From Candidatus Zhuqueibacterota bacterium (GTDB taxonomy: Bacteria > Zhuqueibacterota > Zhuqueibacteria > Thermofontimicrobiales > Thermofontimicrobiaceae): DNA of 64,000 nucleotides. Location of the stretch: contig JBMOPW010000035.1 in NCBI GenBank assembly GCA_049322915.1, forward strand, positions 96,001 to 160,000. The letters run 5' to 3'. Below the pieces are notes generated by a model. The model ran no database searches. It had not been told where the DNA came from and saw nothing but the letters and a program-made list of their open reading frames with translations. This document shows positions 1-64,000 of this stretch, piece after piece (positions within the stretch are counted from its first letter, which is position 1; every line of letters starts with the position of its first letter). The position numbers were made by a program, and so were the translations under genes.

Positions 1-810
1 GGATTCGATGCCAATGCCCGCTCCCGCGTGCGCCTGGCCTACGCCTCCATGCAGAAGGGGAATATGGAACTCCGCTTTGGTCAGCAGTGGGATTTATTCT
101 CACCGAACATTCCAATGACGGTCAATACCAATGGCATTCTCTGGTATAGCGGCAATTACGGCTTCCGACGCGCTCAGATCCAATTCCATTATAAAATGCC
201 CCTGGGCGGCATGTCTCCGCTGATTCAACTCTCGGTTGGCGAAGCGGCAAAAGAGGAAAGCACGCTGGGAGATGACAACAAGGCTGCCTTCCCCATGCTG
301 CAAGGTCGGTTGTCGAATAAATTCATGGACAAACACACTGTCGGCGCTTACTTTGTCCATGCCAAATTCGATCCGAATCCCGATCTGGATGACGATGAGT
401 ACACGACGTCTGGATTTGGCGTTGATTTTGACATGCAATTCAGCGCTATGCTGGCTGTGAAAGGTGAATTCAATAGCGGCACTAACCTGAACAATGCCAA
501 CCTGTTCACGATTGCCGGCAACGGATTAGCCGACGTTGACAGAAAAAGCATGGGGTTCTGGTTCAATGCCATTTCCAAACCTTCCACCAAAGTCAATTTT
601 GTGCTGGGATACGGAATGGATAAGAACCAGACCGACGACCTGGCCGAAGGGGCCATTGAGCAAAACAGCACCATTTATGGGGATATTATTTTCCCGATGG
701 GCAATGGATTTTGCATCTCCCTGGAAGCTCAGAGCATTTCAACAAAAATTAAAGACGGCGACACCAACAGCGCCCTGGTATTTGACATAGCTGGAATTAT
801 TAATTTCTAA
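1..810 (+). CDS. Outer-membrane beta-barrel porin (DcaP-like), 5'-truncated by the window edge
   Basis: The frame is open from the window start. It has a 'RLRLAY...GQQWDLF' porin-like motif, alternating amphipathic strands and a C-terminal Phe (…GIINF). Confidence 0.7.
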   Translation, partial: GFDANARSRVRLAYASMQKGNMELRFGQQWDLFSPNIPMTVNTNGILWYSGNYGFRRAQIQFHYKMPLGGMSPLIQLSVGEAAKEESTLGDDNKAAFPMLQGRLSNKFMDKHTVGAYFVHAKFDPNPDLDDDEYTTSGFGVDFDMQFSAMLAVKGEFNSGTNLNNANLFTIAGNGLADVDRKSMGFWFNAISKPSTKVNFVLGYGMDKNQTDDLAEGAIEQNSTIYGDIIFPMGNGFCISLEAQSISTKIKDGDTNSALVFDIAGIINF

Positions 811-826
811 GAAATAGTAAAATCAT

Positions 827-862
827 TCGTCATCCACCTCATGGTGGATGACGACCCTTTTA
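827..862 (+). terminator. Intrinsic terminator after the porin gene
   Basis: Perfect 12-bp stem TCGTCATCCACC/GGTGGATGACGA followed by CCCTTTT. Confidence 0.6.
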
Positions 863-874
863 ATGAAGCATAAA

Positions 875-970
875 ATCTCCGAGTCCTTTTACCTGCAGGG
901 AAACCCATGGTAAATCGACCGATAGGGTTTGATTGGAAACAAGCAAGCCTCCCGGACTTGGAAAGGAGAT
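875..970 (+). ncRNA. Moco-class riboswitch (molybdenum/tungsten cofactor), short variant lacking P3
   Basis: P1 is ATCTCC(875-880)/GGAGAT(965-970). The 5' end reads CTCCGAG..ACCT, followed by a GAAA-loop hairpin, AGGG…GGAAAC, and the diagnostic 3' end GCCTCCCG-GACT-TGGAAAGGAG, which matches the moaA-leader motif. The SD sequence sits inside P1. Confidence 0.85.
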
Positions 971-977
971 CCTTATT

Positions 978-1139
978 ATGTCTGCTCATTTTCATACCAG
1001 TTTCACCTCAAAGGAAATTCTCTTTTTCACCCCAGATATCACATTGCGCTATGTTCAATCTTATTTGTCTGGCATGGGAGCTTTGTCATTTTGTTGTCCA
1101 GCTTACCCTGAAACCGCAGGACTTTATTGTATTTGCTGA
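978..1139 (+). CDS. Small 53-aa ORF with Cys-rich C-terminus directly under the riboswitch SD
   Basis: ATG lies 9 nt after AGGAG of riboswitch P1. It is in frame with ORF 933..1139 (MSAHFH…FCCPAYPETAGLYCIC). No family recognised. Confidence 0.35.
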   Translation: MSAHFHTSFTSKEILFFTPDITLRYVQSYLSGMGALSFCCPAYPETAGLYCIC

Positions 1140-1276
1140 GACTTAATTATTGAGCGTTCATCGTTTTTTGTTTGTGTGCCTGACAATGCCAATTCATAGT
1201 CAATGCTTGCTTGTTGGGATACATCCTGGCAGACATGCATTGATTCCATTTTAACTTTTATTTATGGGAGTAAAAA

Positions 1277-2071
1277 ATGAAATTGTTGTCCAAACGTTCG
1301 TTGTCCTTTCTTCTTGTTGTCTTTCTTTTATGCACCTTGATCATTAGCTGCGATAAGGATAATCCGGCTGAACCGAAACCAGAAGAGGATAGTTATCTCT
1401 GGATTCACTTCAAATCGGACTCAACCAAAATCGAGTTTGAGGCATTGCCCAAAATCGATGCGGATGGTGAAGAGGCAATTCAACTCAGCTCATTTATCGA
1501 TACAACGCTCGTAGCAATTTTCCGAGATAAAAATGGTAATCCGTATGACGCCAGAAAACTTTATGCTTATCAGGTCAAAGGTGAAGATGGATTCTCCGCA
1601 TCATCAAAAGGCTATTTAAACAACACATGGGAGCAACTCTCTCTGGGACATATCATCACAGCGACCCGGCAGGTTGTTTTTCCAGACGATAAAATCGATC
1701 TGGCTGGCGCCTATAATGTCAAATCAACCCTTCACATCTTTCTCCACCGCAAGTTTGATATCATCACCCCGGACACAACGACCTTCGTTGAACTCCGCGC
1801 GCTGAATCAAACATCCATCACGAACCTTGATGGGCAGATGGAAAACGCCCTGGTTCTGAAAGATTTCGTAACAACGCTGGTGACCGCCCCTGAAAGTCGT
1901 ACGTTCAATATGAGATCGCTGGACGATTTCGGGCCCTCCTCCGACATGACCTGGGAGCAATTCCAGACTGGTTATTGGCTGATGAGCAGTGAATCGACCA
2001 TGTTCACCGATCCAGCTTTCAATTCAGGAAGATATAAAGTAAAAGTCTTAGAAAAAATTCTGGTGAATTAA
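1277..2071 (+). CDS. Lipoprotein with two tandem repeats resembling a degenerate molybdopterin-oxidoreductase domain
   Basis: Lipobox IIS-C and SD GGGAG. Internal repeat: EDGF…TWEQL..G…GAYNVK..HIFL versus LDDF…TWEQF..G…GRYKVK..KILV. Confidence 0.8.
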   Translation: MKLLSKRSLSFLLVVFLLCTLIISCDKDNPAEPKPEEDSYLWIHFKSDSTKIEFEALPKIDADGEEAIQLSSFIDTTLVAIFRDKNGNPYDARKLYAYQVKGEDGFSASSKGYLNNTWEQLSLGHIITATRQVVFPDDKIDLAGAYNVKSTLHIFLHRKFDIITPDTTTFVELRALNQTSITNLDGQMENALVLKDFVTTLVTAPESRTFNMRSLDDFGPSSDMTWEQFQTGYWLMSSESTMFTDPAFNSGRYKVKVLEKILVN

Positions 2072-2074
2072 CCT

Positions 2075-4018
2075 ATGAGTCGATTCCAATTGTATATCGT
2101 ACTTCTGACACTTGCTCTGTTGCTCCCTTCAGGCTATGCGCAAGAGGTGTATCCGGCGAAAAGCGACTCCGGTGTTCAATACTTCCGGCTTCAGGAGATT
2201 GTTATTTATGGCAACCGGGACAAGGTGAATCAGTGCACCGTCCTTGAACTTGATCAGCAACAAATGAAAACCAGGAACTCCACAACGGTTTCTGAACTGC
2301 TGAGCTTTGAGCCCGGATTGAATCTCACCTCAGGATACAAAAGCGAGACTGAAACCCGAATTCGGGGATTTCGCTCCAGCGACGTACTGGTGCTGATGGA
2401 TGGAAGACCGATCAATCCCGGTTATTATGGCCGTGTCGATCTCTCCATGTTACCATTGGATAATCTGGCGAAGGTCACTGTGATCAAAGGGCCGGCATCC
2501 GTGGCATATGGTGCAAACGCGATGGGTGGCGTAATTAACATCGTCACTCAGAATGGAATGGAAAATCCCCGGACTGTTGTTGAGGCTAAACTTGGCGATT
2601 ACCAGTATCGCAGCATAAACCTGAATCACAGTCGCCAGATCGGCCGTTTCAACTACTGGATTTCCGGGTACGAGCATCATGCCAATGGCTTGGCGATGAG
2701 CCGCGAATTCGAGCCCACGAAATATGAGGACGGCGGCAAAAGAGAATTGAGCCGGTATCATAAACTGGGCATCAGCGGTAAAGTTGGGTTTTCGCCCCAT
2801 GATAATTTATGGCTTACGCTTTCGTCGGATTACCATTGGGCAAAGAAAGACATTCCAGTCGCCACACGGTTCGTTCCCGGTGATACGCCCCGGTACTGGC
2901 GTTTCCCGAACTGGGAGCGGTACAGTCTTGCTTTGAGCGGCGAATGGAAATTGAATTCCGGATTGTCCATGAAATCGATCATTTTCACCGATGCATACAA
3001 TGATCGGTTGATCAATTATTTGACCGCTGAAATGGACGAGGATTACATCGATTACGACTCATTGCTCGAGAATTTCACCACCGGGGGCCTGGTTCAGGGT
3101 GAATATTTCCCGTCGCCCCGGCATCACCTCCTTGTGGGCGTTCAGTTTCGACGCGATCAGATGGATAAGAAACCCGATCTCAATGAACCGTGGGAAAATC
3201 ACTTTGCATCAACAGGGTCGTTCTATGCTCAGGACGATTTCAAACCCTGGGAAAAAACACTGGTGACATTGGGCGTTGGTTACTTCTATCATCGAACGGA
3301 AGTTGGGCCGGGCAGTGGGAACGTAACACCGATGGCAAGCATTCAGCAACAGCTATGGCACGACTGGAATCTGTTCGCCAGTTATTCTCAGGCCGTTCGT
3401 TTTCCGACCCTGCATCAGCTCTACAGCGTGACTTCAGGAAATTCTGAACTTCAGCCGGAATATGCCAATAAATTCGAATTAGGCGTCAAGAAAATCTTTG
3501 GTTCATCCCATCCGCATCGGTTTCTCTCCGTTGACCTGGCCTTGTTTTACAATGAACTGGAGGATATGATTTATCGATCGTCCCGTTCATTGCGCTACAA
3601 AAACATATCCCGATCGACCATGCAGGGGGTTGAATTCAGAATGAATTATTCGGTAAATCGATATGTCTCCGGTGAATTAAGCTACAGCTTTATCGACTTC
3701 CCCCAGCCAACGATGGAGATTGATGAATATCTTCCGGCCAACAAGTTCCGGGGGATGGTCACAGTCAAATCTAACGTTGGAACGAAGCTCAGTTACGAAG
3801 CAGCGTACGTCGATGAGCGGTTGTTCTATTACACCAGCACGTTCTTTACTGTGATGCCTGATTTTTATATCCATAATGTCAATGTAAGTCAAGAGATAAC
3901 TCAATGGTTAAGTGTCCGGCTGGAGGTCAGCAATCTTCTGGATAAATACTATGAAGAAGAATTTGGCTATCCTCAGCCGGGTCGACAAGTCCTGGGAGGT
4001 ATCCGCTTCATATTTTAA
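2075..4018 (+). CDS. TonB-dependent receptor
   Basis: Signal peptide, plug motifs (IRGF…VLVLMDGRP; VIKGPASVAYGANAMGGVINI) and C-terminal NLLDKYY…PGR…F. Confidence 0.95.
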   Translation: MSRFQLYIVLLTLALLLPSGYAQEVYPAKSDSGVQYFRLQEIVIYGNRDKVNQCTVLELDQQQMKTRNSTTVSELLSFEPGLNLTSGYKSETETRIRGFRSSDVLVLMDGRPINPGYYGRVDLSMLPLDNLAKVTVIKGPASVAYGANAMGGVINIVTQNGMENPRTVVEAKLGDYQYRSINLNHSRQIGRFNYWISGYEHHANGLAMSREFEPTKYEDGGKRELSRYHKLGISGKVGFSPHDNLWLTLSSDYHWAKKDIPVATRFVPGDTPRYWRFPNWERYSLALSGEWKLNSGLSMKSIIFTDAYNDRLINYLTAEMDEDYIDYDSLLENFTTGGLVQGEYFPSPRHHLLVGVQFRRDQMDKKPDLNEPWENHFASTGSFYAQDDFKPWEKTLVTLGVGYFYHRTEVGPGSGNVTPMASIQQQLWHDWNLFASYSQAVRFPTLHQLYSVTSGNSELQPEYANKFELGVKKIFGSSHPHRFLSVDLALFYNELEDMIYRSSRSLRYKNISRSTMQGVEFRMNYSVNRYVSGELSYSFIDFPQPTMEIDEYLPANKFRGMVTVKSNVGTKLSYEAAYVDERLFYYTSTFFTVMPDFYIHNVNVSQEITQWLSVRLEVSNLLDKYYEEEFGYPQPGRQVLGGIRFIF

Positions 4019-4090
4019 AAGTAATTTTTAAATTGCATTCGCCTATTTCGTGATAATGTAAAAATTTCATATACGCCTAAAAAATTACAA

Positions 4091-4123
4091 CCCTCTCCGA
4101 TGGTTCAATCCCATCGGAGAGGG
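4091..4123. terminator. Hairpin between convergent operons (probable terminator)
   Basis: Perfect 13-bp stem CCCTCTCCGATGG/CCATCGGAGAGGG with a 7-nt loop. Confidence 0.65.
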
Positions 4124-4342
4124 ATAACTGGAGTGGAACGATGCCAATAAAATAATCGAGGATTATTTGTATAATTGGTTAAATTAGGGATAATGGGAAA
4201 ACGATCATTGCTATCTCGGGGATGCCATTGGAATCATTTTTGAGATTGAGTAGCTGAAGGTTTTAGAACGACGTTATCACTGGATTAAAAAAAGTCCTAC
4301 TCTATGACTGTAACATTTTATCATAACAGACCGCGCGCAATT

Positions 4343-4957
4343 TCAGTTTCGATTGAACTTGACTGCCCGGACAAAATATTCCCCCGGGGCGTCATTAATG
4401 GTTTCGACAGTGTAATCAAGCGTTTGCAGCAGATCGCCCAATTGATTTCCCCGGATGAGTCGATGATTTTTGACCGGGCTATGCAGGGTTTCGTGAAATG
4501 TATTTAACTCCGCACTGCTGCGCAGGTGAATGATGCTCAGTTCTCCCCCGTTTTTCAACACCCGCCAACATTCCCTCAGCGCCACGGCCGTATCTGCGAA
4601 ATGCGGAAACACCTGAAACGCGATAATGATATCGAATTTCTCATGGCGAAAAGGCAGATGATGGACATCGGCGCAGAATGGCGAAATAGACTCATAGTTT
4701 TTGGAAGCGGCGACGGCTGCCATTTCTGCGGCATAGTCGATGGCGTACACTCGCGCGCCGGGCTGCGCCAGCTTTTTCAGCGCAGGGAAAATGACCCCGG
4801 TGCCGCAACCCAGATCGAGTATGCAATTCGCGCGGTGTATGGCCAGCCTCGAAAGCAGTGATTCAATGCGTTCGCCGGGATAGTTCATCCGGCGATCCCA
4901 TTCCGGCGCCAGGTTGTTGAAATGCTGGCGCGTCTTCCGGTCGTTCAGATTCATCAT
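4343..4957 (-). CDS. Class I SAM-dependent methyltransferase
   Basis: Motif I ILDLGCGTG, plus AIDYA, ADVHHLPF and RVLKNGG. The start is placed at the ATGA overlap with the upstream stop (MMNLND). Confidence 0.9.
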   Translation of the reverse strand: MMNLNDRKTRQHFNNLAPEWDRRMNYPGERIESLLSRLAIHRANCILDLGCGTGVIFPALKKLAQPGARVYAIDYAAEMAAVAASKNYESISPFCADVHHLPFRHEKFDIIIAFQVFPHFADTAVALRECWRVLKNGGELSIIHLRSSAELNTFHETLHSPVKNHRLIRGNQLGDLLQTLDYTVETINDAPGEYFVRAVKFNRN

Positions 4958-5460
4958 AGGTAAATGACATTCCTCTTTTTTAATGCGCTCAAAATGAGCG
5001 GGATGAGCACTCCCTGAAGGGCAATTCCCGGCAGTGAAACAATGGCGCCAATCGTGACGGCTACCGCCGGAAAACCCAGCAGAGGCAGAAACACGAATAG
5101 CATCAGCACATAAGCCACGCGCTCGCCGACAAGGGCTGAAATCAGGCACACCCAGAAATTCGACTTTCGCTTTTTGTAGAAATACGAGATGATCGAGGCC
5201 GCGGTCATTCCCTCAACGCTCATGATGACCGCTGTCGGGAATAGCGGCGGCATCCCGGTGATCAGCGCTGAAACCCATGGGCCAGCCAGTCCGACGAGGA
5301 TCGCGTATGGAAAGTCCAGCACGAAACCGGCCAACAGGATGGGCAGAAATATGGGCAGGAACAGTCTGCCAAGCCCCAGAATGTGAAATACAATCGGCAC
5401 CAACACGCACAGCGCCAGGAATAACGCGCTCAGAGAAATTTGACGAGTTTTTATGTGCAT
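4954..5460 (-). CDS. ECF transporter S component
   Basis: 168 aa with about 6 hydrophobic segments. Motifs 'LFLPIFLPILLAG', 'ITGMPP' and 'PGIALQ' are typical of S components. Confidence 0.85.
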   Translation of the reverse strand: MHIKTRQISLSALFLALCVLVPIVFHILGLGRLFLPIFLPILLAGFVLDFPYAILVGLAGPWVSALITGMPPLFPTAVIMSVEGMTAASIISYFYKKRKSNFWVCLISALVGERVAYVLMLFVFLPLLGFPAVAVTIGAIVSLPGIALQGVLIPLILSALKKRNVIYL

Positions 5461-5524
5461 ACCGCCCGGTTAATTTCGATTTCAGTTCATCCCCTGAAGA
5501 GTATGATTGCCTGGTCGTTTGGAT

Positions 5525-7396
5525 TTACAACTCATAGCTGAATTGGCTCATGAAAGTTCGTCCCGGCAATGGATAGCCTTTCATAATCGTGTACTGCGCG
5601 TCGAGCAAATTTTCAATCGCCAGGGACACTTCCATCCGCTGCAGGAGCCGGTACCGTAATTTCAAATGAACCAGCGTATACTCCGGCATTTTTTCAAATG
5701 TGGTCTGAAGCGGAAAAACATTCTCCTGATAACTGGAATAAAGGTCGCTCACATATTCGCCGTACAGGGCCAGATGCGCTTTGTTCCATGCATAATCCAG
5801 GAGGAAATTCAATTTGTTCGGTGAATAAGGGATCATTTTTTTTGACTTCAGGTACGAGTATGATGTTCGGATGAAGAAATGCTCCGCCGGTTTCACATTC
5901 AGCGCGACCTCCATTCCCATGGCTTCGTTTTCTCCAATGTTTTGATTCTGCTTCACGCCAGGGCTGATGACCACGGTTTCGATAAATTGATCGCCGCTGT
6001 AATAAAATCCGCAGATGTCAACGGACGCTGCCGGGCCAAAGGATTGATTGACGCCCATTTCGTAATTCCACAAACGCTCCGGGAGCAGATCCGGATTGGC
6101 CGGCGGGAACAGGAACAGGTCTTTGATGGACGGCGTGCGGAATCCTTTGGCAGCCGTAACGCGCAGCGACGTCTGCGAATATGGCTGAAACACAAGCCCG
6201 AATTTGGGTATCCATTCGCCGCCAAAATTTGAATTATGCTCGAACCGAACCCCGGAGGAGAGCGTCAACTTTTTCCGGAACAGCTTTTGCAAATGAACGT
6301 ACAGCGCGCGCTCATCGTTGAAAAAGGCGCCAAGTTTGACTCCATTGGTCCACGCTGCGCCGCCATAGCGCTTCACGTCACTCCCGATTGTCGTTTTTAT
6401 GTCCAGGGGCATATTGAAATTCTGGAAGAACAGGAACCCATTGGTCTGATCATCTGAGTCCCAGCCATCGGACAGTTTGTGCTTGCCAAAATTCCCATGT
6501 AATTTGATGGTTCCGTGGGTTCGAGCGAACGTATTGGTCAGGGTGATGTCCATGGAACTCCGGGTGATGTCGCCATAATCGAAATAGCCGTACAAATCGA
6601 TATTCTCCGGGCCGGGATCGTGGAATTCGTACGGATTCAGACTTCCGTTGAAACTCACCTGGAACCGCTCATTGATCTGATAGCCTAATTTCACGGCAAA
6701 ATCGTAGGCCTTGAAATCGGAGTTCGGCCGATCTCCATCGGATTGCTGATACCCCAACGCCGCGAAATAGCGAAACTTATCCACTGCTCCGCTATGCTGC
6801 AATTTCATCTTTTGAGTATTGAAACTGCCATACCCCAACTGCGCTTTGGTAGTGAAGCCGACTGCCGGGAGTTGCCGGGTGATGATGTTCACAACGCCGC
6901 CCATGGCATTGGTTCCGTATACCGCAGCGGCAGGACCGCGCAGCACTTCAATGTGATCGACATTGTCAACCAGATAGGCGTCATTGATGGGGTGGCTGAA
7001 AATGCCCTGAAAGTCCGGCCGGCCGTCGATGAGCATCAACACCTGGGAGTTGGAGCTACCGCCGACACCGCGGATTGTCACGCCGCCGGCTGCCAATGAG
7101 GACACGCCATAGCCGATGGATGAACGACGCGTTGTATAAACGCCCGGGGTCAGGTAGGAGATCAGATCCGCGACATTGGTGAATTGCGTGGTCTGAATGT
7201 CCGATGGGGAAATGACGGAGACGCTGGCGGCAGCATCTTTTTGACGCATCTCAAACCGCTGACCGGTCACGATGACCGGCCCATGTACGTATTTTACCGA
7301 ATCCGGTATCGCTGTGGATTCCTGCGCCGGGAGAGGATTTATCATCAGAGAGACTAAAAGGATCGTGCCGCTTACTGCGTTTTGAATGACGTTCAC
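5525..7396 (-). CDS. TonB-dependent receptor (NikR-linked)
   Basis: GTG start with SD GGAGG. Plug motifs (IRG, LIDGRP, IEVLRGPAAAVYGTNAMGGVVNI) and C-terminal NLLD…PGR. Confidence 0.95.
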   Translation of the reverse strand: MNVIQNAVSGTILLVSLMINPLPAQESTAIPDSVKYVHGPVIVTGQRFEMRQKDAAASVSVISPSDIQTTQFTNVADLISYLTPGVYTTRRSSIGYGVSSLAAGGVTIRGVGGSSNSQVLMLIDGRPDFQGIFSHPINDAYLVDNVDHIEVLRGPAAAVYGTNAMGGVVNIITRQLPAVGFTTKAQLGYGSFNTQKMKLQHSGAVDKFRYFAALGYQQSDGDRPNSDFKAYDFAVKLGYQINERFQVSFNGSLNPYEFHDPGPENIDLYGYFDYGDITRSSMDITLTNTFARTHGTIKLHGNFGKHKLSDGWDSDDQTNGFLFFQNFNMPLDIKTTIGSDVKRYGGAAWTNGVKLGAFFNDERALYVHLQKLFRKKLTLSSGVRFEHNSNFGGEWIPKFGLVFQPYSQTSLRVTAAKGFRTPSIKDLFLFPPANPDLLPERLWNYEMGVNQSFGPAASVDICGFYYSGDQFIETVVISPGVKQNQNIGENEAMGMEVALNVKPAEHFFIRTSYSYLKSKKMIPYSPNKLNFLLDYAWNKAHLALYGEYVSDLYSSYQENVFPLQTTFEKMPEYTLVHLKLRYRLLQRMEVSLAIENLLDAQYTIMKGYPLPGRTFMSQFSYEL

Positions 7397-7448
7397 CTGT
7401 TCCTTCCTCCAGATTTGTTCAGTACTTTCGGTTTATTAGACTGCGTTG

Positions 7449-7475
7449 GTGTCACGTTTTTTAAAATTGTGCTAC
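7449..7475. promoter_or_regulatory. Putative NikR operator upstream of the TonB receptor
   Basis: GTGTCAC-N13(AT-rich)-GTGCTAC, the same geometry as the box upstream of nikR. Confidence 0.7.
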
Positions 7476-7491
7476 CTGGGTCGAAAAAAAA

Positions 7492-7908
7492 TCAAACATC
7501 CTTGCCGGTGGTTGTCATCACCAGCTTTCCGTGCTTGACGCCTCGAAGGCTGATCAGTTTATCGGATATTTTTCGGATCGCCGCGGTTTTGCCCCGGACT
7601 GCGATCACCTCCAGGCAGTTATGATGATCAAGATGGATATGCGTCGCTGCAATGATTTGCTCGTTGAATTGGTGCTGAACGTTGGTCAGCATTTCGGTGA
7701 GTTCGCGGACGTGATGGTCGAAGATGATGGTAATTGTGCCCACGGATTCCGCTTCATCGTCGCCCCAATGCTGCAGCACCAGTTCGTTCCGAATCAGATC
7801 GCGAATCGCTTCCGATCGGTTCTTGTAGCTGCGCGCGAAAATGAGCTGATCAAATTTTTCCAACAATGCGTTTTCGATGGAAACGCCGAAACGAGTAATT
7901 TGGCTCAT
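7492..7908 (-). CDS. nikR: Nickel-responsive regulator NikR
   Basis: N-terminal ribbon-helix-helix (RFGVSI…NRSEAIRDLIR) and Ni-site motif QH…HIHLDHHNCLE. The start was chosen by SD (GGAG) spacing. Confidence 0.97.
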   Translation of the reverse strand: MSQITRFGVSIENALLEKFDQLIFARSYKNRSEAIRDLIRNELVLQHWGDDEAESVGTITIIFDHHVRELTEMLTNVQHQFNEQIIAATHIHLDHHNCLEVIAVRGKTAAIRKISDKLISLRGVKHGKLVMTTTGKDV

Positions 7909-7920
7909 GGTCATGTCTCC

Positions 7921-7966
7921 GTAGCACAATTTTCAGAATGATAACACAATTCTGGTAAAAAGTCAA
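7921..7966 (-). promoter_or_regulatory. nikR sigma70 promoter overlapped by a NikR operator
   Basis: On the minus strand, TTGACT(7966-7961)-N17-TATCAT(7943-7938) with an extended TG. The box GTGTTAT-N13-GTGCTAC (7947-7921) overlaps the -10. Confidence 0.7.
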
Positions 7967-8401
7967 GACAAAATTTTTATTTCTTACAGCGCGATAACAA
8001 CGACGATCGAATCGCCGGTCACACCTGGCGCTGCATCCTGAAAATACGGGCGTGAATTGTCTCTCTCCCACTGCTGCCGGAAACCGAATCGAGCATCCCT
8101 TCGGAACCGCCAACTCGCCGGACAGCGATTCATCCGCTCTCCGATTTCGACGAATCGCTCGATTACGGGAACGACAATTGATCACCGGAAAAATTATTGA
8201 GTTGCAAAAGTGAGAATAATTTGATATGTTATGGCTCCAAAAATTTGCACCCCATGGTCGGACTTTGGTATGATCGGGACGGGTTCGCGGAACCGCTCCG
8301 CTCTTCTCCGGTTAGAAGCGGAGCGAACGTCGCGTGAGTGGGATATCTCCGGTGGAGATTGCGAATAAAATGCAGGGGCGCTCCGGGGCTGCCCGGCTTT
8401 A

Positions 8402-9025
8402 TTGAAAAGGATGAAATTGAAATCACGATTCACAACACGAGACATTGCACTTATTTCGCTTCTTGCAGCGCTGTGGGCCGCGCTCGAAATATCATTGGGC
8501 AGCGCGTTGAAGCTGTTCAAAATCCCGTTCTCAGGTTCTATCCTGACGTTTTTGGGATTGTTCATCATCTTCGCCGGCCGCTGCTCTCTCTCCAGACGCG
8601 GGAGCGTGGTCATTATGGGCGCCACAACCGCGTTTCTCAAGCTCGTTTATTTGGGTGGACTGGCGCTGTTTCCGGTCACTGGAATATTGATCGAATCGGT
8701 TCTGGTCGAATTGATCCTGAAAAAGCAACCACCGACTCGAATAGAATTTTTAGTCGCTGGTTCTGCCGGACTGCTCTGGAGTCTGTTTCACCCGTTCTTC
8801 GCGCAGGGCGTGCTGGCTGGCTGGGGCTTGCTCCGGGTTTATGTGCTTGTTATCGAGAGGGGCACGCGCTTGCTGGGAATAGAGTCTCAGTATGCCTGGA
8901 TTGTCTTCGCTGTTTTAATCTTCATCCATGCCGCGTTGGGGCTGCTGGCTGGTTCGCTGGGCTGGAAATTTTCTCGCATCATTTTGCACCGCTCGCACAC
9001 GGCGCCCGTCCATAAAATTGCATAA
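8402..9025 (+). CDS. Integral membrane protein, ECF S-component-like
   Basis: N-terminal 'FTTRDIALISLLAALW', 5-6 TM segments, about 200 aa. The start may be the ATG at 8411. Confidence 0.7.
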   Translation: MKRMKLKSRFTTRDIALISLLAALWAALEISLGSALKLFKIPFSGSILTFLGLFIIFAGRCSLSRRGSVVIMGATTAFLKLVYLGGLALFPVTGILIESVLVELILKKQPPTRIEFLVAGSAGLLWSLFHPFFAQGVLAGWGLLRVYVLVIERGTRLLGIESQYAWIVFAVLIFIHAALGLLAGSLGWKFSRIILHRSHTAPVHKIA

Positions 9026-9271
9026 CTATTTATTCTCGATTCCCTTGGCCGCCATTTCCAACTGGTCGGAAGCGATGACTGCGGGCTTGCCAATGAGGGC
9101 CAAATCGCGGACATACTCTGCCGACGCTCCATTTTCCGCGGCGACGCAGGCTTTAAATGCAATCTCGGCGATTGGCAAACAGCATTCAGCCATCAGCTCT
9201 TTCAAAAGCAATAAATAGAAACAGTTGCAGGGTTTCACCCATCTGGTGACAGGATAATTCCATCTGAACAT
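9026..9271 (-). CDS. Hypothetical small protein
   Basis: 81-aa ORF with AGGAA upstream that fills the gap between genes. No family recognised. Confidence 0.3.
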   Translation of the reverse strand: MFRWNYPVTRWVKPCNCFYLLLLKELMAECCLPIAEIAFKACVAAENGASAEYVRDLALIGKPAVIASDQLEMAAKGIENK

Positions 9272-9323
9272 GCTGTTATTCCTGTCGCTTGATCGCTTCT
9301 TTTAGGTTGATATAAGAAAGGCA

Positions 9324-9345
9324 GCGCAGAACGTGCATTCTGCGC
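9324..9345 (-). terminator. Probable terminator of the 9373-11256 gene
   Basis: GCGCAGAA/TTCTGCGC stem with a T-rich tract downstream on the minus strand. Confidence 0.45.
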
Positions 9346-9372
9346 CACCGCATTACTCACGAATCGAAATGT

Positions 9373-11256
9373 TTACCGCGCCAGGATCATCTTTCTCACC
9401 TGGTCTGCTTCAGCCGTTTTCAGCCGATAGAAATAAACGCCGCTGGTGACCCGCGCCCCGGCGTCGCTTCGGCCATCCCAGGAAATTTGATGAAGGCCGG
9501 CATCCATGTGGCCGTCAATCAGCGTTCGAATGAACTGGCCGCGGGCGTTGAAAATCGTCAATCGAACCTCCATTGGCCGTGGCAGTGCAAAAGAAATCTG
9601 GGTTGATGGATTGAATGGATTGGGATAATTCTGGATCAGCTCAATAGTTTCGGGCAGTGTCGAAGGATCCATATCGCTCACCGCGCTGCCCTCGGAGAGG
9701 ATGAAATTCTGTCCTGTCTGCTGCATCCCGGTGAAAATATCCAGATACAGCATGGCAGGCGTCGAATGGTAATTCGCCTGATATACACCGATTTGCCAGT
9801 ATCCCTCCGGGATATTTTCAAAGGAATAATTGCCGGCTCCGTCGGTGTAGCTGATCAAATAACCCTGAGCATTCAATTCATTATCATTCACGGCAACGAC
9901 GTAGACATCCGCTGCCGGCGCACCGCTGGCGTAGCTCACAGCGCCCGAAACGGACGTGACTCCGGCATCCACATCGAAATCGAAATCCTTGCCGGTCACC
10001 GTTTGATTCTCGCCGACAGCCACCTGCTGATAACCAAACGCCGGCGTCGTTAATGTGTAGCCATCCTTTGTCGCCTGCAACATGGTCAGCACACCCGGCT
10101 TGACTCCCAATCGATAATCACCATTGTCATCGCTGAGAGTCTGGTAAAAGTTCAACTCGAATGTGGTGAAATCCATGGCCATTCCATTTACAGTCACCCC
10201 GGCAAGACCGGCCCCATCGATCGTGCATTTGCCGGTGATGAACGACGTGTATTTTTTGAACACGAAATTCGATGTCAGCGTTTCATTTTCGCTGATCGTC
10301 AGTGTGTCAGTCTCCGGTTCAACGTAGCTATCGGTCGGCCAGGGGAAACCCTGATTGAAACCGGCATTGGCCAGATAACTCACCACGATATACACTGTCC
10401 CGGGCATCACGCCAATTCGGTACTGGCCCTGGGCATTGCTCATGGAATAGGAGAAGAAATCGGTCATTTCATCGGACCCGGCATAGATAAACACGCCGGG
10501 AACCGGCGTTCCCTCTTCGGTGGCGAGCTGACCTTCCACGAAACATGGGAACAGCGCCAGACTGATGTCCACTGTTTGGTTTTCAGCGCCGGTCACAGTC
10601 ACGTTCACCGTATCTGAAGGCTGATGATTGGGCACAATTTCGTACGCGACGACCTTCCAGTTGCCGGGAATGACAGCAATTTTGTAATCCCCGTTGGCGT
10701 CGGAAATGGCGCCGCGTGTCTCACCTGTACTTTCAGCCGTGACAATCACATTTTGAATCGGATTACCAGTGGTCTGATCCGTCACCCTTCCCATGATGAA
10801 TGGCGGCTGGTATTCCGCCAGAATCGTGAACTGCACCTGATCTGTGGAGCCGTCTTCATCCGTCATCCGGAAGATGCCGGTCATGCCGGTCGGCACCAGC
10901 ACCTCTTCCATGTCGAAAGTGACAGTCGTGGTTATTTTGCCATCGACGCCGGTCTCGTCGCCGGGCAAATCGTTCTCAGGCGCGTTCGGATCGCGAATCC
11001 AGCCAATGCCGTCAGTGATAATATTGAAGCCAAACGTGGGTTCCTGAAAGTTGATTTGTCCATCGCCATCGATATCAAGAAAATATTCAATAATCAGGCT
11101 ATTACCGGCCCGGGCCAGATCGCCGGTGAAGACGAACTCTGCCGGGAACTGAGTCACCTGAATTGATTTCTGACCGTTCAATTTGGCGTTGGTAATTCCC
11201 AAGACCACCGCCGGGACAAATAAAAGCACTACAAAAAAAATGATACATCGTCTCAT
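9373..11256 (-). CDS. Secreted protein with tandem carboxypeptidase-regulatory-like (prealbumin-fold) domains and a C-terminal FlgD-Ig/T9SS-like sorting domain
   Basis: SD AGGAGG and signal peptide MRRCIIFF…. Four 'G.V….G.P..GV.V…D..G.Y' repeats, an EF-hand-like DIDGDGQINFQE, and the tail QNYPNPFNPST…WDG…SGVYFYRL. Confidence 0.9.
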   Translation of the reverse strand: MRRCIIFFVVLLFVPAVVLGITNAKLNGQKSIQVTQFPAEFVFTGDLARAGNSLIIEYFLDIDGDGQINFQEPTFGFNIITDGIGWIRDPNAPENDLPGDETGVDGKITTTVTFDMEEVLVPTGMTGIFRMTDEDGSTDQVQFTILAEYQPPFIMGRVTDQTTGNPIQNVIVTAESTGETRGAISDANGDYKIAVIPGNWKVVAYEIVPNHQPSDTVNVTVTGAENQTVDISLALFPCFVEGQLATEEGTPVPGVFIYAGSDEMTDFFSYSMSNAQGQYRIGVMPGTVYIVVSYLANAGFNQGFPWPTDSYVEPETDTLTISENETLTSNFVFKKYTSFITGKCTIDGAGLAGVTVNGMAMDFTTFELNFYQTLSDDNGDYRLGVKPGVLTMLQATKDGYTLTTPAFGYQQVAVGENQTVTGKDFDFDVDAGVTSVSGAVSYASGAPAADVYVVAVNDNELNAQGYLISYTDGAGNYSFENIPEGYWQIGVYQANYHSTPAMLYLDIFTGMQQTGQNFILSEGSAVSDMDPSTLPETIELIQNYPNPFNPSTQISFALPRPMEVRLTIFNARGQFIRTLIDGHMDAGLHQISWDGRSDAGARVTSGVYFYRLKTAEADQVRKMILAR

Positions 11257-11519
11257 GTCGTTTACCTCCTGGATGTTATTCAAATGAGATTTTACAATGG
11301 CTGCGCGAGCCGGATGTTCGCTCAGGCTGCAACCGAAATATTTAAAATGACAAACTAAAAATACGGTAATTCTTCAAAGAAGCAAGTCATTTTTAATATG
11401 TTAACTTTTTTTCTTTTATTTGAAATGCCATGATTTTCAATTCTGAAATTAGAAATCTCCGGCCCGATTCCACGGTAACTGAGTAGTCATTTGTAGTACA
11501 CAAAGACTGCCAACCGATC

Positions 11520-11926
11520 GTTCGGGATTGTCATCCCGAACAAAATATTTTTGTAACTGCTCAGCCACCAAGTCTCAAAGGCGCGAATAAAAAGATACAT
11601 CTAACCTGAATTATTCATGAACTTGCTCAGAATTTGATTCAACATTCAGATTTTCAATTAGCTAAAGGCTAAGCTATGTATCCACTCAATAAAAGATGGA
11701 AATGCCATTGCGAGGAACGTTTTCTGTGACGAAGCAATCCCGTGATTTACCCCAGGAGATTGCTTCGTCCCGATAAATCGGGACTTCGCAATGACACGTT
11801 TTCTTACCATAACTTATTGAGCGGATACTAAGCTATTTTGAAACTCAGTTTGTATACGTTTATTCTAAAAAGAGCACCATTCAGGTTAGCCAGCCTCCTT
11901 TAAAAATACTATGAATAATGCAGGCT
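11520..11926. repeat. Nested MITE/REP-like palindromic elements
   Basis: Outer IR 11603-11618/11911-11926, inner IR 11678-11692/11814-11828, core palindrome 11703-11796 and a separate hairpin at 11520-11541. Confidence 0.7.
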
Positions 11927-12275
11927 GAATTCTCGATTCAGAAAAGCTGAACGTGGTTTAAAGAAATTGAATCTCACAAGATATGGTGGCTGACCAGTTA
12001 CATTCGCGGTTCAGAAACCGGACTGATTTTAAACTTGATTTTGTCCTGCGTTTTTTTTATTATTGAACTGTCCTCCAAAATACGCAGTGCGTTTTTTTCA
12101 AGAAAATAGCGCCCGTTCGCCACATTAACCAGACCAGGATTTTCAATGTTTGCTTTGCTGAAAAAAATCATGGAAACCATTCACCCCAAATAGCAAAGGG
12201 AATGCGACTCGGCGGCTCAGCGTTTCATGATCATGTAACCAAATCCCATCAGTCCGCGTCACAAATCATGACGAT

Positions 12276-15200
12276 ATGAACCTGATAAAGCTTTCCATCG
12301 AACGACCGGTAGCGGTCTCCATGTTTTTTCTTGCCGTAATTGTCACTGGATTTATGTCCCTCTCGCGACTGCCACTGGAGCTAACGCCGGATGTGGATTA
12401 TCCCCAGCTATCCGTGACGACGAGCTGGCCCAACAGCTCCGCTGAGATGGTGGAAGCCTTTATCACGGCGCCCATTGAAGCGGTCGCCCAGACGCTGGCC
12501 GATGTGCATAAAGTGAGCTCCGTTTCCAACGAGGGAAGCTCCAGCATCACCATCGAGTTGCTGCGCGAGGCCAATGTCGATTTCATCGCCCTGGAATTGA
12601 ACGAAAAATTGGCGGTCATCCGAAAACAGCTCCCCTACGGCTCAACCGCGCCGAAGATCGATAAGTACATTCCCAGGGAATTTCAGACCGAAGCGTTTTT
12701 GTCCTACCAGCTATTTGGCGATTTCACGCCGCTGGAAGTTCGACAATATGCGCTCAAGCATATTCACGGCGCGCTGTTGGGCGTGGACGGCGTCGCTGAC
12801 GTCTTGATTTTCGGCGGTCAGGATGAGGAAATCCACATCGTCCTGGACGAGGCCAAAATGAAATTGTTGGGTTTGCGCTATAGCGAGATCACGTCGGCCA
12901 TTCGCGAAATGTCGGTTGAATCCACCGCAGGGCGAATTTACCGGGGCGACTATAAATACGACATCGTGGTCAGAAATCCCATCCGATCGGTTGCCGAAAT
13001 TTCCTCGATCCAAATGAAAAATGATCGAAATCAGCTCGTCCGCCTGTACGACATTGCCAGGATCAACCACAGCGTGCAGGACGTGCGGCAGATCAGCCGC
13101 ATCAATGGCAATCCGGCCATTCGCATCGAAATTGTCCGGGAACCAGGAACGAACACGATAAAAGTGGCTGATCAGGTGTTCGCGAAAATCGAAGAACTGC
13201 AGAAAAAGTTTCCGGCAACAATGAGCCTGATAAAGGAGTTCGACCAGAGCGAACGGATTCGGAAAGAACTGAAAGACCTGACCTATCGCGCTCTGTTCTC
13301 CATCGTTGTCATTTTTCTGGTGCTGTTATTTTTCATGCGCAGATTCCGGCTGCCGTTCATCATTCTCTCGACCATATTTTTCTCCGTGCTGCTCACCATC
13401 AATTTTTTCTACGCCGCTGATATCGGGCTGAATCTGCTGACACTGGCCGGCCTCTCGCTGGGATTCGGCATGCTGGTGGATAATGCCATTGTCGTGCTGG
13501 ACAGCATTTACCGTCACTGGCGCAACAATCTGCCACTGAAGGACGCCTGTATTCAGGGCACGTCTGCGGTGAGCCTGGCCATTGTGACCACAACGCTCAC
13601 CACGGTTGTCGCGTTTCTGCCCTTCCTTTACCTTACCGGCACATTGAGACTTTATTACTTTCCTTTTGTCAGTTCCGTTGGTTTTTCACTGCTCTCTTCA
13701 TTGCTCATTGCATTCACATTTATGCCCTCATTAGCCAACCAGATACTCCGCCGCGAATTCTCGCTGCAAAATCAACCGCCGCGGCAGCGCTATCTGGATA
13801 CCAAGGGCAGAGCGATCTACCAGCAGTTGCTCAAATGGACGCTTGGCCATCGCTTCGTCACAGTGCTGCTCACGGCGCTCATTCTGTCGGGCAGCTTTTA
13901 TATCTTTGATAAATATGTCACCAAAGGACAAATCTGGAGCGGCTGGGGCTCGGACACCTATGTCGCCATTTCCATCGGGATGCCAGCCGGCGCGGACATT
14001 GAAAACACGGATAAAGTCGCTCGTTTTTTTGAGGAGAAGCTAATCGGACAGAAGGGCGTCCAAAAATTTGTCACCAATATTTACAATAAAGAGCAGGCCT
14101 CCATCCGAGTCACATTTCCGGATTCGCTGCATTTCACAACAGCGCCGCTCATCGTGAAAGAAAAGATGACGGCGGCCGCAGTGCAACTGGCTGGTATCTC
14201 CATCAGCGTTTATGGATTTGGACCGGGTTTCTACAGCGGTGGCGGCGGCAGCAGCGCCAGTTTCAGATTGAAAGTGCTGGGCTATAATTACAACGAAGTC
14301 AAAAACATTGCCGAACATGTTGGACAAAAACTACAGCGATACAGCCGCGTCCGCGATGTCGATGTGAGTAGTTCCGGCTGGGGCTGGCGCGATAATCGTT
14401 CCGAAATCACCCTGACATTGGACCGCGATGAAATTGCCAAATACAAACTCTCCAATTTCGATGTGTTGCAACAGGTGCAGGCCTATCTACGCGAAAGCCT
14501 GGATTTGAGTAAATTGAAAATCGATGGCCGCGAGGTGTCCTATCGGATCAAAATGGAAGGCTATCATAATTTCACACTGGAGGATTTCAAAAATCTGCTG
14601 CTGGTTTCGCCCGCCGGGGAATCGGTGCGGCTGGAGCGCCTGGCGTCCATTGACGAGAGAAAAGTCATGTCCAGCATCGTGCGCGAAGACCAGCAATATC
14701 GGCGCTGGGTGACATTCGAATATCGCGGCCCGTATAAACTGGGCGATCAACTGGTGGAGACGATTATTAAGACAACCCATCTGCCGGCCGGGTATGAATT
14801 GTCGCGGGAACGCTGGGATTACTTGCAGGACAAGGAGAAGAAGCAGATATATCTCGTTCTGAGTTTGTCTGTATTGCTTGTCTTCATCGTGACGGGCGCG
14901 CTGTTTGAGTCGTTCCGGCAGCCGACCATCATTCTCACCACAATACCGCTCGCGCTGATCGGAATTTTCCTGATCTTCTACCTGACAGATACCAATTTCG
15001 ACCAATCAGCCTACATCGGTGTGATCTTTCTGTCCGGGATTGTTGTGAACAATGGCATCATTCTCGTGGATCACATCAATTTCCTGCGCCGGAAGGGGAT
15101 GCAGAAATCCGAGGCCATCATCACCGGGGCGTCCGAACGAGTCCGACCCATTTTGATGACCACAGCTACCACTATTTTCGGTCTGTTGCCGCTGGTTCTT

Positions 15201-15338
15201 TTCTCGCAGGAAGAAAAGAGCATCTGGTACTCGCTGTCCATCGCCACGATCGGCGGTCTGATCAGCTCGGCGTTCTTTGTGCTGATGGTGATTCCTGTGT
15301 TTTACGATCTAGTGAGCGGGAAGAAGGACGTCCGTTGA
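12276..15338 (+). CDS. RND efflux permease (AcrB/AcrD/AcrF family)
   Basis: 1020 aa. N-terminal SIERPV, GMLVDNAIVV, GIVVNNGII and RVRPILMTT motifs, two large periplasmic loops. Confidence 0.95.
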   Translation: MNLIKLSIERPVAVSMFFLAVIVTGFMSLSRLPLELTPDVDYPQLSVTTSWPNSSAEMVEAFITAPIEAVAQTLADVHKVSSVSNEGSSSITIELLREANVDFIALELNEKLAVIRKQLPYGSTAPKIDKYIPREFQTEAFLSYQLFGDFTPLEVRQYALKHIHGALLGVDGVADVLIFGGQDEEIHIVLDEAKMKLLGLRYSEITSAIREMSVESTAGRIYRGDYKYDIVVRNPIRSVAEISSIQMKNDRNQLVRLYDIARINHSVQDVRQISRINGNPAIRIEIVREPGTNTIKVADQVFAKIEELQKKFPATMSLIKEFDQSERIRKELKDLTYRALFSIVVIFLVLLFFMRRFRLPFIILSTIFFSVLLTINFFYAADIGLNLLTLAGLSLGFGMLVDNAIVVLDSIYRHWRNNLPLKDACIQGTSAVSLAIVTTTLTTVVAFLPFLYLTGTLRLYYFPFVSSVGFSLLSSLLIAFTFMPSLANQILRREFSLQNQPPRQRYLDTKGRAIYQQLLKWTLGHRFVTVLLTALILSGSFYIFDKYVTKGQIWSGWGSDTYVAISIGMPAGADIENTDKVARFFEEKLIGQKGVQKFVTNIYNKEQASIRVTFPDSLHFTTAPLIVKEKMTAAAVQLAGISISVYGFGPGFYSGGGGSSASFRLKVLGYNYNEVKNIAEHVGQKLQRYSRVRDVDVSSSGWGWRDNRSEITLTLDRDEIAKYKLSNFDVLQQVQAYLRESLDLSKLKIDGREVSYRIKMEGYHNFTLEDFKNLLLVSPAGESVRLERLASIDERKVMSSIVREDQQYRRWVTFEYRGPYKLGDQLVETIIKTTHLPAGYELSRERWDYLQDKEKKQIYLVLSLSVLLVFIVTGALFESFRQPTIILTTIPLALIGIFLIFYLTDTNFDQSAYIGVIFLSGIVVNNGIILVDHINFLRRKGMQKSEAIITGASERVRPILMTTATTIFGLLPLVLFSQEEKSIWYSLSIATIGGLISSAFFVLMVIPVFYDLVSGKKDVR

Positions 15339-15372
15339 CCGGCGCCCCGGGTTACAAAGGCGCGGTATCCCG

Positions 15373-16722
15373 TTATTCCCCCCGATTCAACCGCTCCATC
15401 ATGGAATACAATTTCCGGCGGGTAATGCCCAACAATTGAGCAGCGCGGGTTTTATTGCCGGCTGCTTTTTTAATGGCATTCTGAATCAATGTCTTCTCCA
15501 CATCATCGATGGAGATACCCTGTTCAGGAATATCCAGCGGAATCAGGAGAGCGCTGTCCGGTACACCCTGAATTTGAATGGGCAGCAGATCCGGGGTGAT
15601 GGGCTCATCCCCGGCCAGAATAATCATGCGCTCGATGATATTTTCCAATTCGCGGATATTGCCGGGCCAGTGATAATTCATGAGGGCGCGCAGCGTGGAC
15701 GCATCGATTTTGTCTGCCGGCATGTCGTTCTTTTTGAGAAAATGATCGACCAGTTCCGGAATGTCCTCTTTGCGTTCGCGCAGCGGGGGAAGATAGATAG
15801 GAAACACATTGAGTCGGTAGTACAGGTCCTCGCGGAACGTCTCGTTCCGGATCAGCTCTTCCAGATTGCGGTTGGTGGCGGCAATGGTTCGAACATCGAC
15901 CTGGACTGGCGCTTCTCCGCCCAATCGCGTCAACTCCCTCGATTGCAGCACGCGCAACAATTTCACCTGCGTCGCCGGCGCAATATCGCCAATTTCGTCC
16001 AGAAACAGACTGCCGCCCGAGGCCAGTTCGAAGCGACCCAGCTTCTGTCTCTCCGCGCCGGTGAACGCGCCTTTCTCGTGACCGAACAATTCGCTCTCCA
16101 GCAGCGTCTCCGGCAGCGCAGCGCAGTTCACAGCGATTATGGGCCTGGACGCCCGCGGACTCAAATTGTGAATGGCCTGCGCGATCAATTCCTTCCCGGT
16201 GCCACTCTCGCCGCGGATCAACACCGTAGCGTCCCGCGGCGCAACCTTTTCCACCATCTGATACACCCGGCTCATGGCTTCGCTCTGGCCGATGATATTT
16301 TTGATGGAGTACTTGTCCTTCAGTTGGTCTTTGAGCGCCACATTTTCGTGAGCCAATTCTTTCCCCCGGAGGATCTGCTTCACTTTCAATTTGATCTCCA
16401 CCATTTCGAACGGCTTGATGAGATAATCATAAGCTCCCTTGCGCATGGCTTCCACAGCGGTCGGTGCCGTGGCGAACGCGGTCATCAACACCACCTCCGT
16501 CTCCGGCGACGATTTTTTCACCTCTTCCAGCACCTGGATGCCGTCTTTCCCTGGCATTTTCAAATCGGTAATGACAATGTCAAAATCCCCTTTGAGAAAT
16601 TTCGCCACGCCGGAATCCCCGTCGTAGGCCAATTCCACGCTATGATTGTCCAATTCCAGCGCCGCTTTCAGCACGTGACACATTCGCTTTTCATTGTCGA
16701 TGATTAAGATTTTCCCGCTCAT
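15373..16722 (-). CDS. Sigma54-dependent response regulator (NtrC family)
   Basis: Receiver domain (ILIID…TDLKMP…KP), Walker A GESGTGKE, GAFTGA, FLDEIG, WPGNIREL and a Fis-type HTH. Start MSGKIL. Confidence 0.95.
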   Translation of the reverse strand: MSGKILIIDNEKRMCHVLKAALELDNHSVELAYDGDSGVAKFLKGDFDIVITDLKMPGKDGIQVLEEVKKSSPETEVVLMTAFATAPTAVEAMRKGAYDYLIKPFEMVEIKLKVKQILRGKELAHENVALKDQLKDKYSIKNIIGQSEAMSRVYQMVEKVAPRDATVLIRGESGTGKELIAQAIHNLSPRASRPIIAVNCAALPETLLESELFGHEKGAFTGAERQKLGRFELASGGSLFLDEIGDIAPATQVKLLRVLQSRELTRLGGEAPVQVDVRTIAATNRNLEELIRNETFREDLYYRLNVFPIYLPPLRERKEDIPELVDHFLKKNDMPADKIDASTLRALMNYHWPGNIRELENIIERMIILAGDEPITPDLLPIQIQGVPDSALLIPLDIPEQGISIDDVEKTLIQNAIKKAAGNKTRAAQLLGITRRKLYSMMERLNRGE

Positions 16723-16732
16723 GTCCTTTTCC

Positions 16733-18088
16733 TTATCGCATGGGTAAATAAAACCGGAAGGATGTCCACTGGTCCTGATTGGTTTCCACTTCAATGCGGC
16801 CGCCATGCTTTTCAACAATCTGTTTGCTGATGGCCAGACCGAGGCCGCTGCCCGATGATTTCGTCGTGTAAAATGGCTCGAACACTTTCGTCGCATCCCC
16901 GTCGATGCCCGGCCCATTATCGACAACGGCTACCCGGGCGTAGACGCCATTTTTCACTTTCACCCGATTGACCTGAATTTTAATGACGCCCAGATTTTCA
17001 ACAGCCTGGTACGCATTGATAAGCAGATTGATGAGCACCTGCTGGATGGCGTTGGCGTCGAAAGCGAATGAATCGAGCTTGTCCGGCGCCTGGACAGAAA
17101 TATCCACCTGCTTTTCAGAATCATCCCGCTCCATCGCCGCCACTGCCTTTTCCACCACGTCGATCAAATTTGCGCTCTTCAGATCCAGCTTCGGCTCCCG
17201 GGCGAACGACAGAAAATGATTGACCAGCGTGTTGAGCCGCCTCACTTCAGCGGAAATGTAATCGAACAATTCGTCCGAAGTATTCTCCCGGGAATACTTC
17301 TCCTTGAGCACATCGGCCGTGCCTTTGATGATGCCCAGTGGATTGCGGATTTCGTGCGCCACGGAAGCCGCCATCTGTCCCATCACCGCCAGCCGCTCTT
17401 TCTGCTGCAACGACTGGTGCGTGCGAATGAGCAGGGTTATCAGCCACGAGATGAAAAATGCAAAGATCACGATGAGCCCGAGACTCAGCAGGCTGCCGAA
17501 GATCAGCCCGCGCTTGAACATCGCGAGCAACTGGAAAAAATCGGCGTTTGCCTCCAGCACCAGAATCGCCGGCACTTCGAGAAATTCATTGGTGAGCGGC
17601 GCATAGACATTTTTGAACCGATTGCCTTCGACCAGATGGATGGGAGAAACAGAGATATTGCCCAGCCAGGCGGAATCGATCACGGCGATGTCCTGACTCA
17701 AATAGGTCCGCTGGTTGCCAAAAAAACTGTGGCGGCCATCGTCCAGAACCACCTGATTGGTCCGGTCGATGATATAGGCTGCCTCCAGCTCCTGCTGGTC
17801 GAGCAGCCGGGTCAGTTCCGGCTGAATGAGCCCGCGCCGCCATCGCTCGTCCTCGCTGGCGATGATCGCTTCCACATCGCTGGTGTTGATATTGCGCACC
17901 ATCAGCCCGGCAATGGAAATGAGCCGCTTCTCCAACTCTTTCTCCAGGAAATGCTGCATGCGATACAGGAAAAACCAGCTTCCCAGGTTGAATAGCACCA
18001 GCATGATGACGGTGGAGAAAACCAGGAACCGGAGATAAAATTTTCGTTTTTGAAGCAGACGCTCTTCTGTGTTCAACGTCCCGGTCAC
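16733..18088 (-). CDS. Membrane sensor histidine kinase
   Basis: Two TM segments flanking a periplasmic domain. H-box AHEIRNPL, N-box NLLINA, DNGPG, FEPFYTTK and GSGLGL. The start is placed at the GTGA overlap (the ORF extends to 18118). Confidence 0.93.
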   Translation of the reverse strand: MTGTLNTEERLLQKRKFYLRFLVFSTVIMLVLFNLGSWFFLYRMQHFLEKELEKRLISIAGLMVRNINTSDVEAIIASEDERWRRGLIQPELTRLLDQQELEAAYIIDRTNQVVLDDGRHSFFGNQRTYLSQDIAVIDSAWLGNISVSPIHLVEGNRFKNVYAPLTNEFLEVPAILVLEANADFFQLLAMFKRGLIFGSLLSLGLIVIFAFFISWLITLLIRTHQSLQQKERLAVMGQMAASVAHEIRNPLGIIKGTADVLKEKYSRENTSDELFDYISAEVRRLNTLVNHFLSFAREPKLDLKSANLIDVVEKAVAAMERDDSEKQVDISVQAPDKLDSFAFDANAIQQVLINLLINAYQAVENLGVIKIQVNRVKVKNGVYARVAVVDNGPGIDGDATKVFEPFYTTKSSGSGLGLAISKQIVEKHGGRIEVETNQDQWTSFRFYLPMR

Positions 18089-18588
18089 GATTTGTCCTCT
18101 CCGAATAGTCTCAGCCATTCGTCCAATTGCTTCGGTGTCACTTCATCAGTGTACTTTTGATTCAGAGAATCCTGGAGCGGCGGTTTGAAGATCCGGGAAT
18201 AGAACTCCTCCGGGGACATGGTCTGTGCGCCATTCTGCCGGGCATAAAAAATGAGGTCATTATCCGCAGACACCAGATGCAGCGATCGCTTGTCGCCTGC
18301 GTCCCGGATCAGTTTTTTGATCACAGGGTCCGCTTTCTCCGGCGGCTTGGAATAAATCACGCGGGGCCATTGCGGCGTTGGCCCGGTCGTCGCGGACGGT
18401 CTGATTTGGTCGCCGTCGAAGACAACCGTACATTGAATCGCATGGCCGGAGCGATAGGTCTGAAGCAGGCTCAGCAGGATGTTTCTGGCGTGTTCCAGGC
18501 TTTTGCCCAGCGCATCCCGAAGCCGCGGGACCAGGTGAATCATATTATACCCGTCGATGATGTAATGCGGATTCATGGCGAATCTCAC
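18085..18588 (-). CDS. NYN-domain (YacP/Rae1-like) ribonuclease
   Basis: IIDGYN, VVFDG, ADPVI and VSAD motifs of the YacP-like NYN family. Confidence 0.88.
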   Translation of the reverse strand: MRFAMNPHYIIDGYNMIHLVPRLRDALGKSLEHARNILLSLLQTYRSGHAIQCTVVFDGDQIRPSATTGPTPQWPRVIYSKPPEKADPVIKKLIRDAGDKRSLHLVSADNDLIFYARQNGAQTMSPEEFYSRIFKPPLQDSLNQKYTDEVTPKQLDEWLRLFGEDKS

Positions 18589-20762
18589 TTGCTCCGTAAT
18601 TCAAAAACCCCGTCCCAATCTTCCGAGCGCGGATGTTCGATGAAGATCTTGCAGCGCCGCACAAATTCCTGAGACGGACCATCGGCCGGATTGAGCGACA
18701 GCGCCTTTTGAAATAAATTATAGGCGCGAATCCAGTCGCGGTCGCGGTACATTTCCAGACCTTTGACAAAATACTCCAGGCTGCTGGAGAGCACGGGATT
18801 GATGTTATCCGATTTTCTATCGATGACTTCATAAATACGCACCGGCCGCTTCTTGCCTTTGACGCGAATGAAATCCAGTTCTCGACACCATATTTTTTCG
18901 TGGATGAGCTGGAACGTGTCCTCGCTGATCATGATGGATGTGCCGTACATTTTATTGGCGCCCTCCAGCCGCGACGCCAGATTGACGCTATCGCCAATGG
19001 CTGTGTAATCGAACCGATTTTTACTGCCGATATTGCCGGCAATCATCGGCCCGGAATTGATGCCGATTCGTTTTTCGAACATCGGTTTGCCCTCTTTGGC
19101 CCACCGTTTTCGCAGCTCGACCAATTCCTTCTGCATGTCCAGCGCCGCGTAACAGGCGCGCAGGGCGTGATCCTCCTGTGGCACCGGAATGCCGAAAATC
19201 GCCACGATGGCATCGCCTTCATATTTGTCCAGATAGCCCTCGTACGTCAGCACAATCTCCGTCATCACGGACAGATATTCATTGAGCACAGCCACCAGAT
19301 TCTCCGGCTCCAGGTTTTCCGAGACAGTGGTAAAGTTTTTGATATCCGAGAAGAACGCTGTGGCGACTTTTCGCTCGCCTCCCAACTTGAGCATGTTGGG
19401 ATCTTTGAGCAATTCATTCACCACTGTCGCTGAAATATAATTCTGGAACATACCTTTGATTTTACGCTTGTCTTTCAGTTCATCGATATAGCGGTAGCTG
19501 ATCACCGCGATGTAGCAGAAAATGATGCCGATGATGGGGCGGACATTTTCCACCCAGAGATTTCTATTTTCAAAGGCGATGAACGTCATGTAGATGAAAC
19601 CAGCGGCGATGAGCAGGATGATGGGAATATTGATGCGCATTTTGAAAAATGGCGCAATGGCGCCGATGGCGATGCACAATAAAATGAGCGTGATATGACT
19701 GATGTGCTTGGAATTTTCATAAATATAATCCTGCGTGAGGATGTTGCAGAGAATATTGGCATGAATTTCCACGCCGGGGAATGCGCTCTGAAACGGCACC
19801 GGACGCAGGTCGTACAGCCCGGCAGCCGACGCACCGACGATCACCACTTTGCCGTCAAAAAATTCCGGCGGGACGCGGTTGGTGTACACATCGTAAAAGG
19901 ATACGTAGCGAAACGTCTGGTACGAGCCTTTGTAATTGATCAACAAGTACCCGTTATCATCGATGGGGATATCCCGAATTTCGCTACCATCTCCTGATTT
20001 AATTTTGAGCCGGATGAACTCGCCGGGCCGAATTTCGATCTGGTCGGGCTGAATGTCGTACAGATAAATCACCATGGCCATGGCCAGCGACGGATAGAGC
20101 CGGCCGGCGAAATTCATGAAGAGAGGCATTTTTCGGATGACACTGTCATCGTCCGGCTGGAAGTTGGCAAATCCCAATTTTTGTGAGGCGTTGTACAGTG
20201 GAATCAATTTGCCATCGAAGCGATCGACCTGGGGAAATTGCGCCACAATATGCTGTGGAAATTCATACGAAAACCGAAGCGTATCCAGTCCGGCCGGCGC
20301 CGCATCCATTTTATAGAGGAATGCCTCCGGCTCCGCTTTGGAGAATGACAGAGCGTGCACCACGTTGTTGGCTTTTTGGGTCGCGCGGACCAGCATGGTA
20401 TCGGCCACACGGTCGATATCCTGTTCCATGAACAGCATATCGAATCCCAGCACCAGCGTGCCAGCCTCGGCCATGCTCGTGCTGATCTGCGCGTAATAAT
20501 CGCGCGGCCACTGATGAAACCGGCCCAGTTTATTCAAGCTGCGATTGTCAATGTCAACGACGACAATATCATCGATAGTCTGGCCGGCGCGCTCGGCTTC
20601 CAGCTTGCGGATCTTGGTCGAGTAGCGCAGATCCAGGCTTTTAGATTCAAAATTATCGAATATATCAGGGAAGAAAACTTCGGTGATTAGAATGATTGCG
20701 ATGGCCGTTGTCAGTCCCAGTCCAACCCCAAAAATCAAACGCCGTAAAAGAGTTTTGCCCAT
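18585..20762 (-). CDS. CHASE2-domain class III adenylate/guanylate cyclase with C-terminal TPR
   Basis: CHASE2 (IVVVDID…WPR…D.D..IR…PGVEIHAN) and 3 TM segments. Cyclase motifs FSDIKNFT, DKYEGDA, RIGINSG and GDSVNLASRLE. Confidence 0.95.
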   Translation of the reverse strand: MGKTLLRRLIFGVGLGLTTAIAIILITEVFFPDIFDNFESKSLDLRYSTKIRKLEAERAGQTIDDIVVVDIDNRSLNKLGRFHQWPRDYYAQISTSMAEAGTLVLGFDMLFMEQDIDRVADTMLVRATQKANNVVHALSFSKAEPEAFLYKMDAAPAGLDTLRFSYEFPQHIVAQFPQVDRFDGKLIPLYNASQKLGFANFQPDDDSVIRKMPLFMNFAGRLYPSLAMAMVIYLYDIQPDQIEIRPGEFIRLKIKSGDGSEIRDIPIDDNGYLLINYKGSYQTFRYVSFYDVYTNRVPPEFFDGKVVIVGASAAGLYDLRPVPFQSAFPGVEIHANILCNILTQDYIYENSKHISHITLILLCIAIGAIAPFFKMRINIPIILLIAAGFIYMTFIAFENRNLWVENVRPIIGIIFCYIAVISYRYIDELKDKRKIKGMFQNYISATVVNELLKDPNMLKLGGERKVATAFFSDIKNFTTVSENLEPENLVAVLNEYLSVMTEIVLTYEGYLDKYEGDAIVAIFGIPVPQEDHALRACYAALDMQKELVELRKRWAKEGKPMFEKRIGINSGPMIAGNIGSKNRFDYTAIGDSVNLASRLEGANKMYGTSIMISEDTFQLIHEKIWCRELDFIRVKGKKRPVRIYEVIDRKSDNINPVLSSSLEYFVKGLEMYRDRDWIRAYNLFQKALSLNPADGPSQEFVRRCKIFIEHPRSEDWDGVFELRSK

Positions 20763-20825
20763 GGATCGCTCCCATTAAATTAGTGATTCCTCGCAATTGA
20801 ACTCAGGTTCATGGCGCATGTGAAT

Positions 20826-21617
20826 CTATTTCTCCAACAACTCGCCGTAATAAATGAACGCCACCTGTCCGACGAGCTTTATTTCCGAAATCGATTCATC
20901 AAAATCAACCTGCAACACGCCGCCGGGTGCGTGCACGGTGATAGGCCGGCGCATTCCGCGCTGTTTCACGGCCAGAATCGCCGACGAAACCGTGCCTGTC
21001 CCGCACGCAAGCGTCTCCTCCTCCACACCGCGTTCGTAGGTTCGCAGCTTCATGGTTCGGTCGTCCAGAATTTGAGCAAAATTTGTATTCGTGCCCCACG
21101 GCTGGAACGCCGCGTGATGACGATATTTCCGGCCAATTCGCTCCACATCCACCCGGTCCACGTCCGGCACAAATAGCACATAATGGGGCACGCCCACATT
21201 CACGTACCCACCCTCGGCGAAGTCCGGCTCTTCCACGACGCCAGGGTTTTCCCGAACCTCCACCGGCGCCGGCATGGTGAGGCTCACCCAATCGTCGCGG
21301 ACTTCAGCGCGGTATTCCACGCCCAGCACATCAAAGCGCACCGCGGCCGGAGCGATGTTGTGTTTGAATGCATAATACGCTGCTGCGCGCGCGCCATTGC
21401 CGCACATCTCTCCGATGTAACCGTCGGAGTTGTAATAGACAAGGGAGAAATCGCTGACAGCGCTGCGCTGAATGAGCAAAATACCATCCGCTCCAACCGA
21501 GCGTCGGCGCTGGCAGATGCGGTGAAAAAACGCATGCTCGTCGCCTCGCAGCCGGCCGTCGCGATTGTCGATGAGAATGAAGTCATTGCCGGTGGCTGAT
21601 ATCTTTGTAAATTGCAT
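20826..21617 (-). CDS. dapF: Diaminopimelate epimerase
   Basis: FTK…GNDF, MCGNGAR, GVPH, NTNF and RTYERGVEEETLACGTG. Adjacent to lysA. Confidence 0.96.
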   Translation of the reverse strand: MQFTKISATGNDFILIDNRDGRLRGDEHAFFHRICQRRRSVGADGILLIQRSAVSDFSLVYYNSDGYIGEMCGNGARAAAYYAFKHNIAPAAVRFDVLGVEYRAEVRDDWVSLTMPAPVEVRENPGVVEEPDFAEGGYVNVGVPHYVLFVPDVDRVDVERIGRKYRHHAAFQPWGTNTNFAQILDDRTMKLRTYERGVEEETLACGTGTVSSAILAVKQRGMRRPITVHAPGGVLQVDFDESISEIKLVGQVAFIYYGELLEK

Positions 21618-21851
21618 CGTTGATCTTTCGGTCTTGGGAATACACATTGTCTTGCCTCAATAAAGTGAGAAGCGAGAGGCGAGAAGTAACTTTGGAACAC
21701 ACATTGTCTTGCCGGAATCCATCCAGCCAGACCATTGGAAATTCTGTACCGGTTCAATTTCATCCCCCGGAACACTTTGCTGATTCGATGGCCAGGATGC
21801 TTCAGCCGCTCCATCCCGGTGAATTGAGTTCGAATTATCGAATCGACATTT

Positions 21852-23108
21852 CTACAGCAGATCCTCCACCCGCTCGCGTTCCCGAATGACTTCGGCGCTG
21901 GCGCCATCCACCCATACCTCTGCCGGGCGCGGCCGGGTATTGTAGTTGCTGGACAGAGAATAGCCATACGCCCCAGCGGACATGACGGATAGTAAATCGC
22001 CGCGTTTCATCCGGGGCAGCATTCTCTCTTTTGCAAGAAAATCGCCAGTCTCGCATATCGGCCCAACCACATCGGCCATCTCTCTGGCGCTGGTGTCGTG
22101 GCGCAGCGGCACGATTTGATGATAGGCGCCGTACAGGCTGGGACGGATCAAATCGTTCATCCCGGCATCGACGACGATGAATTTTTTATCCCGCGATTCC
22201 TTCACATACAGCACGCGGGTCATCAGCGCGCCGGTCTCGGCGATAATGGAGCGGCCCGGTTCAAACAGAATTTCGCAATTCAATGGGCTCAGCACTTCGA
22301 TCACTTTCCGGGCTAGATCGTCCGGGTGAGGGACTGCTTCCTCCGCTGGCTCGGCGTACTCCGGGATCAGGTCAGGATAATGGACGCCCAGTCCGCCGCC
22401 AATGTCGACATGCTGGATGCGAATCCCTTCGTCCCTGAGCTGGTTGACAAAATTGAAGAGCTTCTTCGCGGTGGCCACATAATATTCCAGATTCAAAATC
22501 TGGGAGCCGATGTGACAATGAACTCCGACAATCTCGATGCCGGCCATGCCATGCGCCTGTTTGAAAACTTCCAACGCCTGATTGATGTCAATGCCGAATT
22601 TATTGATGGATTTGCCGGTGGAAATATAGGGATGGCCGTGAATATCGATGTCCGGATTCACGCGGATGGCGACCGGCGCCTTCCTGCCCATGCGCTGCGC
22701 GATGGCGTCGATGATTTCCAGTTCAGGAATCGACTCCACATTGAAAGCAAGGATGCCGCTCTGTATGCCATATTTGATCTCTTCGTCGGTCTTGCCAACG
22801 CCGGCGTAGACAATTTTATTGGCCGGAATGCCGGCTTTCAGAAATAGAAATAATTCCCCTCCGGACACCACATCGCCGCCGCTGCCCAGCGAGGCCATGA
22901 GCTTCAGAATCTGGAAATTAGAATTTGCCTTGGCCGCATAGCAGACCACGTGGTTCACCGGTGCAAAGGCTTTATCGATGGTTTGATAGTTCCCGACGAT
23001 CATTTTTTTGCTGTACACATACAATGGCGTGCCGTGCTCTGCAGCCAGGTCAGCCATTTTCACTTCATCACAATAAAACTCATTGTTTTGATACCGAAAC
23101 AGATTCAT
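21852..23108 (-). CDS. lysA: Diaminopimelate decarboxylase
   Basis: GTPLYVY, YAAKAN (PLP Lys), HCHIGSQI, DIGGG, EPGR, GPICETGD, GAYG and SNYN. Confidence 0.98.
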   Translation of the reverse strand: MNLFRYQNNEFYCDEVKMADLAAEHGTPLYVYSKKMIVGNYQTIDKAFAPVNHVVCYAAKANSNFQILKLMASLGSGGDVVSGGELFLFLKAGIPANKIVYAGVGKTDEEIKYGIQSGILAFNVESIPELEIIDAIAQRMGRKAPVAIRVNPDIDIHGHPYISTGKSINKFGIDINQALEVFKQAHGMAGIEIVGVHCHIGSQILNLEYYVATAKKLFNFVNQLRDEGIRIQHVDIGGGLGVHYPDLIPEYAEPAEEAVPHPDDLARKVIEVLSPLNCEILFEPGRSIIAETGALMTRVLYVKESRDKKFIVVDAGMNDLIRPSLYGAYHQIVPLRHDTSAREMADVVGPICETGDFLAKERMLPRMKRGDLLSVMSAGAYGYSLSSNYNTRPRPAEVWVDGASAEVIRERERVEDLL

Positions 23109-23298
23109 AGTCTCTCCACTTCTTCAGTTAATGTTCCATCATCGTGACAATGGCGGCCAGCGTCCGTCCTGGTGACGACCATCAGAGGCGCTCCAGTTTC
23201 GCTGACTGCACCGACTTCGCGTCGCGTTATTATCAATCCTAAGTATGAATGTTCGGAATATCTATTGCCTCGCAAGTCAGTCAGGTCTCTCCTGCCAT

Positions 23299-24978
23299 TC
23301 ACTTTTTAAACATAATATCTTCGCCCTCGGTCGGCCATTGCGAGCGCACTTTTACCGAATCGGCATAAAAGACAAATCGTTCGGCTGGTTGAAACGGGAC
23401 GATTTTCCCGAAGCTGTAGACGCCGTTGCTGTCAGCGTCGCGAAAAGCCTGGATGGTGTAGACGCCAGGCAGGATGTTTTCGAAACGATAGGCCCCGGCA
23501 GAATCGACCATGATCGTATAGGAAAATTTTTCGCTCTGAGCGGTCACGTGAAATTTTCCAGTCGCGCCTTCATCCTCATCGGTTATTTTCCCGCGAATGG
23601 CCGTGAGTGTATCCGCATTCAGGGTTCTGAAATACACGCTGAACAGACTATCGGACAGGCTGTTCCCGGCGAGATCGCGCACCGAGTCGACCGGAGCGGA
23701 GATCAAATAACCGGTGAAACTTTTCAGCGCCGCGGCCGGGTGAAAGATGAACTCGGCCGGATTTTTCCATTCGAAAGCGCCCGAAATTTTCTCGCGCGAC
23801 TGATCCTCCACGTGGAAATGCGACTCGATACTCTCCCGCTGCATCGCTTCGGAAAACGCGAATCGTATCTCCGTGTTGAGTTCCACACCCTTGCTGCTGT
23901 CATCGATGCTCTTAAAATTCAATCGCGGTTGCAGCGTATCGGAAATTGTCTTGCCATCAAAGAAGATAGAGCAATAAGCAGTATCCAGGCCATTGCCGGC
24001 GAGGTCGAGAATCTGCTGAGCCGAAAGCTCGTAGGGTATCGCCGATTGGAGCGCCGTCGTCAAAATCACATGGGAAGGTTCTGTTGAATTTTGATAGCAC
24101 GACTTGATCGGCAAAATATCGTTCGGGTCTTGTTCGGACGCAATGGTGAAATAGCGCGCCGGGTTTTCGACCTGGAACGACGCTATAGCTTCGCTGAACC
24201 GAAGCGCGACGGTCGAATTATCCAGCGCCAGGGCCGATTTCACTTTCGGCCCGATCGTATCTTCAGCAGTCACCTTGAAATTCACACCCCTCACAAGCCG
24301 ATTATCCAGTGTCAATTGGACATCGCCGTTGGGAATGCCGATATTTTCCACACCTCGCGTGTATTTTCGATTCTTGTCTTTATCGCCAAATGCAAAAATC
24401 CGATAGCTGCCCGGCGCCACATACATCAAGGTGTAATCCCCTGTTTTGCTGCATTGCGTGTAATAGTCAGCTAAAATCTCCGCGGGATTGGGGTCAGTGC
24501 CGGCCAAAATCTGGTACGCGCACACCAGCATGCCTTCCACGCCGGAACTGCCATGCACTTTTCCGCTGATCTGGCCGGTGTCTATGATGTCCCCGGTCGA
24601 AAAAGCGATGGAAAACGATTCGCGCATTTTATTATTTCGCAAATCGCTGGTTTGAGCGCCCACTGTCAGCACATAGGTTTTTTGGGCTTTGAGGCTATCG
24701 CCGAATGTCAGGTTCAACTTCTCGCCGCGCCATTTGAATGTCATTTCTTCCGATGGCCAGGGCGAAATAAATATCGCATCCTCGACCGACTTCTTCGTGA
24801 CGGCCTCGCTGAACACAATCTGAACCGACGTATTCAACCGGACATTCGTCGTCCCGGCAGCCGGAGAGATGCTGATAATTTCGGGCGGCGCTGTATCGGT
24901 CGGTCCGCCGGATGGCGGCATCTGTTTCGCGCACCCGATAAACAGGATGATCAATAAAATACGATGGAGTGTCTTCAT
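23299..24978 (-). CDS. Lipoprotein with bacterial Ig-like (Big_5) domains
   Basis: Lipobox FIG-C followed by AKQMPPSGGP.D..PP. Repeated 'F.E…D..GN' Ig-like units and Dx[DN]x[DN] loops. Confidence 0.85.
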   Translation of the reverse strand: MKTLHRILLIILFIGCAKQMPPSGGPTDTAPPEIISISPAAGTTNVRLNTSVQIVFSEAVTKKSVEDAIFISPWPSEEMTFKWRGEKLNLTFGDSLKAQKTYVLTVGAQTSDLRNNKMRESFSIAFSTGDIIDTGQISGKVHGSSGVEGMLVCAYQILAGTDPNPAEILADYYTQCSKTGDYTLMYVAPGSYRIFAFGDKDKNRKYTRGVENIGIPNGDVQLTLDNRLVRGVNFKVTAEDTIGPKVKSALALDNSTVALRFSEAIASFQVENPARYFTIASEQDPNDILPIKSCYQNSTEPSHVILTTALQSAIPYELSAQQILDLAGNGLDTAYCSIFFDGKTISDTLQPRLNFKSIDDSSKGVELNTEIRFAFSEAMQRESIESHFHVEDQSREKISGAFEWKNPAEFIFHPAAALKSFTGYLISAPVDSVRDLAGNSLSDSLFSVYFRTLNADTLTAIRGKITDEDEGATGKFHVTAQSEKFSYTIMVDSAGAYRFENILPGVYTIQAFRDADSNGVYSFGKIVPFQPAERFVFYADSVKVRSQWPTEGEDIMFKK

Positions 24979-25427
24979 GAAACCTGATGGTTAATGTTCA
25001 CCGCTGGAAATTGGACGTTCTGTCGCTGTAAAAAAAGTCACTGTCACAATCTTCACATCGCGGAAAAGCCATAATTTTAACAATAAAGCACATCTCGGTT
25101 GCTGTGGCGGATCGCGCTGGCAGTGCATACAGGCGCGACTCTGTCGTCATGCGACAGCATCGAGTTGATAACAATTTTTCAATCTATCCGAGGTGTAAAT
25201 CACTGTAAAAATAAATAAACCAAAGTCAAATAGCAAGGTTTTTTTAGAATATTTCTCAACGCCGCACGGGCGAAGCTCCCCATTATTTTGCTAAATTTCA
25301 GCATCTGTGAAACTGACAGACTGTTTAGATCGTTCTATAACTATCCGAAAATTAATAAATTTTTAGATTTCCCAGATTCAAAGCAACGACAGGTGGTGTC
25401 CAGTCGGAAACGCTCTTCGGAGGTAGT

Positions 25428-26120
25428 ATGATTTTTAAAACCAGACAATTCACTATTGGCATTTCTATCATCGTTATCGGGCTATTTGTGCTGCTCACAA
25501 ATCTGCAGGTCATTTCGTTCGATTCCCAATTCTACTGGGGACTGGCATTCCTGCTGCTAGGCGTTGTGTCGCTGAATATTTTCAGCTTGAACACCGTGCG
25601 ACGCGGCCGGCTGATTTTCGGGATCATTCTGATAATCATCGGTCTGCTGATGATTCTCGACTCCCTGAATTTCGTCCCGGATGGCGTTCAATCCGCTCTA
25701 TTCTTCTGGGCAGGCGCGGCGCTCTTTATCGCATTCTACATCCGCAACAATCGCCACTGGTGGAGCATCATACCCGGCGGATTATTCATCATCTTTGGAA
25801 CGCTCACTATACTCGAGGATTCCCGGCTATTCGAGGACGATATGTTATGGGTCGTCTTTCTCGCAGGCCTCAGCCTGATTTTCTGGTTTCTGTATTTGAT
25901 CAAAGACGAAGCCAATCAACTTGATTGGACGATTCGTCCGGCTCTTGTATTCACTATCATCACGGTCACGGTCATGTTCCTCACATGGACCGATCAATTC
26001 GAAGCCTTGTGGTTTCCGGTTGCTGTGATTCTCTTAGGCGGCTATCTGGTGATTTCGAAATTCATCTCTGGAAGCAATGATAAACCGCCCCATTCGGATG
26101 TCCCTCCCACGAATTCCTGA
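25428..26120 (+). CDS. Multi-pass membrane protein (LiaF/LiaI-like TM repeats)
   Basis: SD GGAGG, about 8 TM segments, 'W..IPGG' and 'WFPVAVILLG' motifs. Confidence 0.75.
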   Translation: MIFKTRQFTIGISIIVIGLFVLLTNLQVISFDSQFYWGLAFLLLGVVSLNIFSLNTVRRGRLIFGIILIIIGLLMILDSLNFVPDGVQSALFFWAGAALFIAFYIRNNRHWWSIIPGGLFIIFGTLTILEDSRLFEDDMLWVVFLAGLSLIFWFLYLIKDEANQLDWTIRPALVFTIITVTVMFLTWTDQFEALWFPVAVILLGGYLVISKFISGSNDKPPHSDVPPTNS

Positions 26121-26165
26121 TTCAATTTCTTACACCAATGACAGAATACCAAAGCGAGGCGATTC

Positions 26166-27014
26166 ATGGACATGGACACCCAAATTGACAATGCAGCAAT
26201 CGAACTACAAAAAGCAGATGCGCTGCTCATAACCGCCGGCGCAGGCATTGGCGTGGATTCCGGACTGCCCGATTTTCGCGGGAACACCGGCTTCTGGAAA
26301 GCTTATCCGCCCATGGCCAGACTGGGGATTTCGTTTCATGAAATGGCCAATCCGCGCTGGTTCGACCAGGATCCCACGTTAGCATGGGGTTTTTATGGCC
26401 ATCGGCTAAATCTCTATCGCTCGACTGAACCGAACGCCGCTTTTTACCAGCTCAAGGAAATAGCCGAAAAAAAGCCGGCCGGCTATTTCATCTTCACCTC
26501 GAATGTGGATGGCCAATTTCAAAAAGCCGGATTCGCAGACGATCGGATTGAAGAATGCCACGGCTCCATCTATCATCTTCAATGCGTCTCCAACTGCAAC
26601 GACACTATCTGGAGGGCCGATGGCATCAATGTGACTGTGGACGAGAACAGCTTCAGGGCGATTCCTCCGCTGCCTTCCTGCCGAACCTGCGCCGGCCTGG
26701 CGCGGCCCAATGTGCTGATGTTCGGCGATTGGACCTGGCTCGCGTACCGCGCTGAAATCCAGGCTGATTCATTTCGAGCATGGCTGCGCCAGGTGGCGAA
26801 AAGCAATGCGCGAATCGTTGTCATCGAAATCGGCGCCGGTGAAAGCGTCCCGACCGTCCGAAGGCGTTCTGAAACTATCGTCGCAAACTTCAACGCGCGC
26901 CTCATCCGCATCAATCCCCGGGATTATGACGCGCCGCGTGACTCTATTTCCATTCCCTGCGGCGCCGCAGAAGGGATGGAAAAAATTTATCAGCAACTTC
27001 AGCACATGGGGTGA
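26166..27014 (+). CDS. Sir2-family NAD-dependent deacylase
   Basis: AGAGIGVDSGLPDFRG, TSNVD, HG, Zn-binding Cys pairs, RPNV.MFG and RINP. Confidence 0.93.
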   Translation: MDMDTQIDNAAIELQKADALLITAGAGIGVDSGLPDFRGNTGFWKAYPPMARLGISFHEMANPRWFDQDPTLAWGFYGHRLNLYRSTEPNAAFYQLKEIAEKKPAGYFIFTSNVDGQFQKAGFADDRIEECHGSIYHLQCVSNCNDTIWRADGINVTVDENSFRAIPPLPSCRTCAGLARPNVLMFGDWTWLAYRAEIQADSFRAWLRQVAKSNARIVVIEIGAGESVPTVRRRSETIVANFNARLIRINPRDYDAPRDSISIPCGAAEGMEKIYQQLQHMG

Positions 27015-27073
27015 AATGAGTAGCTATTCGTATTCCCAAAAAATTCAGTCAATATCAACGAAAGGGAGGATTT

Positions 27074-27529
27074 ATGGAATATGAGCACAGACAAACAGCC
27101 TTTGTTATCATTGTCCCAATCACAATTCTTTGCATGATTGCGGTGGCGATTCTACCGGCTTACAACGCGCTTCAGCATCCGACACTGACCGTGGTGATTG
27201 CATTTCTCGTGGCAATGGCTCTTTTTTATGATCTGAAAGTGAAGATAAGCCATAACACAATTTTATGCAGCTTCGGGATCGGGCTGATTCAACGGAGAAT
27301 TCCAATTTCAGAGATCGCCGAAGCGAAGACGGTTCAAAATCCGTGGTATGCAGGATGGGGCATCCGCTGGCTGCCAGGGCAGTACTGGATGTGGAACGTC
27401 TCGGGCCTTCAGGCCGTCGAACTGATCTTTAAGGATGGCCGACGATTTCGGATCGGTACGGATGAACCTGAAAAACTTGCTTCGGCGATTCAGATGAATC
27501 TGTCACTCACGTCCCAGGCAGGCAATTAA
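27074..27529 (+). CDS. Hypothetical membrane protein (2 TM plus bacterial PH-like domain)
   Basis: SD GGGAGG, two TM segments, 'GWGIR…WNVSG…IGTDEP' motif. Confidence 0.8.
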   Translation: MEYEHRQTAFVIIVPITILCMIAVAILPAYNALQHPTLTVVIAFLVAMALFYDLKVKISHNTILCSFGIGLIQRRIPISEIAEAKTVQNPWYAGWGIRWLPGQYWMWNVSGLQAVELIFKDGRRFRIGTDEPEKLASAIQMNLSLTSQAGN

Positions 27530-27572
27530 CTGAAAATGAAACCGCCTCGTTCATTAAACTGGCCATGACATA

Positions 27573-28832
27573 ATGGACACTTCTCATAGATTATCCCGCA
27601 ATATTCGTCTCTTCTATTATCAGCACTTTCTGGTCGGGCTTTCCACGATGTGGGCGCCCATCATCGTCATTTTTCAAATGCAGGCCGTCGGGCTATCGCT
27701 CACTCAGGTCATGGTTGGCGAATCAATTTTTGCAGCGACCATTGTCCTGTTCGAAGTGCCCACCGGCGTGTTCGCCGATCGAATGGGAAGAAAAATGACA
27801 TTGATCGCCGGTATGACGTTCTTTGTCTGCGCAATGGTCGTCTTCACTCTGGCGACCAATTTCGCGCTGGTGATTATCAGCCAGATTCTTTTCGGTCTCG
27901 CCACCGCCTTTCAGTCCGGTGCGGACTCGGCGCTGCTGTTCGATTCGCTGAAAGCACTGAATCAGGAAACTGAATATCAAAAAGTGCTGGGCCGGGCCCA
28001 AACAATCAGTTACCTCACCGCAATTCCCATGAATATTGCAGGCGGGTTGATCGCCGCCCGGTTCGGCTTCCGACTGACGATAGCGCTCTCCACAGTCATC
28101 ACGGCGGTCAGCCTGATCAATTTCTTTATGCTCTTCGAGCCGCCAATCTCAATTGAAGGCAAACGCCCCGGGAAAACAGTGCTCTGGCATACCTGGAAAG
28201 CATCGCGCTATATCTGGAAGCATCGCATGGTGCGCTTCACTATTGGGTTTTCCATGGCCATCGGCCTCGGCATGAAGCTGAGTTTCCACACCATGAATCC
28301 TTTTTGGGAACACTGGCACGTCCCGATCAGCTATTTCGGCTTTGCCTTTGCCGGCTACAACCTGGTCGCGGCGCTGTCTTCTCACTACGCCTATCGGATC
28401 ATCAAAAGGCTGGGCGACCTGACGACGCTGCTCTTCCTTCTGGTGCTGGTGAGCGGCACTTTCTTCCTGATGGGAGGTCTATCGTTTGGAATTCTCGGAG
28501 CATTGCTCATCCCGGCGACGTTTCAAATTGTGCGCTCCCTGGAACCCATTGCTACGGACGATATGGTCAATCGAGTCACGTTCAGCCATCACCGCGCCAC
28601 AGTGCTTTCGCTGAAATCCTTTCTCCGACAGGTCACGCAAATCGCTTTGCTGCCTCTGTTTGGCATTCTTTCGGATTCGTACGGATTGACGAGCGCCTAT
28701 GCCTGGACTGGAGCCTTCGTGGTTCTGACAGGTTTACTGGCCTTGTTTCGACTTCATTCCCTGCCGGCGGATTACCGGCACGGGTTCATTCCCGACAGCG
28801 CAAGAATTGCCGAACAGGAAGCGTCTGAGTGA
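27573..28832 (+). CDS. MFS transporter
   Basis: EVPTGVFADRMGRK motif A, SGADSALLFDSL, about 12 TM segments. Confidence 0.93.
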   Translation: MDTSHRLSRNIRLFYYQHFLVGLSTMWAPIIVIFQMQAVGLSLTQVMVGESIFAATIVLFEVPTGVFADRMGRKMTLIAGMTFFVCAMVVFTLATNFALVIISQILFGLATAFQSGADSALLFDSLKALNQETEYQKVLGRAQTISYLTAIPMNIAGGLIAARFGFRLTIALSTVITAVSLINFFMLFEPPISIEGKRPGKTVLWHTWKASRYIWKHRMVRFTIGFSMAIGLGMKLSFHTMNPFWEHWHVPISYFGFAFAGYNLVAALSSHYAYRIIKRLGDLTTLLFLLVLVSGTFFLMGGLSFGILGALLIPATFQIVRSLEPIATDDMVNRVTFSHHRATVLSLKSFLRQVTQIALLPLFGILSDSYGLTSAYAWTGAFVVLTGLLALFRLHSLPADYRHGFIPDSARIAEQEASE

Positions 28833-29098
28833 TGAAGAAAGACTGTTCGTTTCAAATTCGTTCGAGCCGTCATTTGCAAAGAATCCGGCGTCAGAGCTAC
28901 ATTCTGTGAATCAGGTTTCCCGGCTGGCATCATCGCGATTGGCTGTCACTCGTTTGGAGCGATCCGCACGACAATCGCAAGGCCATCCGTTCATCTTCCA
29001 TTGATGCAGCATTACGGGAACTATCGACTGCGCGCCGAATTGGCGCCCGGCCAAAAATTCGCTTGCCTAATAGAAATATTTTTGCTAATATTAGCGCT

Positions 29099-30001
29099 AT
29101 GAAACCACGACTCATTGTTCACGGCGGCGCCTGGAGCATTCCTGACGAATACGACGCTGCCCACATGCATGGCGTTCGCGAGGCGATCCGCGCCATCTAC
29201 CCGGAATTGATGAAGGGAATCAGCGCGCTCGATGCGGTGGAATCTGCCGTGAAAGTACTGGAAGAAGATTCCACATTCGACGCCGGCCGCGGCGCATTCC
29301 TCAATGCCGGCGGTGAGATTGAATTGGATGCCATGATAATGGACGGCGCCACATTAAATTTTGGCGCGGTCGCTGCCATCCAGAATATCCTTCACCCCAT
29401 CAGTGTGGCCCGGCTCATCATGGAAAAAACCGAGCACTGTTTTTTGGCTGGCAACGGCGCCCAGCGATTTGCACAACAAGTCGGCTTCTCTCAATTAGAT
29501 CCTATTGCATTGCTCACCGACCGCGAGTTCGCCTTTTTTGAACAGATAAAAAACGACCCGAATTTTACACCGCGGCTCCCATTTGAACCGCATCCCACAG
29601 GGACAGTGGGCGCTGTGGCGCTGGATCGGTACGGGAATCTGGCTGCTGCCACATCCACCGGCGGCACGCCGCGAAAGCTCCCCGGGCGTGTGGGCGATTC
29701 GCCCATTGTCGGCGCCGGCACCTATGCGGACAATCTGACCGGCGCTGCATCAGCCACAGGCTGGGGCGAGTCAATTATGAAAGTCGTATTGAGCAAAACC
29801 GCCTGCGATTTTCTGCCACGTCACACATCTCATGATGCAGCAGACAAGGCCATCCGGATTTTATCCGAGCGCGTCAACGGACTGGGCGGCATCATTCTCA
29901 TTGACCGAAATGGCCAGTATGGCTTCGCTCACAACACGCTGAAAATGGCCTTTGCGTACGCCGGCGATGACCGGGATGTCATCGTGAACATGCGAATCTG
30001 A
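29099..30001 (+). CDS. iaaA: Isoaspartyl peptidase/L-asparaginase (Ntn hydrolase)
   Basis: IVHGGA, ELDA.IMDG, autocleavage G-TVGAVA, ATSTGG, GRVGDSP and TGWGE. Confidence 0.93.
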   Translation: MKPRLIVHGGAWSIPDEYDAAHMHGVREAIRAIYPELMKGISALDAVESAVKVLEEDSTFDAGRGAFLNAGGEIELDAMIMDGATLNFGAVAAIQNILHPISVARLIMEKTEHCFLAGNGAQRFAQQVGFSQLDPIALLTDREFAFFEQIKNDPNFTPRLPFEPHPTGTVGAVALDRYGNLAAATSTGGTPRKLPGRVGDSPIVGAGTYADNLTGAASATGWGESIMKVVLSKTACDFLPRHTSHDAADKAIRILSERVNGLGGIILIDRNGQYGFAHNTLKMAFAYAGDDRDVIVNMRI

Positions 30002-30117
30002 TTCGAACATCACCGGGGCGCTCGGGTATTTTTTTTCACACGCATTCATGAAATGCCGCTTCCGCACTCCGATTCAGCAGACCAGTCTTGCGGCGTTCAT
30101 GCGCCCTGAACTTTTCA

Positions 30118-30146
30118 TTGACATTTTCATTTTTTGAAACTACATT
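30118..30146 (+). promoter_or_regulatory. Sigma70-type promoter of the ECF sigma operon
   Basis: TTGACA-N17-TACATT, about 80 nt upstream of the ATG. Confidence 0.55.
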
Positions 30147-30224
30147 GACTGCAATTATTTTTAGCGCGGCATGTCCCTTTCGGGAATAAATCCAATGTAT
30201 AAGTTGTCTAAAAAGTAAAACGAC

Positions 30225-30788
30225 ATGGAAGCTCACCACGAGACCGACGAACAACTCATCCAGGACATTCGGGCCGGAGATGATGCTGCGTTCAAAGTAT
30301 TGGTTCAACGCTATGAATCGCGGGTGGCGGCGACGGTCATTGGCATGTTGGGCCGGTGCCCTGAGGCGGAAGACGTTGGTCAGGAGACCTTCATTCGGTT
30401 CTACGATGCGATCGATTCATTTCGCGGGGATTCCTCGGTGGCCACGTACCTGACGCGGATCGCCATGAATCTGTCGCTCAACGAATTGAAGCGGCGCAAG
30501 CGGCGAGCGCTATTTTTTCGGCGCACCGCCGACACCGATCTGAATATTCCCGACGCACATGATGCAAGCGACCATGTCGATAAAAAGGAATTTGTTCAGC
30601 ACGCATTGCAGCGACTGGAGCCCAAATTCAAAGCCGTGCTTGTGCTTCGATTGATTGATGGGTATTCAACCACGGAAACGGCTCACATCCTCAAGCTGCC
30701 CGTGGGGACGGTGCTTTCCCGGCTTGCCCGGGGGCAACAAAAATTGAAGGAGATTTTAACACCAATCATGGAGTTCAACCATGGATAA
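30225..30788 (+). CDS. ECF RNA polymerase sigma factor
   Basis: Region 2 (AEDVGQETFIR…FRGDSS..TYLTRIA.N) and region 4 (GYS..E.A.IL..PVGTV.SRL.R). Confidence 0.95.
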   Translation: MEAHHETDEQLIQDIRAGDDAAFKVLVQRYESRVAATVIGMLGRCPEAEDVGQETFIRFYDAIDSFRGDSSVATYLTRIAMNLSLNELKRRKRRALFFRRTADTDLNIPDAHDASDHVDKKEFVQHALQRLEPKFKAVLVLRLIDGYSTTETAHILKLPVGTVLSRLARGQQKLKEILTPIMEFNHG

Positions 30789-31206
30789 AAAACTGCTCGA
30801 ATTACTTTATCGGTCAATCGACAGCGTGTTGAGCGAGTCTGAACGCCAGAAGCTGGATCAGGCGCTCAGGGAATCCGCCTCACTTCGCGCGGAGAAAAAG
30901 GCGCTGCTGAAGATGCGCTCTCATCTGCTGCCTGAACAGCCAGTGAAATTTAAGCCGTATTTCGCGGACCGTGTGATGAATCGAATCAACGCCCGGAAAA
31001 CGCCGGCAGTTGTTCAGGATACCTATTTTGACTCATTGTTAGCTCTGGTCAAACCCGTGGCGATCGCGCTGGTCATCATTCTGATTTCGCTGCTGACGTA
31101 CAATCTGAAATCAACGAAAAATTACACGCTGGCCGGAGCAATGGGACAGGAACTCGCTCAGTTGGAGCATGCAATCGATCCGGCGTATCTGATTGAAACG
31201 GAGTAA
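30781..31206 (+). CDS. Putative anti-sigma factor
   Basis: Overlaps the sigma gene stop. N-terminal helical domain ('LS..E…L…L'), 'PYF..RVM.RI' and a single TM segment. Confidence 0.75.
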   Translation: MDKKLLELLYRSIDSVLSESERQKLDQALRESASLRAEKKALLKMRSHLLPEQPVKFKPYFADRVMNRINARKTPAVVQDTYFDSLLALVKPVAIALVIILISLLTYNLKSTKNYTLAGAMGQELAQLEHAIDPAYLIETE

Positions 31207-31210
31207 TGCC

Positions 31211-31729
31211 ATGAAGATAAAAACCAAGCCTTTAATCCATCTATTGCTGATTTTCATTTTAGGCGCATTCATCGGGGTTGTCGTCGACAGAACCGTGATC
31301 GAGAAGCAGATGCGCAAGCGCTTCGTCAAGTTCGAGGATCCTGAATTCATGAAACGCGTCATGTTCCGCATCGTCCAGCCGACTGAAAAACAACGCGAAC
31401 AAATCGATTCGATCATGGATAAGTACAGTGTCCGCCTGAATAAGCTCCGGTTCACCATGCGCCAGGAAGCAACGACGATGATCGACTCATTGAAAAATGA
31501 GCTTTCTCCAGTTTTAACCGATGAACAAAAGCAACGGATGGAGGAGCATCAGAAGAAAATGATGCAGGGCAGTAAGTTTGGATTCCCATTTCCGAAACCC
31601 GGCGCTCCGTTTCCGCGCGACGGATTTGATCCGCAGCTTCGGCCCCAGCCGCCGGACAGCTCCTTTCATCCGGATCCCCACCAGGGACAGCAGCCCCGGC
31701 CGGATCGCCGGATGCCCCACAAAAATTAA
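31211..31729 (+). CDS. Membrane-anchored periplasmic helical protein (Spy/CpxP-like)
   Basis: N-terminal TM, PTEKQ/LTDEQ repeats and a Pro-rich tail. Third gene of the ECF operon. Confidence 0.75.
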   Translation: MKIKTKPLIHLLLIFILGAFIGVVVDRTVIEKQMRKRFVKFEDPEFMKRVMFRIVQPTEKQREQIDSIMDKYSVRLNKLRFTMRQEATTMIDSLKNELSPVLTDEQKQRMEEHQKKMMQGSKFGFPFPKPGAPFPRDGFDPQLRPQPPDSSFHPDPHQGQQPRPDRRMPHKN

Positions 31730-31745
31730 TCGATGATCAGACATG

Positions 31746-31782
31746 AAACGCTCCCGGAAATTTTGGGAGCGTTTTCATTTTA
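31746..31782 (+). terminator. Intrinsic terminator after the ECF operon
   Basis: AAACGCTCCC/GGGAGCGTTT stem followed by TCATTTT. Confidence 0.65.
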
Positions 31783-32032
31783 GTCCAGCCGATTCCTCTT
31801 TCAAAACCAATGACTCACAGGCGTCGCAGAGAAGCCTGCCGAACAGCACCGTCACTCCCAATTTCAAACGCAGCAATAAATTTCGCCAAGGATGTACTCC
31901 TGCCGCCGGCAGCCCTCCCTCATCCCGACTTTTTTTACATTTTTTCATTCCCGGGGAATATTTCTGAATTTGCAATTGTCAAACAGTCAAAATCAACAAG
32001 GTAACAGAACTCATTACGATTGGAGAAACAGG

Positions 32033-33292
32033 ATGAAAAAGAAAATTATCGCCATCGCGCTGATTCTTGTCGTCGCAGCCATTGGTCTCACAATTTTGAA
32101 TATGTCCGGCAGCGTCAAAGAGGAGAATTTTCAGTTCGGGGAAGCCCGGATGGGAGACATTATCAATTCAGTATCCAGCACCGGCGCCATTAACGCTGTC
32201 AGCACCGTGGAAGTGGGGACGCAGGTCTCCGGAACGCTGGATCGTCTCCATGCAGATTTCAATGACCAGGTGAAAAAGGGACAATTGCTCGCCGTGCTGG
32301 ATACAATTGTTCTGAAGACCCAGGTGCTGGATGCGCAGGCCAATGTGGAGCGCGTCGAAGCTCTCTTGGAACAGGCGCTGGCGGACCAAAAGAGAAACGA
32401 ACCGCTCTTCAGCAAGGGCCTCATCTCCGAGGCGGAATTTCTGCCGATGCAAATCAGTGTCAAAACACAGCAAGCCACTCTGAAATCGGCGCAAGTGGCG
32501 CTGGACCGGGCTGAACGGAATTTGCGCTATGCCTATATCAAATCGCCGATTAACGGGACGATCATTCAACGCAATGTGGAGGAAGGCCAGACTGTGGCCG
32601 CCAGTTTCCAGACACCCACGCTGTTCATCATCGCCGAAGATTTGACGAAAATGGAAATCCATGCTCAGGTCGATGAGAGCGATATTGGACAAATAAAGAC
32701 CGGGCAGAATGTGACCTTTGAAGTGCTGGCCTATCCCGATGTCGTCTTCACTGGCATTGTCAAGCAAGTCCGCTTGCAGCCGACGACAGTGCAAAATGTG
32801 GTCAATTACACTGTGGTGATCGACGCCAGCAATGACAAAAAATTGCTGCTGCCGGGCATGACCGCCACCGTTGATTTTTTGATTGAAGAAAAACGAAACG
32901 TGCTCATCGTTCCGAATTCTGCATTGACCTTTGCTCCGCCAGAAAATGTCGCCAATGAAGCCCGTGCAGCGCTGGAGAAGCATCGCGCCTCTGCTCCTGA
33001 TTCAATCAAAAAAATGATGACTTCGAAAGTTGGCGCACCGGCGACTGGATCGGCCAGCGGCGATCGCAGCCGGAATTTCAGCGTGGTCTGGTCGCCAAAT
33101 CCGGAAGGCAAATTGATGCCGATCCCTGTGATGACCGGTTCGACCGACGGAAAATCAACAGAAATTTTGCAGAGCCCGTTATTGAAATCAGAACTGAGAG
33201 TGGCGATCGGGACAGCGACAGCCGCAACGACGAAGAAGTCGGAACAAAAACAGACTACCCAACGAATGCCGGGCCCGCCCCGGCTATTCTGA
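32033..33292 (+). CDS. Periplasmic adaptor (MacA-like membrane fusion protein)
   Basis: VEVGTQVSG, VKKGQLLA, IKSPING, GQTVAAS, VDESDIG and PGMTA. Start MKKKII after GGAG. Confidence 0.93.
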   Translation: MKKKIIAIALILVVAAIGLTILNMSGSVKEENFQFGEARMGDIINSVSSTGAINAVSTVEVGTQVSGTLDRLHADFNDQVKKGQLLAVLDTIVLKTQVLDAQANVERVEALLEQALADQKRNEPLFSKGLISEAEFLPMQISVKTQQATLKSAQVALDRAERNLRYAYIKSPINGTIIQRNVEEGQTVAASFQTPTLFIIAEDLTKMEIHAQVDESDIGQIKTGQNVTFEVLAYPDVVFTGIVKQVRLQPTTVQNVVNYTVVIDASNDKKLLLPGMTATVDFLIEEKRNVLIVPNSALTFAPPENVANEARAALEKHRASAPDSIKKMMTSKVGAPATGSASGDRSRNFSVVWSPNPEGKLMPIPVMTGSTDGKSTEILQSPLLKSELRVAIGTATAATTKKSEQKQTTQRMPGPPRLF

Positions 33293-33345
33293 TAACGCAT
33301 TCAAAGCGGGCATTCACTTGAAACAAATGAAAAGCGAGACTCACT

Positions 33346-34104
33346 ATGACTCCTGTAATCGAAACAATAAATTTGACAAAGACTTTCCAACTGGGCGACG
33401 TGTCAGTGCATGCACTGCAAGGGGTTAATTTAAGAATAACCGCCGGCGAATTTGTCGCCATCATGGGTTCATCTGGCTCGGGCAAATCGACATTGATGAA
33501 TTTGCTGGGTTGTCTGGATATTCCCACCGGAGGGGATTATTTTTTAGACGGGCAGAACATCAATTCCCTGATGAAAAATCAATACGCCGATATCAGAAAT
33601 AAGAAAATCGGTTTTGTGTTCCAGGGATTCAACCTGCTGGCCCGAACTTCAGCCCTCGAAAATGTCGAGTTGCCATTGGTTTACGACCGGCTGCATCATA
33701 TAAAAAATCCCCGGCAGGCAGCAATGGACGCCCTGAAACGCGTGGGATTGGCGGATCGATTTCATCACGAACCCAATCAACTTTCGGGTGGGCAGCAGCA
33801 GCGCGTCGCCATCGCCCGGGCGCTGGTCACGCAGCCATCCATCATTCTGGCGGACGAACCTACCGGAAATCTGGATTCCAAAACCTCGATTGATGTGATG
33901 TCGGTTTTTCAGGAACTGAACAATCAGGGGATTACCATCATTTTAGTGACGCACGAACCGGACATTGCCCAATACGCGAAGCGCATTGTGCAGATGAAGG
34001 ACGGGCGCATCAAAAAAGACACTGTCGTCAAACAGCGACGATCGGCCATAGCGGATCTTGAAAATTTCAAAGATATTGAGGAAGAAGAATTATGTTACAA
34101 TTAA
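33346..34104 (+). CDS. ABC transporter ATP-binding protein (MacB/LolD type)
   Basis: [34 protein letters not shown] and VTHE. Confidence 0.96.
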
Positions 34105-35312
34105 AAAATCTATTTCAGGTGGCATTGAAGAGCATCTATAAAAACCGCATGCGAAGTCTGCTCACCTCGCTGGGCATTATCATCGGTGTGGGCGCGGTAA
34201 TCATTATGGTCGCTATTGGCGAAGGCGCTTCGGCGAACATTCAGAAGAGCATTTCATCATTGGGGACAGATTTACTGATGGTCTTTCCGGGCGCAAGTCA
34301 AATAGGCGGCGTCAGTCGTGGCGCAAGCAGCGAAAATCGTCTGACATTTGAAGACGTGAAAAAACTGGAAACCGAAGCGACGATGATCAAAAAAATTTCT
34401 TCGGTGGTCAATTACGGAGTACAGGTCATCGGCGGCGGGAACAACTGGAACACCATGATTCAGGGTGTGGATCCGGAATTCCTGTATATCAAAGAATACA
34501 AAATCGCTTCCGGAACTTTTTTCACCGATCGCGATGTTCAGACGCGGAAAAAGAGCGCCGTACTCGGCAAGACCGTGGTCGATGAGCTTTTCCCAAATCA
34601 GGATCCGATCGGACAAAGAATTCGCATCAATGCGACTCCATTCACTGTGATCGGCGTCCTGGCTGAAAAAGGCCAGAGCGGCATGGGCCAGGATCAGGAC
34701 GATATCATTCTCGCACCGTCGACGACTGTGCTCTATCGGCTGAAAGGCGGCAGATATATCGACCGCATCTATTGCAGCGCCATTTCCAGCGACAGCATGT
34801 ACGTTGCTGAAAATCAACTGACTGCTCTGCTGCGGAAATCGCATCACATCCAAAATGATGAAGAAGACGATTTCACCATCCGGAATCAGGCTGAAATCAT
34901 TGAAATGGCATCCTCGACAACCCGGACATTGACAATTTTGCTGGGCGCCATAGCCGCAGTCTCGCTGTTGGTGGGCGGCATCGGCATCATGAATATCATG
35001 CTGGTATCCGTGACCGAGCGGACCAGGGAGATAGGCATCCGCCTGTCCATCGGCGCCCGCGGCAGCGATATTCTGACGCAATTCCTGGCAGAGTCGGTGG
35101 TGTTGAGTCTGATCGGCGGCGTCATTGGCGTATTGCTGGCGCTGGGAGTAGCCTATCTCATCAGCACATTTAGCAGCATGAATGTCGTTATTAAGCCATT
35201 GATTGTCTTATCATCGTTTTTCTTTGCCGGCGCAGTCGGTGTATTCTTCGGCTTCTACCCGGCGCGAAAAGCGGCAGCGTTGAATCCAATAGATGCACTG
35301 CGTTATGAATAA
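34092..35312 (+). CDS. ABC permease (MacB/FtsX type)
   Basis: RSLLTSLGIIIGV, GGIGIMNIMLVSVTERTREIG and PARKAA.LNPIDALRYE. Confidence 0.96.
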   Translation: MLQLKNLFQVALKSIYKNRMRSLLTSLGIIIGVGAVIIMVAIGEGASANIQKSISSLGTDLLMVFPGASQIGGVSRGASSENRLTFEDVKKLETEATMIKKISSVVNYGVQVIGGGNNWNTMIQGVDPEFLYIKEYKIASGTFFTDRDVQTRKKSAVLGKTVVDELFPNQDPIGQRIRINATPFTVIGVLAEKGQSGMGQDQDDIILAPSTTVLYRLKGGRYIDRIYCSAISSDSMYVAENQLTALLRKSHHIQNDEEDDFTIRNQAEIIEMASSTTRTLTILLGAIAAVSLLVGGIGIMNIMLVSVTERTREIGIRLSIGARGSDILTQFLAESVVLSLIGGVIGVLLALGVAYLISTFSSMNVVIKPLIVLSSFFFAGAVGVFFGFYPARKAAALNPIDALRYE

Positions 35313-35334
35313 CATTGAACAGAAGGTGACCCTC

Positions 35335-36591
35335 ATGAAACCAAATCTCATTCTACTTTTTCTTGTGTCGCTGGTGATAGCAACGCCTGGCCTGGGCCAG
35401 GTCGAAACGTTGAGTCTTGAACATTGTATTGAACTGGCGATTGAAAATAACAACACACTCAGGAAGAGTCTGATGAATGTCGAGCAAGCCTCGGTCAGCA
35501 AACGACAATCGTATTCCGAATTGTTTCCCAGTCTGACGATCTCCGCATCGGGCAATAACAGCAAGACCAGCCAAATGGGCTCGGACTGGGAATCGCAGTG
35601 GAGCCTGCAGAAGACCGCTGAACAGGCGATTTACAGGCCTGGTCTTTTCTCGAACATCAAGCAGGCTGGCATCAATGAACAGATAGCGAAAATTTCCAGC
35701 GCAGAAACTGAATCTCAGATCCGCTTGCTGGTTAAAAATTTATACTTTCAAATTTTGTCTTCGAATTCGCTCATTGCCGTCTATCAGGAAAACATACAAT
35801 CATCCGCTGAAAACCTGGAGAAAATCCGGTTAATGTTCAAAGTCGGCGCCAAAACAGAATCCGATGTGCTCAAAGCTGAGGTTCAAAAGGGTAATTTTGA
35901 ATCACAACTTTTGACTGAACAGCAAAATCTATTAAGCTACAAACGTCAGCTAAACTCGGCCATGGGACGGTCGCCTCTGCTTGAATTTCAGATTGTTTCC
36001 CTCTCTGCGGATTCCGTGGACGTGCCGGCTTTTAATTCTGCGCAACAGATGCTGTTGCCAAAAAACCGAAATTTCCAGATGTTAAAAAAGCAGGAAGCCA
36101 GTTCAGCGCTCGCGGTGAGCATCGCGAAAGAGGCGTTCCTGCCGTCATTTTCTGGCTATTACACGTATTCCAAAAGCGATGACTTTACCAGCACCCCTGG
36201 ATTCTCCACGGATCAATTCGGTCTGCGCGTCAGTATCAACCTGTTCAACGGCTGTTACAAACGACTGAATGTTCAGCAGCAGAAGCTTTCCCTGAATAGC
36301 GCCTCCATCGAACTGAGCGAAGAAGAACTCCAACTATACGACGAATTGGCGAACTTATACACCAATCTGGATACTAACAATAAACAAATTGAACTGAATG
36401 TAAAAAGCGTCCAGGCTGCCCGGCGCGACCTGGATTTGGTCTCGGAGCGCTATGCACATGGCGCCAGCACCATTCTGGATCAAATGACGGCGCAGGCTTC
36501 CCTGCTGGAATCCCAGAGCAACCTGGTCAAATTGAAATATGGCCGAAAAATAATCGAAGCCCAGATCAAACAACTTTTGGCGATGGAGTGA
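35335..36591 (+). CDS. TolC-family outer-membrane factor
   Basis: Signal peptide, LSLEHCIELAIENN, duplicated OEP helical repeats, located at the end of the exporter operon. Confidence 0.92.
   Translation: MKPNLILLFLVSLVIATPGLGQVETLSLEHCIELAIENNNTLRKSLMNVEQASVSKRQSYSELFPSLTISASGNNSKTSQMGSDWESQWSLQKTAEQAIYRPGLFSNIKQAGINEQIAKISSAETESQIRLLVKNLYFQILSSNSLIAVYQENIQSSAENLEKIRLMFKVGAKTESDVLKAEVQKGNFESQLLTEQQNLLSYKRQLNSAMGRSPLLEFQIVSLSADSVDVPAFNSAQQMLLPKNRNFQMLKKQEASSALAVSIAKEAFLPSFSGYYTYSKSDDFTSTPGFSTDQFGLRVSINLFNGCYKRLNVQQQKLSLNSASIELSEEELQLYDELANLYTNLDTNNKQIELNVKSVQAARRDLDLVSERYAHGASTILDQMTAQASLLESQSNLVKLKYGRKIIEAQIKQLLAME
36492..36560 (+). repeat. Copy 1 of a 69-bp direct repeat (within the tolC-like 3' end)
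   Basis: Matches 39269-39337 at 67 of 69 positions. Confidence 0.9.
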
Positions 36592-36762
36592 TTTTGGCGG
36601 AAATCGGATTTTGAATGAAAAATGAAGTGAGAATGATTTCGAATACGTGAGAGGTTAATTTTGCCGACTACATGTTGGATTTTAAGACGAAATATGATGG
36701 CCGCGGATGTTTGTAAAGCCAAGTAGCTGTTCTGCTGAAACATAAAATATGACTTACCTCCG

Positions 36763-36802
36763 AAAACGAAAGGGGAAAATTCTTGAAATTATCCCCTTTC
36801 GT
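36763..36802 (-). terminator. Terminator of the DEAD-box helicase gene
   Basis: ACGAAAGGGG/CCCCTTTCGT stem with a T-run on the minus strand. Confidence 0.65.
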
Positions 36803-36830
36803 ACAATCAGATCGAAACAGCGAATTTCAA

Positions 36831-38567
36831 CTAAACCCGCTGCCGGCTTTTCCTTCTTAATTTTTTATTTATTCTTCCTGGCGCATAAAATTCTTTACCA
36901 ACCGGGCGCTGCGTAATTTCAACCACGGCTTTTCTTTTATTAAAGGCGATATTTTTAAATCCTGTCAGCACAGTGTCAGCGAAATATTCATCAACTTCAA
37001 AAAAGGAAAAATTTCTCATGATATCAATTTTGCCGATTGTAATATCCCGCTGCCGCGTGCTTCGGTTAACCAGTCCGATCAAGTCGGGTGGCGTCAGACT
37101 GTCCTTAAAACCGAGATTGATAAAAAATCGTGTGAATCCTTCCTCAGCAAAAGACTGCTGATGACGATTATTGGTCTTGCCTGACCGGGCCACGGATTTT
37201 TTCTTCCCTGATTTTATTTTGCTATCTTCCGACTCTGTCGGAGCAGCTAAATCTTTGGCATCGCGATAATAATTCAAATACCGATTGAATTCCAGCGATA
37301 CAAACTGTTTGATCAGTTCCTGCTTGTCGAGCCCGGCCAATTTTTCATAAACTGCCGGCAGAAAGTCCTCGATTTCCCGAGAGTCCAATTCGTTCTTCTG
37401 CAGCCGGTCAACCAGATGCAGCAATTGTTTTTCACAAATTTCCTTTCCGCCTGGCACGTCGAGATGGGTAAATTTTTTCTTGAGCCGGGTTTCGATCTGT
37501 TTGATTTTGTGTTTCTCTTTCAAATTGACAAGGGCAACAGAAATTCCGGTACTGCCAGCGCGACCTGTTCTGCCGCTGCGATGGATGTAGCTTATTATTT
37601 CATCGGGCAGGTTGTAGTTAATAATATGAGTCAAATCTTTAACGTCAATCCCGCGCGCTGCCACATCGGTTGCAGTGAGCAAGTGCAGATTTTTGTTACG
37701 AAATTTGTGCATCACGGCTTCACGTTGCGCCTGCGACAGATCGCCATGCAGGACATCGACATTATAGCCATCCTGTATCAGTTTTTCAGCTACCTGTCTG
37801 GTTTCCTCGCGCGTCCGGCAAAAAATAATGCCATAAATATCCGGATTAAAATCGACAATCCGCTTCAACGCCAGGTAACGATTCTTTTCGTGGACGGAAT
37901 AGCAGAGATGTTCGACATTATCTGCGCCGGTATTTGTCCGGCCTGCTGAGATTTCAAGCGGCTGGCGCAAATATTTTTTTGACAGCCTGCTGACTTCGTC
38001 AGGCATGGTCGCCGAAAAGAACAGCGTAATTTTCGTTTCCGGCATCTGCTCGAAAATGGCGTCCAGCTCTTCCTTGAAACCCATCGACAGCATTTCGTCA
38101 GCCTCATCCAGCACCACCGTCCTGACTTCAGAAAGATCAATTTGTTTTTGGCGGTTGAGCAAATCGTTCATTCTGCCCGGCGTTGCCACGATAATATGCG
38201 CCCCTTTTTTAAGCGCTCTGATCTGTCGTTCCATATCAGCGCCGCCGTAAACAGTGACAATATTTATTTCATCCAAATATTTTGCATATTCCTTCAGGTC
38301 AGAGGTAATTTGCAAACTCAATTCCCGAGTTGGCGCCAAAATCACTGCCTGCGTTTTTTTAATTTCGGGATTAATTGTTTGCAGGATCGGCAAGCCAAAA
38401 GCGGCTGTCTTGCCTGTGCCGGTTTGTGCCAGTCCGATCAAATCACGTTGTTGCGTGAGTAATGTTGGGATTACTTCTGCCTGAATAGGCATGGGATCTT
38501 CAAAGCCCAATTCTTTGATCCCTTTGATTAAATTTTTTGTTAATCCAAGTTTTTTAAAACTATCCAT
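36831..38567 (-). CDS. deaD: DEAD-box RNA helicase (DeaD/CsdA type, DbpA RNA-binding C-domain)
   Basis: Q motif, AQTGTGKT, PTREL, TPGR, DEAD, SAT, ARGID, HRSGRTGR and C-terminal RFFINLG…IG.I.I…SFFEV. Confidence 0.9.
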   Translation of the reverse strand: MDSFKKLGLTKNLIKGIKELGFEDPMPIQAEVIPTLLTQQRDLIGLAQTGTGKTAAFGLPILQTINPEIKKTQAVILAPTRELSLQITSDLKEYAKYLDEINIVTVYGGADMERQIRALKKGAHIIVATPGRMNDLLNRQKQIDLSEVRTVVLDEADEMLSMGFKEELDAIFEQMPETKITLFFSATMPDEVSRLSKKYLRQPLEISAGRTNTGADNVEHLCYSVHEKNRYLALKRIVDFNPDIYGIIFCRTREETRQVAEKLIQDGYNVDVLHGDLSQAQREAVMHKFRNKNLHLLTATDVAARGIDVKDLTHIINYNLPDEIISYIHRSGRTGRAGSTGISVALVNLKEKHKIKQIETRLKKKFTHLDVPGGKEICEKQLLHLVDRLQKNELDSREIEDFLPAVYEKLAGLDKQELIKQFVSLEFNRYLNYYRDAKDLAAPTESEDSKIKSGKKKSVARSGKTNNRHQQSFAEEGFTRFFINLGFKDSLTPPDLIGLVNRSTRQRDITIGKIDIMRNFSFFEVDEYFADTVLTGFKNIAFNKRKAVVEITQRPVGKEFYAPGRINKKLRRKSRQRV

Positions 38568-39118
38568 AAATTCGCCTTACAAAAGTTAAAAGTTGTTCAG
38601 TTATATCTTTGATCACCATGACTGGAGAAAGATTCAAACCGAATTATTTCTTAAAAATAAATGCCAAACATCGCAGCGTGGTTTGCACTGAGATTGCAAC
38701 ATAACGGTCTTGCGAATAACTGCAACAGGATATTGCAGCAAAGCAACCGTCCCCACTCAAATAGACAATCAAAAAAGGTGAGTAACCTGTCAGACAGTTG
38801 AAAATTTTTTCCCTGATAATCTTTAAAAAAAATCAACCCTCTCAGCAGCACATAGCTGAATGTTTGCATTAGAGTTATTTAAACAAAAAAATACCTGCCC
38901 GGAATAAGACGAACCACACGGTCCGTTTCTCAGCACAGTTGGCAGGTTTTGAATTAGTGAAATAATAATTAGAAAAGAAAATCAGGACGAGGCTGATTTT
39001 ATGTTCAAAGAAAATTATTTAACCATCCGTTTAACTGCATTGATCATACTTACTTCACCTCCGAAAGCGTAACTTCGCACGAAGTGAACGGTTTAAGATA
39101 GTGAAAATATTGGCGGTA

Positions 39119-39147
39119 AAGTTACGGATAATGTTCGTCAAAGTCAA
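39119..39147 (-). promoter_or_regulatory. Putative sigma70 promoter for the helicase leader
   Basis: Minus strand TTGACT-N17-TAACTT. Confidence 0.4.
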
Positions 39148-39268
39148 GCAAAATATTATTTTGATTTTCATGCCTCACCCATCGGCGTTTTCTTGATGCC
39201 TCTTTTTCCTGCCAGCATTCTTTTTCAAGTTTTGGAATTAAGCGAATTTTGACACACTAAATGTTGTA

Positions 39269-39337
39269 GCAGGCCTCCCTGCTGGAATCCCAGAGCAACC
39301 TGGTCAAACTGAAATATGGCCGAAAAATAATCGAAGC
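39269..39337 (+). repeat. Copy 2 of the 69-bp direct repeat (intergenic tolC fragment)
   Basis: GCAGGCCTCCCTGCTGGAATCC…ATCGAAGC, two mismatches versus 36492-36560. Confidence 0.9.
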
Positions 39338-40143
39338 GCGCATCACACAGGTATCAGCAATGGATTGATTCTGTGAAATGTGGCGCTCAATTTCTGCATG
39401 TAGTCCACATGCTTCCGGGGTGGCCCAGGAACGTCACCCCGAAAGCATGGCGCAGAGCACCATCCCCAATTTCCAATCGATCGAGATGCCATTCTTGGAG
39501 GGCATTGACTTCCCGCTCCCTCTCCTCTTCCCTGTTGGGCCAACAGAGACGACCGTCGGATCGTCCCTTCCCTGACAGACGCCGGACATAATCGCTGCCA
39601 GTCGCTCAGCCAATTTCGAAAATCCTCCTCGGACATGGGGATTACTCGGTGGCTTTGGTTGAAAATGACGGGCAGGACTTCAGGACGCAGCTCTCATGCA
39701 ATTTCTTTCACTCATGAGTGTGCAATTTCTCTCCTACACTGGGACGGTCCAGGAATTTTTCCCTATTTAACATCTTATTTTCAAGAGATTAACTCAGGAC
39801 GATCCACTCTTGCCTTTGTGGTACAATATTTGATGGTTACACAAAGATAACATGCTGGTTTTCATTGATAGCAATTCCCCGAATGACGCGCACCATCGAA
39901 TGAAACACTGACATGGTCCTAATGCCGTAGAATTCTTCATCTCAAATGCACTCTTCGAAAGTGCAACCAACCATAGGGTTCAATGCAAGTTGATGAAACC
40001 ATGGACTTATTGCGGCATCATTTTTTCAAAACCACACTATTGTGGAGCAATGCCTTCAAAAATCTAATGGTTAAAGCTCATGAACTGTCTAAAAAATATG
40101 TGCAGGCAGAATCGTTTTATGTCTGCAAATTCGGAGATCCTCT

Positions 40144-42384
40144 ATGAAATCATTCAAATGGCTGGTCAGCCTGCTGTTCCTTTTCCAACTCGTTCACCCT
40201 CTCTTCGCACAACAATCAAAAATTGAAGGCAAAGTATTCGATATCAATACGCATCGCGCCGTTCCCTACGTGAATATTTACGTCAAAGGCACCCAAATCG
40301 GTACTGTCAGCGATATCTCCGGCAAATTTTCCCTGACAATCCCCGGGCCGGACGCGCAGATGATCATCGTTTTTCAGCACATCAACTATGACGTTTACGA
40401 AATACATCTCGCCGCTATCTCATCAGCCCTCGAATTGTATCTGCAACCCCGCGTGCTGCCGTTGCCGGAGGTCAGGGTGGAAGCAATCGGCGAAAGGCTG
40501 GAGATTCAAAAGGACATACCGCAGGTTATATCCATCATTGACTCAAAGAGTTTTGATGTACGCGGCTATGTGGATGCCGGCGATTTGCTGCGAACCGACC
40601 ACTCGGTTCAGGTTGAAGAGCAATTGAGCGGTAAAAAAACAATCTCCATCCGCGGCGGCAATCCGGACGATGTGGTGGTTCTGTACAATGGCATCAAAAT
40701 GAACAGCGAGTTCAACAATGTCTTCGATTTCTCGCTGGTCGATCTGGAAGATATTGATCGGCTCGAAGTCATCAAAGGCAGCAATACCGTGCTGTACGGA
40801 TCCGAAGCGTTTTCCGGCGTCATCAATATTGTCCCCAAACTGCGGCAGGATTATTCGCTGCGATTCCAGCAGAGAATCGGCACCTATGATTCGGGCAATT
40901 ACGGTGTGCACGTCTACCAAAAAATCGGTAATTTACTGGGCTCCTATCGGTTTCGTCAGGGCGGAGCAAAACGCGATTTTGCCGATTCCGGCGAGGATCA
41001 GTCGCTGGAAAATAGATCAATGCATCACTCCGCCAATATTGACTATGTTATATCCGAGGGGCCCGGCGGTATCGCAATGAGCACGGTCGGCGCCACTTTC
41101 ATTCAATCCTCCCTGGAATATATTGACAACCGCGACGATGAGAGACTCACCAACGCCAGCCAGATCATCGGCCTGCATTTCACCGGTGACATATTCCGCC
41201 TGCGGAATCTGAACCTGTCCATCTCGCAGAAATGGCTGGATGAGGATCAAACCATCTCCAGCGATGCCGGCGGATTGGACCGAAACATCGAAGACAAATC
41301 GCTCCAGATTCATGCGCAAAAGACATTCATATTCAAAAATGCCGAATTGTTGCTGGGATATCAGTACGAGGGGGCGCATCTGGATTTCTATGATTTTCGG
41401 ACGGATGCAAGCTGGATAGACCTGGAAGAAGCCTCTGCCTCACTCCAGCGGGACCGGCACGGTGCAATTTCTATTTTGAAAGTACATGCCCCGAGCGGTT
41501 CCGATATTGTGAAAACAGTGGATTTCGATTTGAGCTATCGCTACGACGCTGTCACGGACAAATTGAACGAGAAATCCAACCTGAATTCGCCCTACGAACT
41601 TGGCGAATTCACCGGCGATAACTGGGATGAATCCATGCTGAAATTTGCCTCTGTCTTCTCCGGCTATCGCAACGACTATGCGTTCAACATTTTTATGAAC
41701 TACGGCAGGAATGTCAAGTTTCCCACACTTTCGCAATTGATCAGCTCGCAACTGGCCATCACCTCGACGATCATTCAACCGGATCTGAATCCGGAAAAAA
41801 ATCAGAGCATGGAAATCGGACTCAATCTCAAACGGGATTTGAGCAGTCACCCCACTATTTACGGTTGGGAAATATCCGGCAATTACATGAAGAACTATTA
41901 TGAAAACAAAATCGTGGCCTATTTCACGCCGGGAATTCCCGTGGCTTTTTATAATATGGTGCCGGATGCGCGCATTTCAGGATTCGAAACCAAGACGCGG
42001 GTCTTTTTTCTCAAGAAAAAAGTGACGCTGGAATTTGGTTATTCGCGGTATTCCATCCCGGAGAAATCGGCTTTCCCATTCAAATACGATATGAAGCGGA
42101 CGGTGAATTTCATGATCGACCATGCCGGCTACTCGTTCCAGATCCACTGGTTCAAAGAGGGCGAGCAGATTGGACTGATCCGCCAATTCAGCGGGTACTT
42201 CGATCAGACAACATTGCCCGAATTTTCCAGTGTCGATATTCATCTGAGCAAGACGTTCTCTTTTGGCAAGTTCAAAATCTTCGGCAACTTCAGCGGAAGG
42301 AATTTAACTAACGATAAAGTGGAGTTGGAGGGCCTGGCGCTTCGCGACCGAAGAATATATTTCACAATTGGCGCTCAGTATTGA
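40144..42384 (+). CDS. TonB-dependent receptor with N-terminal carboxypeptidase-regulatory-like domain
   Basis: Signal peptide, 'G.V.D…VPYVNI…GT.SD..GKFSL', plug motifs SIRGG and LEVIKGS…YG..A..GVINI, C-terminal aromatic residue. Confidence 0.92.
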   Translation: MKSFKWLVSLLFLFQLVHPLFAQQSKIEGKVFDINTHRAVPYVNIYVKGTQIGTVSDISGKFSLTIPGPDAQMIIVFQHINYDVYEIHLAAISSALELYLQPRVLPLPEVRVEAIGERLEIQKDIPQVISIIDSKSFDVRGYVDAGDLLRTDHSVQVEEQLSGKKTISIRGGNPDDVVVLYNGIKMNSEFNNVFDFSLVDLEDIDRLEVIKGSNTVLYGSEAFSGVINIVPKLRQDYSLRFQQRIGTYDSGNYGVHVYQKIGNLLGSYRFRQGGAKRDFADSGEDQSLENRSMHHSANIDYVISEGPGGIAMSTVGATFIQSSLEYIDNRDDERLTNASQIIGLHFTGDIFRLRNLNLSISQKWLDEDQTISSDAGGLDRNIEDKSLQIHAQKTFIFKNAELLLGYQYEGAHLDFYDFRTDASWIDLEEASASLQRDRHGAISILKVHAPSGSDIVKTVDFDLSYRYDAVTDKLNEKSNLNSPYELGEFTGDNWDESMLKFASVFSGYRNDYAFNIFMNYGRNVKFPTLSQLISSQLAITSTIIQPDLNPEKNQSMEIGLNLKRDLSSHPTIYGWEISGNYMKNYYENKIVAYFTPGIPVAFYNMVPDARISGFETKTRVFFLKKKVTLEFGYSRYSIPEKSAFPFKYDMKRTVNFMIDHAGYSFQIHWFKEGEQIGLIRQFSGYFDQTTLPEFSSVDIHLSKTFSFGKFKIFGNFSGRNLTNDKVELEGLALRDRRIYFTIGAQY

Positions 42385-42447
42385 TAGCAAACTGACCGTT
42401 CAGAAATCGATAGCAGTCATATCCTTCAAACTCAAAGGACTATTTTC

Positions 42448-43317
42448 ATGAACGCTTATTTTCGCCTGCATCTCTCTATGCTTTTTTTTGCCGGCATTCT
42501 CATTGCGCTCGCCTGTACGAAAAATCCTTTTGGTGATGACGATATTTCTTCGGAAGCGCAGACAATCCACGGGACGGTTTCGCTTCAGCGCGATACGCCT
42601 GAAGGCGTGTATGTCTGGCTGGAAGGATTCAACCTGGGCACCTTCAGCGACACCAGCGGCGCGTTTGAATTGAAGCTCCCCTCTTCCTCCCGTTTCGCCA
42701 ATTTGACCGGCAATTTCCATCTCTATTTCTTCGTCGCAAACTACGCCATCGACACAGCCAGCGTGGTCATTCACAACGGCGAGGTGAAATTTGCACTCGG
42801 CGATCTGGATGAGAATGGAAAATTAAACCGCACCATCCACCTCATCAAATTAATGCATATTAAATTAGCTGCAAAGGAATCGGTTTTCGACGACGCAATT
42901 CCCCTGCGCGATATTGGGAAGGTGGCAATGGAATTGACTTTCACGGCCATCAAAGAGGCAGTGACCGCTGAGTTCCCGCGCAAAACCGAGGGGCCGCTGT
43001 GCATCATTTTTATGCAGCGCATTTCGCCGGACAATGATATTCAGAAGATGGTTTTAACAAATCCCCTGGCGTTGGAAAGCGACCTGGCATCCGATAATAT
43101 TACAACAGATCCCCGCTATTGGACGGGCAGCTTCAATAAAAGGACGCTGGAACTGCCCATCGGCGCATACAAAATCACCCCGTACTGCCTTATCCATCAA
43201 CCAGGGCTGCCGGACGCATTGGTTAAGAATTTTTGTAGAGACAAAAACAATCCGACGATCGACTTCGTCAATTTACCGATGAAAATTGAAGGTGGAATTT
43301 TTGAGACATATAATTAA
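42448..43317 (+). CDS. Lipoprotein of unknown function (paralog A)
   Basis: Lipobox ALA-C(TKNPF). Similar along its length to 43412-44278. Confidence 0.85.
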   Translation: MNAYFRLHLSMLFFAGILIALACTKNPFGDDDISSEAQTIHGTVSLQRDTPEGVYVWLEGFNLGTFSDTSGAFELKLPSSSRFANLTGNFHLYFFVANYAIDTASVVIHNGEVKFALGDLDENGKLNRTIHLIKLMHIKLAAKESVFDDAIPLRDIGKVAMELTFTAIKEAVTAEFPRKTEGPLCIIFMQRISPDNDIQKMVLTNPLALESDLASDNITTDPRYWTGSFNKRTLELPIGAYKITPYCLIHQPGLPDALVKNFCRDKNNPTIDFVNLPMKIEGGIFETYN

Positions 43318-43411
43318 ACTGTGAAACTTTCAACTCAGAGCTCGTATCTACAGGTAACAAAATTCGTTAACTATCGATTTCCATCACCCTATTTAACCGG
43401 CGAATCGCGCC

Positions 43412-44278
43412 ATGCCATTCACCCACTTCAAAATCATGTTTCTCACTGCGGCCATGCTTCTCGTCGCATGCACGGAGAATCCATTTTTCGATGACTCGAT
43501 TAAACCTCAGAACAGAACGTTTCGGGGACAGGTGGTATTGAGCGACCATGCGGCGCCGGACCAGGTGTATGTCTGGCTGGAAGGTTTTGATATTGGCGTA
43601 TGGACGGATGAGAAAGGGAATTTTGAGATACAACTGCCCACGCCGGGAACGCAAGCCGGTGAGGGAGTCACCGGGACATATAAATTGTTTTACTATCTGG
43701 CAAATTTTAAACTGGATTCTTCCTTCATCATGCTGAAAAATGGTGACGTGCTGCGTTCCGCCGGTGACCTGAACGAGAAGGCAGAAATCATGCAGTCGAA
43801 ATATCTGAACAAAATTTTGAAGATACGCACTGAAATTGAACCGGCCATTGTCTTCGATGACTACAGGGGAGGTTTCACCATCACGCTGTCCCTGGAGCCG
43901 CTCATCGATTCGGTCTTCGTGAAATTCCCGGATAAATCCGAAGGGCCGGTGGCCATCCTTCTCTTGGAGAGTATAATCCCAGAACAAGGCTATTTCGAAG
44001 TGGTGGATGTCAATGGTTTTGCGCTCTCCGCGCCTTTGATCGCCGACTCGCTCACACTGGTGCCCAAAACCTGGCGAGCTGGCTTCAGTCTGAATCTGAA
44101 AAAACTTCCCAAAGGCCGCTATCGAATTATTCCCTATTTCCTGATCGATCAGGGATTGATACCCTATGATCTCATGAATGATTTTGGAGTGAATTTCAGT
44201 CATCCGGTTCACGATTTCATCAACGTGCCGATCAAGCGTGAAGGCGGAGAGCTGGAGGTCAAGGAAGTCAGTAAATAG
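43412..44278 (+). CDS. Lipoprotein of unknown function (paralog B)
   Basis: Lipobox LVA-C(TENPF). Shares VYVWLEGF, AN[YF], EGP, G.Y.I.PY and P.K.EGG with paralog A. Confidence 0.85.
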   Translation: MPFTHFKIMFLTAAMLLVACTENPFFDDSIKPQNRTFRGQVVLSDHAAPDQVYVWLEGFDIGVWTDEKGNFEIQLPTPGTQAGEGVTGTYKLFYYLANFKLDSSFIMLKNGDVLRSAGDLNEKAEIMQSKYLNKILKIRTEIEPAIVFDDYRGGFTITLSLEPLIDSVFVKFPDKSEGPVAILLLESIIPEQGYFEVVDVNGFALSAPLIADSLTLVPKTWRAGFSLNLKKLPKGRYRIIPYFLIDQGLIPYDLMNDFGVNFSHPVHDFINVPIKREGGELEVKEVSK

Positions 44279-44352
44279 CCATCTCCTTGCTATAATTTTT
44301 TAGCCAACCAAAAACATCACTTCTGTATCAGCCCACCTCATTGGCGCTAAAA

Positions 44353-45135
44353 TCACTCCGGTTTCACTGTTGCCTTTTCCTGAGTCGACCATGCTTTTGC
44401 GGGCAGCTCGTCGCGTTCGTCTTTCACGAGCCCGATGAATAGCTGCTCCAGCGAAGAATTCTGCGCCCTCAAATCTTCCCATTCCTGACGAATCAATTCC
44501 TTCAGAATTTTACCCTGGTGCAAAATAATAATCCTGTCGCACAAATGTTCGACGGTTTCAATGATATGCGATGAAAAGAGTACCGTTCCTCCGGCGGTGC
44601 AGAACTGTTTCAGGTAAGATTTGAACTGATAGCTGCTCTCCGGGTCAAGCCCGTTGGTGGCTTCGTCCAGGAACAGGATTTTCGGCTCGCCCACAAGCGC
44701 CGCGCAGATGCTCATTTTTCGGCGCATGCCCTGGGAATAATTTTTGATCAGATCATTTCGCTTCGACGTCAGATTGAAGAAATCCAGCCAGCGATCAATT
44801 TCTTTCCTTCTCTTCACCTGCGGGACTTTTCTGGCAGCAGTGATGAATTGAAGAAACTCTGCGCCGGTGAGGTAATCGTACAACAAGGGATTCTCCGGCG
44901 CGTAGCCGACAATCTGTTTATAACCAGTTTCACCAAAGGTTATCGGTTGCCCCGCAATCCGAAATGAACCGGAGTCCGGTTCGAGAATGCCCATGAGCAT
45001 GTTGAACAGCGTTGATTTGCCCGCGCCATTCAGACCCAGCAATCCGCACAACTGTCCAGCGTCGATCTTCAGCGTGATGTTTTTCAGCGCCTGCACGTTT
45101 TCGAAATATTTATCGATCAGGTCAATTTGAATCAT
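44353..45135 (-). CDS. ABC transporter ATP-binding protein (ABC-2/exporter type)
   Basis: GLNGAGKST, YSQGMRRK, LDEATNGLDP and SSH. Start MIQID at the ATGA overlap. Confidence 0.93.
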   Translation of the reverse strand: MIQIDLIDKYFENVQALKNITLKIDAGQLCGLLGLNGAGKSTLFNMLMGILEPDSGSFRIAGQPITFGETGYKQIVGYAPENPLLYDYLTGAEFLQFITAARKVPQVKRRKEIDRWLDFFNLTSKRNDLIKNYSQGMRRKMSICAALVGEPKILFLDEATNGLDPESSYQFKSYLKQFCTAGGTVLFSSHIIETVEHLCDRIIILHQGKILKELIRQEWEDLRAQNSSLEQLFIGLVKDERDELPAKAWSTQEKATVKPE

Positions 45136-46511
45136 GGTATCTCCAGGTTTTGAAAATGTCTCTGCGATTTCCGGATCCAAAAAACCATCACGGCCAACAG
45201 GATCAAGGATCCGAAGGGCATAAAAAACCAGAACAGAAAAATCATAATAATTGAAATTGAAATGATGTAACCGCTGAGATTGAAATGAGGAAACAGGCCA
45301 AAACCGCCATTGCAAAAAATCGTGGCCATGATGGCCGGGAGGAATACGGCGCCCGCGAACGCGAACAGAATGAATTCACCGGTCAATCCGAATTTGAGGA
45401 GCGCCGCAATCAACGACAAGACAGCCGGGGTCGCGATGATTCCGAAAACGAGCAGCCATCGGGCGAACCACAGTGTCGCAGCAGTCAGAGGCAGGGATCG
45501 GAGCAGATGCGCGACCTCCGCGTCCCATTCGAAGAATTTGAGCATTGTCCCAATCATCAGAAAGCTGAAAATAGCCTCCAGAAAAATCAGGCTGACGTAA
45601 ACCGCGCTGCTGTTATCCTCGGCCACGACAACTGCAAGGGAAACAGCCGTTGTTATCAGCGGAATAATGGCCGAGCCGGATTTCCTTCGCCACATCAGAA
45701 GCATATCCCGCATCACGCTCGCCTGTACGGCACCGCCGGAAATACTCCGGGTCCGAGCACTTCGTCCTTTGCGGAGCGGCTGAGAACGCCTCCGGGGGCG
45801 GGCCTGCTTTTGTTTCAGGACGAATGTTTTGCGACAATGAACGAGCAGCGCTGAAAAGGCTAGCAAGACCGGCAGCAAGCAGGCCGCTGCACCCGCCGAC
45901 TCTGCGCTCAGGCATGCACCCACCTTCGGGCCTGTGCCGATTAACAACGCCAGCATCGCGAACTCAACCGGCAACCACACCAGCATATTTGGCACGTTTG
46001 AAAAATAAGCATGCCGGAAACGAAACGCCTGATAAAACGAGGCTAATTGCAGCAGCAACAGCACTCCCAGCGCCGCGACGAACTGGACGATTCGCACGTG
46101 GCCGAGGTTCGCCGATGCGAGCAAAAAGGGCAATGCGCCAACCAGAAGCAATAGCCCGGTTTTTCCAACATGGCGGAAGAGAAAATAGTCGGCAATGGTT
46201 CTCCTCCCCAGTGGCAGCGCACCCAACAGTTGCCATTCTCTGGTAACTCTCAGCGTGAACAAAGCGAAGAGTTGAGCGAGGACGAAGTAGGCAATCATGA
46301 AATACCTGCCAAAGAATATGGCCCACTGAGCTGGAAATTGTTCGTCGCTCAACCATGTGAAATTATAGCCAATATCCGCCGGAGAGCGCACCAGCAGCAG
46401 TGCAAGGATCGCGACGATCACGAGGAGTTCCAGAGTCGTCTTCCGATCAAAATGATGCCTGAGATAATTTTTATAGTAGGTGAGGCGGGTCTTCAAAAGA
46501 AGGATCAGCAT
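45132..46511 (-). CDS. Putative ABC exporter permease
   Basis: About 11-12 TM segments in two halves, each with an 'L..LPL' motif. Translationally coupled to the ATPase. Confidence 0.8.
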   Translation of the reverse strand: MLILLLKTRLTYYKNYLRHHFDRKTTLELLVIVAILALLLVRSPADIGYNFTWLSDEQFPAQWAIFFGRYFMIAYFVLAQLFALFTLRVTREWQLLGALPLGRRTIADYFLFRHVGKTGLLLLVGALPFLLASANLGHVRIVQFVAALGVLLLLQLASFYQAFRFRHAYFSNVPNMLVWLPVEFAMLALLIGTGPKVGACLSAESAGAAACLLPVLLAFSALLVHCRKTFVLKQKQARPRRRSQPLRKGRSARTRSISGGAVQASVMRDMLLMWRRKSGSAIIPLITTAVSLAVVVAEDNSSAVYVSLIFLEAIFSFLMIGTMLKFFEWDAEVAHLLRSLPLTAATLWFARWLLVFGIIATPAVLSLIAALLKFGLTGEFILFAFAGAVFLPAIMATIFCNGGFGLFPHFNLSGYIISISIIMIFLFWFFMPFGSLILLAVMVFWIRKSQRHFQNLEIP

Positions 46512-46685
46512 AGATTTGGCCTTTTTTTCATAATGATATTCATTAAACTCGATTTCACAAAATATTATCCCGTTTTTTTCAACGGTTGATTTTTTAAATC
46601 AATCACATCCGGACAAGGCGCGAATCGGTCCTGCCAGCCCTACATCTTGCGATGAATTATCATTTTGTCACAACAGGTATTTTTG

Positions 46686-46714
46686 TTGACAGGGGAAAAT
46701 TATTTTATTATATT
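46686..46714 (+). promoter_or_regulatory. Sigma70-type promoter for the CHAT gene
   Basis: TTGACA-N17-TATATT. Confidence 0.55.
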
Positions 46715-46923
46715 CAACCTGGCCTTTTTTGCTTACCCTTTATAATTTTAATTCTCTTAACCCTCTTTCGTAGTGTGACTGTTTTAAGAATATTAAAGTT
46801 GCCCTGATCACGATCGGATGAAATCAACACCTGATCTTATTTTCCCGGCACGAAAAACTGAAATCAGCCCTAACATCTTTTTCAGCGCTGAGAATTGATG
46901 AAAATCTCTCATCCCAATTTCCC

Positions 46924-49900
46924 ATGAACACTGCACGTCATCAACATCGATCGAAACGTATTGTTTGTCTGATTGTTTTGCTGCTCCTCACACAGCCGTT
47001 GACGGGGGCGAATGCCGCTAAAGAACAGTCGGACAAACTGCTGCTGATTGAGTATTACCGTCTTCTGGAACTCATGCAGGACACTCCTCCGCCGCAGAAG
47101 ATCGTTCTGCTCCATGAGTTTATGGAATCACGGGCGGATTTCGAGGATATTTACATGTATCTTTTCGATCAATACTTGCTCAGCAATTTGCTAGACGATG
47201 CAGCGGATTATTTCCAGTCGCTTCTCTCGCATGGTAAAAGCGAATCCAACTGTCTCTGGATGCTGGCGAAAATTTATGCCAGTCAGGACCAACACCATCT
47301 GGCCCGGGAAATGTATCTCAAGGGGTTGAATGCTGCCGCTCCCTCGCTGGCGCTGGCCGAAGATGCAGTCGATTATTTTTGCAGCCAGGGTCAAAGCCAG
47401 CAATTGAAGCATGTACAGGCAGGCCGGGTTTATAAGACATGCATTCTCGCATTGACCGAACTCGAGCAAGCGCGCTACCAGAAAGCGCTGTCACTTTTCA
47501 TTGACTTGAATAAAACCGGACTGCATCCGATTTTCTGTCAGTATTATTGCGGTTACTGCAATTTCAAATTAGCGCGCTATGATGACGCAGCAGCCTGCTG
47601 GCAGAATAGCCTCGACGCTTCCCGATTACAGGGCGCGTTGCGCCAGGAAGCGCTCATTCTGGTCGGGCTGGGAGCGCTCTCCTACACCCGGGGTCGCTAT
47701 TCCCACGCGTCGCATTTTCTCGAACTGGCTGAGAAAATCATCTCGCGCATCGACGATTTTCGCATCGAGGAATATGCCACCGGCCATCATGCGGAGTTCG
47801 AGCTCAGCCAGGGGAATCACGAGCGAGCGATTTCCCGATTCGAACGGGCGGCGCAACTTTCGCTATCGCTGCATGAATTCGACCATGCTGCAGCCTGGTA
47901 TCTCGGCAAAGGCCGCGCGCTGTTCAGTGCGGACAGCCTGAATGCCGTTCTCCCCTGTCTCGAAACGAGCGAACACTATGCCCGACTGAAACAGAATCCG
48001 GCAATGCTGTTGGAATTGCGAATGGAGCGCGGACGTTTCTACCATCATCTCAACCTGACCGAACTGGCAAGACATGAATTTGTCGCCGCAGTGCAGGCAG
48101 CCAGGGAATTGGACTGGCCGTGCAAACTCGAAATCGCCCTCGACCGCTATGCTGAAATGCTCATCAGGGAAAAGCGATTTCTTGAAGCGCGTCGCATCTA
48201 TGGCAACTTTGTCAACGCGATAGTTCCCGGCTCAGAACCGGGGCGATTGTCGCATATTCACTGGAAGATCGGCGAGACCTACCGGTTGCAGGATTCTCTC
48301 AGGACGGCCCGGGCACACTATAGCCAGGCGCTCGAATTCGCGCTGCGCCAGCAGGATCACAATGAGGCGGCGTTGGCCAACTTGCGTCTGGGCGATGTCC
48401 AGCTTGGGCTCCGTCATTTTGACGATGCCATTCAATTCTATAACGAAGCGCTGCTGGCCGATTTTACCACTGAGAACTGGGAATTGCAGATTGAATTGAA
48501 TATGGGCATGGGCCATGCCTATCGCGGAAAAAAGGAATTGGATCGGGCGATCATGTTCTATAACCGCGCGGCGAATGTCATCGAGGAAAACAGGGGGAAG
48601 TTGATGGCCGCCCAATTTCGGTTGGGGTACTTCAGCCGGGGCGCCAGTGTCTACGACGCGCTGATTCAGGCCTATTTCGAACGGTACCGGCAACGTCAGG
48701 ACAACACAGTGCAGGAGCGGCTTTTCCATTGCATGGAAATGAGCCGCGCGCGCGTCCTTCGGGATTTAAAAAACAATGGCGCCGCGAGGCCGGGCGCCAA
48801 TTCCGATTATCGGCGCGCGTGCGAAGAGCTGGAACGAATTCAACGCTATCTGCGGCTTCATCCCGAATCAGAGGACTCGCTGAAAACCGAACTCGAAGCG
48901 GCGCGGTACAATTCCATCAACCGCCGGCTGATGCTGATGAACAAGGCGAATGCCGAAACTCCGGCGAATGCGCTGACCCTGAATGACCTCCGCGCCGGGC
49001 TGGAGCACACGGATTTCGGATTGCTTTTCTATCACATCTCCGAATATCAGTCTTTTGTCCTGATTGTGAATCAGGACCAGGTCGTCATCCTTCCGATGGA
49101 GGTCGATGGGTCACATCTGGCGAGTCAGGTCGATTCGTTGATTTCGCCCTTCACCAACGTGACAGTCGAATCGCTGCCGGAGACCCGTTTTCGCGCGGAT
49201 ATTGCCCATCGGCTGTACACCTTGCTGATTCAACCTGCCGAAAAAAAAGTAGCGCTGAAAAACAATTTGATCATCATCCCGGATTTTCCATTGACCAGCC
49301 TGCCTTTCGAATTGCTCCTGACCAAGCTGCCTCGCTGCGCTGCCTATGCTCCAGGCGATAGCGGCGACTATGCCGATTCGTTTTTACTCCATCGCTACTC
49401 GTTCATTTACAGCCCTTCCACCTGGCTCATTGAGGACAAAGCCGGGCCAGCGCCATCGGTCCCCGGCATCTTGATTCTGGCAAATCCGACGAACGACCAT
49501 CTTCCCCATTACGATCTGTCCTCTGCAGCAAGGCCTTCGCGCTGGGCCACCGATCTGCTGCTGTTCGCGGACGAGGAAGCGCAGAATATCAAGCGGAGCG
49601 GGAAACGGGTGAAAATATTTCATCGGAACACAGCGACGCGGGATAGTCTTTTTGCCCATGCCCGGAGCTATCCGATCATCCATTTCGCCACCCATGCGTT
49701 TGTGGACAGCGTGTTCGATGCCTTTTCCGGGCTGGTATTGGCGCCGGGCGTGGACGCCGCGGATGACGGTTTGCTCATGGGCTACGAAATTGCCGATGCC
49801 CATTTGCCCTGCGAGCTGATCACGCTGAGCGCCTGCGAAACTGCCAGGGGTAACATGCTGCCTGGCGAAGGTATTCTGGGGCTCCCCCGACTATTCTTCA

Positions 49901-50256
49901 GTTCCGGAGCGCGCAACGTACTCATGACCCATTGGAACGTCGACGATAAATTCACATCCAAACTGATGCCCCGATTTTACGACTATCTACTGGAAGAGAA
50001 TCTCTCCAAATCCGAGGCTCTAAAACAGGCGCAACTTTCGCTGATTCGAGCGACGAATGAAGGGAGCCAGTTAATTTACCATCACCCTGTGTACTGGGCG
50101 TCTTTTGTGTTGTACGGCATGCCGGACATCAGCACCGATTACTTCGTGAAAAATGGGAATCTCCGTCCAACGTTGATTGTTGTTTTCGCGCTTGCCCTCC
50201 TCCTCGGTCTGCTCATTCGTTTTTCTCATAGACGTTCTTCGAAAAGCATTGCATGA
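46924..50256 (+). CDS. Exported TPR-repeat CHAT (caspase-like) protease with C-terminal membrane anchor
   Basis: Signal peptide (…LTGANA), long TPR array, E..RAR, IIPD..L..LPFELL, catalytic HFATH and LSACET, HPVYWASF, then a C-terminal TM with a basic tail. Confidence 0.92.
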   Translation: MNTARHQHRSKRIVCLIVLLLLTQPLTGANAAKEQSDKLLLIEYYRLLELMQDTPPPQKIVLLHEFMESRADFEDIYMYLFDQYLLSNLLDDAADYFQSLLSHGKSESNCLWMLAKIYASQDQHHLAREMYLKGLNAAAPSLALAEDAVDYFCSQGQSQQLKHVQAGRVYKTCILALTELEQARYQKALSLFIDLNKTGLHPIFCQYYCGYCNFKLARYDDAAACWQNSLDASRLQGALRQEALILVGLGALSYTRGRYSHASHFLELAEKIISRIDDFRIEEYATGHHAEFELSQGNHERAISRFERAAQLSLSLHEFDHAAAWYLGKGRALFSADSLNAVLPCLETSEHYARLKQNPAMLLELRMERGRFYHHLNLTELARHEFVAAVQAARELDWPCKLEIALDRYAEMLIREKRFLEARRIYGNFVNAIVPGSEPGRLSHIHWKIGETYRLQDSLRTARAHYSQALEFALRQQDHNEAALANLRLGDVQLGLRHFDDAIQFYNEALLADFTTENWELQIELNMGMGHAYRGKKELDRAIMFYNRAANVIEENRGKLMAAQFRLGYFSRGASVYDALIQAYFERYRQRQDNTVQERLFHCMEMSRARVLRDLKNNGAARPGANSDYRRACEELERIQRYLRLHPESEDSLKTELEAARYNSINRRLMLMNKANAETPANALTLNDLRAGLEHTDFGLLFYHISEYQSFVLIVNQDQVVILPMEVDGSHLASQVDSLISPFTNVTVESLPETRFRADIAHRLYTLLIQPAEKKVALKNNLIIIPDFPLTSLPFELLLTKLPRCAAYAPGDSGDYADSFLLHRYSFIYSPSTWLIEDKAGPAPSVPGILILANPTNDHLPHYDLSSAARPSRWATDLLLFADEEAQNIKRSGKRVKIFHRNTATRDSLFAHARSYPIIHFATHAFVDSVFDAFSGLVLAPGVDAADDGLLMGYEIADAHLPCELITLSACETARGNMLPGEGILGLPRLFFSSGARNVLMTHWNVDDKFTSKLMPRFYDYLLEENLSKSEALKQAQLSLIRATNEGSQLIYHHPVYWASFVLYGMPDISTDYFVKNGNLRPTLIVVFALALLLGLLIRFSHRRSSKSIA

Positions 50257-50330
50257 TAAATAGATTTTAAGTGTATCGATCCTGCCTTCGATCATCATGC
50301 ACTGCGGTGAACATTTAATTAAAAATTACC

Positions 50331-50359
50331 TTGACTTTCTAAGTTTTGTTATTTATCTT
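50331..50359 (+). promoter_or_regulatory. Sigma70-type promoter for the propeller gene
   Basis: TTGACT-N17-TATCTT. Confidence 0.5.
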
Positions 50360-50505
50360 TTTCGTAAGAATTGATATTTAAATCATCGATTCTAAAACTA
50401 ACCATTGAACATCACTTCCTTGATCCTTTCACCTGTCTATTTTTCATGACAATCCATTTTTCAGAAATAAAGTAATTATTGAGACTCATCAACAGTCCAA
50501 TTTCA

Positions 50506-53500
50506 ATGAAGATAAGAAGTCAAATATTTTTGCCTGCGGTGCTTTTGACTTTTATTTTTCAGATTCCCATCACAGCCCAGGTCGTTGTCACAACGTTCAG
50601 TGCTCCTGAAGCCATCCCCACAAATGTTGTTTTTTCCATATTCGAAGATGAAGCGCACATTCTCTGGGTCGGTACGAGTGGCGGATTAGGCCAGTATCAC
50701 GAAAATAACTGGGCTCAGTTGACAGAAAGTAATTCTCCGCTCATCAATAACCATGTGAAAGCGATTATACAGGATCATAACGGATACCTTTGGTTTGGAA
50801 CTGACCATGGCCTCAGTCAATATTACCAGGGAGCGTGGCAGAATTTCACCTATGCCGAGATGTCCGCTGACCCAAAATTCGACCAGATCACCTCGCTTTA
50901 TCTGGATTCCCGGAGTAAGCTTTGGATCGGCAGCAAGGAGGGCGGCGTTGTGAAACGATCCGGCAGCGGTTCATGGACCTATTACAGTCCGGCAGATGCC
51001 GGGTTCGGCGACGATATGATTACAGCGATATGCGAGGACAATAACAATCGTATCTGGTTTGGCACCGGGCATTCAGGAATCGTTGTTTTTGATCGCGAAT
51101 CTGAATGGTCCCGTCTTCAGGCACAGCCAGAAATAGGCGATGAGATACATCTGATCTATAAAGATAACCTGGATACATTATGGGTGAACACGGAAATCGG
51201 GCTGGCCCGGACATTCGATGGCATCGCCTGGAATTCGACCGGACTGGAAATGGTTCACGATGCCAGCGCTATTGCCGAAGACCAGGAGGGCAATATCTGG
51301 CTGGCCACTGAAAATGGCGAGCTGTTCCTTTATAATCGATACGAATGTAAAAAATCTGATGTACAATTCGACCAGGCCATTTGGTCGCTTCACCTGGATC
51401 ATGCGGGCTACCTTTGGGCGGCAACCAACGGCGGCGGCGTGAGTCGTTTGCATATCAACTGGCGGACGTTTCTTCAGGATTATATTATTTCGGACATCGA
51501 CGAGGATACCAGCGGTACATTATGGATTGGCACCGCTCGAAATGGAATAGCCAAATACGACGGGTCTGAATTTCAGATGATACAGGTGAAGAGCGATCTG
51601 ATACGAAAGGATTTTGTCAATTCCATTTTAGCCGATCATGAGAATCGGATCTGGTGCGGAACGAGGAGCGGTGTTTTCAGCTATGACCAGGATACATCGT
51701 GGCATGCTTATGGGGAGCCTGAGTTGCCCAATGTCATTGTAAACACAATTTTTCAGGACACACATAATCATCTATGGTTTGGCACATTGGGCGGCGCCAG
51801 CCGATTTGATGGCACTGACTGGCAAACATTTGATCGTGAACAGGGCCTGCCGGATACCAACGTGAAGGCAATCTGGGAGGACCATAAGGGGCACATCTGG
51901 TTTGGCACAGCCAATGGCGGCGCCTGCGAATTGAAACTGGATTCAGTGATCGCCATCTATAACATTGGAAATCAACTTTCCAGCAATAATGTTTCCGCGA
52001 TCCTTCAGGATAAAACGAACAACTACTGGTTTGGCACAAAAGATGGCTTACATCGATCGGACAGTTCGAAGGTTACATGGAGTCATTTTACAAAAGAGAG
52101 TAGCGGATTAGTCGACAACGACATAAAGACCCTGTTCGTTGATGATTACAACAACGTATGGGTTGGAACCTCTGCAGGCGGACTCTGCAAATTTGATGGA
52201 CAGTTCTGGTGGGATTTTAACAAATATTTGAGTGCTGATGAAGTGAACGCTGTTTTTCAGGATGCATCAAAAAATTACTGGTTTGGCACACCCATTGGAC
52301 TGGTTAAATATAGCGCGGATAAACTTGCCCCGAATACCTACATAACCATTGCTCCATCCTGCACGATCGGCGTGGCCTCGGCGATGTTTGCGTTCATTGG
52401 TGATGACAATGAAACTCCAAAAGAAAAGCTGGTTTTTAGCTGGGATTTGCAGTTGAAAAGTGAATTTGATGTGCACAACTGGTCTGATTACAGCGACCGG
52501 AATTATTGTTATATTGGTCCGCTTGGGAACGGCAACTATACTTTTTCTGTGAAAGCCCGCGATTCTGCCGGCAACGAGGATCATAAACCGGCGCAGTTCG
52601 ATTCCTTTACTGTGGATATAACGCCGCCTCAAACAATGTTGACTTACCCGGCGAACAATCAGAAAATTTCCGGGAAGGTGCCTGTTATCGGCGCTGTTTT
52701 CGACAATTCGCCCATCCGGGATTTTAAAATGTACCAATTGGATTACGCCAGAATCGATTCAGCCCGGGAGATTCAGGCGTTGGAATGGGTGAAAATTTAT
52801 CAGGATACAATCCCTTCCGATACCAATAAGACGCTATTCGAATGGGATACAGCAGATGTCGGGTATGGTCGTTATTCTCTCCGGCTATCTGCAGCAGATT
52901 ACCTGGAGCACAGGAGTGAATATCGGGTGGACGTGACGATTGTGGAATGTTTAACCGAGGTATCCAACAATTCCGGGTCGTCAATGATTGGTTCCTCGAA
53001 GCGGATTCAGCTTTATATTCCGCCCGGGGCGCTTCCGAAGGACATGATGGTTCATTTTTCACCGGTTGATACTTCGGACAAAAATAAAATCCCTGTTCCT
53101 CCGAACGATCACGTGAAATATTCTTCACTGGCCTATGAACTTGGGCCCAAAGACCTGAGTCTTTCTAAACCAGCCATCCTCGGTTTTCAGTACAATGATT
53201 CGGAAATTTCGTCTCTGCATGAAAAAAAGCTGTCGATCATGTTTGCCGATTCTACCGGTGAATATGAAATCCTGGGAGGATCCGTGGATTCAGATCAAAA
53301 TACAATCAGCACAGCGATAAAGAAAATGGGAGTCTATATTCTAATTGAAGATAATACATCAGCCCGTGCAAAGTCCAATATTTCAGACGTGAACTGTCAG
53401 CCGCGCATTTTTTCACCCAGGGGTAGCGGCTTTGCTGAAACTACGACTATTTTGTTCAAACTCTCCGCGCCTTCAAAAGTAAATGTGAAAGTCTATAACC

Positions 53501-53688
53501 TGGCTGGGCGGTTGGTCAAACAGCTACTGGAAAATGAATTATTGAATGCCAATTATAATACTGTCGAGTGGGACGGCCGCGATTACAATGGCGACATCTG
53601 TCCCAGCGATTTGTATATCATTACGATAGAAAGCGGAACTGGATTAAAAACAAAAACAGTGATGGTTCTGGATAAAGAAATTAAATGA
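50506..53688 (+). CDS. Secreted double beta-propeller (two-component-regulator propeller) protein with Ig-like domains and C-terminal FlgD-Ig domain
   Basis: Signal peptide and about 14 'D..G.LW.GT..G' repeats. YYY/Ig-like segment (G.YTFSVKARD.AGN), ZU5-like 'IPPGAL', tail FSP.G…VYNLAGRLV…WDGRD. No kinase domain or TM segment. Confidence 0.9.
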   Translation: MKIRSQIFLPAVLLTFIFQIPITAQVVVTTFSAPEAIPTNVVFSIFEDEAHILWVGTSGGLGQYHENNWAQLTESNSPLINNHVKAIIQDHNGYLWFGTDHGLSQYYQGAWQNFTYAEMSADPKFDQITSLYLDSRSKLWIGSKEGGVVKRSGSGSWTYYSPADAGFGDDMITAICEDNNNRIWFGTGHSGIVVFDRESEWSRLQAQPEIGDEIHLIYKDNLDTLWVNTEIGLARTFDGIAWNSTGLEMVHDASAIAEDQEGNIWLATENGELFLYNRYECKKSDVQFDQAIWSLHLDHAGYLWAATNGGGVSRLHINWRTFLQDYIISDIDEDTSGTLWIGTARNGIAKYDGSEFQMIQVKSDLIRKDFVNSILADHENRIWCGTRSGVFSYDQDTSWHAYGEPELPNVIVNTIFQDTHNHLWFGTLGGASRFDGTDWQTFDREQGLPDTNVKAIWEDHKGHIWFGTANGGACELKLDSVIAIYNIGNQLSSNNVSAILQDKTNNYWFGTKDGLHRSDSSKVTWSHFTKESSGLVDNDIKTLFVDDYNNVWVGTSAGGLCKFDGQFWWDFNKYLSADEVNAVFQDASKNYWFGTPIGLVKYSADKLAPNTYITIAPSCTIGVASAMFAFIGDDNETPKEKLVFSWDLQLKSEFDVHNWSDYSDRNYCYIGPLGNGNYTFSVKARDSAGNEDHKPAQFDSFTVDITPPQTMLTYPANNQKISGKVPVIGAVFDNSPIRDFKMYQLDYARIDSAREIQALEWVKIYQDTIPSDTNKTLFEWDTADVGYGRYSLRLSAADYLEHRSEYRVDVTIVECLTEVSNNSGSSMIGSSKRIQLYIPPGALPKDMMVHFSPVDTSDKNKIPVPPNDHVKYSSLAYELGPKDLSLSKPAILGFQYNDSEISSLHEKKLSIMFADSTGEYEILGGSVDSDQNTISTAIKKMGVYILIEDNTSARAKSNISDVNCQPRIFSPRGSGFAETTTILFKLSAPSKVNVKVYNLAGRLVKQLLENELLNANYNTVEWDGRDYNGDICPSDLYIITIESGTGLKTKTVMVLDKEIK

Positions 53689-53880
53689 AACGACGGCCAT
53701 AGAAAAACTTTTTATTCATTAATCTTTACTGTTTAGCCGCATGATCGCGACGGGTAATTATCCGGCGAGGGGAATGGATTGAAACGGATGTTCCCGAATT
53801 AATGCATCGTTCGGAATGAATATCTCAATCGATCTGTAAATTTCATAAAAATAACCGTCATTTAAAAAGGAGGCTTATCG

Positions 53881-55887
53881 ATGAACCTTTTGAACTTACA
53901 ATTCGTCCGACCATTGAAAATATTCGGCTGGCTTGGAACGTTGCTAATGATCCTCATTCTTCTTCCTGATGTTTCAGAATCGACTCAAAAAAGCAGCAGC
54001 GACTGTTTTTTCATCCCGCAAAACACCAGCATCATAGAGATACCAAAAGAGTTTGGCGGCGATGCATGGAAGAATGCGAACTGGTTCACTTTCGGTACGA
54101 CAGGCCATCCTGAGGTTGATGTTTTAGGCAAATATCAACTTGATAGCGAATCAAAAGTGGAGTCATTATTTTTGGCATTTCATATCCGGCACGATGCAAT
54201 TCCACATGAAAATGACATGCTGACGATTTGTTTCGATCCCGACAATACGGGTATCCCGTCTGCGGGCAATGTCCTGACCCGATACGACATTTTCCCTCAT
54301 CCACTCCAAACGAGCTATTCTTATTGTCGAGAAACTAATAGTTCAGGTGATTTGATGTGGAAAGCGCCTGATCAGGTTCCGCCACCCGATTTTATCCAGA
54401 CTATTGCCAACTGGGATATTGTAAATAATACATGGCAAGCTGAAATCACAATCGATTGCCAGGCTTTCGACCTGACCGGTGATGAGGTTGGTTCATTCGG
54501 TCTTTATTTTCAGGTACTGGATTTCATCAATGACGATTACACGTTCGCCCGCTATCATTGGCCTGTCTCTGCCCATGCCGATGAAGCTGATCCGGATTAT
54601 ATTCCTCCAGCCACTGAATGGGCACGTGGACATTTCATCAATTCTTCATCAAATATTATTCCTGATTATTACCTGAATTATTGGGATTTACAGGTCAACA
54701 ATTCAGGTGCAGCGTTTGAGATTCAACTTGGTGCGGAAAATAGTTTCAGCACAAAAGTGCGTAACGTATTTATAGAAGATGCCTGGAGTGGTGATCCTGT
54801 TATGGGGACAGTCACATTTAAAATGGCCAAATTTGGAGCAGCTTGTTATTCTGAACACTATTCTGCCAATGCTACCATAGTAACACCGCCGGAAGATGTT
54901 GACGTTTATGCGACACGCACGAGCAACGGCTCCGGCAAGCAGACGATCACCTTACGAGGCGATTTAACCTGTGATCAGGACGCGATTACGAGCAACAATA
55001 GTATGGTTCGCAATATGAAGTATTTGCCGACGATAGAAGGAAAGACATTTAAAATGTCCGTCACCATTGCCAATTGTTTATCGGATGAAGCGATTTACTC
55101 AACGTCTGAAAAAGAAGATGCGACTCCCCCTACCATGTCTCCCCTCTATGCGTCAGCATCGCCGATGATGCCCCAGGATGACAGAGAGACATTTTTTCTT
55201 TATCTTGATCGGTCTGAATTGGACACATCAAAATTACGAGACGAATGGGACGTCACATTCATACCCGCCGAAAACGACAGTGGTTTCCTGCTTCCAGTTC
55301 CGGATTCAAGTCATAAAGATTTATACACGGTACTGCTTCGCCCCGGGGATTCGACAAAATTTCAGATTCAGGTGACGGCTCCAAATTATAAAGGGTCATC
55401 CGCAGGAAGTTTGCCGCTGTTGCAGGGGCTGTTTCATATCCACGCACAAAATGCGAAGGCAGCATCAGTTGCTATGTCGAATCAGGCAATCGCACTTCCG
55501 CCTGATAAACTGATGCCATTACTATGGCTGAGCCGAAGTAATTTTCAAAAGTTATTCCCGCGGGGCGTAGTTTCCGGTTTGAAGGTGAAAGTCTATAAAC
55601 ACAAAGACGTGGTTTTCAAAGACAGGAAATCATATTTCTTAATGAATGTCCTGAATAATTTCGGCGCGTATGTCGAAGTGATGCCAAAACCGGCTCCGCA
55701 CTGGAAATTCATCATCATTATTTTTACCATTGGCTTGCTCTATGTTTTTTATATTTGCTTTAAATCCTGGAAAAAGAGAAAATGGGATTTTTTGAAAGTG
55801 ATTCTTAATGTGATACTGGTGATTGACGCTGGTTTGATCGGTTACTTCGTATGGATGGTGCGGCAGTTTTTTAACCTGGGATTGTGA
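53881..55887 (+). CDS. Hypothetical exported protein, possible DOMON/CBM9-like N-domain, two C-terminal TM helices
   Basis: SD AGGAGG and N-terminal hydrophobic segment. 'LFLAF…D…D.LTICFDPDN…WQAEITI' resembles the CBM9/DOMON fold. Two hydrophobic helices at the C-terminus. Confidence 0.75.
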   Translation: MNLLNLQFVRPLKIFGWLGTLLMILILLPDVSESTQKSSSDCFFIPQNTSIIEIPKEFGGDAWKNANWFTFGTTGHPEVDVLGKYQLDSESKVESLFLAFHIRHDAIPHENDMLTICFDPDNTGIPSAGNVLTRYDIFPHPLQTSYSYCRETNSSGDLMWKAPDQVPPPDFIQTIANWDIVNNTWQAEITIDCQAFDLTGDEVGSFGLYFQVLDFINDDYTFARYHWPVSAHADEADPDYIPPATEWARGHFINSSSNIIPDYYLNYWDLQVNNSGAAFEIQLGAENSFSTKVRNVFIEDAWSGDPVMGTVTFKMAKFGAACYSEHYSANATIVTPPEDVDVYATRTSNGSGKQTITLRGDLTCDQDAITSNNSMVRNMKYLPTIEGKTFKMSVTIANCLSDEAIYSTSEKEDATPPTMSPLYASASPMMPQDDRETFFLYLDRSELDTSKLRDEWDVTFIPAENDSGFLLPVPDSSHKDLYTVLLRPGDSTKFQIQVTAPNYKGSSAGSLPLLQGLFHIHAQNAKAASVAMSNQAIALPPDKLMPLLWLSRSNFQKLFPRGVVSGLKVKVYKHKDVVFKDRKSYFLMNVLNNFGAYVEVMPKPAPHWKFIIIIFTIGLLYVFYICFKSWKKRKWDFLKVILNVILVIDAGLIGYFVWMVRQFFNLGL

Positions 55888-55890
55888 AAT

Positions 55891-56260
55891 AATTAGAATC
55901 TGTCCGAAAATTGCAAATATTGACCTCACCCCAATCCTCTCCTAAAAGGAGAGGGAGAACAGATGTTCCCCTTCTCCTTCCAGGCGCAGGGTAAGAAGGG
56001 GTTTAGGGGATGAGGTCGGTTGTAATGAAGTTTGAAAATATCACCACAATAGCTAATTTAGGTGTTTTCGGACAGACACTAATTAGCGTCTGTCCGAAAA
56101 CTGATGATTTCAAAGTTTTGTCATTCTGAGCGACCGAAGGGAGCGAAGAATCTGTGACCGCCAAACGCCAAATTTATTTAGACTTAGTGGTCATAGATGT
56201 TTCGTCGCTTCGCTCCTCAACATGACAGTATTAGTTACTTTTCGGACAGACACTAATTAG
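55891..56260. mobile_element. Two tandem MITE-like units with shared terminal inverted repeats, each carrying a different REP-like palindrome
   Basis: TCTGTCCGAAAA…TTTTCGGACAGA occurs twice (55899-56076, 56089-56250), separated and flanked by TAATTAG. No transposase. Confidence 0.75.
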
Positions 56261-56430
56261 TACTTACCTGAATAAAAATCCTGTTATGCGAATAGCCGGA
56301 GGTCACCCGAAGTTTAAAATTAAAATACCGGTGCCATTGCTCAGAACAATTGCATCGGAGAAAGACGATGCTACACGTTAACGCGCAACGCGTAAAATTC
56401 ATATCCCCTGGAATAAGGAAGGTTTGAAAA

Positions 56431-58977
56431 ATGAGAAATCTTTTTAAATTCCTTACCATTGTTTTAATCGCCGGCTCCGCCAATTCATTGGTTGCCCAGG
56501 AAATGTTCACACGAATACGCAACCAGGAGGTTGTCGGCGCTCGCCCCATGGCCCTCGGTGGGGCATTCGTCGCCCTGGCGGATGACATCAATGCAATTTA
56601 CTGGAATCCTGCCGGCCTGCCGGCCGTGAATCAATTGGGGCTAAATTTCATGTACGCCAATCTCTACGGGACCGGTATCGGAAATAATTATTTCTCCCTT
56701 TGCATTCCGGGGCCGCCCGGGTTAAGTTTTGGCCTCGATTGGATGAGCATCGGTTTCATGGATGAGGAGCTTGAATTCGAAAAAAATAAATTCAACTTTT
56801 CCGCCGGTTACCAGGTTTATGACTGGCTGGCAATTGGATTAAATGCCAGATACCTGCGCATGAACGCTTCCGCCTATCAACTCTCCCAGGGCTCGTTCCA
56901 CGGATGGGGATTCGATTGGGGGTTCATGGCTCGTCTTAACAAGAATTTGAAACTGGGACTGGTTATTCATGATCTCACCGATACAAAGTTGAATGGATTA
57001 GCAGCGCCGGTTTACAGGAGAAGCGTTCGATTCGGCGCAGCTTATAAATTGTTGGATAACCTGGCCTTCCTTTCCGATCTGGATGACCGTTTCCACCTGG
57101 GAACCGAATGGTGGCCCATTTCTGAATTATTGGCGCTAAGAGCCGGAGTCGAGCAGGATTTATATACCAACGAAACAGCAACCATGTCGTTCGGCGTAGG
57201 ACTGGAACTGCCTATCTGGGGACAGTCCTTGCGGCTGGATTACGCCTATATGAATTCTCCAACCTTAATGAGCACGCATCGCACTTCGGTATCATTCCTG
57301 ATCGATCTTTTTCCCCAACTGGTAAAAATTGAAAAGGTGGAAATCGAACCCATTTATGCGTCCCTGTATAAACATCATGCCCATAACCCTGTTGGGACAG
57401 CGTATGTGCGTTATAAGGGCAAGAAAGACCTGAAATGCAAGATCAATTTTTCAGGAAACCGGTACATGAAGGAACACACCAAAAATATCATCCTTCATCC
57501 CAAACCCGGCTCTGAGAATGTGCAGGAAATTTCACTGTACACCGTGTTCGAAGATTCAGTTTTATATGAAACTGACAGCATCCCTTTAAACGCGGACGTG
57601 AAAATTTCCTATGTCAATCGATATCGCCCCTGCAAAGACAGCCTCAGTCAGGAATTCAAGCTTTACAAAAGGAACCTGGTCAACTGGGAGCTTGGGGTTG
57701 ATCAAGCCGCGGCGTTCGTGACCCATGAAGACCCGGTCATCGAGCAATTTGCCCTGGCCGCTCTTTCCGATGGCGCTGTTTCGAAACAACCGTTCATTAT
57801 AAATGAGCAGACGACAAAAGCGCTGTTTTTGTTTAACGCGGTGTCCGGCCATGGCATTCAATACGATGAAGACGCCCAGCCTGTGGAAGGCAACGCCCGG
57901 CTCGGGTTAGACGATATCTGTTACCCGGTGCAGACGCTCAAGGACAGGCGCGGCGATTGTGATGATCTTTCGGTCCTGTTAGCTTCCTTATTTGAAAATC
58001 GAAATATCCCCGTTGCCTTCGTCGATTTTGGGGAGCACATTTCCGTCATTTTCAGCACAGGGGAACACCAGGGTTTGGCATCCAACCTGCCCTATCCCGA
58101 TGATTTATTTTTTCAATATCAAAATGAACTCTGGATTCCCCTGGAAGTGACCTGGATCGATTCGACTTTTTTTCGGGCATGGCAAAAAGGCGCTGCCGAA
58201 ATCACAAAAATCTTTGGGGAGGAGCAATATCGTGTGATTGAAATTCGTAAAGCATGGAATGAATACCAGCCGGTGAACTATGTCAGTCGATTTTTCAGGC
58301 CCATGCCCCTGGCTCAATCCCATTATATTGCATTAAAACAGGATGAGCCAATTCAGCTTAAAACAAATCATCTTTTTAATCTGGAACAGAAGATCACGCT
58401 TCATCCGGACAGCCTGGAATTGCGCAATCAATTAGCCATCAAATATGCCTTTGATAACCAGCGGGATAAAGCCAGAACTCATTTTCAACACATACTTGCC
58501 AGGGATTCGAATAATTTTTCAGCGATAAACAATCTCGGCAATTTATTTATTCTCGAAGGAAGAATAGACTCAGCCGAGACATTTTACCTGAAAGCTCAAC
58601 AATACGCACAAAATTCGGATCAGGTTGATGGCGTGAAATTGAACCTGGGATTGGTATACCTGGCAATCGGCCAGGATAGCCTTGCCATTGATGCGTTCTC
58701 CGAAGTGATGGAACATGAAGAGAACTTACAGAGAATTGCCGACCTGCTGAAGATCAATTTCAATCAGGAAGACTATTCCAAAGGCGATGACGCAAAGCCG
58801 AAAAAACCGGTTTCTAAAAATAGTGTTAAACAGATTTCTGCAAAGGCTAAAACTGAACTCAATGATAAATCTTCCAAGCCGAAAGAGCAGACAAAGCAAA
58901 CGCGGCGTCAGGCCGTGCGAAAAGGAAGTTACCTGGCTCCTGAAAAAATCGACAATGTCTTTTATTGGGCGGAATGA
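56431..58977 (+). CDS. PorV/FadL-like beta-barrel fused to a transglutaminase-like domain and TPRs
   Basis: Signal peptide, GARPMALGGAFVALADD..AIYWNPAGL barrel motif ending in LDYAY…HR.S. Then GDCDDLSVL…H…WIPLE.T and TPRs (AINNLGNL, NLGLVY). Confidence 0.85.
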   Translation: MRNLFKFLTIVLIAGSANSLVAQEMFTRIRNQEVVGARPMALGGAFVALADDINAIYWNPAGLPAVNQLGLNFMYANLYGTGIGNNYFSLCIPGPPGLSFGLDWMSIGFMDEELEFEKNKFNFSAGYQVYDWLAIGLNARYLRMNASAYQLSQGSFHGWGFDWGFMARLNKNLKLGLVIHDLTDTKLNGLAAPVYRRSVRFGAAYKLLDNLAFLSDLDDRFHLGTEWWPISELLALRAGVEQDLYTNETATMSFGVGLELPIWGQSLRLDYAYMNSPTLMSTHRTSVSFLIDLFPQLVKIEKVEIEPIYASLYKHHAHNPVGTAYVRYKGKKDLKCKINFSGNRYMKEHTKNIILHPKPGSENVQEISLYTVFEDSVLYETDSIPLNADVKISYVNRYRPCKDSLSQEFKLYKRNLVNWELGVDQAAAFVTHEDPVIEQFALAALSDGAVSKQPFIINEQTTKALFLFNAVSGHGIQYDEDAQPVEGNARLGLDDICYPVQTLKDRRGDCDDLSVLLASLFENRNIPVAFVDFGEHISVIFSTGEHQGLASNLPYPDDLFFQYQNELWIPLEVTWIDSTFFRAWQKGAAEITKIFGEEQYRVIEIRKAWNEYQPVNYVSRFFRPMPLAQSHYIALKQDEPIQLKTNHLFNLEQKITLHPDSLELRNQLAIKYAFDNQRDKARTHFQHILARDSNNFSAINNLGNLFILEGRIDSAETFYLKAQQYAQNSDQVDGVKLNLGLVYLAIGQDSLAIDAFSEVMEHEENLQRIADLLKINFNQEDYSKGDDAKPKKPVSKNSVKQISAKAKTELNDKSSKPKEQTKQTRRQAVRKGSYLAPEKIDNVFYWAE

Positions 58978-59003
58978 ATTTAGCAGAGTAGAACGGACCC
59001 GGT

Positions 59004-61943
59004 ATGAATGTTTCCCAGTTTACATCGAAGCACATCATCATTGCTGCCTGTATTTGCATGTGCATCGCAGCTTGTCTTGGTTTGCTTTTTGAAAATGTAA
59101 CTTATTTTTATGGCCTCGATGCTGATCTGCTGGACTACCTGATTTTCAAAAATAACAGCCGCAAGCCGTCGGACAAATTATCCCTCATTGTGATTGATGA
59201 TGAAAGCGTCCGTGAATTCGATGACGATAAATCTGCACTCCGCGATCAATATACTTATCTGATACAAAAATTATCGTCGTTCGGAGCTCGTTCCATCGCC
59301 TTTGACCTTTTTTTTGGTGATGGTTCAGAACCGTCAACGGACGCCCGCCTTGCCTTTGTGACAGATTCGACGCGAAAAGTGATTCACAGTTTTTATTTTC
59401 CGGAAAACGGGCCAGGCGGCGAGTATGATTCACTAATAGAATATCAAAAATACGCCATCGAAATCCGGAATGAAAATTACCTGGATATCATCGAGGTGGA
59501 TTATGCCACTTTTCCCAACGCAAATTTTATTGACGCCTTTGATTATGCCGGTTTTGTTTCGTATGAATGCGATAAGGACGGGGCAACCCGGCGCATGCCC
59601 CTGATTTACAAATTTAACGGATTGATTTACCCCTCGTTAACCCTGGCGGCCATGTTCCATTACAATGATATGCAGGTGAAATCCATTCGTATCGAGCGCG
59701 GGACCTGGGGTTTTCAAATGATTATTGATGTGCCGAACAGCCCTGTTCGCATACCAGTGGATAACAAGGGCCAGGCAATGCTGAATTACTATGGGACGTT
59801 CCAGCTCTTCTCCCATCACCCACTTCATAAAACGATTAAACTATTGCAATCAATTCAATGGAACAATGGTTTGGATACGTCGATGCTTCCTTTTCATGAT
59901 CACATTGTTCTGTTTGGAAACACCGAACTCAATGAAGGCGACAGCCATAATACACCCTTTTCGGTTGATTTCCCCGGAGTTGGTCTCCACGCAACGCTGA
60001 TCAGCAATATCCTGAATCATGACTTCCTGGTTGAAGCTCCCTGGTACATCAATTTTCTTGTCACACTGATTTTGCTCATTTTTCTATTTTGTTCCTTCAG
60101 CTATTATTTGAAACATTCAAAATCACAGCTATTCTTTTCTTTCCTCTCGCTCGCCCCGCTGCTGGTGCTAAATTCAGCTTACTATTTTTTTATATTCAAC
60201 AACACAGGAATCTGGCTGAAATTATTTCAGGTGAATTCGATTTTTATGGTTCTGTTTTTCTTCCTGTTATTTTTCGAAAAAATAATTCATCTCAAAAAAT
60301 TGAACCGGGAGATTTCAGATCTGGAAGAAAAACTCCGGAATAAATCCATCGATCTGGACAAAGTCAATGAGCAAGTGCGATTTCAATCGGAGCAATTAAA
60401 GATTGTCACCTATTTTGCCAATGAATTGCGCAATACCTATTCGAGTACCTCGCCGGATGGAACAGAAGTGAAGGATGAATTTATCGGTCACCTGCTGGAA
60501 AATGAAAACATTTTGAAACAGCAGATCGATGCGGAATTGCAGCGGTATAAAATTGAAAAACAGATCCTCGATGCGGAGCTTTTGCAATTGAGAGCGGAGC
60601 GTCAGGCGTTTTTGAACAGGAATATCGAGGTCGAAAAAGTTGGAAAGCAGCCGCCGAGCAACCCGGATAAAACCATACGCTTTCAAAATATCCTGTCATA
60701 TTTGGATTATTTTTATTCCCAGTTGAGATCAGGTCGCCTTAATCAACAGGTCACTATGGGCATCATAGCCGTTCCTTTCTTGAAGACCGAAACCTGTGAA
60801 TTGATGAAAACAGAAATGGGCGAATTATTTGATGAAATAAAAACGATCAGTGCTTTTAAAACGACTGCTCTGATCAATGGCGAGTCCGGCACAGGGAAAG
60901 AACTCATCGCCGATGCAATTCACGAGCAAAGTTCGTTAAAAAACAAGAGAATGGTAAAACTGGATTGCGGTGCAATTCCGGAAACACTCTTGGAGAGCGA
61001 ATTGTTCGGGCATACCAAGGGCGCTTACAGTGGCGCCCACACGGATCGCAAAGGCGCATTTCTTACAGCAGACGGCAGCACCATATTTTTGGACGAAATT
61101 GGCGAGTTGAAATTGGACTTGCAGGCGAAACTGCTTCGCGTAATTCAGGAAAAGACAATCAAAAAAGTAGGCGCTGATACGCCAATTCAGGTTGATGTAA
61201 GAATTATTGCAGCGACGAACCGGGATTTAGCAACAGCCGTGCAAAAAGGTGAGTTTCGCCAGGACTTGTATTATCGCCTCAATGTCGTGAATTTGAAAAT
61301 CCCGCCGCTGAGACAGAGAAGATGGGATGTTCCGTTCCTGATCCATTTCTTTTTATCTCAATATAGTGACAGGTATGGCGAAAAAAAATCCTTTACCGAC
61401 GAAGCGTATAACGCGGCCATGTGTTACGACTGGCCCGGGAATATCAGGGAACTGCAAAATCTAATTGAAAAACTCTACGTCACGTGCCCCAAACAGTTGA
61501 TTGACTTATCTGATTTGACGCCATCGATCCAGACTACCTATCGAGAAATAATGGCAACCGGTGACCAGGCGTGTTGGCATCATATTGGAGATATGGTTCA
61601 AAAAGAAAAAGACCGGTTGCTCGATCTCTGTAAATCTTCCTTAAGATCGAAAAAAGCAAAAACGACTTTTATGCCGTCGGGAATGAATCTGGATGAAGAG
61701 ACAAATTGTTATGACGCCCTGGCATGCTATGTCGATCAACTGGCCACGCTATTCCCACCAGTGAAAAAAGAAGCGCTGGTTCGTTCTGCCATTGTTCAGA
61801 TGCAGGAAGAATTATTTAAATGCTGCCATCAGGAAAAAATTGGGAAATTAAACGAATTGTACCCAGTCATTGAAAAAATTTTAGGCCGCAGTCGGCGCCA
61901 GATTGATAATTGGCGGGGTGATTTGAGTGAAAATTCTGATTAA
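59004..61943 (+). CDS. Membrane-bound CHASE2 sensor fused to a sigma54 AAA+ activator
   Basis: TM, CHASE2 (LIVIDD…IAFDLFF…D.DG..RR.PL…PGVGLHA..I.NIL), 3 TM and a coiled coil. Then GESGTGKE, ESELFGH.KGAYSGA, FLDEIG, RIIAATN, WPGNIREL and a divergent C-terminal HTH. Confidence 0.92.
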   Translation: MNVSQFTSKHIIIAACICMCIAACLGLLFENVTYFYGLDADLLDYLIFKNNSRKPSDKLSLIVIDDESVREFDDDKSALRDQYTYLIQKLSSFGARSIAFDLFFGDGSEPSTDARLAFVTDSTRKVIHSFYFPENGPGGEYDSLIEYQKYAIEIRNENYLDIIEVDYATFPNANFIDAFDYAGFVSYECDKDGATRRMPLIYKFNGLIYPSLTLAAMFHYNDMQVKSIRIERGTWGFQMIIDVPNSPVRIPVDNKGQAMLNYYGTFQLFSHHPLHKTIKLLQSIQWNNGLDTSMLPFHDHIVLFGNTELNEGDSHNTPFSVDFPGVGLHATLISNILNHDFLVEAPWYINFLVTLILLIFLFCSFSYYLKHSKSQLFFSFLSLAPLLVLNSAYYFFIFNNTGIWLKLFQVNSIFMVLFFFLLFFEKIIHLKKLNREISDLEEKLRNKSIDLDKVNEQVRFQSEQLKIVTYFANELRNTYSSTSPDGTEVKDEFIGHLLENENILKQQIDAELQRYKIEKQILDAELLQLRAERQAFLNRNIEVEKVGKQPPSNPDKTIRFQNILSYLDYFYSQLRSGRLNQQVTMGIIAVPFLKTETCELMKTEMGELFDEIKTISAFKTTALINGESGTGKELIADAIHEQSSLKNKRMVKLDCGAIPETLLESELFGHTKGAYSGAHTDRKGAFLTADGSTIFLDEIGELKLDLQAKLLRVIQEKTIKKVGADTPIQVDVRIIAATNRDLATAVQKGEFRQDLYYRLNVVNLKIPPLRQRRWDVPFLIHFFLSQYSDRYGEKKSFTDEAYNAAMCYDWPGNIRELQNLIEKLYVTCPKQLIDLSDLTPSIQTTYREIMATGDQACWHHIGDMVQKEKDRLLDLCKSSLRSKKAKTTFMPSGMNLDEETNCYDALACYVDQLATLFPPVKKEALVRSAIVQMQEELFKCCHQEKIGKLNELYPVIEKILGRSRRQIDNWRGDLSENSD

Positions 61944-61948
61944 TCCAT

Positions 61949-61990
61949 TAAAATTTGGAAATGCTTCCCGGTGAAAATTTCCAAATTTTA
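61949..61990. promoter_or_regulatory. Putative upstream activator sequence (14-bp inverted repeat)
   Basis: TAAAATTTGGAAAT-N14-ATTTCCAAATTTTA. The half-site AAATTTGGAAAT recurs at 62085-62096. Confidence 0.55.
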
Positions 61991-62203
61991 TTTACTCCAT
62001 ATAAAATCCGTCCCGTTTCCTTCCACCGTATTCCCTTTAATTTTATTGAATTAGTAACGTACCAATATAAAATTCTTTCCCATGAAATTTGGAAATCTCC
62101 TGTTTCCACGCAAATAAAATTCCGCACAACAAATTTTTCTCTTATCCAGTTAATTGCCAATTTATTAACAAATTACATCCTTCAAAAATTTGCAGAAAAG
62201 AAG

Positions 62204-62220
62204 TTGGCACAGCCTTTGAA
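62204..62220 (+). promoter_or_regulatory. Sigma54 (-24/-12) promoter
   Basis: TTGGCAC-AGCCT-TTGAA versus the consensus TGGCAC-N5-TTGCW (one mismatch). Lies just downstream of a sigma54 activator gene. Confidence 0.65.
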
Positions 62221-62445
62221 TGAGCCTGATGCGAACATCGCTGATAAATGAAAAGACATCAGACAACAAAGTAGCTATCATTAACGATGATGTTCACGCT
62301 CTTTCGAAATTTATTTAACTCACCCGAATGTTGCAGACTAATTAGAATGGATCGAGTGTCGGGTCAGCCTATTCGCAAAATGGTTCGGCGCTTGTTCCGG
62401 CAACATTCAAAAAATTCTTCATCATTATTTTATTGGAGGTGTATC

Positions 62446-63150
62446 ATGGATACATTCGTTAACCCGATTCCAGGAATCAAACTGGAAAAAATGTTTGCTT
62501 TCGATTTTCCTCTGGGGTCTACTTCTAAGGATTATCAAACTCCCGGATGCAAGCGGAATGTGGATTTGAACAATCCGAATGGCCAGGGCGAAACCCCAAC
62601 ATCTGAGGTTCCAACTCAGGAAGGTATTTATGGCAAGTTGGGCAATCCCAAACGTCACCAGGGATTTCCCTCTGTTATGGAATGGCCCACTCCTGAAGCC
62701 GAAGATCCTGATATGCAAGACCAGATCGTGGATATCGACCGCGAAGCCTGCTTTGACCACACCGGTCGACTGAGCGGCTCGTTCGTGAAATACCTGGTTC
62801 AGGCAAATCATCATTCCAACGTCAAAATGACGGTTGTTCCGTTAACCCATGGAAATGGAAGCCCTGTATTAATTTGGGAGTCTGGTTTTGTGGCTCTTGT
62901 ACCGCAGGCGGCTGGTCCGAATAAGTGGTACTGGGAAGACATTGCCAAGCAGAATGAATTAATTTTCACTGCCCACGCTGTGATCAATCCGCAAAAATGG
63001 CAGTCCCTGAATTTGAAACCGGGCATCTACAAACTGGTTATCAACTGGGAATTTTGGGCAGCCACCGGAAAAGTCAGAGAGAGAATGCCTATTTCCGGAT
63101 TCGATGAATCAGTATCGTTCGAACTCTCTGCTCCGACAATCGATCTGTAA
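62446..63150 (+). CDS. Hypothetical cytoplasmic protein (234 aa), putative sigma54 target
   Basis: Strong SD GGAGG before MDTFVNP, no signal peptide, beta-rich C-terminal half. Confidence 0.75.
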   Translation: MDTFVNPIPGIKLEKMFAFDFPLGSTSKDYQTPGCKRNVDLNNPNGQGETPTSEVPTQEGIYGKLGNPKRHQGFPSVMEWPTPEAEDPDMQDQIVDIDREACFDHTGRLSGSFVKYLVQANHHSNVKMTVVPLTHGNGSPVLIWESGFVALVPQAAGPNKWYWEDIAKQNELIFTAHAVINPQKWQSLNLKPGIYKLVINWEFWAATGKVRERMPISGFDESVSFELSAPTIDL

Positions 63151-63210
63151 AAAAGTGTTCCCATTCTCCCAATCCAGGGTTGATTGTGACGTTTAGTACC
63201 CAAACCAAAT

Positions 63211-63251
63211 ACGGCCATCCATTTCTCCCGATCCGGGCTATGGATGGCCGT
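63211..63251. terminator. Hairpin between convergent genes
   Basis: 11-bp stem ACGGCCATCCA/TGGATGGCCGT. Confidence 0.55.
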
Positions 63252-63294
63252 CTTAATTTCGAGTCTTCATCACATGAAATTGTGATAAAACAGG

Positions 63295-63519
63295 CTAATT
63301 CAAATTGGTGTAAATGTCCTGGTATTCGGCGGGCGCGTAACGTCCGGTATGATTAACATTCCTCTTTGCATTACGAATGATCACTTGACCGTTACGCCAG
63401 TTTTCCCGAAGTTCATAATTGCAGCGAGGGCAGGTGTAAATAATCCAATCACCATCCCGGGTGGAATCACACGTATGTCTTTCCGGAACAGATGAGGAGC
63501 CATTGTTAAATTCTGTCAT
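63295..63519 (-). CDS. Small protein with possible zinc ribbon (H.C…CPRC…H)
   Basis: 74 aa, SD GAGGTG, YTCPRCNYE motif. Confidence 0.6.
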   Translation of the reverse strand: MTEFNNGSSSVPERHTCDSTRDGDWIIYTCPRCNYELRENWRNGQVIIRNAKRNVNHTGRYAPAEYQDIYTNLN

Positions 63520-63741
63520 TTTCCACCTCTACTGGTTACTAGTACAGAGTTCTTCACCCAATTATAGCGCATTCCATCCGAGCGTCGAATGCTGAATGCG
63601 CTCTTAAAGACAAGTTAACTTCACATACGCATTTGGTCGTGTCGCTATGGTTCAAAAATTATATCCACGCTTGTTCAATATAATAGATATTTTTTTACTA
63701 AAAATCAAATACTATTTTTGTAATAATAAAGGAATTATATT

Positions 63742-64000
63742 ATGACAGAACATAATATCGCTCCGAAAAACTGGGCTCTGACCTATCGCGCTCTGAACAG
63801 GGCGTTGACTCACTATTCAAACGATCCTGATATTTCCCTCATCGATGTGGGATTTCGGATTCGCACTTCAAATGAAAATCAAATTCTGCCGGAGTTAGCA
63901 GTGAGATTTCATGTCAAAAAGAAGTTGACTGGCGGGGAATTCAGAAATCTGGTGATGCATTTTCCCCATCGGGAGATTGACGCGAACAGGATAGGTTTTG
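63742..64000 (+). CDS. Partial ORF running off the window; resembles the N-terminal region of Nal1-type trypsin-like proteases
   Basis: AAGGA SD, then MTEHNIAPKNW…DPDISLIDVGFRIR…ELAVRFHVKKK with no stop before the window end. Absent from the ORF track because it is truncated. Confidence 0.55.
   Translation, partial: MTEHNIAPKNWALTYRALNRALTHYSNDPDISLIDVGFRIRTSNENQILPELAVRFHVKKKLTGGEFRNLVMHFPHREIDANRIGF

Follow-up and report, generated by a model that had tools for sequence, protein, structure and literature searches.

What does a bacterium import through an outer-membrane receptor whose gene lies behind a riboswitch of the molybdenum cofactor (Moco) class? This question is raised by a locus near the start of the window, the 64,000-nucleotide stretch of a Candidatus Zhuqueibacterota genome that was analyzed here. 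The Mo/W cofactor is regarded as too labile for sharing, and its users are assumed to be its makers. We know of no bacterial uptake system for it. In the full-text literature, none was found for Moco or for the tungsten cofactor (Tuco), the nearest mention being one sentence in the available portion of a single paper (PMC3543383). According to a preliminary description of the locus, its cargo is the pterin cofactor, one of its precursors or Mo/W in chelated form. Our analysis favors, with a probability of roughly 0.6, a system of the outer membrane that scavenges the pyranopterin cofactor and is repressed when the cofactor is sufficient.

The RNA was examined with cmscan against Rfam, which placed an RF01055 match at 865-984 on the plus strand with 73.1 bits (E 9.9e-16). 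This is well above chance, the gathering score being 36, and it bears out the Moco-type RNA that had been claimed ahead of the gene pair. The alignment is full-length (model positions 1-135) with model positions 59-75, which form stem P3, deleted. No second RF01055 match occurs in the genome (6.25 Mb). When 25 related aptamers were aligned, 16 of the 27 predicted pairs had changed on both sides yet remained paired, and the insert at the P3 position was absent from all 25. The window RNA thus shares one Rfam family with the Moco riboswitch of Escherichia coli moaABCDE (Regulski et al. 2008) and lacks P3, as do the "Tuco" variants tied to tungsten cofactor use (Eubacterium limosum 2024). A link between the P3-less subtype and the tungsten cofactor was proposed from correlation in the available part of the 2008 survey (PMC2408646). 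By analogy, the window aptamer would be of the tungsten-cofactor type. It differs from known Moco and Tuco riboswitches in the genes controlled, which here encode an outer-membrane receptor and a lipoprotein; neither "TonB" nor "outer membrane" occurs in the text of the 2008 survey (PMC2408646).

The two genes lie on the plus strand and are separated by 3 nt, as first described: a 264-aa lipoprotein of an unnamed family (1277-2071) is followed by a 647-aa TonB-dependent receptor (2075-4018). The RNA is upstream of them but not directly so, since a 292-nt leader lies between the aptamer and the lipoprotein gene. On the 5' side, a terminator scan and the sequence revealed a hairpin of 12 pairs at 827-854, past an upstream gene ending at 810. 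That gene (1-810, plus strand) is the 3' part of one for a secreted protein of 364 aa that matches nothing in Pfam, and it is the last of a cluster annotated by Pfam and NCBIfam as MobA-FdhD-FdhE-like-formate dehydrogenase (Sec)-FeS-NrfD-thioredoxin-like (L036, C35:84000-97000). On both strands, the hairpin has the look of a terminator, and it sets the unit apart from the cluster with formate dehydrogenase. The strong hairpin that was said to close the unit also exists (4091-4123, 13 pairs, GC-rich, 73 nt past the receptor stop codon). However, its T-run is on the minus strand alone and, therefore, we read it as the terminator of a convergent methyltransferase gene, at best a two-way one.

The arrangement recurs in related genomes. 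Of 26 related loci, which come from several uncultured lineages, 23 have the same riboswitch upstream, the exceptions being one locus that is cut off and two from Ignavibacteria. No cobalamin riboswitch or other Rfam regulator was detected in the 26 loci. Seven of 31 relatives have an uncut lipoprotein locus, and each of these has exactly one Moco RNA, adjoining the lipoprotein gene. In all loci where it could be checked, the next gene encodes a TonB-dependent receptor and never a DcpA-type partner. The genomes holding the lipoprotein are mutually related, and these counts thus overstate independence. Among the neighboring genes are one for a selenocysteine formate dehydrogenase and one for aldehyde ferredoxin oxidoreductase, two kinds of enzyme that the preliminary description had named for such a survey. 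Together, the strong RNA match, its recurrence and these neighbors suggest that the import reading of the preliminary description probably holds.

An expected link to tupABC or modABC was not found. The one candidate, a divergent "tupA-like" gene in L027, was rejected as a tungstate transporter because it is PstS (TIGR00975, 351 bits). In a second explanation, the unit imports tungstate or molybdate, free or on a secreted chelator; the lipoprotein would bind the oxyanion or the chelate, and cofactor sufficiency would be reported by the riboswitch. Moco RNAs are commonly found ahead of molybdate and tungstate transporters such as modABC and tupABC (PMC2408646; PMC11725836, both in the portions available). 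In addition, a genome paper on Pelobacter carbinolicus suggested, for TonB channels located close to molybdopterin riboswitches, that they "may transport metals" (PMC3543383). The evidence from the lipoprotein and the gene inventory points elsewhere, as described below.

The lipoprotein carries a signal peptide that ends at lipobox Cys25, and it matches no entry of Pfam or NCBIfam. Its 120 relatives are annotated "hypothetical" throughout, and the family comprises 162 clusters at 50% identity. A structure model was obtained with a pLDDT of 88.9. In this model, residues ~38-160 form a beta-grasp part and residues ~85-264 a cysteine-less pterin-binding fold like those of sulfite oxidase (SUOX) and PruR. 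Foldseek returned PruR (7kom) as the best match with a probability of 1.00 and an E-value of 0.011; every Foldseek E-value for the model exceeded 0.001. An independent search with VIA-align over 48,161 chains gave a best ten made up entirely of SUOX-family Moco domains or PruR, with Z-scores of 6.4-10.7, followed by a next match at Z 5.3. The enzymes among them were SoxC (10.7), SorA (9.2), SorT (9.2), nitrate reductase (8.7), sulfite oxidase (7.6 and 7.4), YedY (6.8) and a Thermus protein (6.4). PruR scored 9.2 and neopterin-bound PruR 9.1, with an rmsd of 2.8-3.1 over 106-112 residues. The predicted structure is thus of the SUOX type. Leads from the ESM Atlas included an Oxidored_molyb cluster with a feature score of 0.81, and the structure rows there had TM-scores of 0.36-0.38, below the bar.

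The likeness is structural only, which counts against scavenging to some degree. No sequence similarity to PruR was detectable when the family profile was run against PDB sequences, a search with 0 matches at E-values up to 10. Pfam Oxidored_molyb (PF00174) was likewise absent from the window lipoprotein (E up to 0.01) and from 35 sampled relatives. PruR of Agrobacterium tumefaciens (PDB 7kom, 7kp2, 7rkb) is, like the lipoprotein, a secreted and cysteine-less protein with a sulfite-oxidase-like fold. In PruR, the pterin is sandwiched between a conserved Tyr and Trp, and Asn provides a hydrogen bond. Invariant residues in the lipoprotein family alignment include, as sequence positions only, Y113, N116, W118, Y233 and W234. 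According to the portion of the paper available, PruR is soluble, has ~140 aa and has DcpA, a c-di-GMP enzyme, as its partner; its ligands are small pterins, and its shortened cleft is said not to be long enough for Moco (PMC11194511), which weighs against Moco binding by the lipoprotein. The lipoprotein differs in having 264 aa, an extra beta-grasp part, a TonB receptor as its partner and a Moco-class riboswitch. We propose from the model that it is a cofactor-capture protein.

Since this fold is common to enzymes and to the signaling protein PruR (PMC11194511, in part), the lipoprotein could instead be an envelope cofactor enzyme (degenerate sulfite-oxidase or MsrP-like) or a PruR-like sensor; the cofactor would then turn the operon on, with the receptor serving for a different substrate. 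This is quite unlikely for several reasons. The lone invariant Cys among 32 aligned members is lipobox Cys25 and, thus, the metal-coordinating cysteine of SUOX proteins is not conserved and there is no conserved cysteine to hold a metal. Periplasmic Moco enzymes are exported folded via the Tat route. The signal peptide of the lipoprotein reads as a Sec-type lipobox, with two adjacent arginines before the Cys in only one of the 32 members. The invariable receptor gene next door, in place of a DcpA-type partner, also argues against a sensor. After the lipobox Cys, the export motif C-x-K-(D/E)2 is found in strict form in 13 of the 32 members and in loose form in 27, and the window protein (CDKDN) fits the loose form only. 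This surface-export motif was defined in Bacteroidetes and may not hold in this phylum (PMC5080379, in part).

The receptor has, by Pfam, a Plug domain (4.3e-24) and a 22-strand-type barrel (TonB_dep_Rec_b-barrel, 6.3e-34). Its closest solved relative in a PDB sequence search is BtuB (E 4e-26). Against the curated NCBIfam models, it falls under every cut-off: 158.2 bits for TonB-B12 (TIGR01779; cut-off 599.7), 149.6 bits for NF007926 (cut-off 836) and 55.5 bits for PqqU (cut-off 1200). We propose it, from sequence, as an outer-membrane transporter that is nearest BtuB and yet outside the curated groups. A complex prediction with receptor residues 38-647 and lipoprotein residues 26-264 had a score of 0.00 and spoke neither for nor against a complex.

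The receptor also scores against heme and siderophore subfamilies, again under their cut-offs. In the available part of the E. limosum paper, P3-less RF01055 RNAs also precede two iron-annotated ("Fe ABC-type") transporters (PMC11725836). The unit could by this token import iron or another nutrient for iron-sulfur-rich tungsten enzymes, with the riboswitch coupling supply to cofactor status as proposed for E. limosum fetABC. We consider this very improbable given that the partner lipoprotein has a predicted pterin-binding fold, BtuB, the closest receptor of solved structure, transports a cofactor, and the linked genes are those for MobB, MobA, FdhD and the S component of an ECF transporter, with no iron genes among them.

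Two known receptor systems offer comparisons. In the BtuB-BtuG system of Bacteroides, the organism is unable to make the cofactor, as proposed for the window bacterium, and BtuG has a beta-propeller fold. Both that system and the window unit have a cofactor riboswitch ahead of adjacent genes for a TonB receptor and a lipoprotein. The window unit differs in its RF01055 riboswitch, its sulfite-oxidase/PruR-type lipoprotein and a receptor that scores far under the BtuB cut-offs. PqqU, the TonB-dependent PQQ transporter and one of the weaker sequence matches of our receptor, is likewise a receptor for a redox cofactor that the cell need not make. To our knowledge, PqqU has no partner lipoprotein and no riboswitch.

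The gene inventory bears on whether metal or cofactor is imported. In this genome, which is 96.3% complete, no MoaC, MoaA C-domain, MoaE or MoCF_biosynth (MogA/MoaB) domain was detected, and tblastn with the MoaC-MoaB of a relative found nothing. The only MoeA-like gene, C7:180435, was rejected as a working MoeA: it has MoeA_N alone, PF00994 was not detected genome-wide, it adjoins genes for SPOR and LapB, and among NCBIfam models it scores highest, though under the cut-off, with that of Glp, a divisome protein. Nevertheless, the genome encodes three tungsten aldehyde oxidoreductases (AOR) and four molybdopterin oxidoreductases, including the Sec formate dehydrogenase 5 kb upstream, and it has retained MobA and FdhD. 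ModA, TupA and WtpA were not detected, with the matches to PF13531 and PF12849 being sulfate and phosphate binding proteins, and so metal would need some other way in, a point in favor of metal import through this unit. However, free metal would be useless without a MoaA, MoaC, MoaE or MogA-MoaB domain or more than a Glp-type MoeA relative. Moreover, the predicted fold of the lipoprotein is that of pterin and Moco binders and is unlike those of known oxyanion binders, and the inner-membrane system linked to it belongs to the ECF transporters, whose known substrates are vitamins and Ni/Co rather than oxyanions. Import of metal is thus unlikely here. For a bacterium with no detectable pterin synthesis and with the riboswitch-controlled pair, scavenging of the cofactor from outside is therefore most likely.

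The pattern extends to relatives. None of the 20 genomes sampled from the same order yielded MoaC, and 19 of these 20 yielded AOR. Across a phylum sample of 133 genomes, 50 had MoaC, but none of the 10 lipoprotein holders did. Two other counts weigh against the scavenging reading. Some apparent auxotrophs do without the system, since 7 of 14 genomes in the family had AOR with neither MoaC nor the lipoprotein detected, including a same-genus genome at 94% completeness. Nor is it confined to auxotrophs, as MoaC is present in 4 of 26 holder genomes and MoaA in one more.

A candidate for the inner-membrane step was found by linkage. An S component of the PF09819 family is encoded directly 3' of the receptor in three related loci (L012, L015, L022). 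The window genome has a homolog with 56-58% identity, which is part of an operon of the order S-ATPase-216 aa-CbiQ-MobB; three related genomes repeat this operon. NCBIfam names none of these ECF subunits, and the genes after the S component (L015, L022) and after the receptor (L019) gave no match to the lipoprotein profile. The S component of the three loci, together with the ATPase and CbiQ-type T subunit of the window genome, matches the architecture of YkoE-type (PF09819) ECF systems. YkoE itself is linked to thiamine-precursor genes, whereas the subfamily here is linked to MobB and the riboswitch operon. Because of the pterin-binding fold, the undetected early-synthesis genes and the ECF transporter beside MobB, the import reading was narrowed to the pterin cofactor itself. 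Metal-loaded Tuco or Moco is the most likely substrate, with metal-free molybdopterin as an alternative.

In the scavenging model, the lipoprotein would be exported unfolded via the Sec/lipoprotein route, be anchored in the outer membrane, presumably facing outward, and bind the pterin in its cysteine-less sulfite-oxidase/PruR-type cleft. The BtuB-like TonB-dependent receptor next to it would then take over the pterin. The ECF transporter with the PF09819 S subunit, encoded elsewhere beside MobB, would carry it across the inner membrane. For formate dehydrogenase, the last steps of cofactor maturation would fall to MobA, MobB and FdhD, whereas the pterin form would serve the three aldehyde oxidoreductases. 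When cofactor is sufficient, the P3-less riboswitch would bind it, P1 would close and expression would fall. More broadly, and with chances a little short of even, the whole uncultured order may have given up molybdopterin synthesis and may import intact W/Mo cofactor made by neighbors along this lipoprotein-TonB-ECF/MobB route, with the Tuco-type riboswitch governing the outer-membrane step. If true, this would explain genomes with several tungsten enzymes and yet no moa genes. The pyranopterin cofactor would join the list of exchanged microbial vitamins, with Moco/Tuco as a traded "vitamin" among bacteria and the first known uptake system for it. It would also give a function to the unnamed lipoprotein family and a substrate to the PF09819 ECF subfamily.

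The direction of the switch was considered from P1 and the leader. The 3' strand of P1 is GGAGAU (965-970), which looks like a Shine-Dalgarno (SD) site. In four related loci (L016, L018, L019, L020), the lipoprotein ATG lies 6-7 nt past the GGAG of P1, so that the lipoprotein's own SD would be sequestered in the P1 3' strand. The same layout acts as an OFF switch in E. coli moaA by reporter assays, according to the portion of the survey available (PMC2408646), and it argues against a cofactor-induced enzyme or sensor. In five other loci (L007, L009, L010, L013, L014), an anti-SD element pairs with the aptamer 3' strand or with the true SD. This relay to an RBS sequestor resembles that of the wor and tup operons (PMC2408646; PMC11725836, in part). 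On folding, the probability that the SD is unpaired dropped once the 3' strand was locked, from 0.72 to 0.19 in L013 and from 0.46 to 0.21 in L009, with the weakest effect in L014 (0.34 to 0.31). This folding did not extend to L021-L027, and L025 and L026 were read by sequence elements alone. As to expression, the public runs listed for this DNA included no RNA run; a biofilm metagenome contains the stretch and may be where it came from.

The window's own leader belongs to another group. Alignment and folding with RNAalifold/RNAfold on the window, L002, L003, L005 and L006 revealed a conserved leader hairpin (961-1028, plus strand) in which the aptamer 3' segment GGAAAGGAGAUCC pairs with GGAAAUUCUCUUUUUC ~50 nt downstream. 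It competes with P1 by taking its 3' strand and has a U-run at its end. The hairpin may serve as an anti-sequestor or as a terminator. Read naively, the hairpin and U-run would form a terminator in the absence of ligand, in other words an ON switch, which counts against the OFF model and agrees with the enzyme or sensor explanation. We nevertheless infer OFF logic at this leader as well.

The leader also contains a 53-codon ORF (978-1139, plus strand) that starts 7 nt past the GGAG of P1 and has no Pfam or NCBIfam match. The ATG is absent at this position in L002, L004 and L005, and other loci have unrelated ORFs or ORFs of 2-3 codons. The ORF is thus not conserved as a protein, and the segment probably functions as leader RNA, which may be translated. 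With no family match and no retention in relatives, the ORF, which has a Cys-rich tail, was rejected as a peptide metallophore precursor. Where the window, L002, L003 and L005 do share some amino-acid likeness in this ORF, the stretch is that of the conserved RNA hairpin.

The Moco RNA motif (RF01055) was found with the Rfam covariance model at 865-984 on the + strand with 73.1 bits (gathering score 36, E 9.9e-16, full model), and this supported the preliminary description, which had placed a Moco-type RNA ahead of the lipoprotein/receptor pair. The aptamer lacks P3, with model positions 59-75 deleted, and it is the sole copy of RF01055 in this genome (6.25 Mb, 96.3% complete). A terminator scan placed a hairpin closing the upstream gene at 827-854. 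The 3' strand of the P1 stem, GGAGAU, is at 965-970 (+), and translation revealed a 53-codon leader ORF on the same strand, with its ATG at 978 and its end at 1139. The leader between the aptamer and the lipoprotein gene is 292 nt long. The lipoprotein (1277-2071, +) is 264 aa with a signal peptide ending at Cys25, and the gene for the 647-aa TonB-dependent receptor (2075-4018, +; Plug and barrel domains) starts 3 nt after it. This close spacing was as described earlier, but the strong hairpin said to close the unit was not. In the terminator scan and the sequence, a T-run accompanies the 4091-4123 hairpin solely on the minus strand and, therefore, this hairpin was assigned primarily to the convergent methyltransferase gene.

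The lipoprotein had no match in Pfam or NCBIfam. A sequence search returned 120 relatives at E-values up to 0.001, all unnamed, with the labelled ones belonging to Zixibacteria, Calditrichaeota or unclassified bacteria, and just 162 clusters emerged when 1.84 billion representatives were searched with the family profile. Scanning one genome per species yielded 26 loci. RF01055 was directly upstream of the lipoprotein gene on the + strand in 23 of these (54-83 bits), while locus L024 is truncated within the lipoprotein gene, and the Rfam scan found no Moco RNA in the Ignavibacteria pair of loci (L008 and L011). Across all 26 loci, the scan detected no regulatory RNA of any other family, cobalamin riboswitches included; consistent B12/Fe regulation of homologs was a concern raised in the preliminary description. 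In 25 loci, the lipoprotein gene precedes a long ORF of the same strand, and L025 reaches the contig edge. For 20 loci, this ORF was confirmed to encode a receptor (by alignment with 37-67% identity in 17, by Pfam in L024 and L027, and by tblastn in L004); L009, L017, L020 and L026 were outside the individual check. Iron supply by the receptor, a reading that draws on annotation in one other organism, is highly improbable. Among this genome and 30 relatives, the lipoprotein is present in eight, and the seven holders with an uncut locus have exactly one Moco RNA each, adjoining the lipoprotein gene. The sole further Moco RNA in those 31 genomes is in G027, ahead of a classical moaA-MOT1-moaC/B-moeA operon. 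P3 was absent from all 25 aligned aptamers, and 16 of the 27 predicted pairs in this alignment showed covariation.

Besides having this conserved unit, the host appears to lack early cofactor synthesis. MoaC, the MoaA C-domain, MoaE and the MoCF_biosynth domain (MogA, MoaB, MoeA) had no match in the 96.3% complete genome, using domain searches whose positive controls were detected in 11-13 of 14 known genomes. As tblastn queries, the MoaC-MoaB fusion and the MOT1 transporter of a relative gave no match in this genome, and MoaA matched only radical-SAM sequences, weakly. The only candidates there for a molybdate/tungstate binding protein were PstS-family and sulfate-binding proteins. The genome encodes three full-length aldehyde ferredoxin oxidoreductases (AOR) and four molybdopterin oxidoreductases. 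One of these four matched TIGR01553 (1151 bits), the formate dehydrogenase-N alpha subunit, and contains a TGA in frame. Its gene is 5 kb upstream of the riboswitch, clustered with MobA-like, FdhD and FdhE-like genes. Since the moa/mog domains were undetected and MobA-like and FdhD genes are present, late cofactor maturation seems to have been kept while the early steps are missing and, judging by gene content, the host is apparently unable to make the pterin. The best reading is a candidate pterin-cofactor uptake unit, repressed at cofactor sufficiency, to which we assign a probability of roughly 0.6. Another explanation, rather unlikely, is that the pair takes up metal only. This agrees with the usual Moco riboswitch regulon, but free metal would be unusable for a genome without detected early synthesis genes.

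This pattern was also seen across the host's order. MoaC was found in none of 20 sampled relatives from the host's order and AOR in 19 of them. Of 133 genomes sampled from the phylum, each with a completeness of 85% or more, 50 had MoaC (including G159 and G162, flagged unpublished). The lipoprotein was present in 10 of the 133, seven from the host's order and the full set of three from another family, and none of these 10 had MoaC. The 26 holder genomes of the wider scan included four with MoaC, one with a full MoaA C-domain, three with weak MoaA C-domain matches adjoining MoaC, and 17 with AOR; these counts are not independent, as the holder genomes are akin to each other and partly overlap the sample of relatives. 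Two observations on gene content count against pterin-cofactor uptake: half of the family's apparent auxotrophs are without the unit, and moa genes are kept in some holder genomes.

A MoeA-like gene at C7:180435-181640 (8430-9638 of the host stretch L035) was rejected as a true MoeA because it has MoeA_N only, with the other MoeA domains absent. Its protein came closest to Glp-type divisome proteins, with a score under the cut-off, and the gene adjoins SPOR-domain and LapB genes. MoeA_N-only proteins occur in seven of 14 sampled genomes of the family, the host included, and MoaC in none of the seven. The formate dehydrogenase cluster is closed by the gene for a secreted 364-aa protein (window 1-810; whole gene at 11717-12808 of host stretch L036) with no Pfam match and a C-terminal Phe. 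Outer-membrane barrels often end in Phe. The gene at the same place in L004 matched the phosphate-selective porin family.

The lipoprotein was then modeled with AlphaFold2 from 32 aligned members (pLDDT 88.9, pTM 0.79). The top PDB match in Foldseek was the periplasmic pterin-binding protein PruR (7kom; probability 1.00, E 0.011, rmsd 3.7 over 138 columns), and the next matches of high probability (0.80-0.98) were PruR 7kp2 and sulfite dehydrogenases and oxidases, with all E-values above 0.001. In a Foldseek-independent search, in which the model was aligned to 48,161 chains, the top ten were exclusively sulfite-oxidase-family Moco-binding domains or PruR: SoxC (Z 10.7), SorA (Z 9.2), V. cholerae PruR (Z 9.2), SorT (Z 9.2), K. 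pneumoniae PruR with neopterin bound (Z 9.1), nitrate reductase (Z 8.7), chicken sulfite oxidase (Z 7.6 and 7.4), YedY (Z 6.8) and Thermus sulfite dehydrogenase (Z 6.4). Rank 11 was a ubiquitin-like fold, with Z down to 5.3. The matching region spans approximately residues 85-264 of the predicted model, and residues 38-160 also resemble beta-grasp domains. A PDB-sequence profile search and Pfam searches of relatives revealed no sequence-level tie to the sulfite-oxidase fold family. In the alignment, the sole invariant cysteine is the lipobox Cys, and the invariant aromatic/amide residues include Y113, N116, W118, Y233 and W234. A report on PruR states that the pterin sits between Tyr and Trp with an Asn hydrogen bond, that Trp replaces the metal-binding Cys, and that the cleft is too short for Moco (PMC11194511). 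The reportedly short cleft counts against pterin-cofactor uptake, as does the dependence of the fold match on a predicted model. Uptake of metal only is also at odds with this fold. The fold would agree with the lipoprotein being an envelope enzyme or sensor; this is improbable, given the missing metal-holding cysteine, the Sec lipobox and the constant receptor partner. A surface-export motif after the lipid Cys, defined in Bacteroidetes (PMC5080379), fits 13 of the 32 members strictly and 27 loosely, the window lipoprotein only loosely, and surface exposure is possible.

Further evidence came from an ECF transporter. In L012, L015 (Zixibacteria) and L022, a 180-204-aa PF09819 protein, the YkoE-type substrate-binding (S) subunit of ECF transporters, is encoded directly 3' of the receptor. 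The host has a homologue with 56-58% identity (tblastn), and this PF09819 S subunit is the first of an operon on the minus strand at C34:300620-304270 (2620-6270 of host stretch L038), ahead of an ABC ATPase, a protein of 216 aa, a T subunit of the CbiQ type and a MobB-like protein. Three related holder genomes have the same five genes as an operon, where MobB carries a putative Fe-S domain (PF04060). NCBIfam names no subunit of this operon. The PF09819 gene behind the receptor elsewhere and the host's own operon together link the riboswitch, lipoprotein, receptor, ECF transporter and MobB, and uptake of metal only is at odds with this link. With a single-protein query, the S subunit was found in nine of the 26 holder genomes and also in three of five relatives without the lipoprotein. 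Full-text searches of the literature open without subscription returned no description of Moco, Tuco or molybdopterin uptake in bacteria by a TonB-dependent or ECF system. The Pelobacter carbinolicus genome was reported to have TonB channels near molybdopterin riboswitches, which "may transport metals" (PMC3543383). In L015 (6281-9123) and L022 (9363-12061), two unnamed secreted proteins, one of ~340-364 aa and one of 566-613 aa, are encoded after the S subunit, and the host has an adjacent pair of them at C14:338834-341630. In genome G056, the S subunit precedes weaker relatives of the pair, and one of these has a phosphodiesterase domain.

In L016, L018, L019 and L020, the lipoprotein ATG is 6-7 nt past the GGAG of P1, suggesting that a closed P1 hides the ribosome site. 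This layout was reported to be repressive in E. coli moaA (PMC2408646). The SD inside P1 in these four loci also argues against an envelope enzyme or sensor. Five loci (L007, L009, L010, L013 and L014) have a G(A/U)CUCCUUU element further downstream that can base-pair alternatively with AAAGGAGA at the 3' side of the aptamer or with the AAAGGAG ribosome site of the lipoprotein gene itself. In folding computations, making the aptamer 3' strand unavailable lowered the probability that the true ribosome site is unpaired, from 0.72 to 0.19 in L013, from 0.46 to 0.21 in L009 and from 0.34 to 0.21 in L010, with smaller drops in L007 (0.26 to 0.19) and L014 (0.34 to 0.31). This anti-SD relay resembles the RBS-sequestor scheme reported for Eubacterium limosum Tuco riboswitches (PMC11725836). 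The window, L002, L003, L005 and L006 share a conserved long hairpin in which the aptamer 3' strand pairs with GGAxAUC(U)CUUUUU. Computed ribosome-site accessibility in this group was nearly equal in both states, the largest shift being 0.54 to 0.43 in L006. It is possible that P1 controls leader-ORF translation, which is coupled to downstream expression; protein-level conservation of the leader ORF (978-1139) was not found among the compared loci. Another possibility is that the long hairpin is a terminator, giving an ON switch. This ambiguity agrees with an envelope enzyme or sensor. For pterin-cofactor uptake, the window leader was assumed to be an OFF switch by analogy with the nine clearer loci.

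Cofactor enzymes also adjoin the unit elsewhere. A selenocysteine-type molybdopterin oxidoreductase and FeS subunit are upstream in L003, L004, L006 and L017, a molybdopterin oxidoreductase and FeS subunit are downstream in L021, and AOR is upstream in L022. In the Ignavibacteria loci (L008 2074-8931; L011 4407-10705), the riboswitch-less pair lies between tRNA-Sec/selA and selB and adjoins a molybdopterin oxidoreductase operon, an arrangement suggestive of one cluster supplying a single enzyme with both selenocysteine and cofactor. Two Krumholzibacteriota genomes have a second, divergent P3-less Moco RNA on the minus strand (L018 4449-4569; L019 5509-5629). Downstream of it come a 6-codon ORF and then the gene for a 503-aa protein that combines CBM96 with a C-terminal domain of the T9SS type. 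Such sorting domains are very numerous, at window 9373-11283 and in many other places of the host genome, where one T9SS tail used as a tblastn query gave well over 100 matches. The convergent genes at window 4343-7929 (minus) encode NikR (7492-7929), a second TonB-dependent receptor (5525-7396), a PF12822-type ECF S component (4954-5460) and a SAM methyltransferase (4343-5149), and they look like a nickel-regulated outer-membrane uptake unit. The same set is also found 3' of the receptor in L006 and, in part, in L004.

Follow-up and report, generated by a model that had tools for sequence, protein, structure and literature searches.

A putative sensory module that spans the envelope and has a sigma-54 output in a Zhuqueibacterota genome

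Do the large genes that lie close together near the end of the 64-kb window (the whole stretch of DNA analysed, 64 000 nucleotides) form one system that reports the state of the cell surface to sigma-54? A preliminary description had proposed a kinase-free relay of this kind, possibly proteolytic, and had listed its genes; that gene set was recovered with the domains and coordinates given there, every gene being on the + strand. The interpretation placed on it survived in part, i.e. for a core of genes and for the sigma-54 regulatory DNA and its target, and failed for the caspase-like CHAT protein as a fixed component. On balance, we think that the locus probably encodes a sensory module which reaches across the envelope and has sigma-54 as its output; here it appears to turn on a cell-wall-cutting operon in this way. 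A relay from surface to sigma-54 without a kinase is consistent with the domain content, and our literature search found no description of the module. Domain content, linkage of the core, the exchangeable CHASE2 outputs and the conservation of the regulatory DNA and target protein were all computed directly.

Proteins encoded at the locus

Gene g2 (50479..53688, + strand, likely start at 50506) encodes a secreted double β-propeller (Reg_prop repeats, 193.7 bits) followed by Ig-like and ZU5-like domains (ZU5, 32.9 bits) and a C-terminal sorting domain of type A for type IX secretion (T9SS; TIGR04183, 26.9 bits for a cut-off of 23; FlgD_ig, 27.2 for a cut-off of 27). This secretion system is encoded in the same genome, with two PorU and one SprA above cut-offs and many tailed ORFs. 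PorQ anchors PorZ, and g2 is similar to PorZ in build, although its 117 bits for PorZ fall short of the cut-off of 260. The pairing of a tailed double-propeller protein with a PorV-family barrel recalls PorQ–PorZ and PorV–PorU of Porphyromonas gingivalis.

The barrel is supplied by g4 (56431..58977, + strand), which comprises a PorV-like 14-strand outer-membrane barrel (residues ~69–291), a β-sandwich (298–418), a transglutaminase-like domain (423–610) and a TPR array (639–773), with a conserved FYW motif at the C-terminus. These parts are reproduced in an AF2 model (pLDDT 85.8), where the enzyme-like part is an α/β domain and the barrel matches the PorV fold (6h3i_F, TMt 0.65; 8gl6_F, TMt 0.61). 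Compared with PorV and PorQ, g4 carries ~550 extra residues, and its score for their family NF033709 (78.3 bits) is under the cut-off of 90. Transglut_core likewise stayed under its cut-off (17.3 bits, cut-off 23); PF01841 was matched by 12 of the 14 members of the g4 enzyme-like domain set, and residues C510, H536 and E572 are invariant in alignments of 29 and of 14 sequences. Only two of the ~40 PorV-like barrel matches in the genome bear this domain, and both of these genes adjoin the only two CHASE2–sigma-54 fusions among its four CHASE2 genes.

One such fusion is g5 (59004..61943, + strand; CHASE2, 133.5 bits; Sigma54_activat, 222.6 bits), in which a first transmembrane segment (11–29) precedes a periplasmic CHASE2 domain, three further transmembrane segments (351–428), a coiled linker and an AAA+ domain with Walker A at 626, GAYSGA at 673 and Walker B at 696. 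The GAYSGA sequence is the most deviant sigma-54 loop motif in its clade. A conserved LGRSRRQIDNW helix closes the protein, for which Pfam gave no HTH_8 match, and the same-genus genome G124 has no g5 orthologue.

Two more exported proteins are encoded among these genes. The product of g1 (46924..50256, + strand) contains TPRs and a CHAT domain (PF12770, 202.7 bits) whose His/Cys dyad is invariant in the CHAT alignment, between a signal-like N-terminal segment and a C-terminal membrane anchor (1080–1098). Gene g3 (53881..55887, + strand) encodes an all-β protein with a signal-like N-terminus, two C-terminal transmembrane segments and no Pfam family of its own. Its N-terminal domain is probably CBM9/DOMON-like: CBM9_1 was found in two of eight homologues, and the AF2 model (pLDDT 61.6) retrieved the CBM9 structure 7nwn at rank 50 (TMt 0.52). 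With only four homologues besides itself, g3 did not share in the co-occurrence that had been expected of all components, being limited to the three closest loci (L006–L008), and is a lineage-specific accessory.

Co-occurrence of the core genes

Among 29 genome loci with a homologue of g4 (barrel plus transglutaminase-like domain), 26 were assessable upstream (at least 1.5 kb, for the propeller) and 26 downstream (at least 2.5 kb, for CHASE2). A propeller homologue was encoded no more than 2.6 kb upstream on the same strand in 24/26, and a CHASE2 gene lay beside the g4 homologue in 24/26 (22 by tblastn, plus L028 by Pfam and L006 in divergent orientation). By comparison, in a control set of 37 loci with a PorV-like barrel only, CHASE2 genes were found in 0 of 26 assessable loci and propellers in 2 of 33. 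The expectation that propeller, barrel-transglutaminase and CHASE2 sensor would be found together elsewhere was thus borne out, and g2, g4 and g5 form a three-gene core that recurs across genomes of several little-studied phyla. What is attached to CHASE2 is exchangeable (PP2C in eight loci, CHAT in three, sigma-54 in two by Pfam and four by tblastn, and cyclase in two metagenome loci).

The association has exceptions on both sides. The barrel-bearing g4 homologues L153 and L178 have other neighbours. Three CHASE2–sigma-54 loci (L051, L122 and L124) have the target operon described below and no barrel-enzyme gene in the locus DNA examined, and in L118 nothing but a TPR ORF is found ahead of the sensor, so the sigma-54 arm can exist without adjacent g2–g4. 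Single-chain fusions also occur (CBM9, Reg_prop and Y_Y_Y with the same enzyme-like domain and TPRs), which speak for a link between propeller and enzyme-like domain, but they mostly have no CHASE2 neighbour: among 30 loci with the enzyme-like domain and no barrel, only L199 has one. The consensus of these fusions contains no transmembrane segment, which places propeller and enzyme-like domain in one compartment and counts against the explanation that we favour. The exceptions above, the deviant loop motif of g5, the -12 element of the promoter described below and the lack of a g5 orthologue in G124 weigh against it too.

Regulatory DNA and target genes of the sigma-54 branch

Directly 3' of the g5 stop codon lies an enhancer-like palindrome (61949..61990, unstranded), TTTGGAAAT-N14-ATTTCCAAA, with 14-nt arms (61949–61962 and 61977–61990) that are 100% complementary; it occurs once in the 6.25-Mb genome and is kept in six other loci. 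A third TTTGGAAAT copy (62082..62096, unstranded) is found 117 nt upstream of a sigma-54-type promoter, a spacing that is alike elsewhere (120 nt in L008; 115 nt in L118), and three of the ten exact TTTGGAAAT 12-mers of the genome are at this locus. The promoter itself (62205..62219, + strand) has the -24/-12-like sequence TGGCACAGCCTTTGA, i.e. TGGCAC-N5-TTTGA, in which the -12 element reads GA rather than GC; the usual GC is missing in all orthologous promoters. Matches of this kind were no more frequent than by chance (27 in the window with up to two mismatches, 35.9 expected), and the promoter is convincing only because TGGCAY-N5-TTTGR is conserved in other genomes (L006, L007, L008, L051, L124 and L118). 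Seven genomes of the sigma-54 branch have in common both this promoter and the three TTTGGAAAT sites.

The enhancer sites, promoter and downstream protease gene of the preliminary description recur together in this branch, while the gene of no known family that it had placed between them does not: g6 has a homologue in only one other locus. This gene (62446..63150, + strand, ORF open from 62287) encodes a 234-aa protein starting at the conserved M54, where a Shine–Dalgarno sequence and the ATG at 62446 align with the L008 homologue (67% identity); neither a family nor a signal peptide was found for it. The conserved target is the next gene (63742..64000 and on to G000:C35:161656, + strand), the start of which falls in the window and whose 637-aa product carries a trypsin-like domain (H153, D196, S283) in its N-terminal part, predicted to be cytoplasmic, then a transmembrane region and, at the C-terminal end, an SLT lytic transglycosylase domain predicted to be periplasmic. 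At L006/L120, L007, L008, L051, L122 and L124 a homologue is encoded next to the activator or else downstream of the promoter. Proteins of this kind are so placed in six of the seven site-sharing genomes and in seven of nine CHASE2–sigma-54 loci overall. Two observations do not suit the explanation that we favour: the paralogous barrel-enzyme gene on contig C1 is itself downstream of the sigma-54 promoter, as a target, and in L014 and L118 the promoter faces the sensor operon.

The AAA+ sigma-54 domain, sites ~110–250 nt upstream and a -24/-12 promoter are features of NtrC/NifA-class enhancer-binding proteins, from which g5 differs in its membrane anchor, CHASE2 input, lack of a receiver domain, GAYSGA loop and missing HTH_8 match, and its promoter in the GA of the -12 element.

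A proposed signalling route and its alternatives

We infer the direction of the signal, the physical contacts and any proteolytic step in what follows. The g2 propeller would be exported by the T9SS and kept on the surface with its C-terminal domain docked to the dedicated g4 barrel, in the manner of PorZ with PorQ. The arm that g4 bears at its C-terminus (β-sandwich, thiol-enzyme-like transglutaminase fold and TPRs) would lie in the periplasm and act on, or bind, the CHASE2 domain of g5. When the surface changes, through either a propeller ligand or barrel loading, g5 would be altered so that its AAA+ domain assembles, and g5 at the three TTTGGAAAT sites would activate the TGGCAC-N5-TTTGA promoter, switching on g6 and the trypsin-SLT membrane protein; the latter would reshape the cell wall or cut it open. 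An experimental precedent comes from Sinorhizobium meliloti, where the outer-membrane β-barrel NsrA acts upstream of the CHASE2 cyclases CyaK, CyaD1 and CyaD2 and is needed for the inner-membrane CHASE2 response to an external protein signal (PMC13001267, PMC7529298). The output there is cAMP, and in the excerpts of these papers NsrA is not reported to have a PorV-like fold or a thiol-enzyme arm, nor to work with T9SS cargo.

The signal could also run outwards. In the LapD–LapG–LapA system a periplasmic cysteine protease of transglutaminase fold works next to a surface protein that is held at the outer membrane and a receptor in the inner membrane. By analogy, the CHASE2 protein might hold or free the g4 thiol protease arm, which would cut the anchor of the surface propeller, and the module would control shedding rather than sensing. 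Such a retention device would suit a Cys-His-acid transglutaminase fold with invariant catalytic residues adjoining a pore that holds a surface protein, as well as the sigma-54 promoter ahead of the C1 paralogue; we nevertheless think it unlikely. The sigma-54 ATPase, PP2C and cyclase found on CHASE2 are usual outputs of outside-in sensors, and none of the CHASE2-fused domains is known to receive signals from the cytoplasm, whereas LapD–LapG–LapA answers to c-di-GMP from inside. Moreover, the enzyme-like domain, here fused to the barrel, matched PF01841, PF04473 and PF13369, with no other peptidase family among the four families returned.

Alternatively, CHASE2 might read the loading of the barrel with cargo, or the build-up of tails in the periplasm, and adjust gene expression with no outside ligand being detected. 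A precedent, for this reading and for the favoured one alike, exists in PorA–PorY, in which a T9SS cargo tail is reported to act as the ligand of the kinase PorY (PMC12152298); the likeness is a T9SS tail as input to an inner-membrane sensor, PorY being a histidine kinase and the partner here a CHASE2 protein. Type A-tailed cargo is indeed encoded beside its own PorV-like barrel, and the partners of g4-type barrels vary (Reg_prop, FG-GAP and CBM9 proteins) while all carry tails. However, large conserved propellers of a ligand-binding type and the catalytic residues of g4 would be superfluous for a mere loading sensor, and the gene targeted here encodes a cell-wall enzyme rather than part of the T9SS, which makes a loading monitor improbable.

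More doubtful still is the single seven-gene proteolytic relay of the preliminary description, in which exported g1 is obligatory and would cut g3, g4 or g5. The predicted export of g1, its apparent catalytic dyad and the position here of one of only ~6 CHAT loci in 6.25 Mb speak for it, but tblastn detected the g1 CHAT domain in 0/29 g4-type loci, and TPR-CHAT genes adjoin the activator in only three of nine CHASE2–sigma-54 loci (L122 and L124 included) and are absent from six. What does recur, and lends the relay some support, is the attachment of caspase-like domains to such loci, as TPR-CHAT proteins next to the activator in two other genomes (G159 and G161) and as CHASE2–CHAT fusions in four g4-type loci (L023, L026, L028 and L146). 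The former have no C-terminal anchor, and in the latter CHAT follows the transmembrane segments and is thus cytoplasmic, whereas g1 is exported. As a separate component g1 is outside the conserved core and is a lineage-specific accessory.

That an ordinary T9SS cargo/carrier pair lies next to a sigma-54 regulator by chance is very improbable: intergenic gaps of 192–543 nt between g1 and g4 and promoter and terminator scans at chance level, which yielded no operon structure, would allow it, but it is contradicted by the co-occurrence counts against controls, by the pairing of both copies in this genome and by the spacing of g4 and g5 (26 nt here, 10 nt in L008, overlapping in L007).

The envelope-spanning module that we favour also resembles FecA–FecR–FecI in its succession of outer-membrane receptor, periplasmic link, inner-membrane transducer and alternative sigma-dependent promoter, and differs from it in that this locus encodes neither a TonB-dependent transducer nor an anti-sigma factor nor an ECF sigma. 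Elsewhere in the genome, on contig C26, a FecR-domain gene lies beside another CHASE2 gene, the same arrangement as in a Burkholderia operon (PMC5192318).

Conservation of the propeller, barrel-enzyme and CHASE2 genes

The linkage between three genes of the window, encoding a propeller with a type IX secretion system (T9SS) tail (g2), a PorV-like barrel with an enzyme-like domain (g4) and a CHASE2 protein (g5), is solid. We collected 56 homologues of g4; those with a named source belong to candidate division KSB1 and Latescibacteria. A scan of one genome from each species, with 10-kb flanks and alignment A2 (the first alignment, A1, was too diverse), kept 80 of 144 confirmed loci (designated by L numbers). 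Comparison of the window proteins with these 80 loci by tblastn gave 29 g4-type loci, i.e. loci encoding the barrel together with the enzyme-like middle part. A g2 homologue lies upstream on the same strand and no more than 2.6 kb away in 24 of the 26 g4-type loci with at least 1.5 kb of upstream sequence (20 of them within 400 nt). A CHASE2 homologue was found by tblastn no more than 3 kb downstream in 22 of the 26 loci with at least 2.5 kb of downstream sequence, rising to 24 with the addition of L028 (by Pfam only) and L006 (where it lies divergently upstream). The two loci lacking CHASE2 are L011, which has a WD40-caspase protein in its place, and L025. Among 37 control loci with a plain PorV-like barrel only, CHASE2 was found in 0 of the 26 assessable and the propeller in 2 of 33, one of these two (L032) being cut by a contig end. 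The preliminary description had placed these components in one candidate trans-envelope system, and for propeller, barrel-enzyme and CHASE2 the co-occurrence supports this (24/26 and 24/26 versus 2/33 and 0/26 in the controls), in counts that overstate the number of separate events because several loci come from one MAG and relatives are not independent. The loci belong to KSB1, Eisenbacteria, Zixibacteria and a 'Caldithrix sp.' MAG, among others. The cargo varies: most loci encode Reg_prop proteins, L025 has FG-GAP and L023 a CBM9 protein in addition, each with a T9SS tail. Apparent propeller-barrel fusions, seen as long ORFs in high-GC loci (e.g. L015), turned out to be out-of-frame extensions.

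The window corresponds to G000:C35:96001-160000, where G000 is its genome (assembly of 6.25 Mb in 45 contigs, C numbers). ORF listing and Pfam/NCBIfam scans confirmed the series of large co-oriented genes noted earlier, with six on the forward strand: g1 (46924-50256; TPR plus CHAT), g2 (50479-53688; a double Reg_prop propeller, Ig-like and ZU5-like domains and a T9SS type A tail), g3 (53881-55887; no family), g4 (56431-58977; a PorV/PorQ-like barrel followed by ~550 residues with TPRs at the end), g5 (59004-61943; CHASE2 and a sigma-54 AAA+ domain) and g6 (62287-63150; no family). Another gene, starting at 63742, runs past the window end. In a simple hydropathy scan g1, g2, g3 and g4 showed signal-like N-termini, and C-terminal transmembrane segments were found in g1 (one) and g3 (two). 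Spacing between g2 and g3 and between g4 and g5 is tight in the relatives, unlike the long g3-g4 gap (55888-56430; 543 nt in the window, 275-713 nt in relatives). Rfam gave no match at E up to 0.1 over window positions 46000-64000, this gap included, and scans for sigma-70 promoters and terminators stayed at chance level.

The sorting domain of g2 exceeds the curated scores of both TIGR04183 (26.9 bits; cut-off 23) and PF13860 (27.2 bits; cut-off 27), while the match of g2 to the PorZ equivalog NF052228 (117.1 bits) stays below the cut-off of 260. The genome encodes a T9SS, with two PorU matches (868.7 and 818.5 bits; cut-off 420), an SprA_N match (145.5 bits; cut-off 27) and many tail-bearing ORFs; the two PorU genes are adjacent on C7. 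The ZU5-like domain of g2 contains an HFS tripeptide (53054-53062; residue 850 from the likely start). HFS is the self-cutting motif of some eukaryotic ZU5 domains; autocleavage of g2 was discarded as a model since HFS is not conserved in 15 homologues.

Two proteins of the window are far more restricted. Four homologues of g3 were found in 5.8 billion clusters, and among the loci it is present only in L006-L008. CBM9_1 was matched in 2 of 8 g3 homologues, and the weak structural model of g3 (pLDDT 61.6) matched mostly generic beta-sandwich folds, a CBM9 structure first appearing at rank 50. Protein g6 matched no Pfam or NCBIfam family, its Atlas matches were all below 0.9 and its Atlas model had a pLDDT of 0.36; among the loci compared it is common to L008 only (67% identity), both proteins beginning at a conserved M54.

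The barrel-enzyme protein and the CHASE2 sensors

The AF2 model of g4, built from 29 sequences (mean pLDDT 85.8), comprises strands at residues 69-291, a beta-sandwich (298-418), an alpha/beta domain (423-610) and helical repeats (639-773). The predicted barrel has the 14-strand FadL-type fold of solved PorV: Foldseek retrieved FadL-family barrels, among them the T9SS translocon PorV (6h3i_F, TMt 0.65, rmsd 4.2; 8gl6_F, TMt 0.61), while the sequence match to the PorV/PorQ family NF033709 (78.3 bits) falls under the curated cut-off of 90. In a 14-strand barrel the two ends lie on one side of the membrane, and by analogy with other outer-membrane barrels the arm that follows it is probably periplasmic.

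This arm carries a Cys-His-acid triad in the order C510 (in GDCDD), H536 and E572 (in W-x-P-x-E-x-T), all invariant. Its match to Pfam Transglut_core (PF01841) is 17.3 bits, short of the gathering score of 23; the same Pfam model weakly matches 12 of 14 g4 family members at E up to 0.1 (best 1.6e-5) and reaches 23.1 bits in the g4 paralogue on C1. A profile of the enzyme-like domain found no match among PDB sequences at E up to 1, and as to its fold, the match list of the whole-model Foldseek search was dominated by the barrel. At the C-terminus, the end FYWAE (58960-58974) is conserved, with Y845 and W846 invariant in 14 sequences; this tail is modelled at high confidence, and an FYW-x-E end is also found in propeller-fused forms without a barrel.

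PorV/PorQ-like barrels were matched at ~40 separate places in the genome, with lengths of roughly 320-440 amino acids. The enzyme-like domain occurs in only two of them, g4 and a 531-amino-acid protein on C1, and both genes adjoin the only two CHASE2-sigma54 fusions of this genome, which has four CHASE2 genes. The CHASE2 domain of g5 (PF05226, 133.5 bits; cut-off 26.3) lies between transmembrane segments at 11-29 and 351-428, one before and three after it in a simple hydropathy scan. A complex prediction of g4 residues 300-848 with g5 CHASE2 (30-348), run without controls, gave a score of 0.00 (mark 0.32), which speaks neither for nor against a contact.

Outputs attached to CHASE2 are interchangeable. 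According to Pfam, genes at the CHASE2 position encode CHASE2-SpoIIE (PP2C) in eight loci (L009, L010, L018, L019, L021, L027, L031 and L035), CHASE2-CHAT in three (L023, L026 and L028) and CHASE2-sigma54 in L014 and L051, the last type being found by tblastn in L006-L008 as well. After the CHASE2-CHAT gene of L023 comes a sigma-54 activator encoded on its own, and in L012 the C-terminal half of the CHASE2 protein has no Pfam assignment. A metagenome scan added, beside the enzyme-like domain, a further CHASE2-CHAT (L146, identical to L147) and two CHASE2-cyclases (L199 and L206).

The sigma-54 branch and its putative target

The AAA+ domain of g5 (PF00158, 222.6 bits) has Walker A (GESGTGKE, 626) and Walker B (LDEIGE, 696) motifs and a sigma-54 loop reading GAYSGA, with GAFTNA, GAFTHA, NAFTDA, GAFTGA or GSFTGA in relatives. 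No C-terminal Fis-type helix-turn-helix was detected with PF02954 at E up to 0.01; an LGRSRRQIDNW motif is common to the C-termini of these activators, g5 included. The CHASE2 part of g5, searched against 167 genomes of the phylum, gave frames of ~975-1055 amino acids in ten other genomes; two of these ten, the unpublished G158 and G162, were left out of the nine CHASE2-sigma54 loci examined, which include the window.

Regulatory DNA from seven of these loci aligns in four blocks and is otherwise unalignable. The first block is TTTGGAAAT-N14-ATTTCCAAA, the second a third TTTGGAAAT, the third a short TTA and the fourth TGGCAY-N5-TTTGR. The distance from the third site to the promoter is 117 nt in the window, 120 nt in L008 and 115 nt in L118. 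Outside its three sites, the 64-kb window contains no exact 12-mer (the genome has ten, these three included), and the window palindrome is unique in the genome. Sigma-54 promoters usually have GC at -12. The candidate cognate -24/-12 promoter, conserved with its upstream sites in seven loci, has GA or GG instead, the -12 element being TTTGA or TTTGG in the window (62205-62219) and six related loci and TTGCA in the paralogous C1 locus. In L014, three sites and a one-mismatch promoter face the locus's own g4 operon; neither sites nor promoter were found in L122.

Seven of the nine CHASE2-sigma54 loci, namely the window, L006 (seen in L120), L007, L008, L051, L122 and L124, encode a protein of 610-640 amino acids next to the activator or after the promoter. 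It has no signal peptide, and consists of an N-terminal domain, a hydrophobic stretch and an SLT lytic transglycosylase domain. Pfam gave only a weak Peptidase_S64 match for the N-terminal domain, which we consider trypsin-like because H153, D196 and S283 (in GDSG) are invariant. Free copies of this domain occur in L007, L122 and L124, and small unknown proteins differ from locus to locus. A paper on conflict systems (PMC7159879) makes no mention of sigma-54 or SLT.

The paralogous locus on C1 (L005, 3867-11376, minus strand) starts with the activator, unlike the window. Its CHASE2-sigma54 gene (866 amino acids) is followed by a sigma-54 site, a 222-amino-acid barrel, the 531-amino-acid barrel with Transglut_core and two unknown proteins. 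The site, a canonical TGGCAT-N5-TTGCA at 8148, lies 73 nt ahead of the small barrel gene with GCGGAAAT/ATTTCCGC repeats upstream, and the barrel-enzyme gene looks like its target.

A candidate surface-to-CHASE2 pathway

The most economical reading of the module is outside-in signalling via the barrel to CHASE2, after which sigma-54 would drive the expression of a membrane protein that cuts the wall. A specific, T9SS-dependent version is possible, if doubtful. The propeller, docked on the PorV-like barrel, would convey its state through the outer membrane to an active periplasmic thiol enzyme, which would cut or cross-link the CHASE2 domain; one input module would thus feed sigma-54, PP2C, caspase-like or cyclase outputs according to phylum. 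The output in this genome would be a protease-muramidase fusion, with a possible part in controlled self-lysis or in opening the wall once the surface has made contact.

Fused forms of the components bear on this pathway. At E up to 0.001 the enzyme-like domain profile retrieved 5,596 representatives, of which 1,514 also pass E 1e-30, from a set of 1.84 billion; besides g4-like lengths they include proteins of 900-1,780 amino acids. Nine of 16 scanned long forms have Reg_prop and Y_Y_Y ahead of the enzyme-like domain (two of the nine starting with CBM9_1), the others NHL or six-bladed propellers and TPRs. The presence of g3-like, g2-like and g4-arm-like parts in one chain supports a joint function; the parts of such fused forms share one compartment, unlike the proposed split between g2 and the g4 arm. 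Of 30 metagenome loci that encode the enzyme-like domain without a barrel, L199 alone has CHASE2 as a neighbour, so that the tie to CHASE2 belongs to the barrel-bearing form. The few neighbourhoods of propeller-fused forms scanned revealed no conserved partner.

Two other schemes, an inside-out release device and a monitor of secretion or loading, are each unlikely. A CHAT-dependent form of the relay from the cell surface to sigma-54 put forward in the preliminary description is very improbable: for the CHAT domain of g1 (PF12770, 202.7 bits; catalytic His and Cys invariant in six sequences), tblastn found no relative in the 29 g4-type loci. TPR-CHAT genes do occur beside the CHASE2-sigma54 gene in genomes G159 and G161 (25% identity, no C-terminal anchor). 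Caspase-like proteases are therefore recurrent accessories or outputs and not a fixed step. The genome has ~6 CHAT loci, and in L007 a Type ISP restriction-modification enzyme (553-3726) occupies the position of g1.

If the T9SS-dependent pathway is correct, it would provide the first defined, protein-borne input for CHASE2, a widespread sensor domain for which the g4 arm is a conserved and dedicated candidate partner, give T9SS parts a signalling role outside Bacteroidota and wire one input module to four kinds of output. Its sigma-54 branch offers a reporter whose sites, promoter and target are defined. Searches of open-access papers and preprints found none linking CHASE2 to PorV, T9SS, transglutaminase, sigma-54 or RpoN. 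For CHASE2 with CHAT, one relevant paper was found, on cyanobacterial metacaspase-CHASE2 fusions (PMC2853523). Relevant precedents are the outer-membrane barrel NsrA upstream of CHASE2 cyclases (PMC13001267, PMC7529298), the PorA tail as ligand of PorY (PMC12152298) and a CHASE2 kinase encoded with a FecR-domain protein, where the signals of CHASE2 are stated to be unknown (PMC5192318). Fec-type signalling differs from the present module, as TonB-dependent transducer, FecR-type anti-sigma and ECF sigma are absent from the Pfam/NCBIfam matches of g1-g6.

The remaining two CHASE2 genes of the genome encode cyclases. One, a CHASE2-adenylate/guanylate cyclase of 725 amino acids, lies in the window (18585-20762, minus strand) next to dapF-like and lysA-like genes. 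The other belongs to a locus on C26 (L087, 7413-16933, plus strand), in which a FecR-domain protein and an 844-amino-acid protein without family precede the CHASE2-cyclase, and a 1269-amino-acid PKD/Big_9 (Ig-repeat) protein with a T9SS tail follows it. The genome has ~40 sigma-54 activator matches; at window positions 15373-18118 (minus strand) a sigma-54 activator of the receiver type is paired with a histidine kinase. Past the window end (L004, 3935-12684), a bacterial alpha-2-macroglobulin (1876 amino acids) is followed by a PBP1c-type penicillin-binding protein, a known gene pair.
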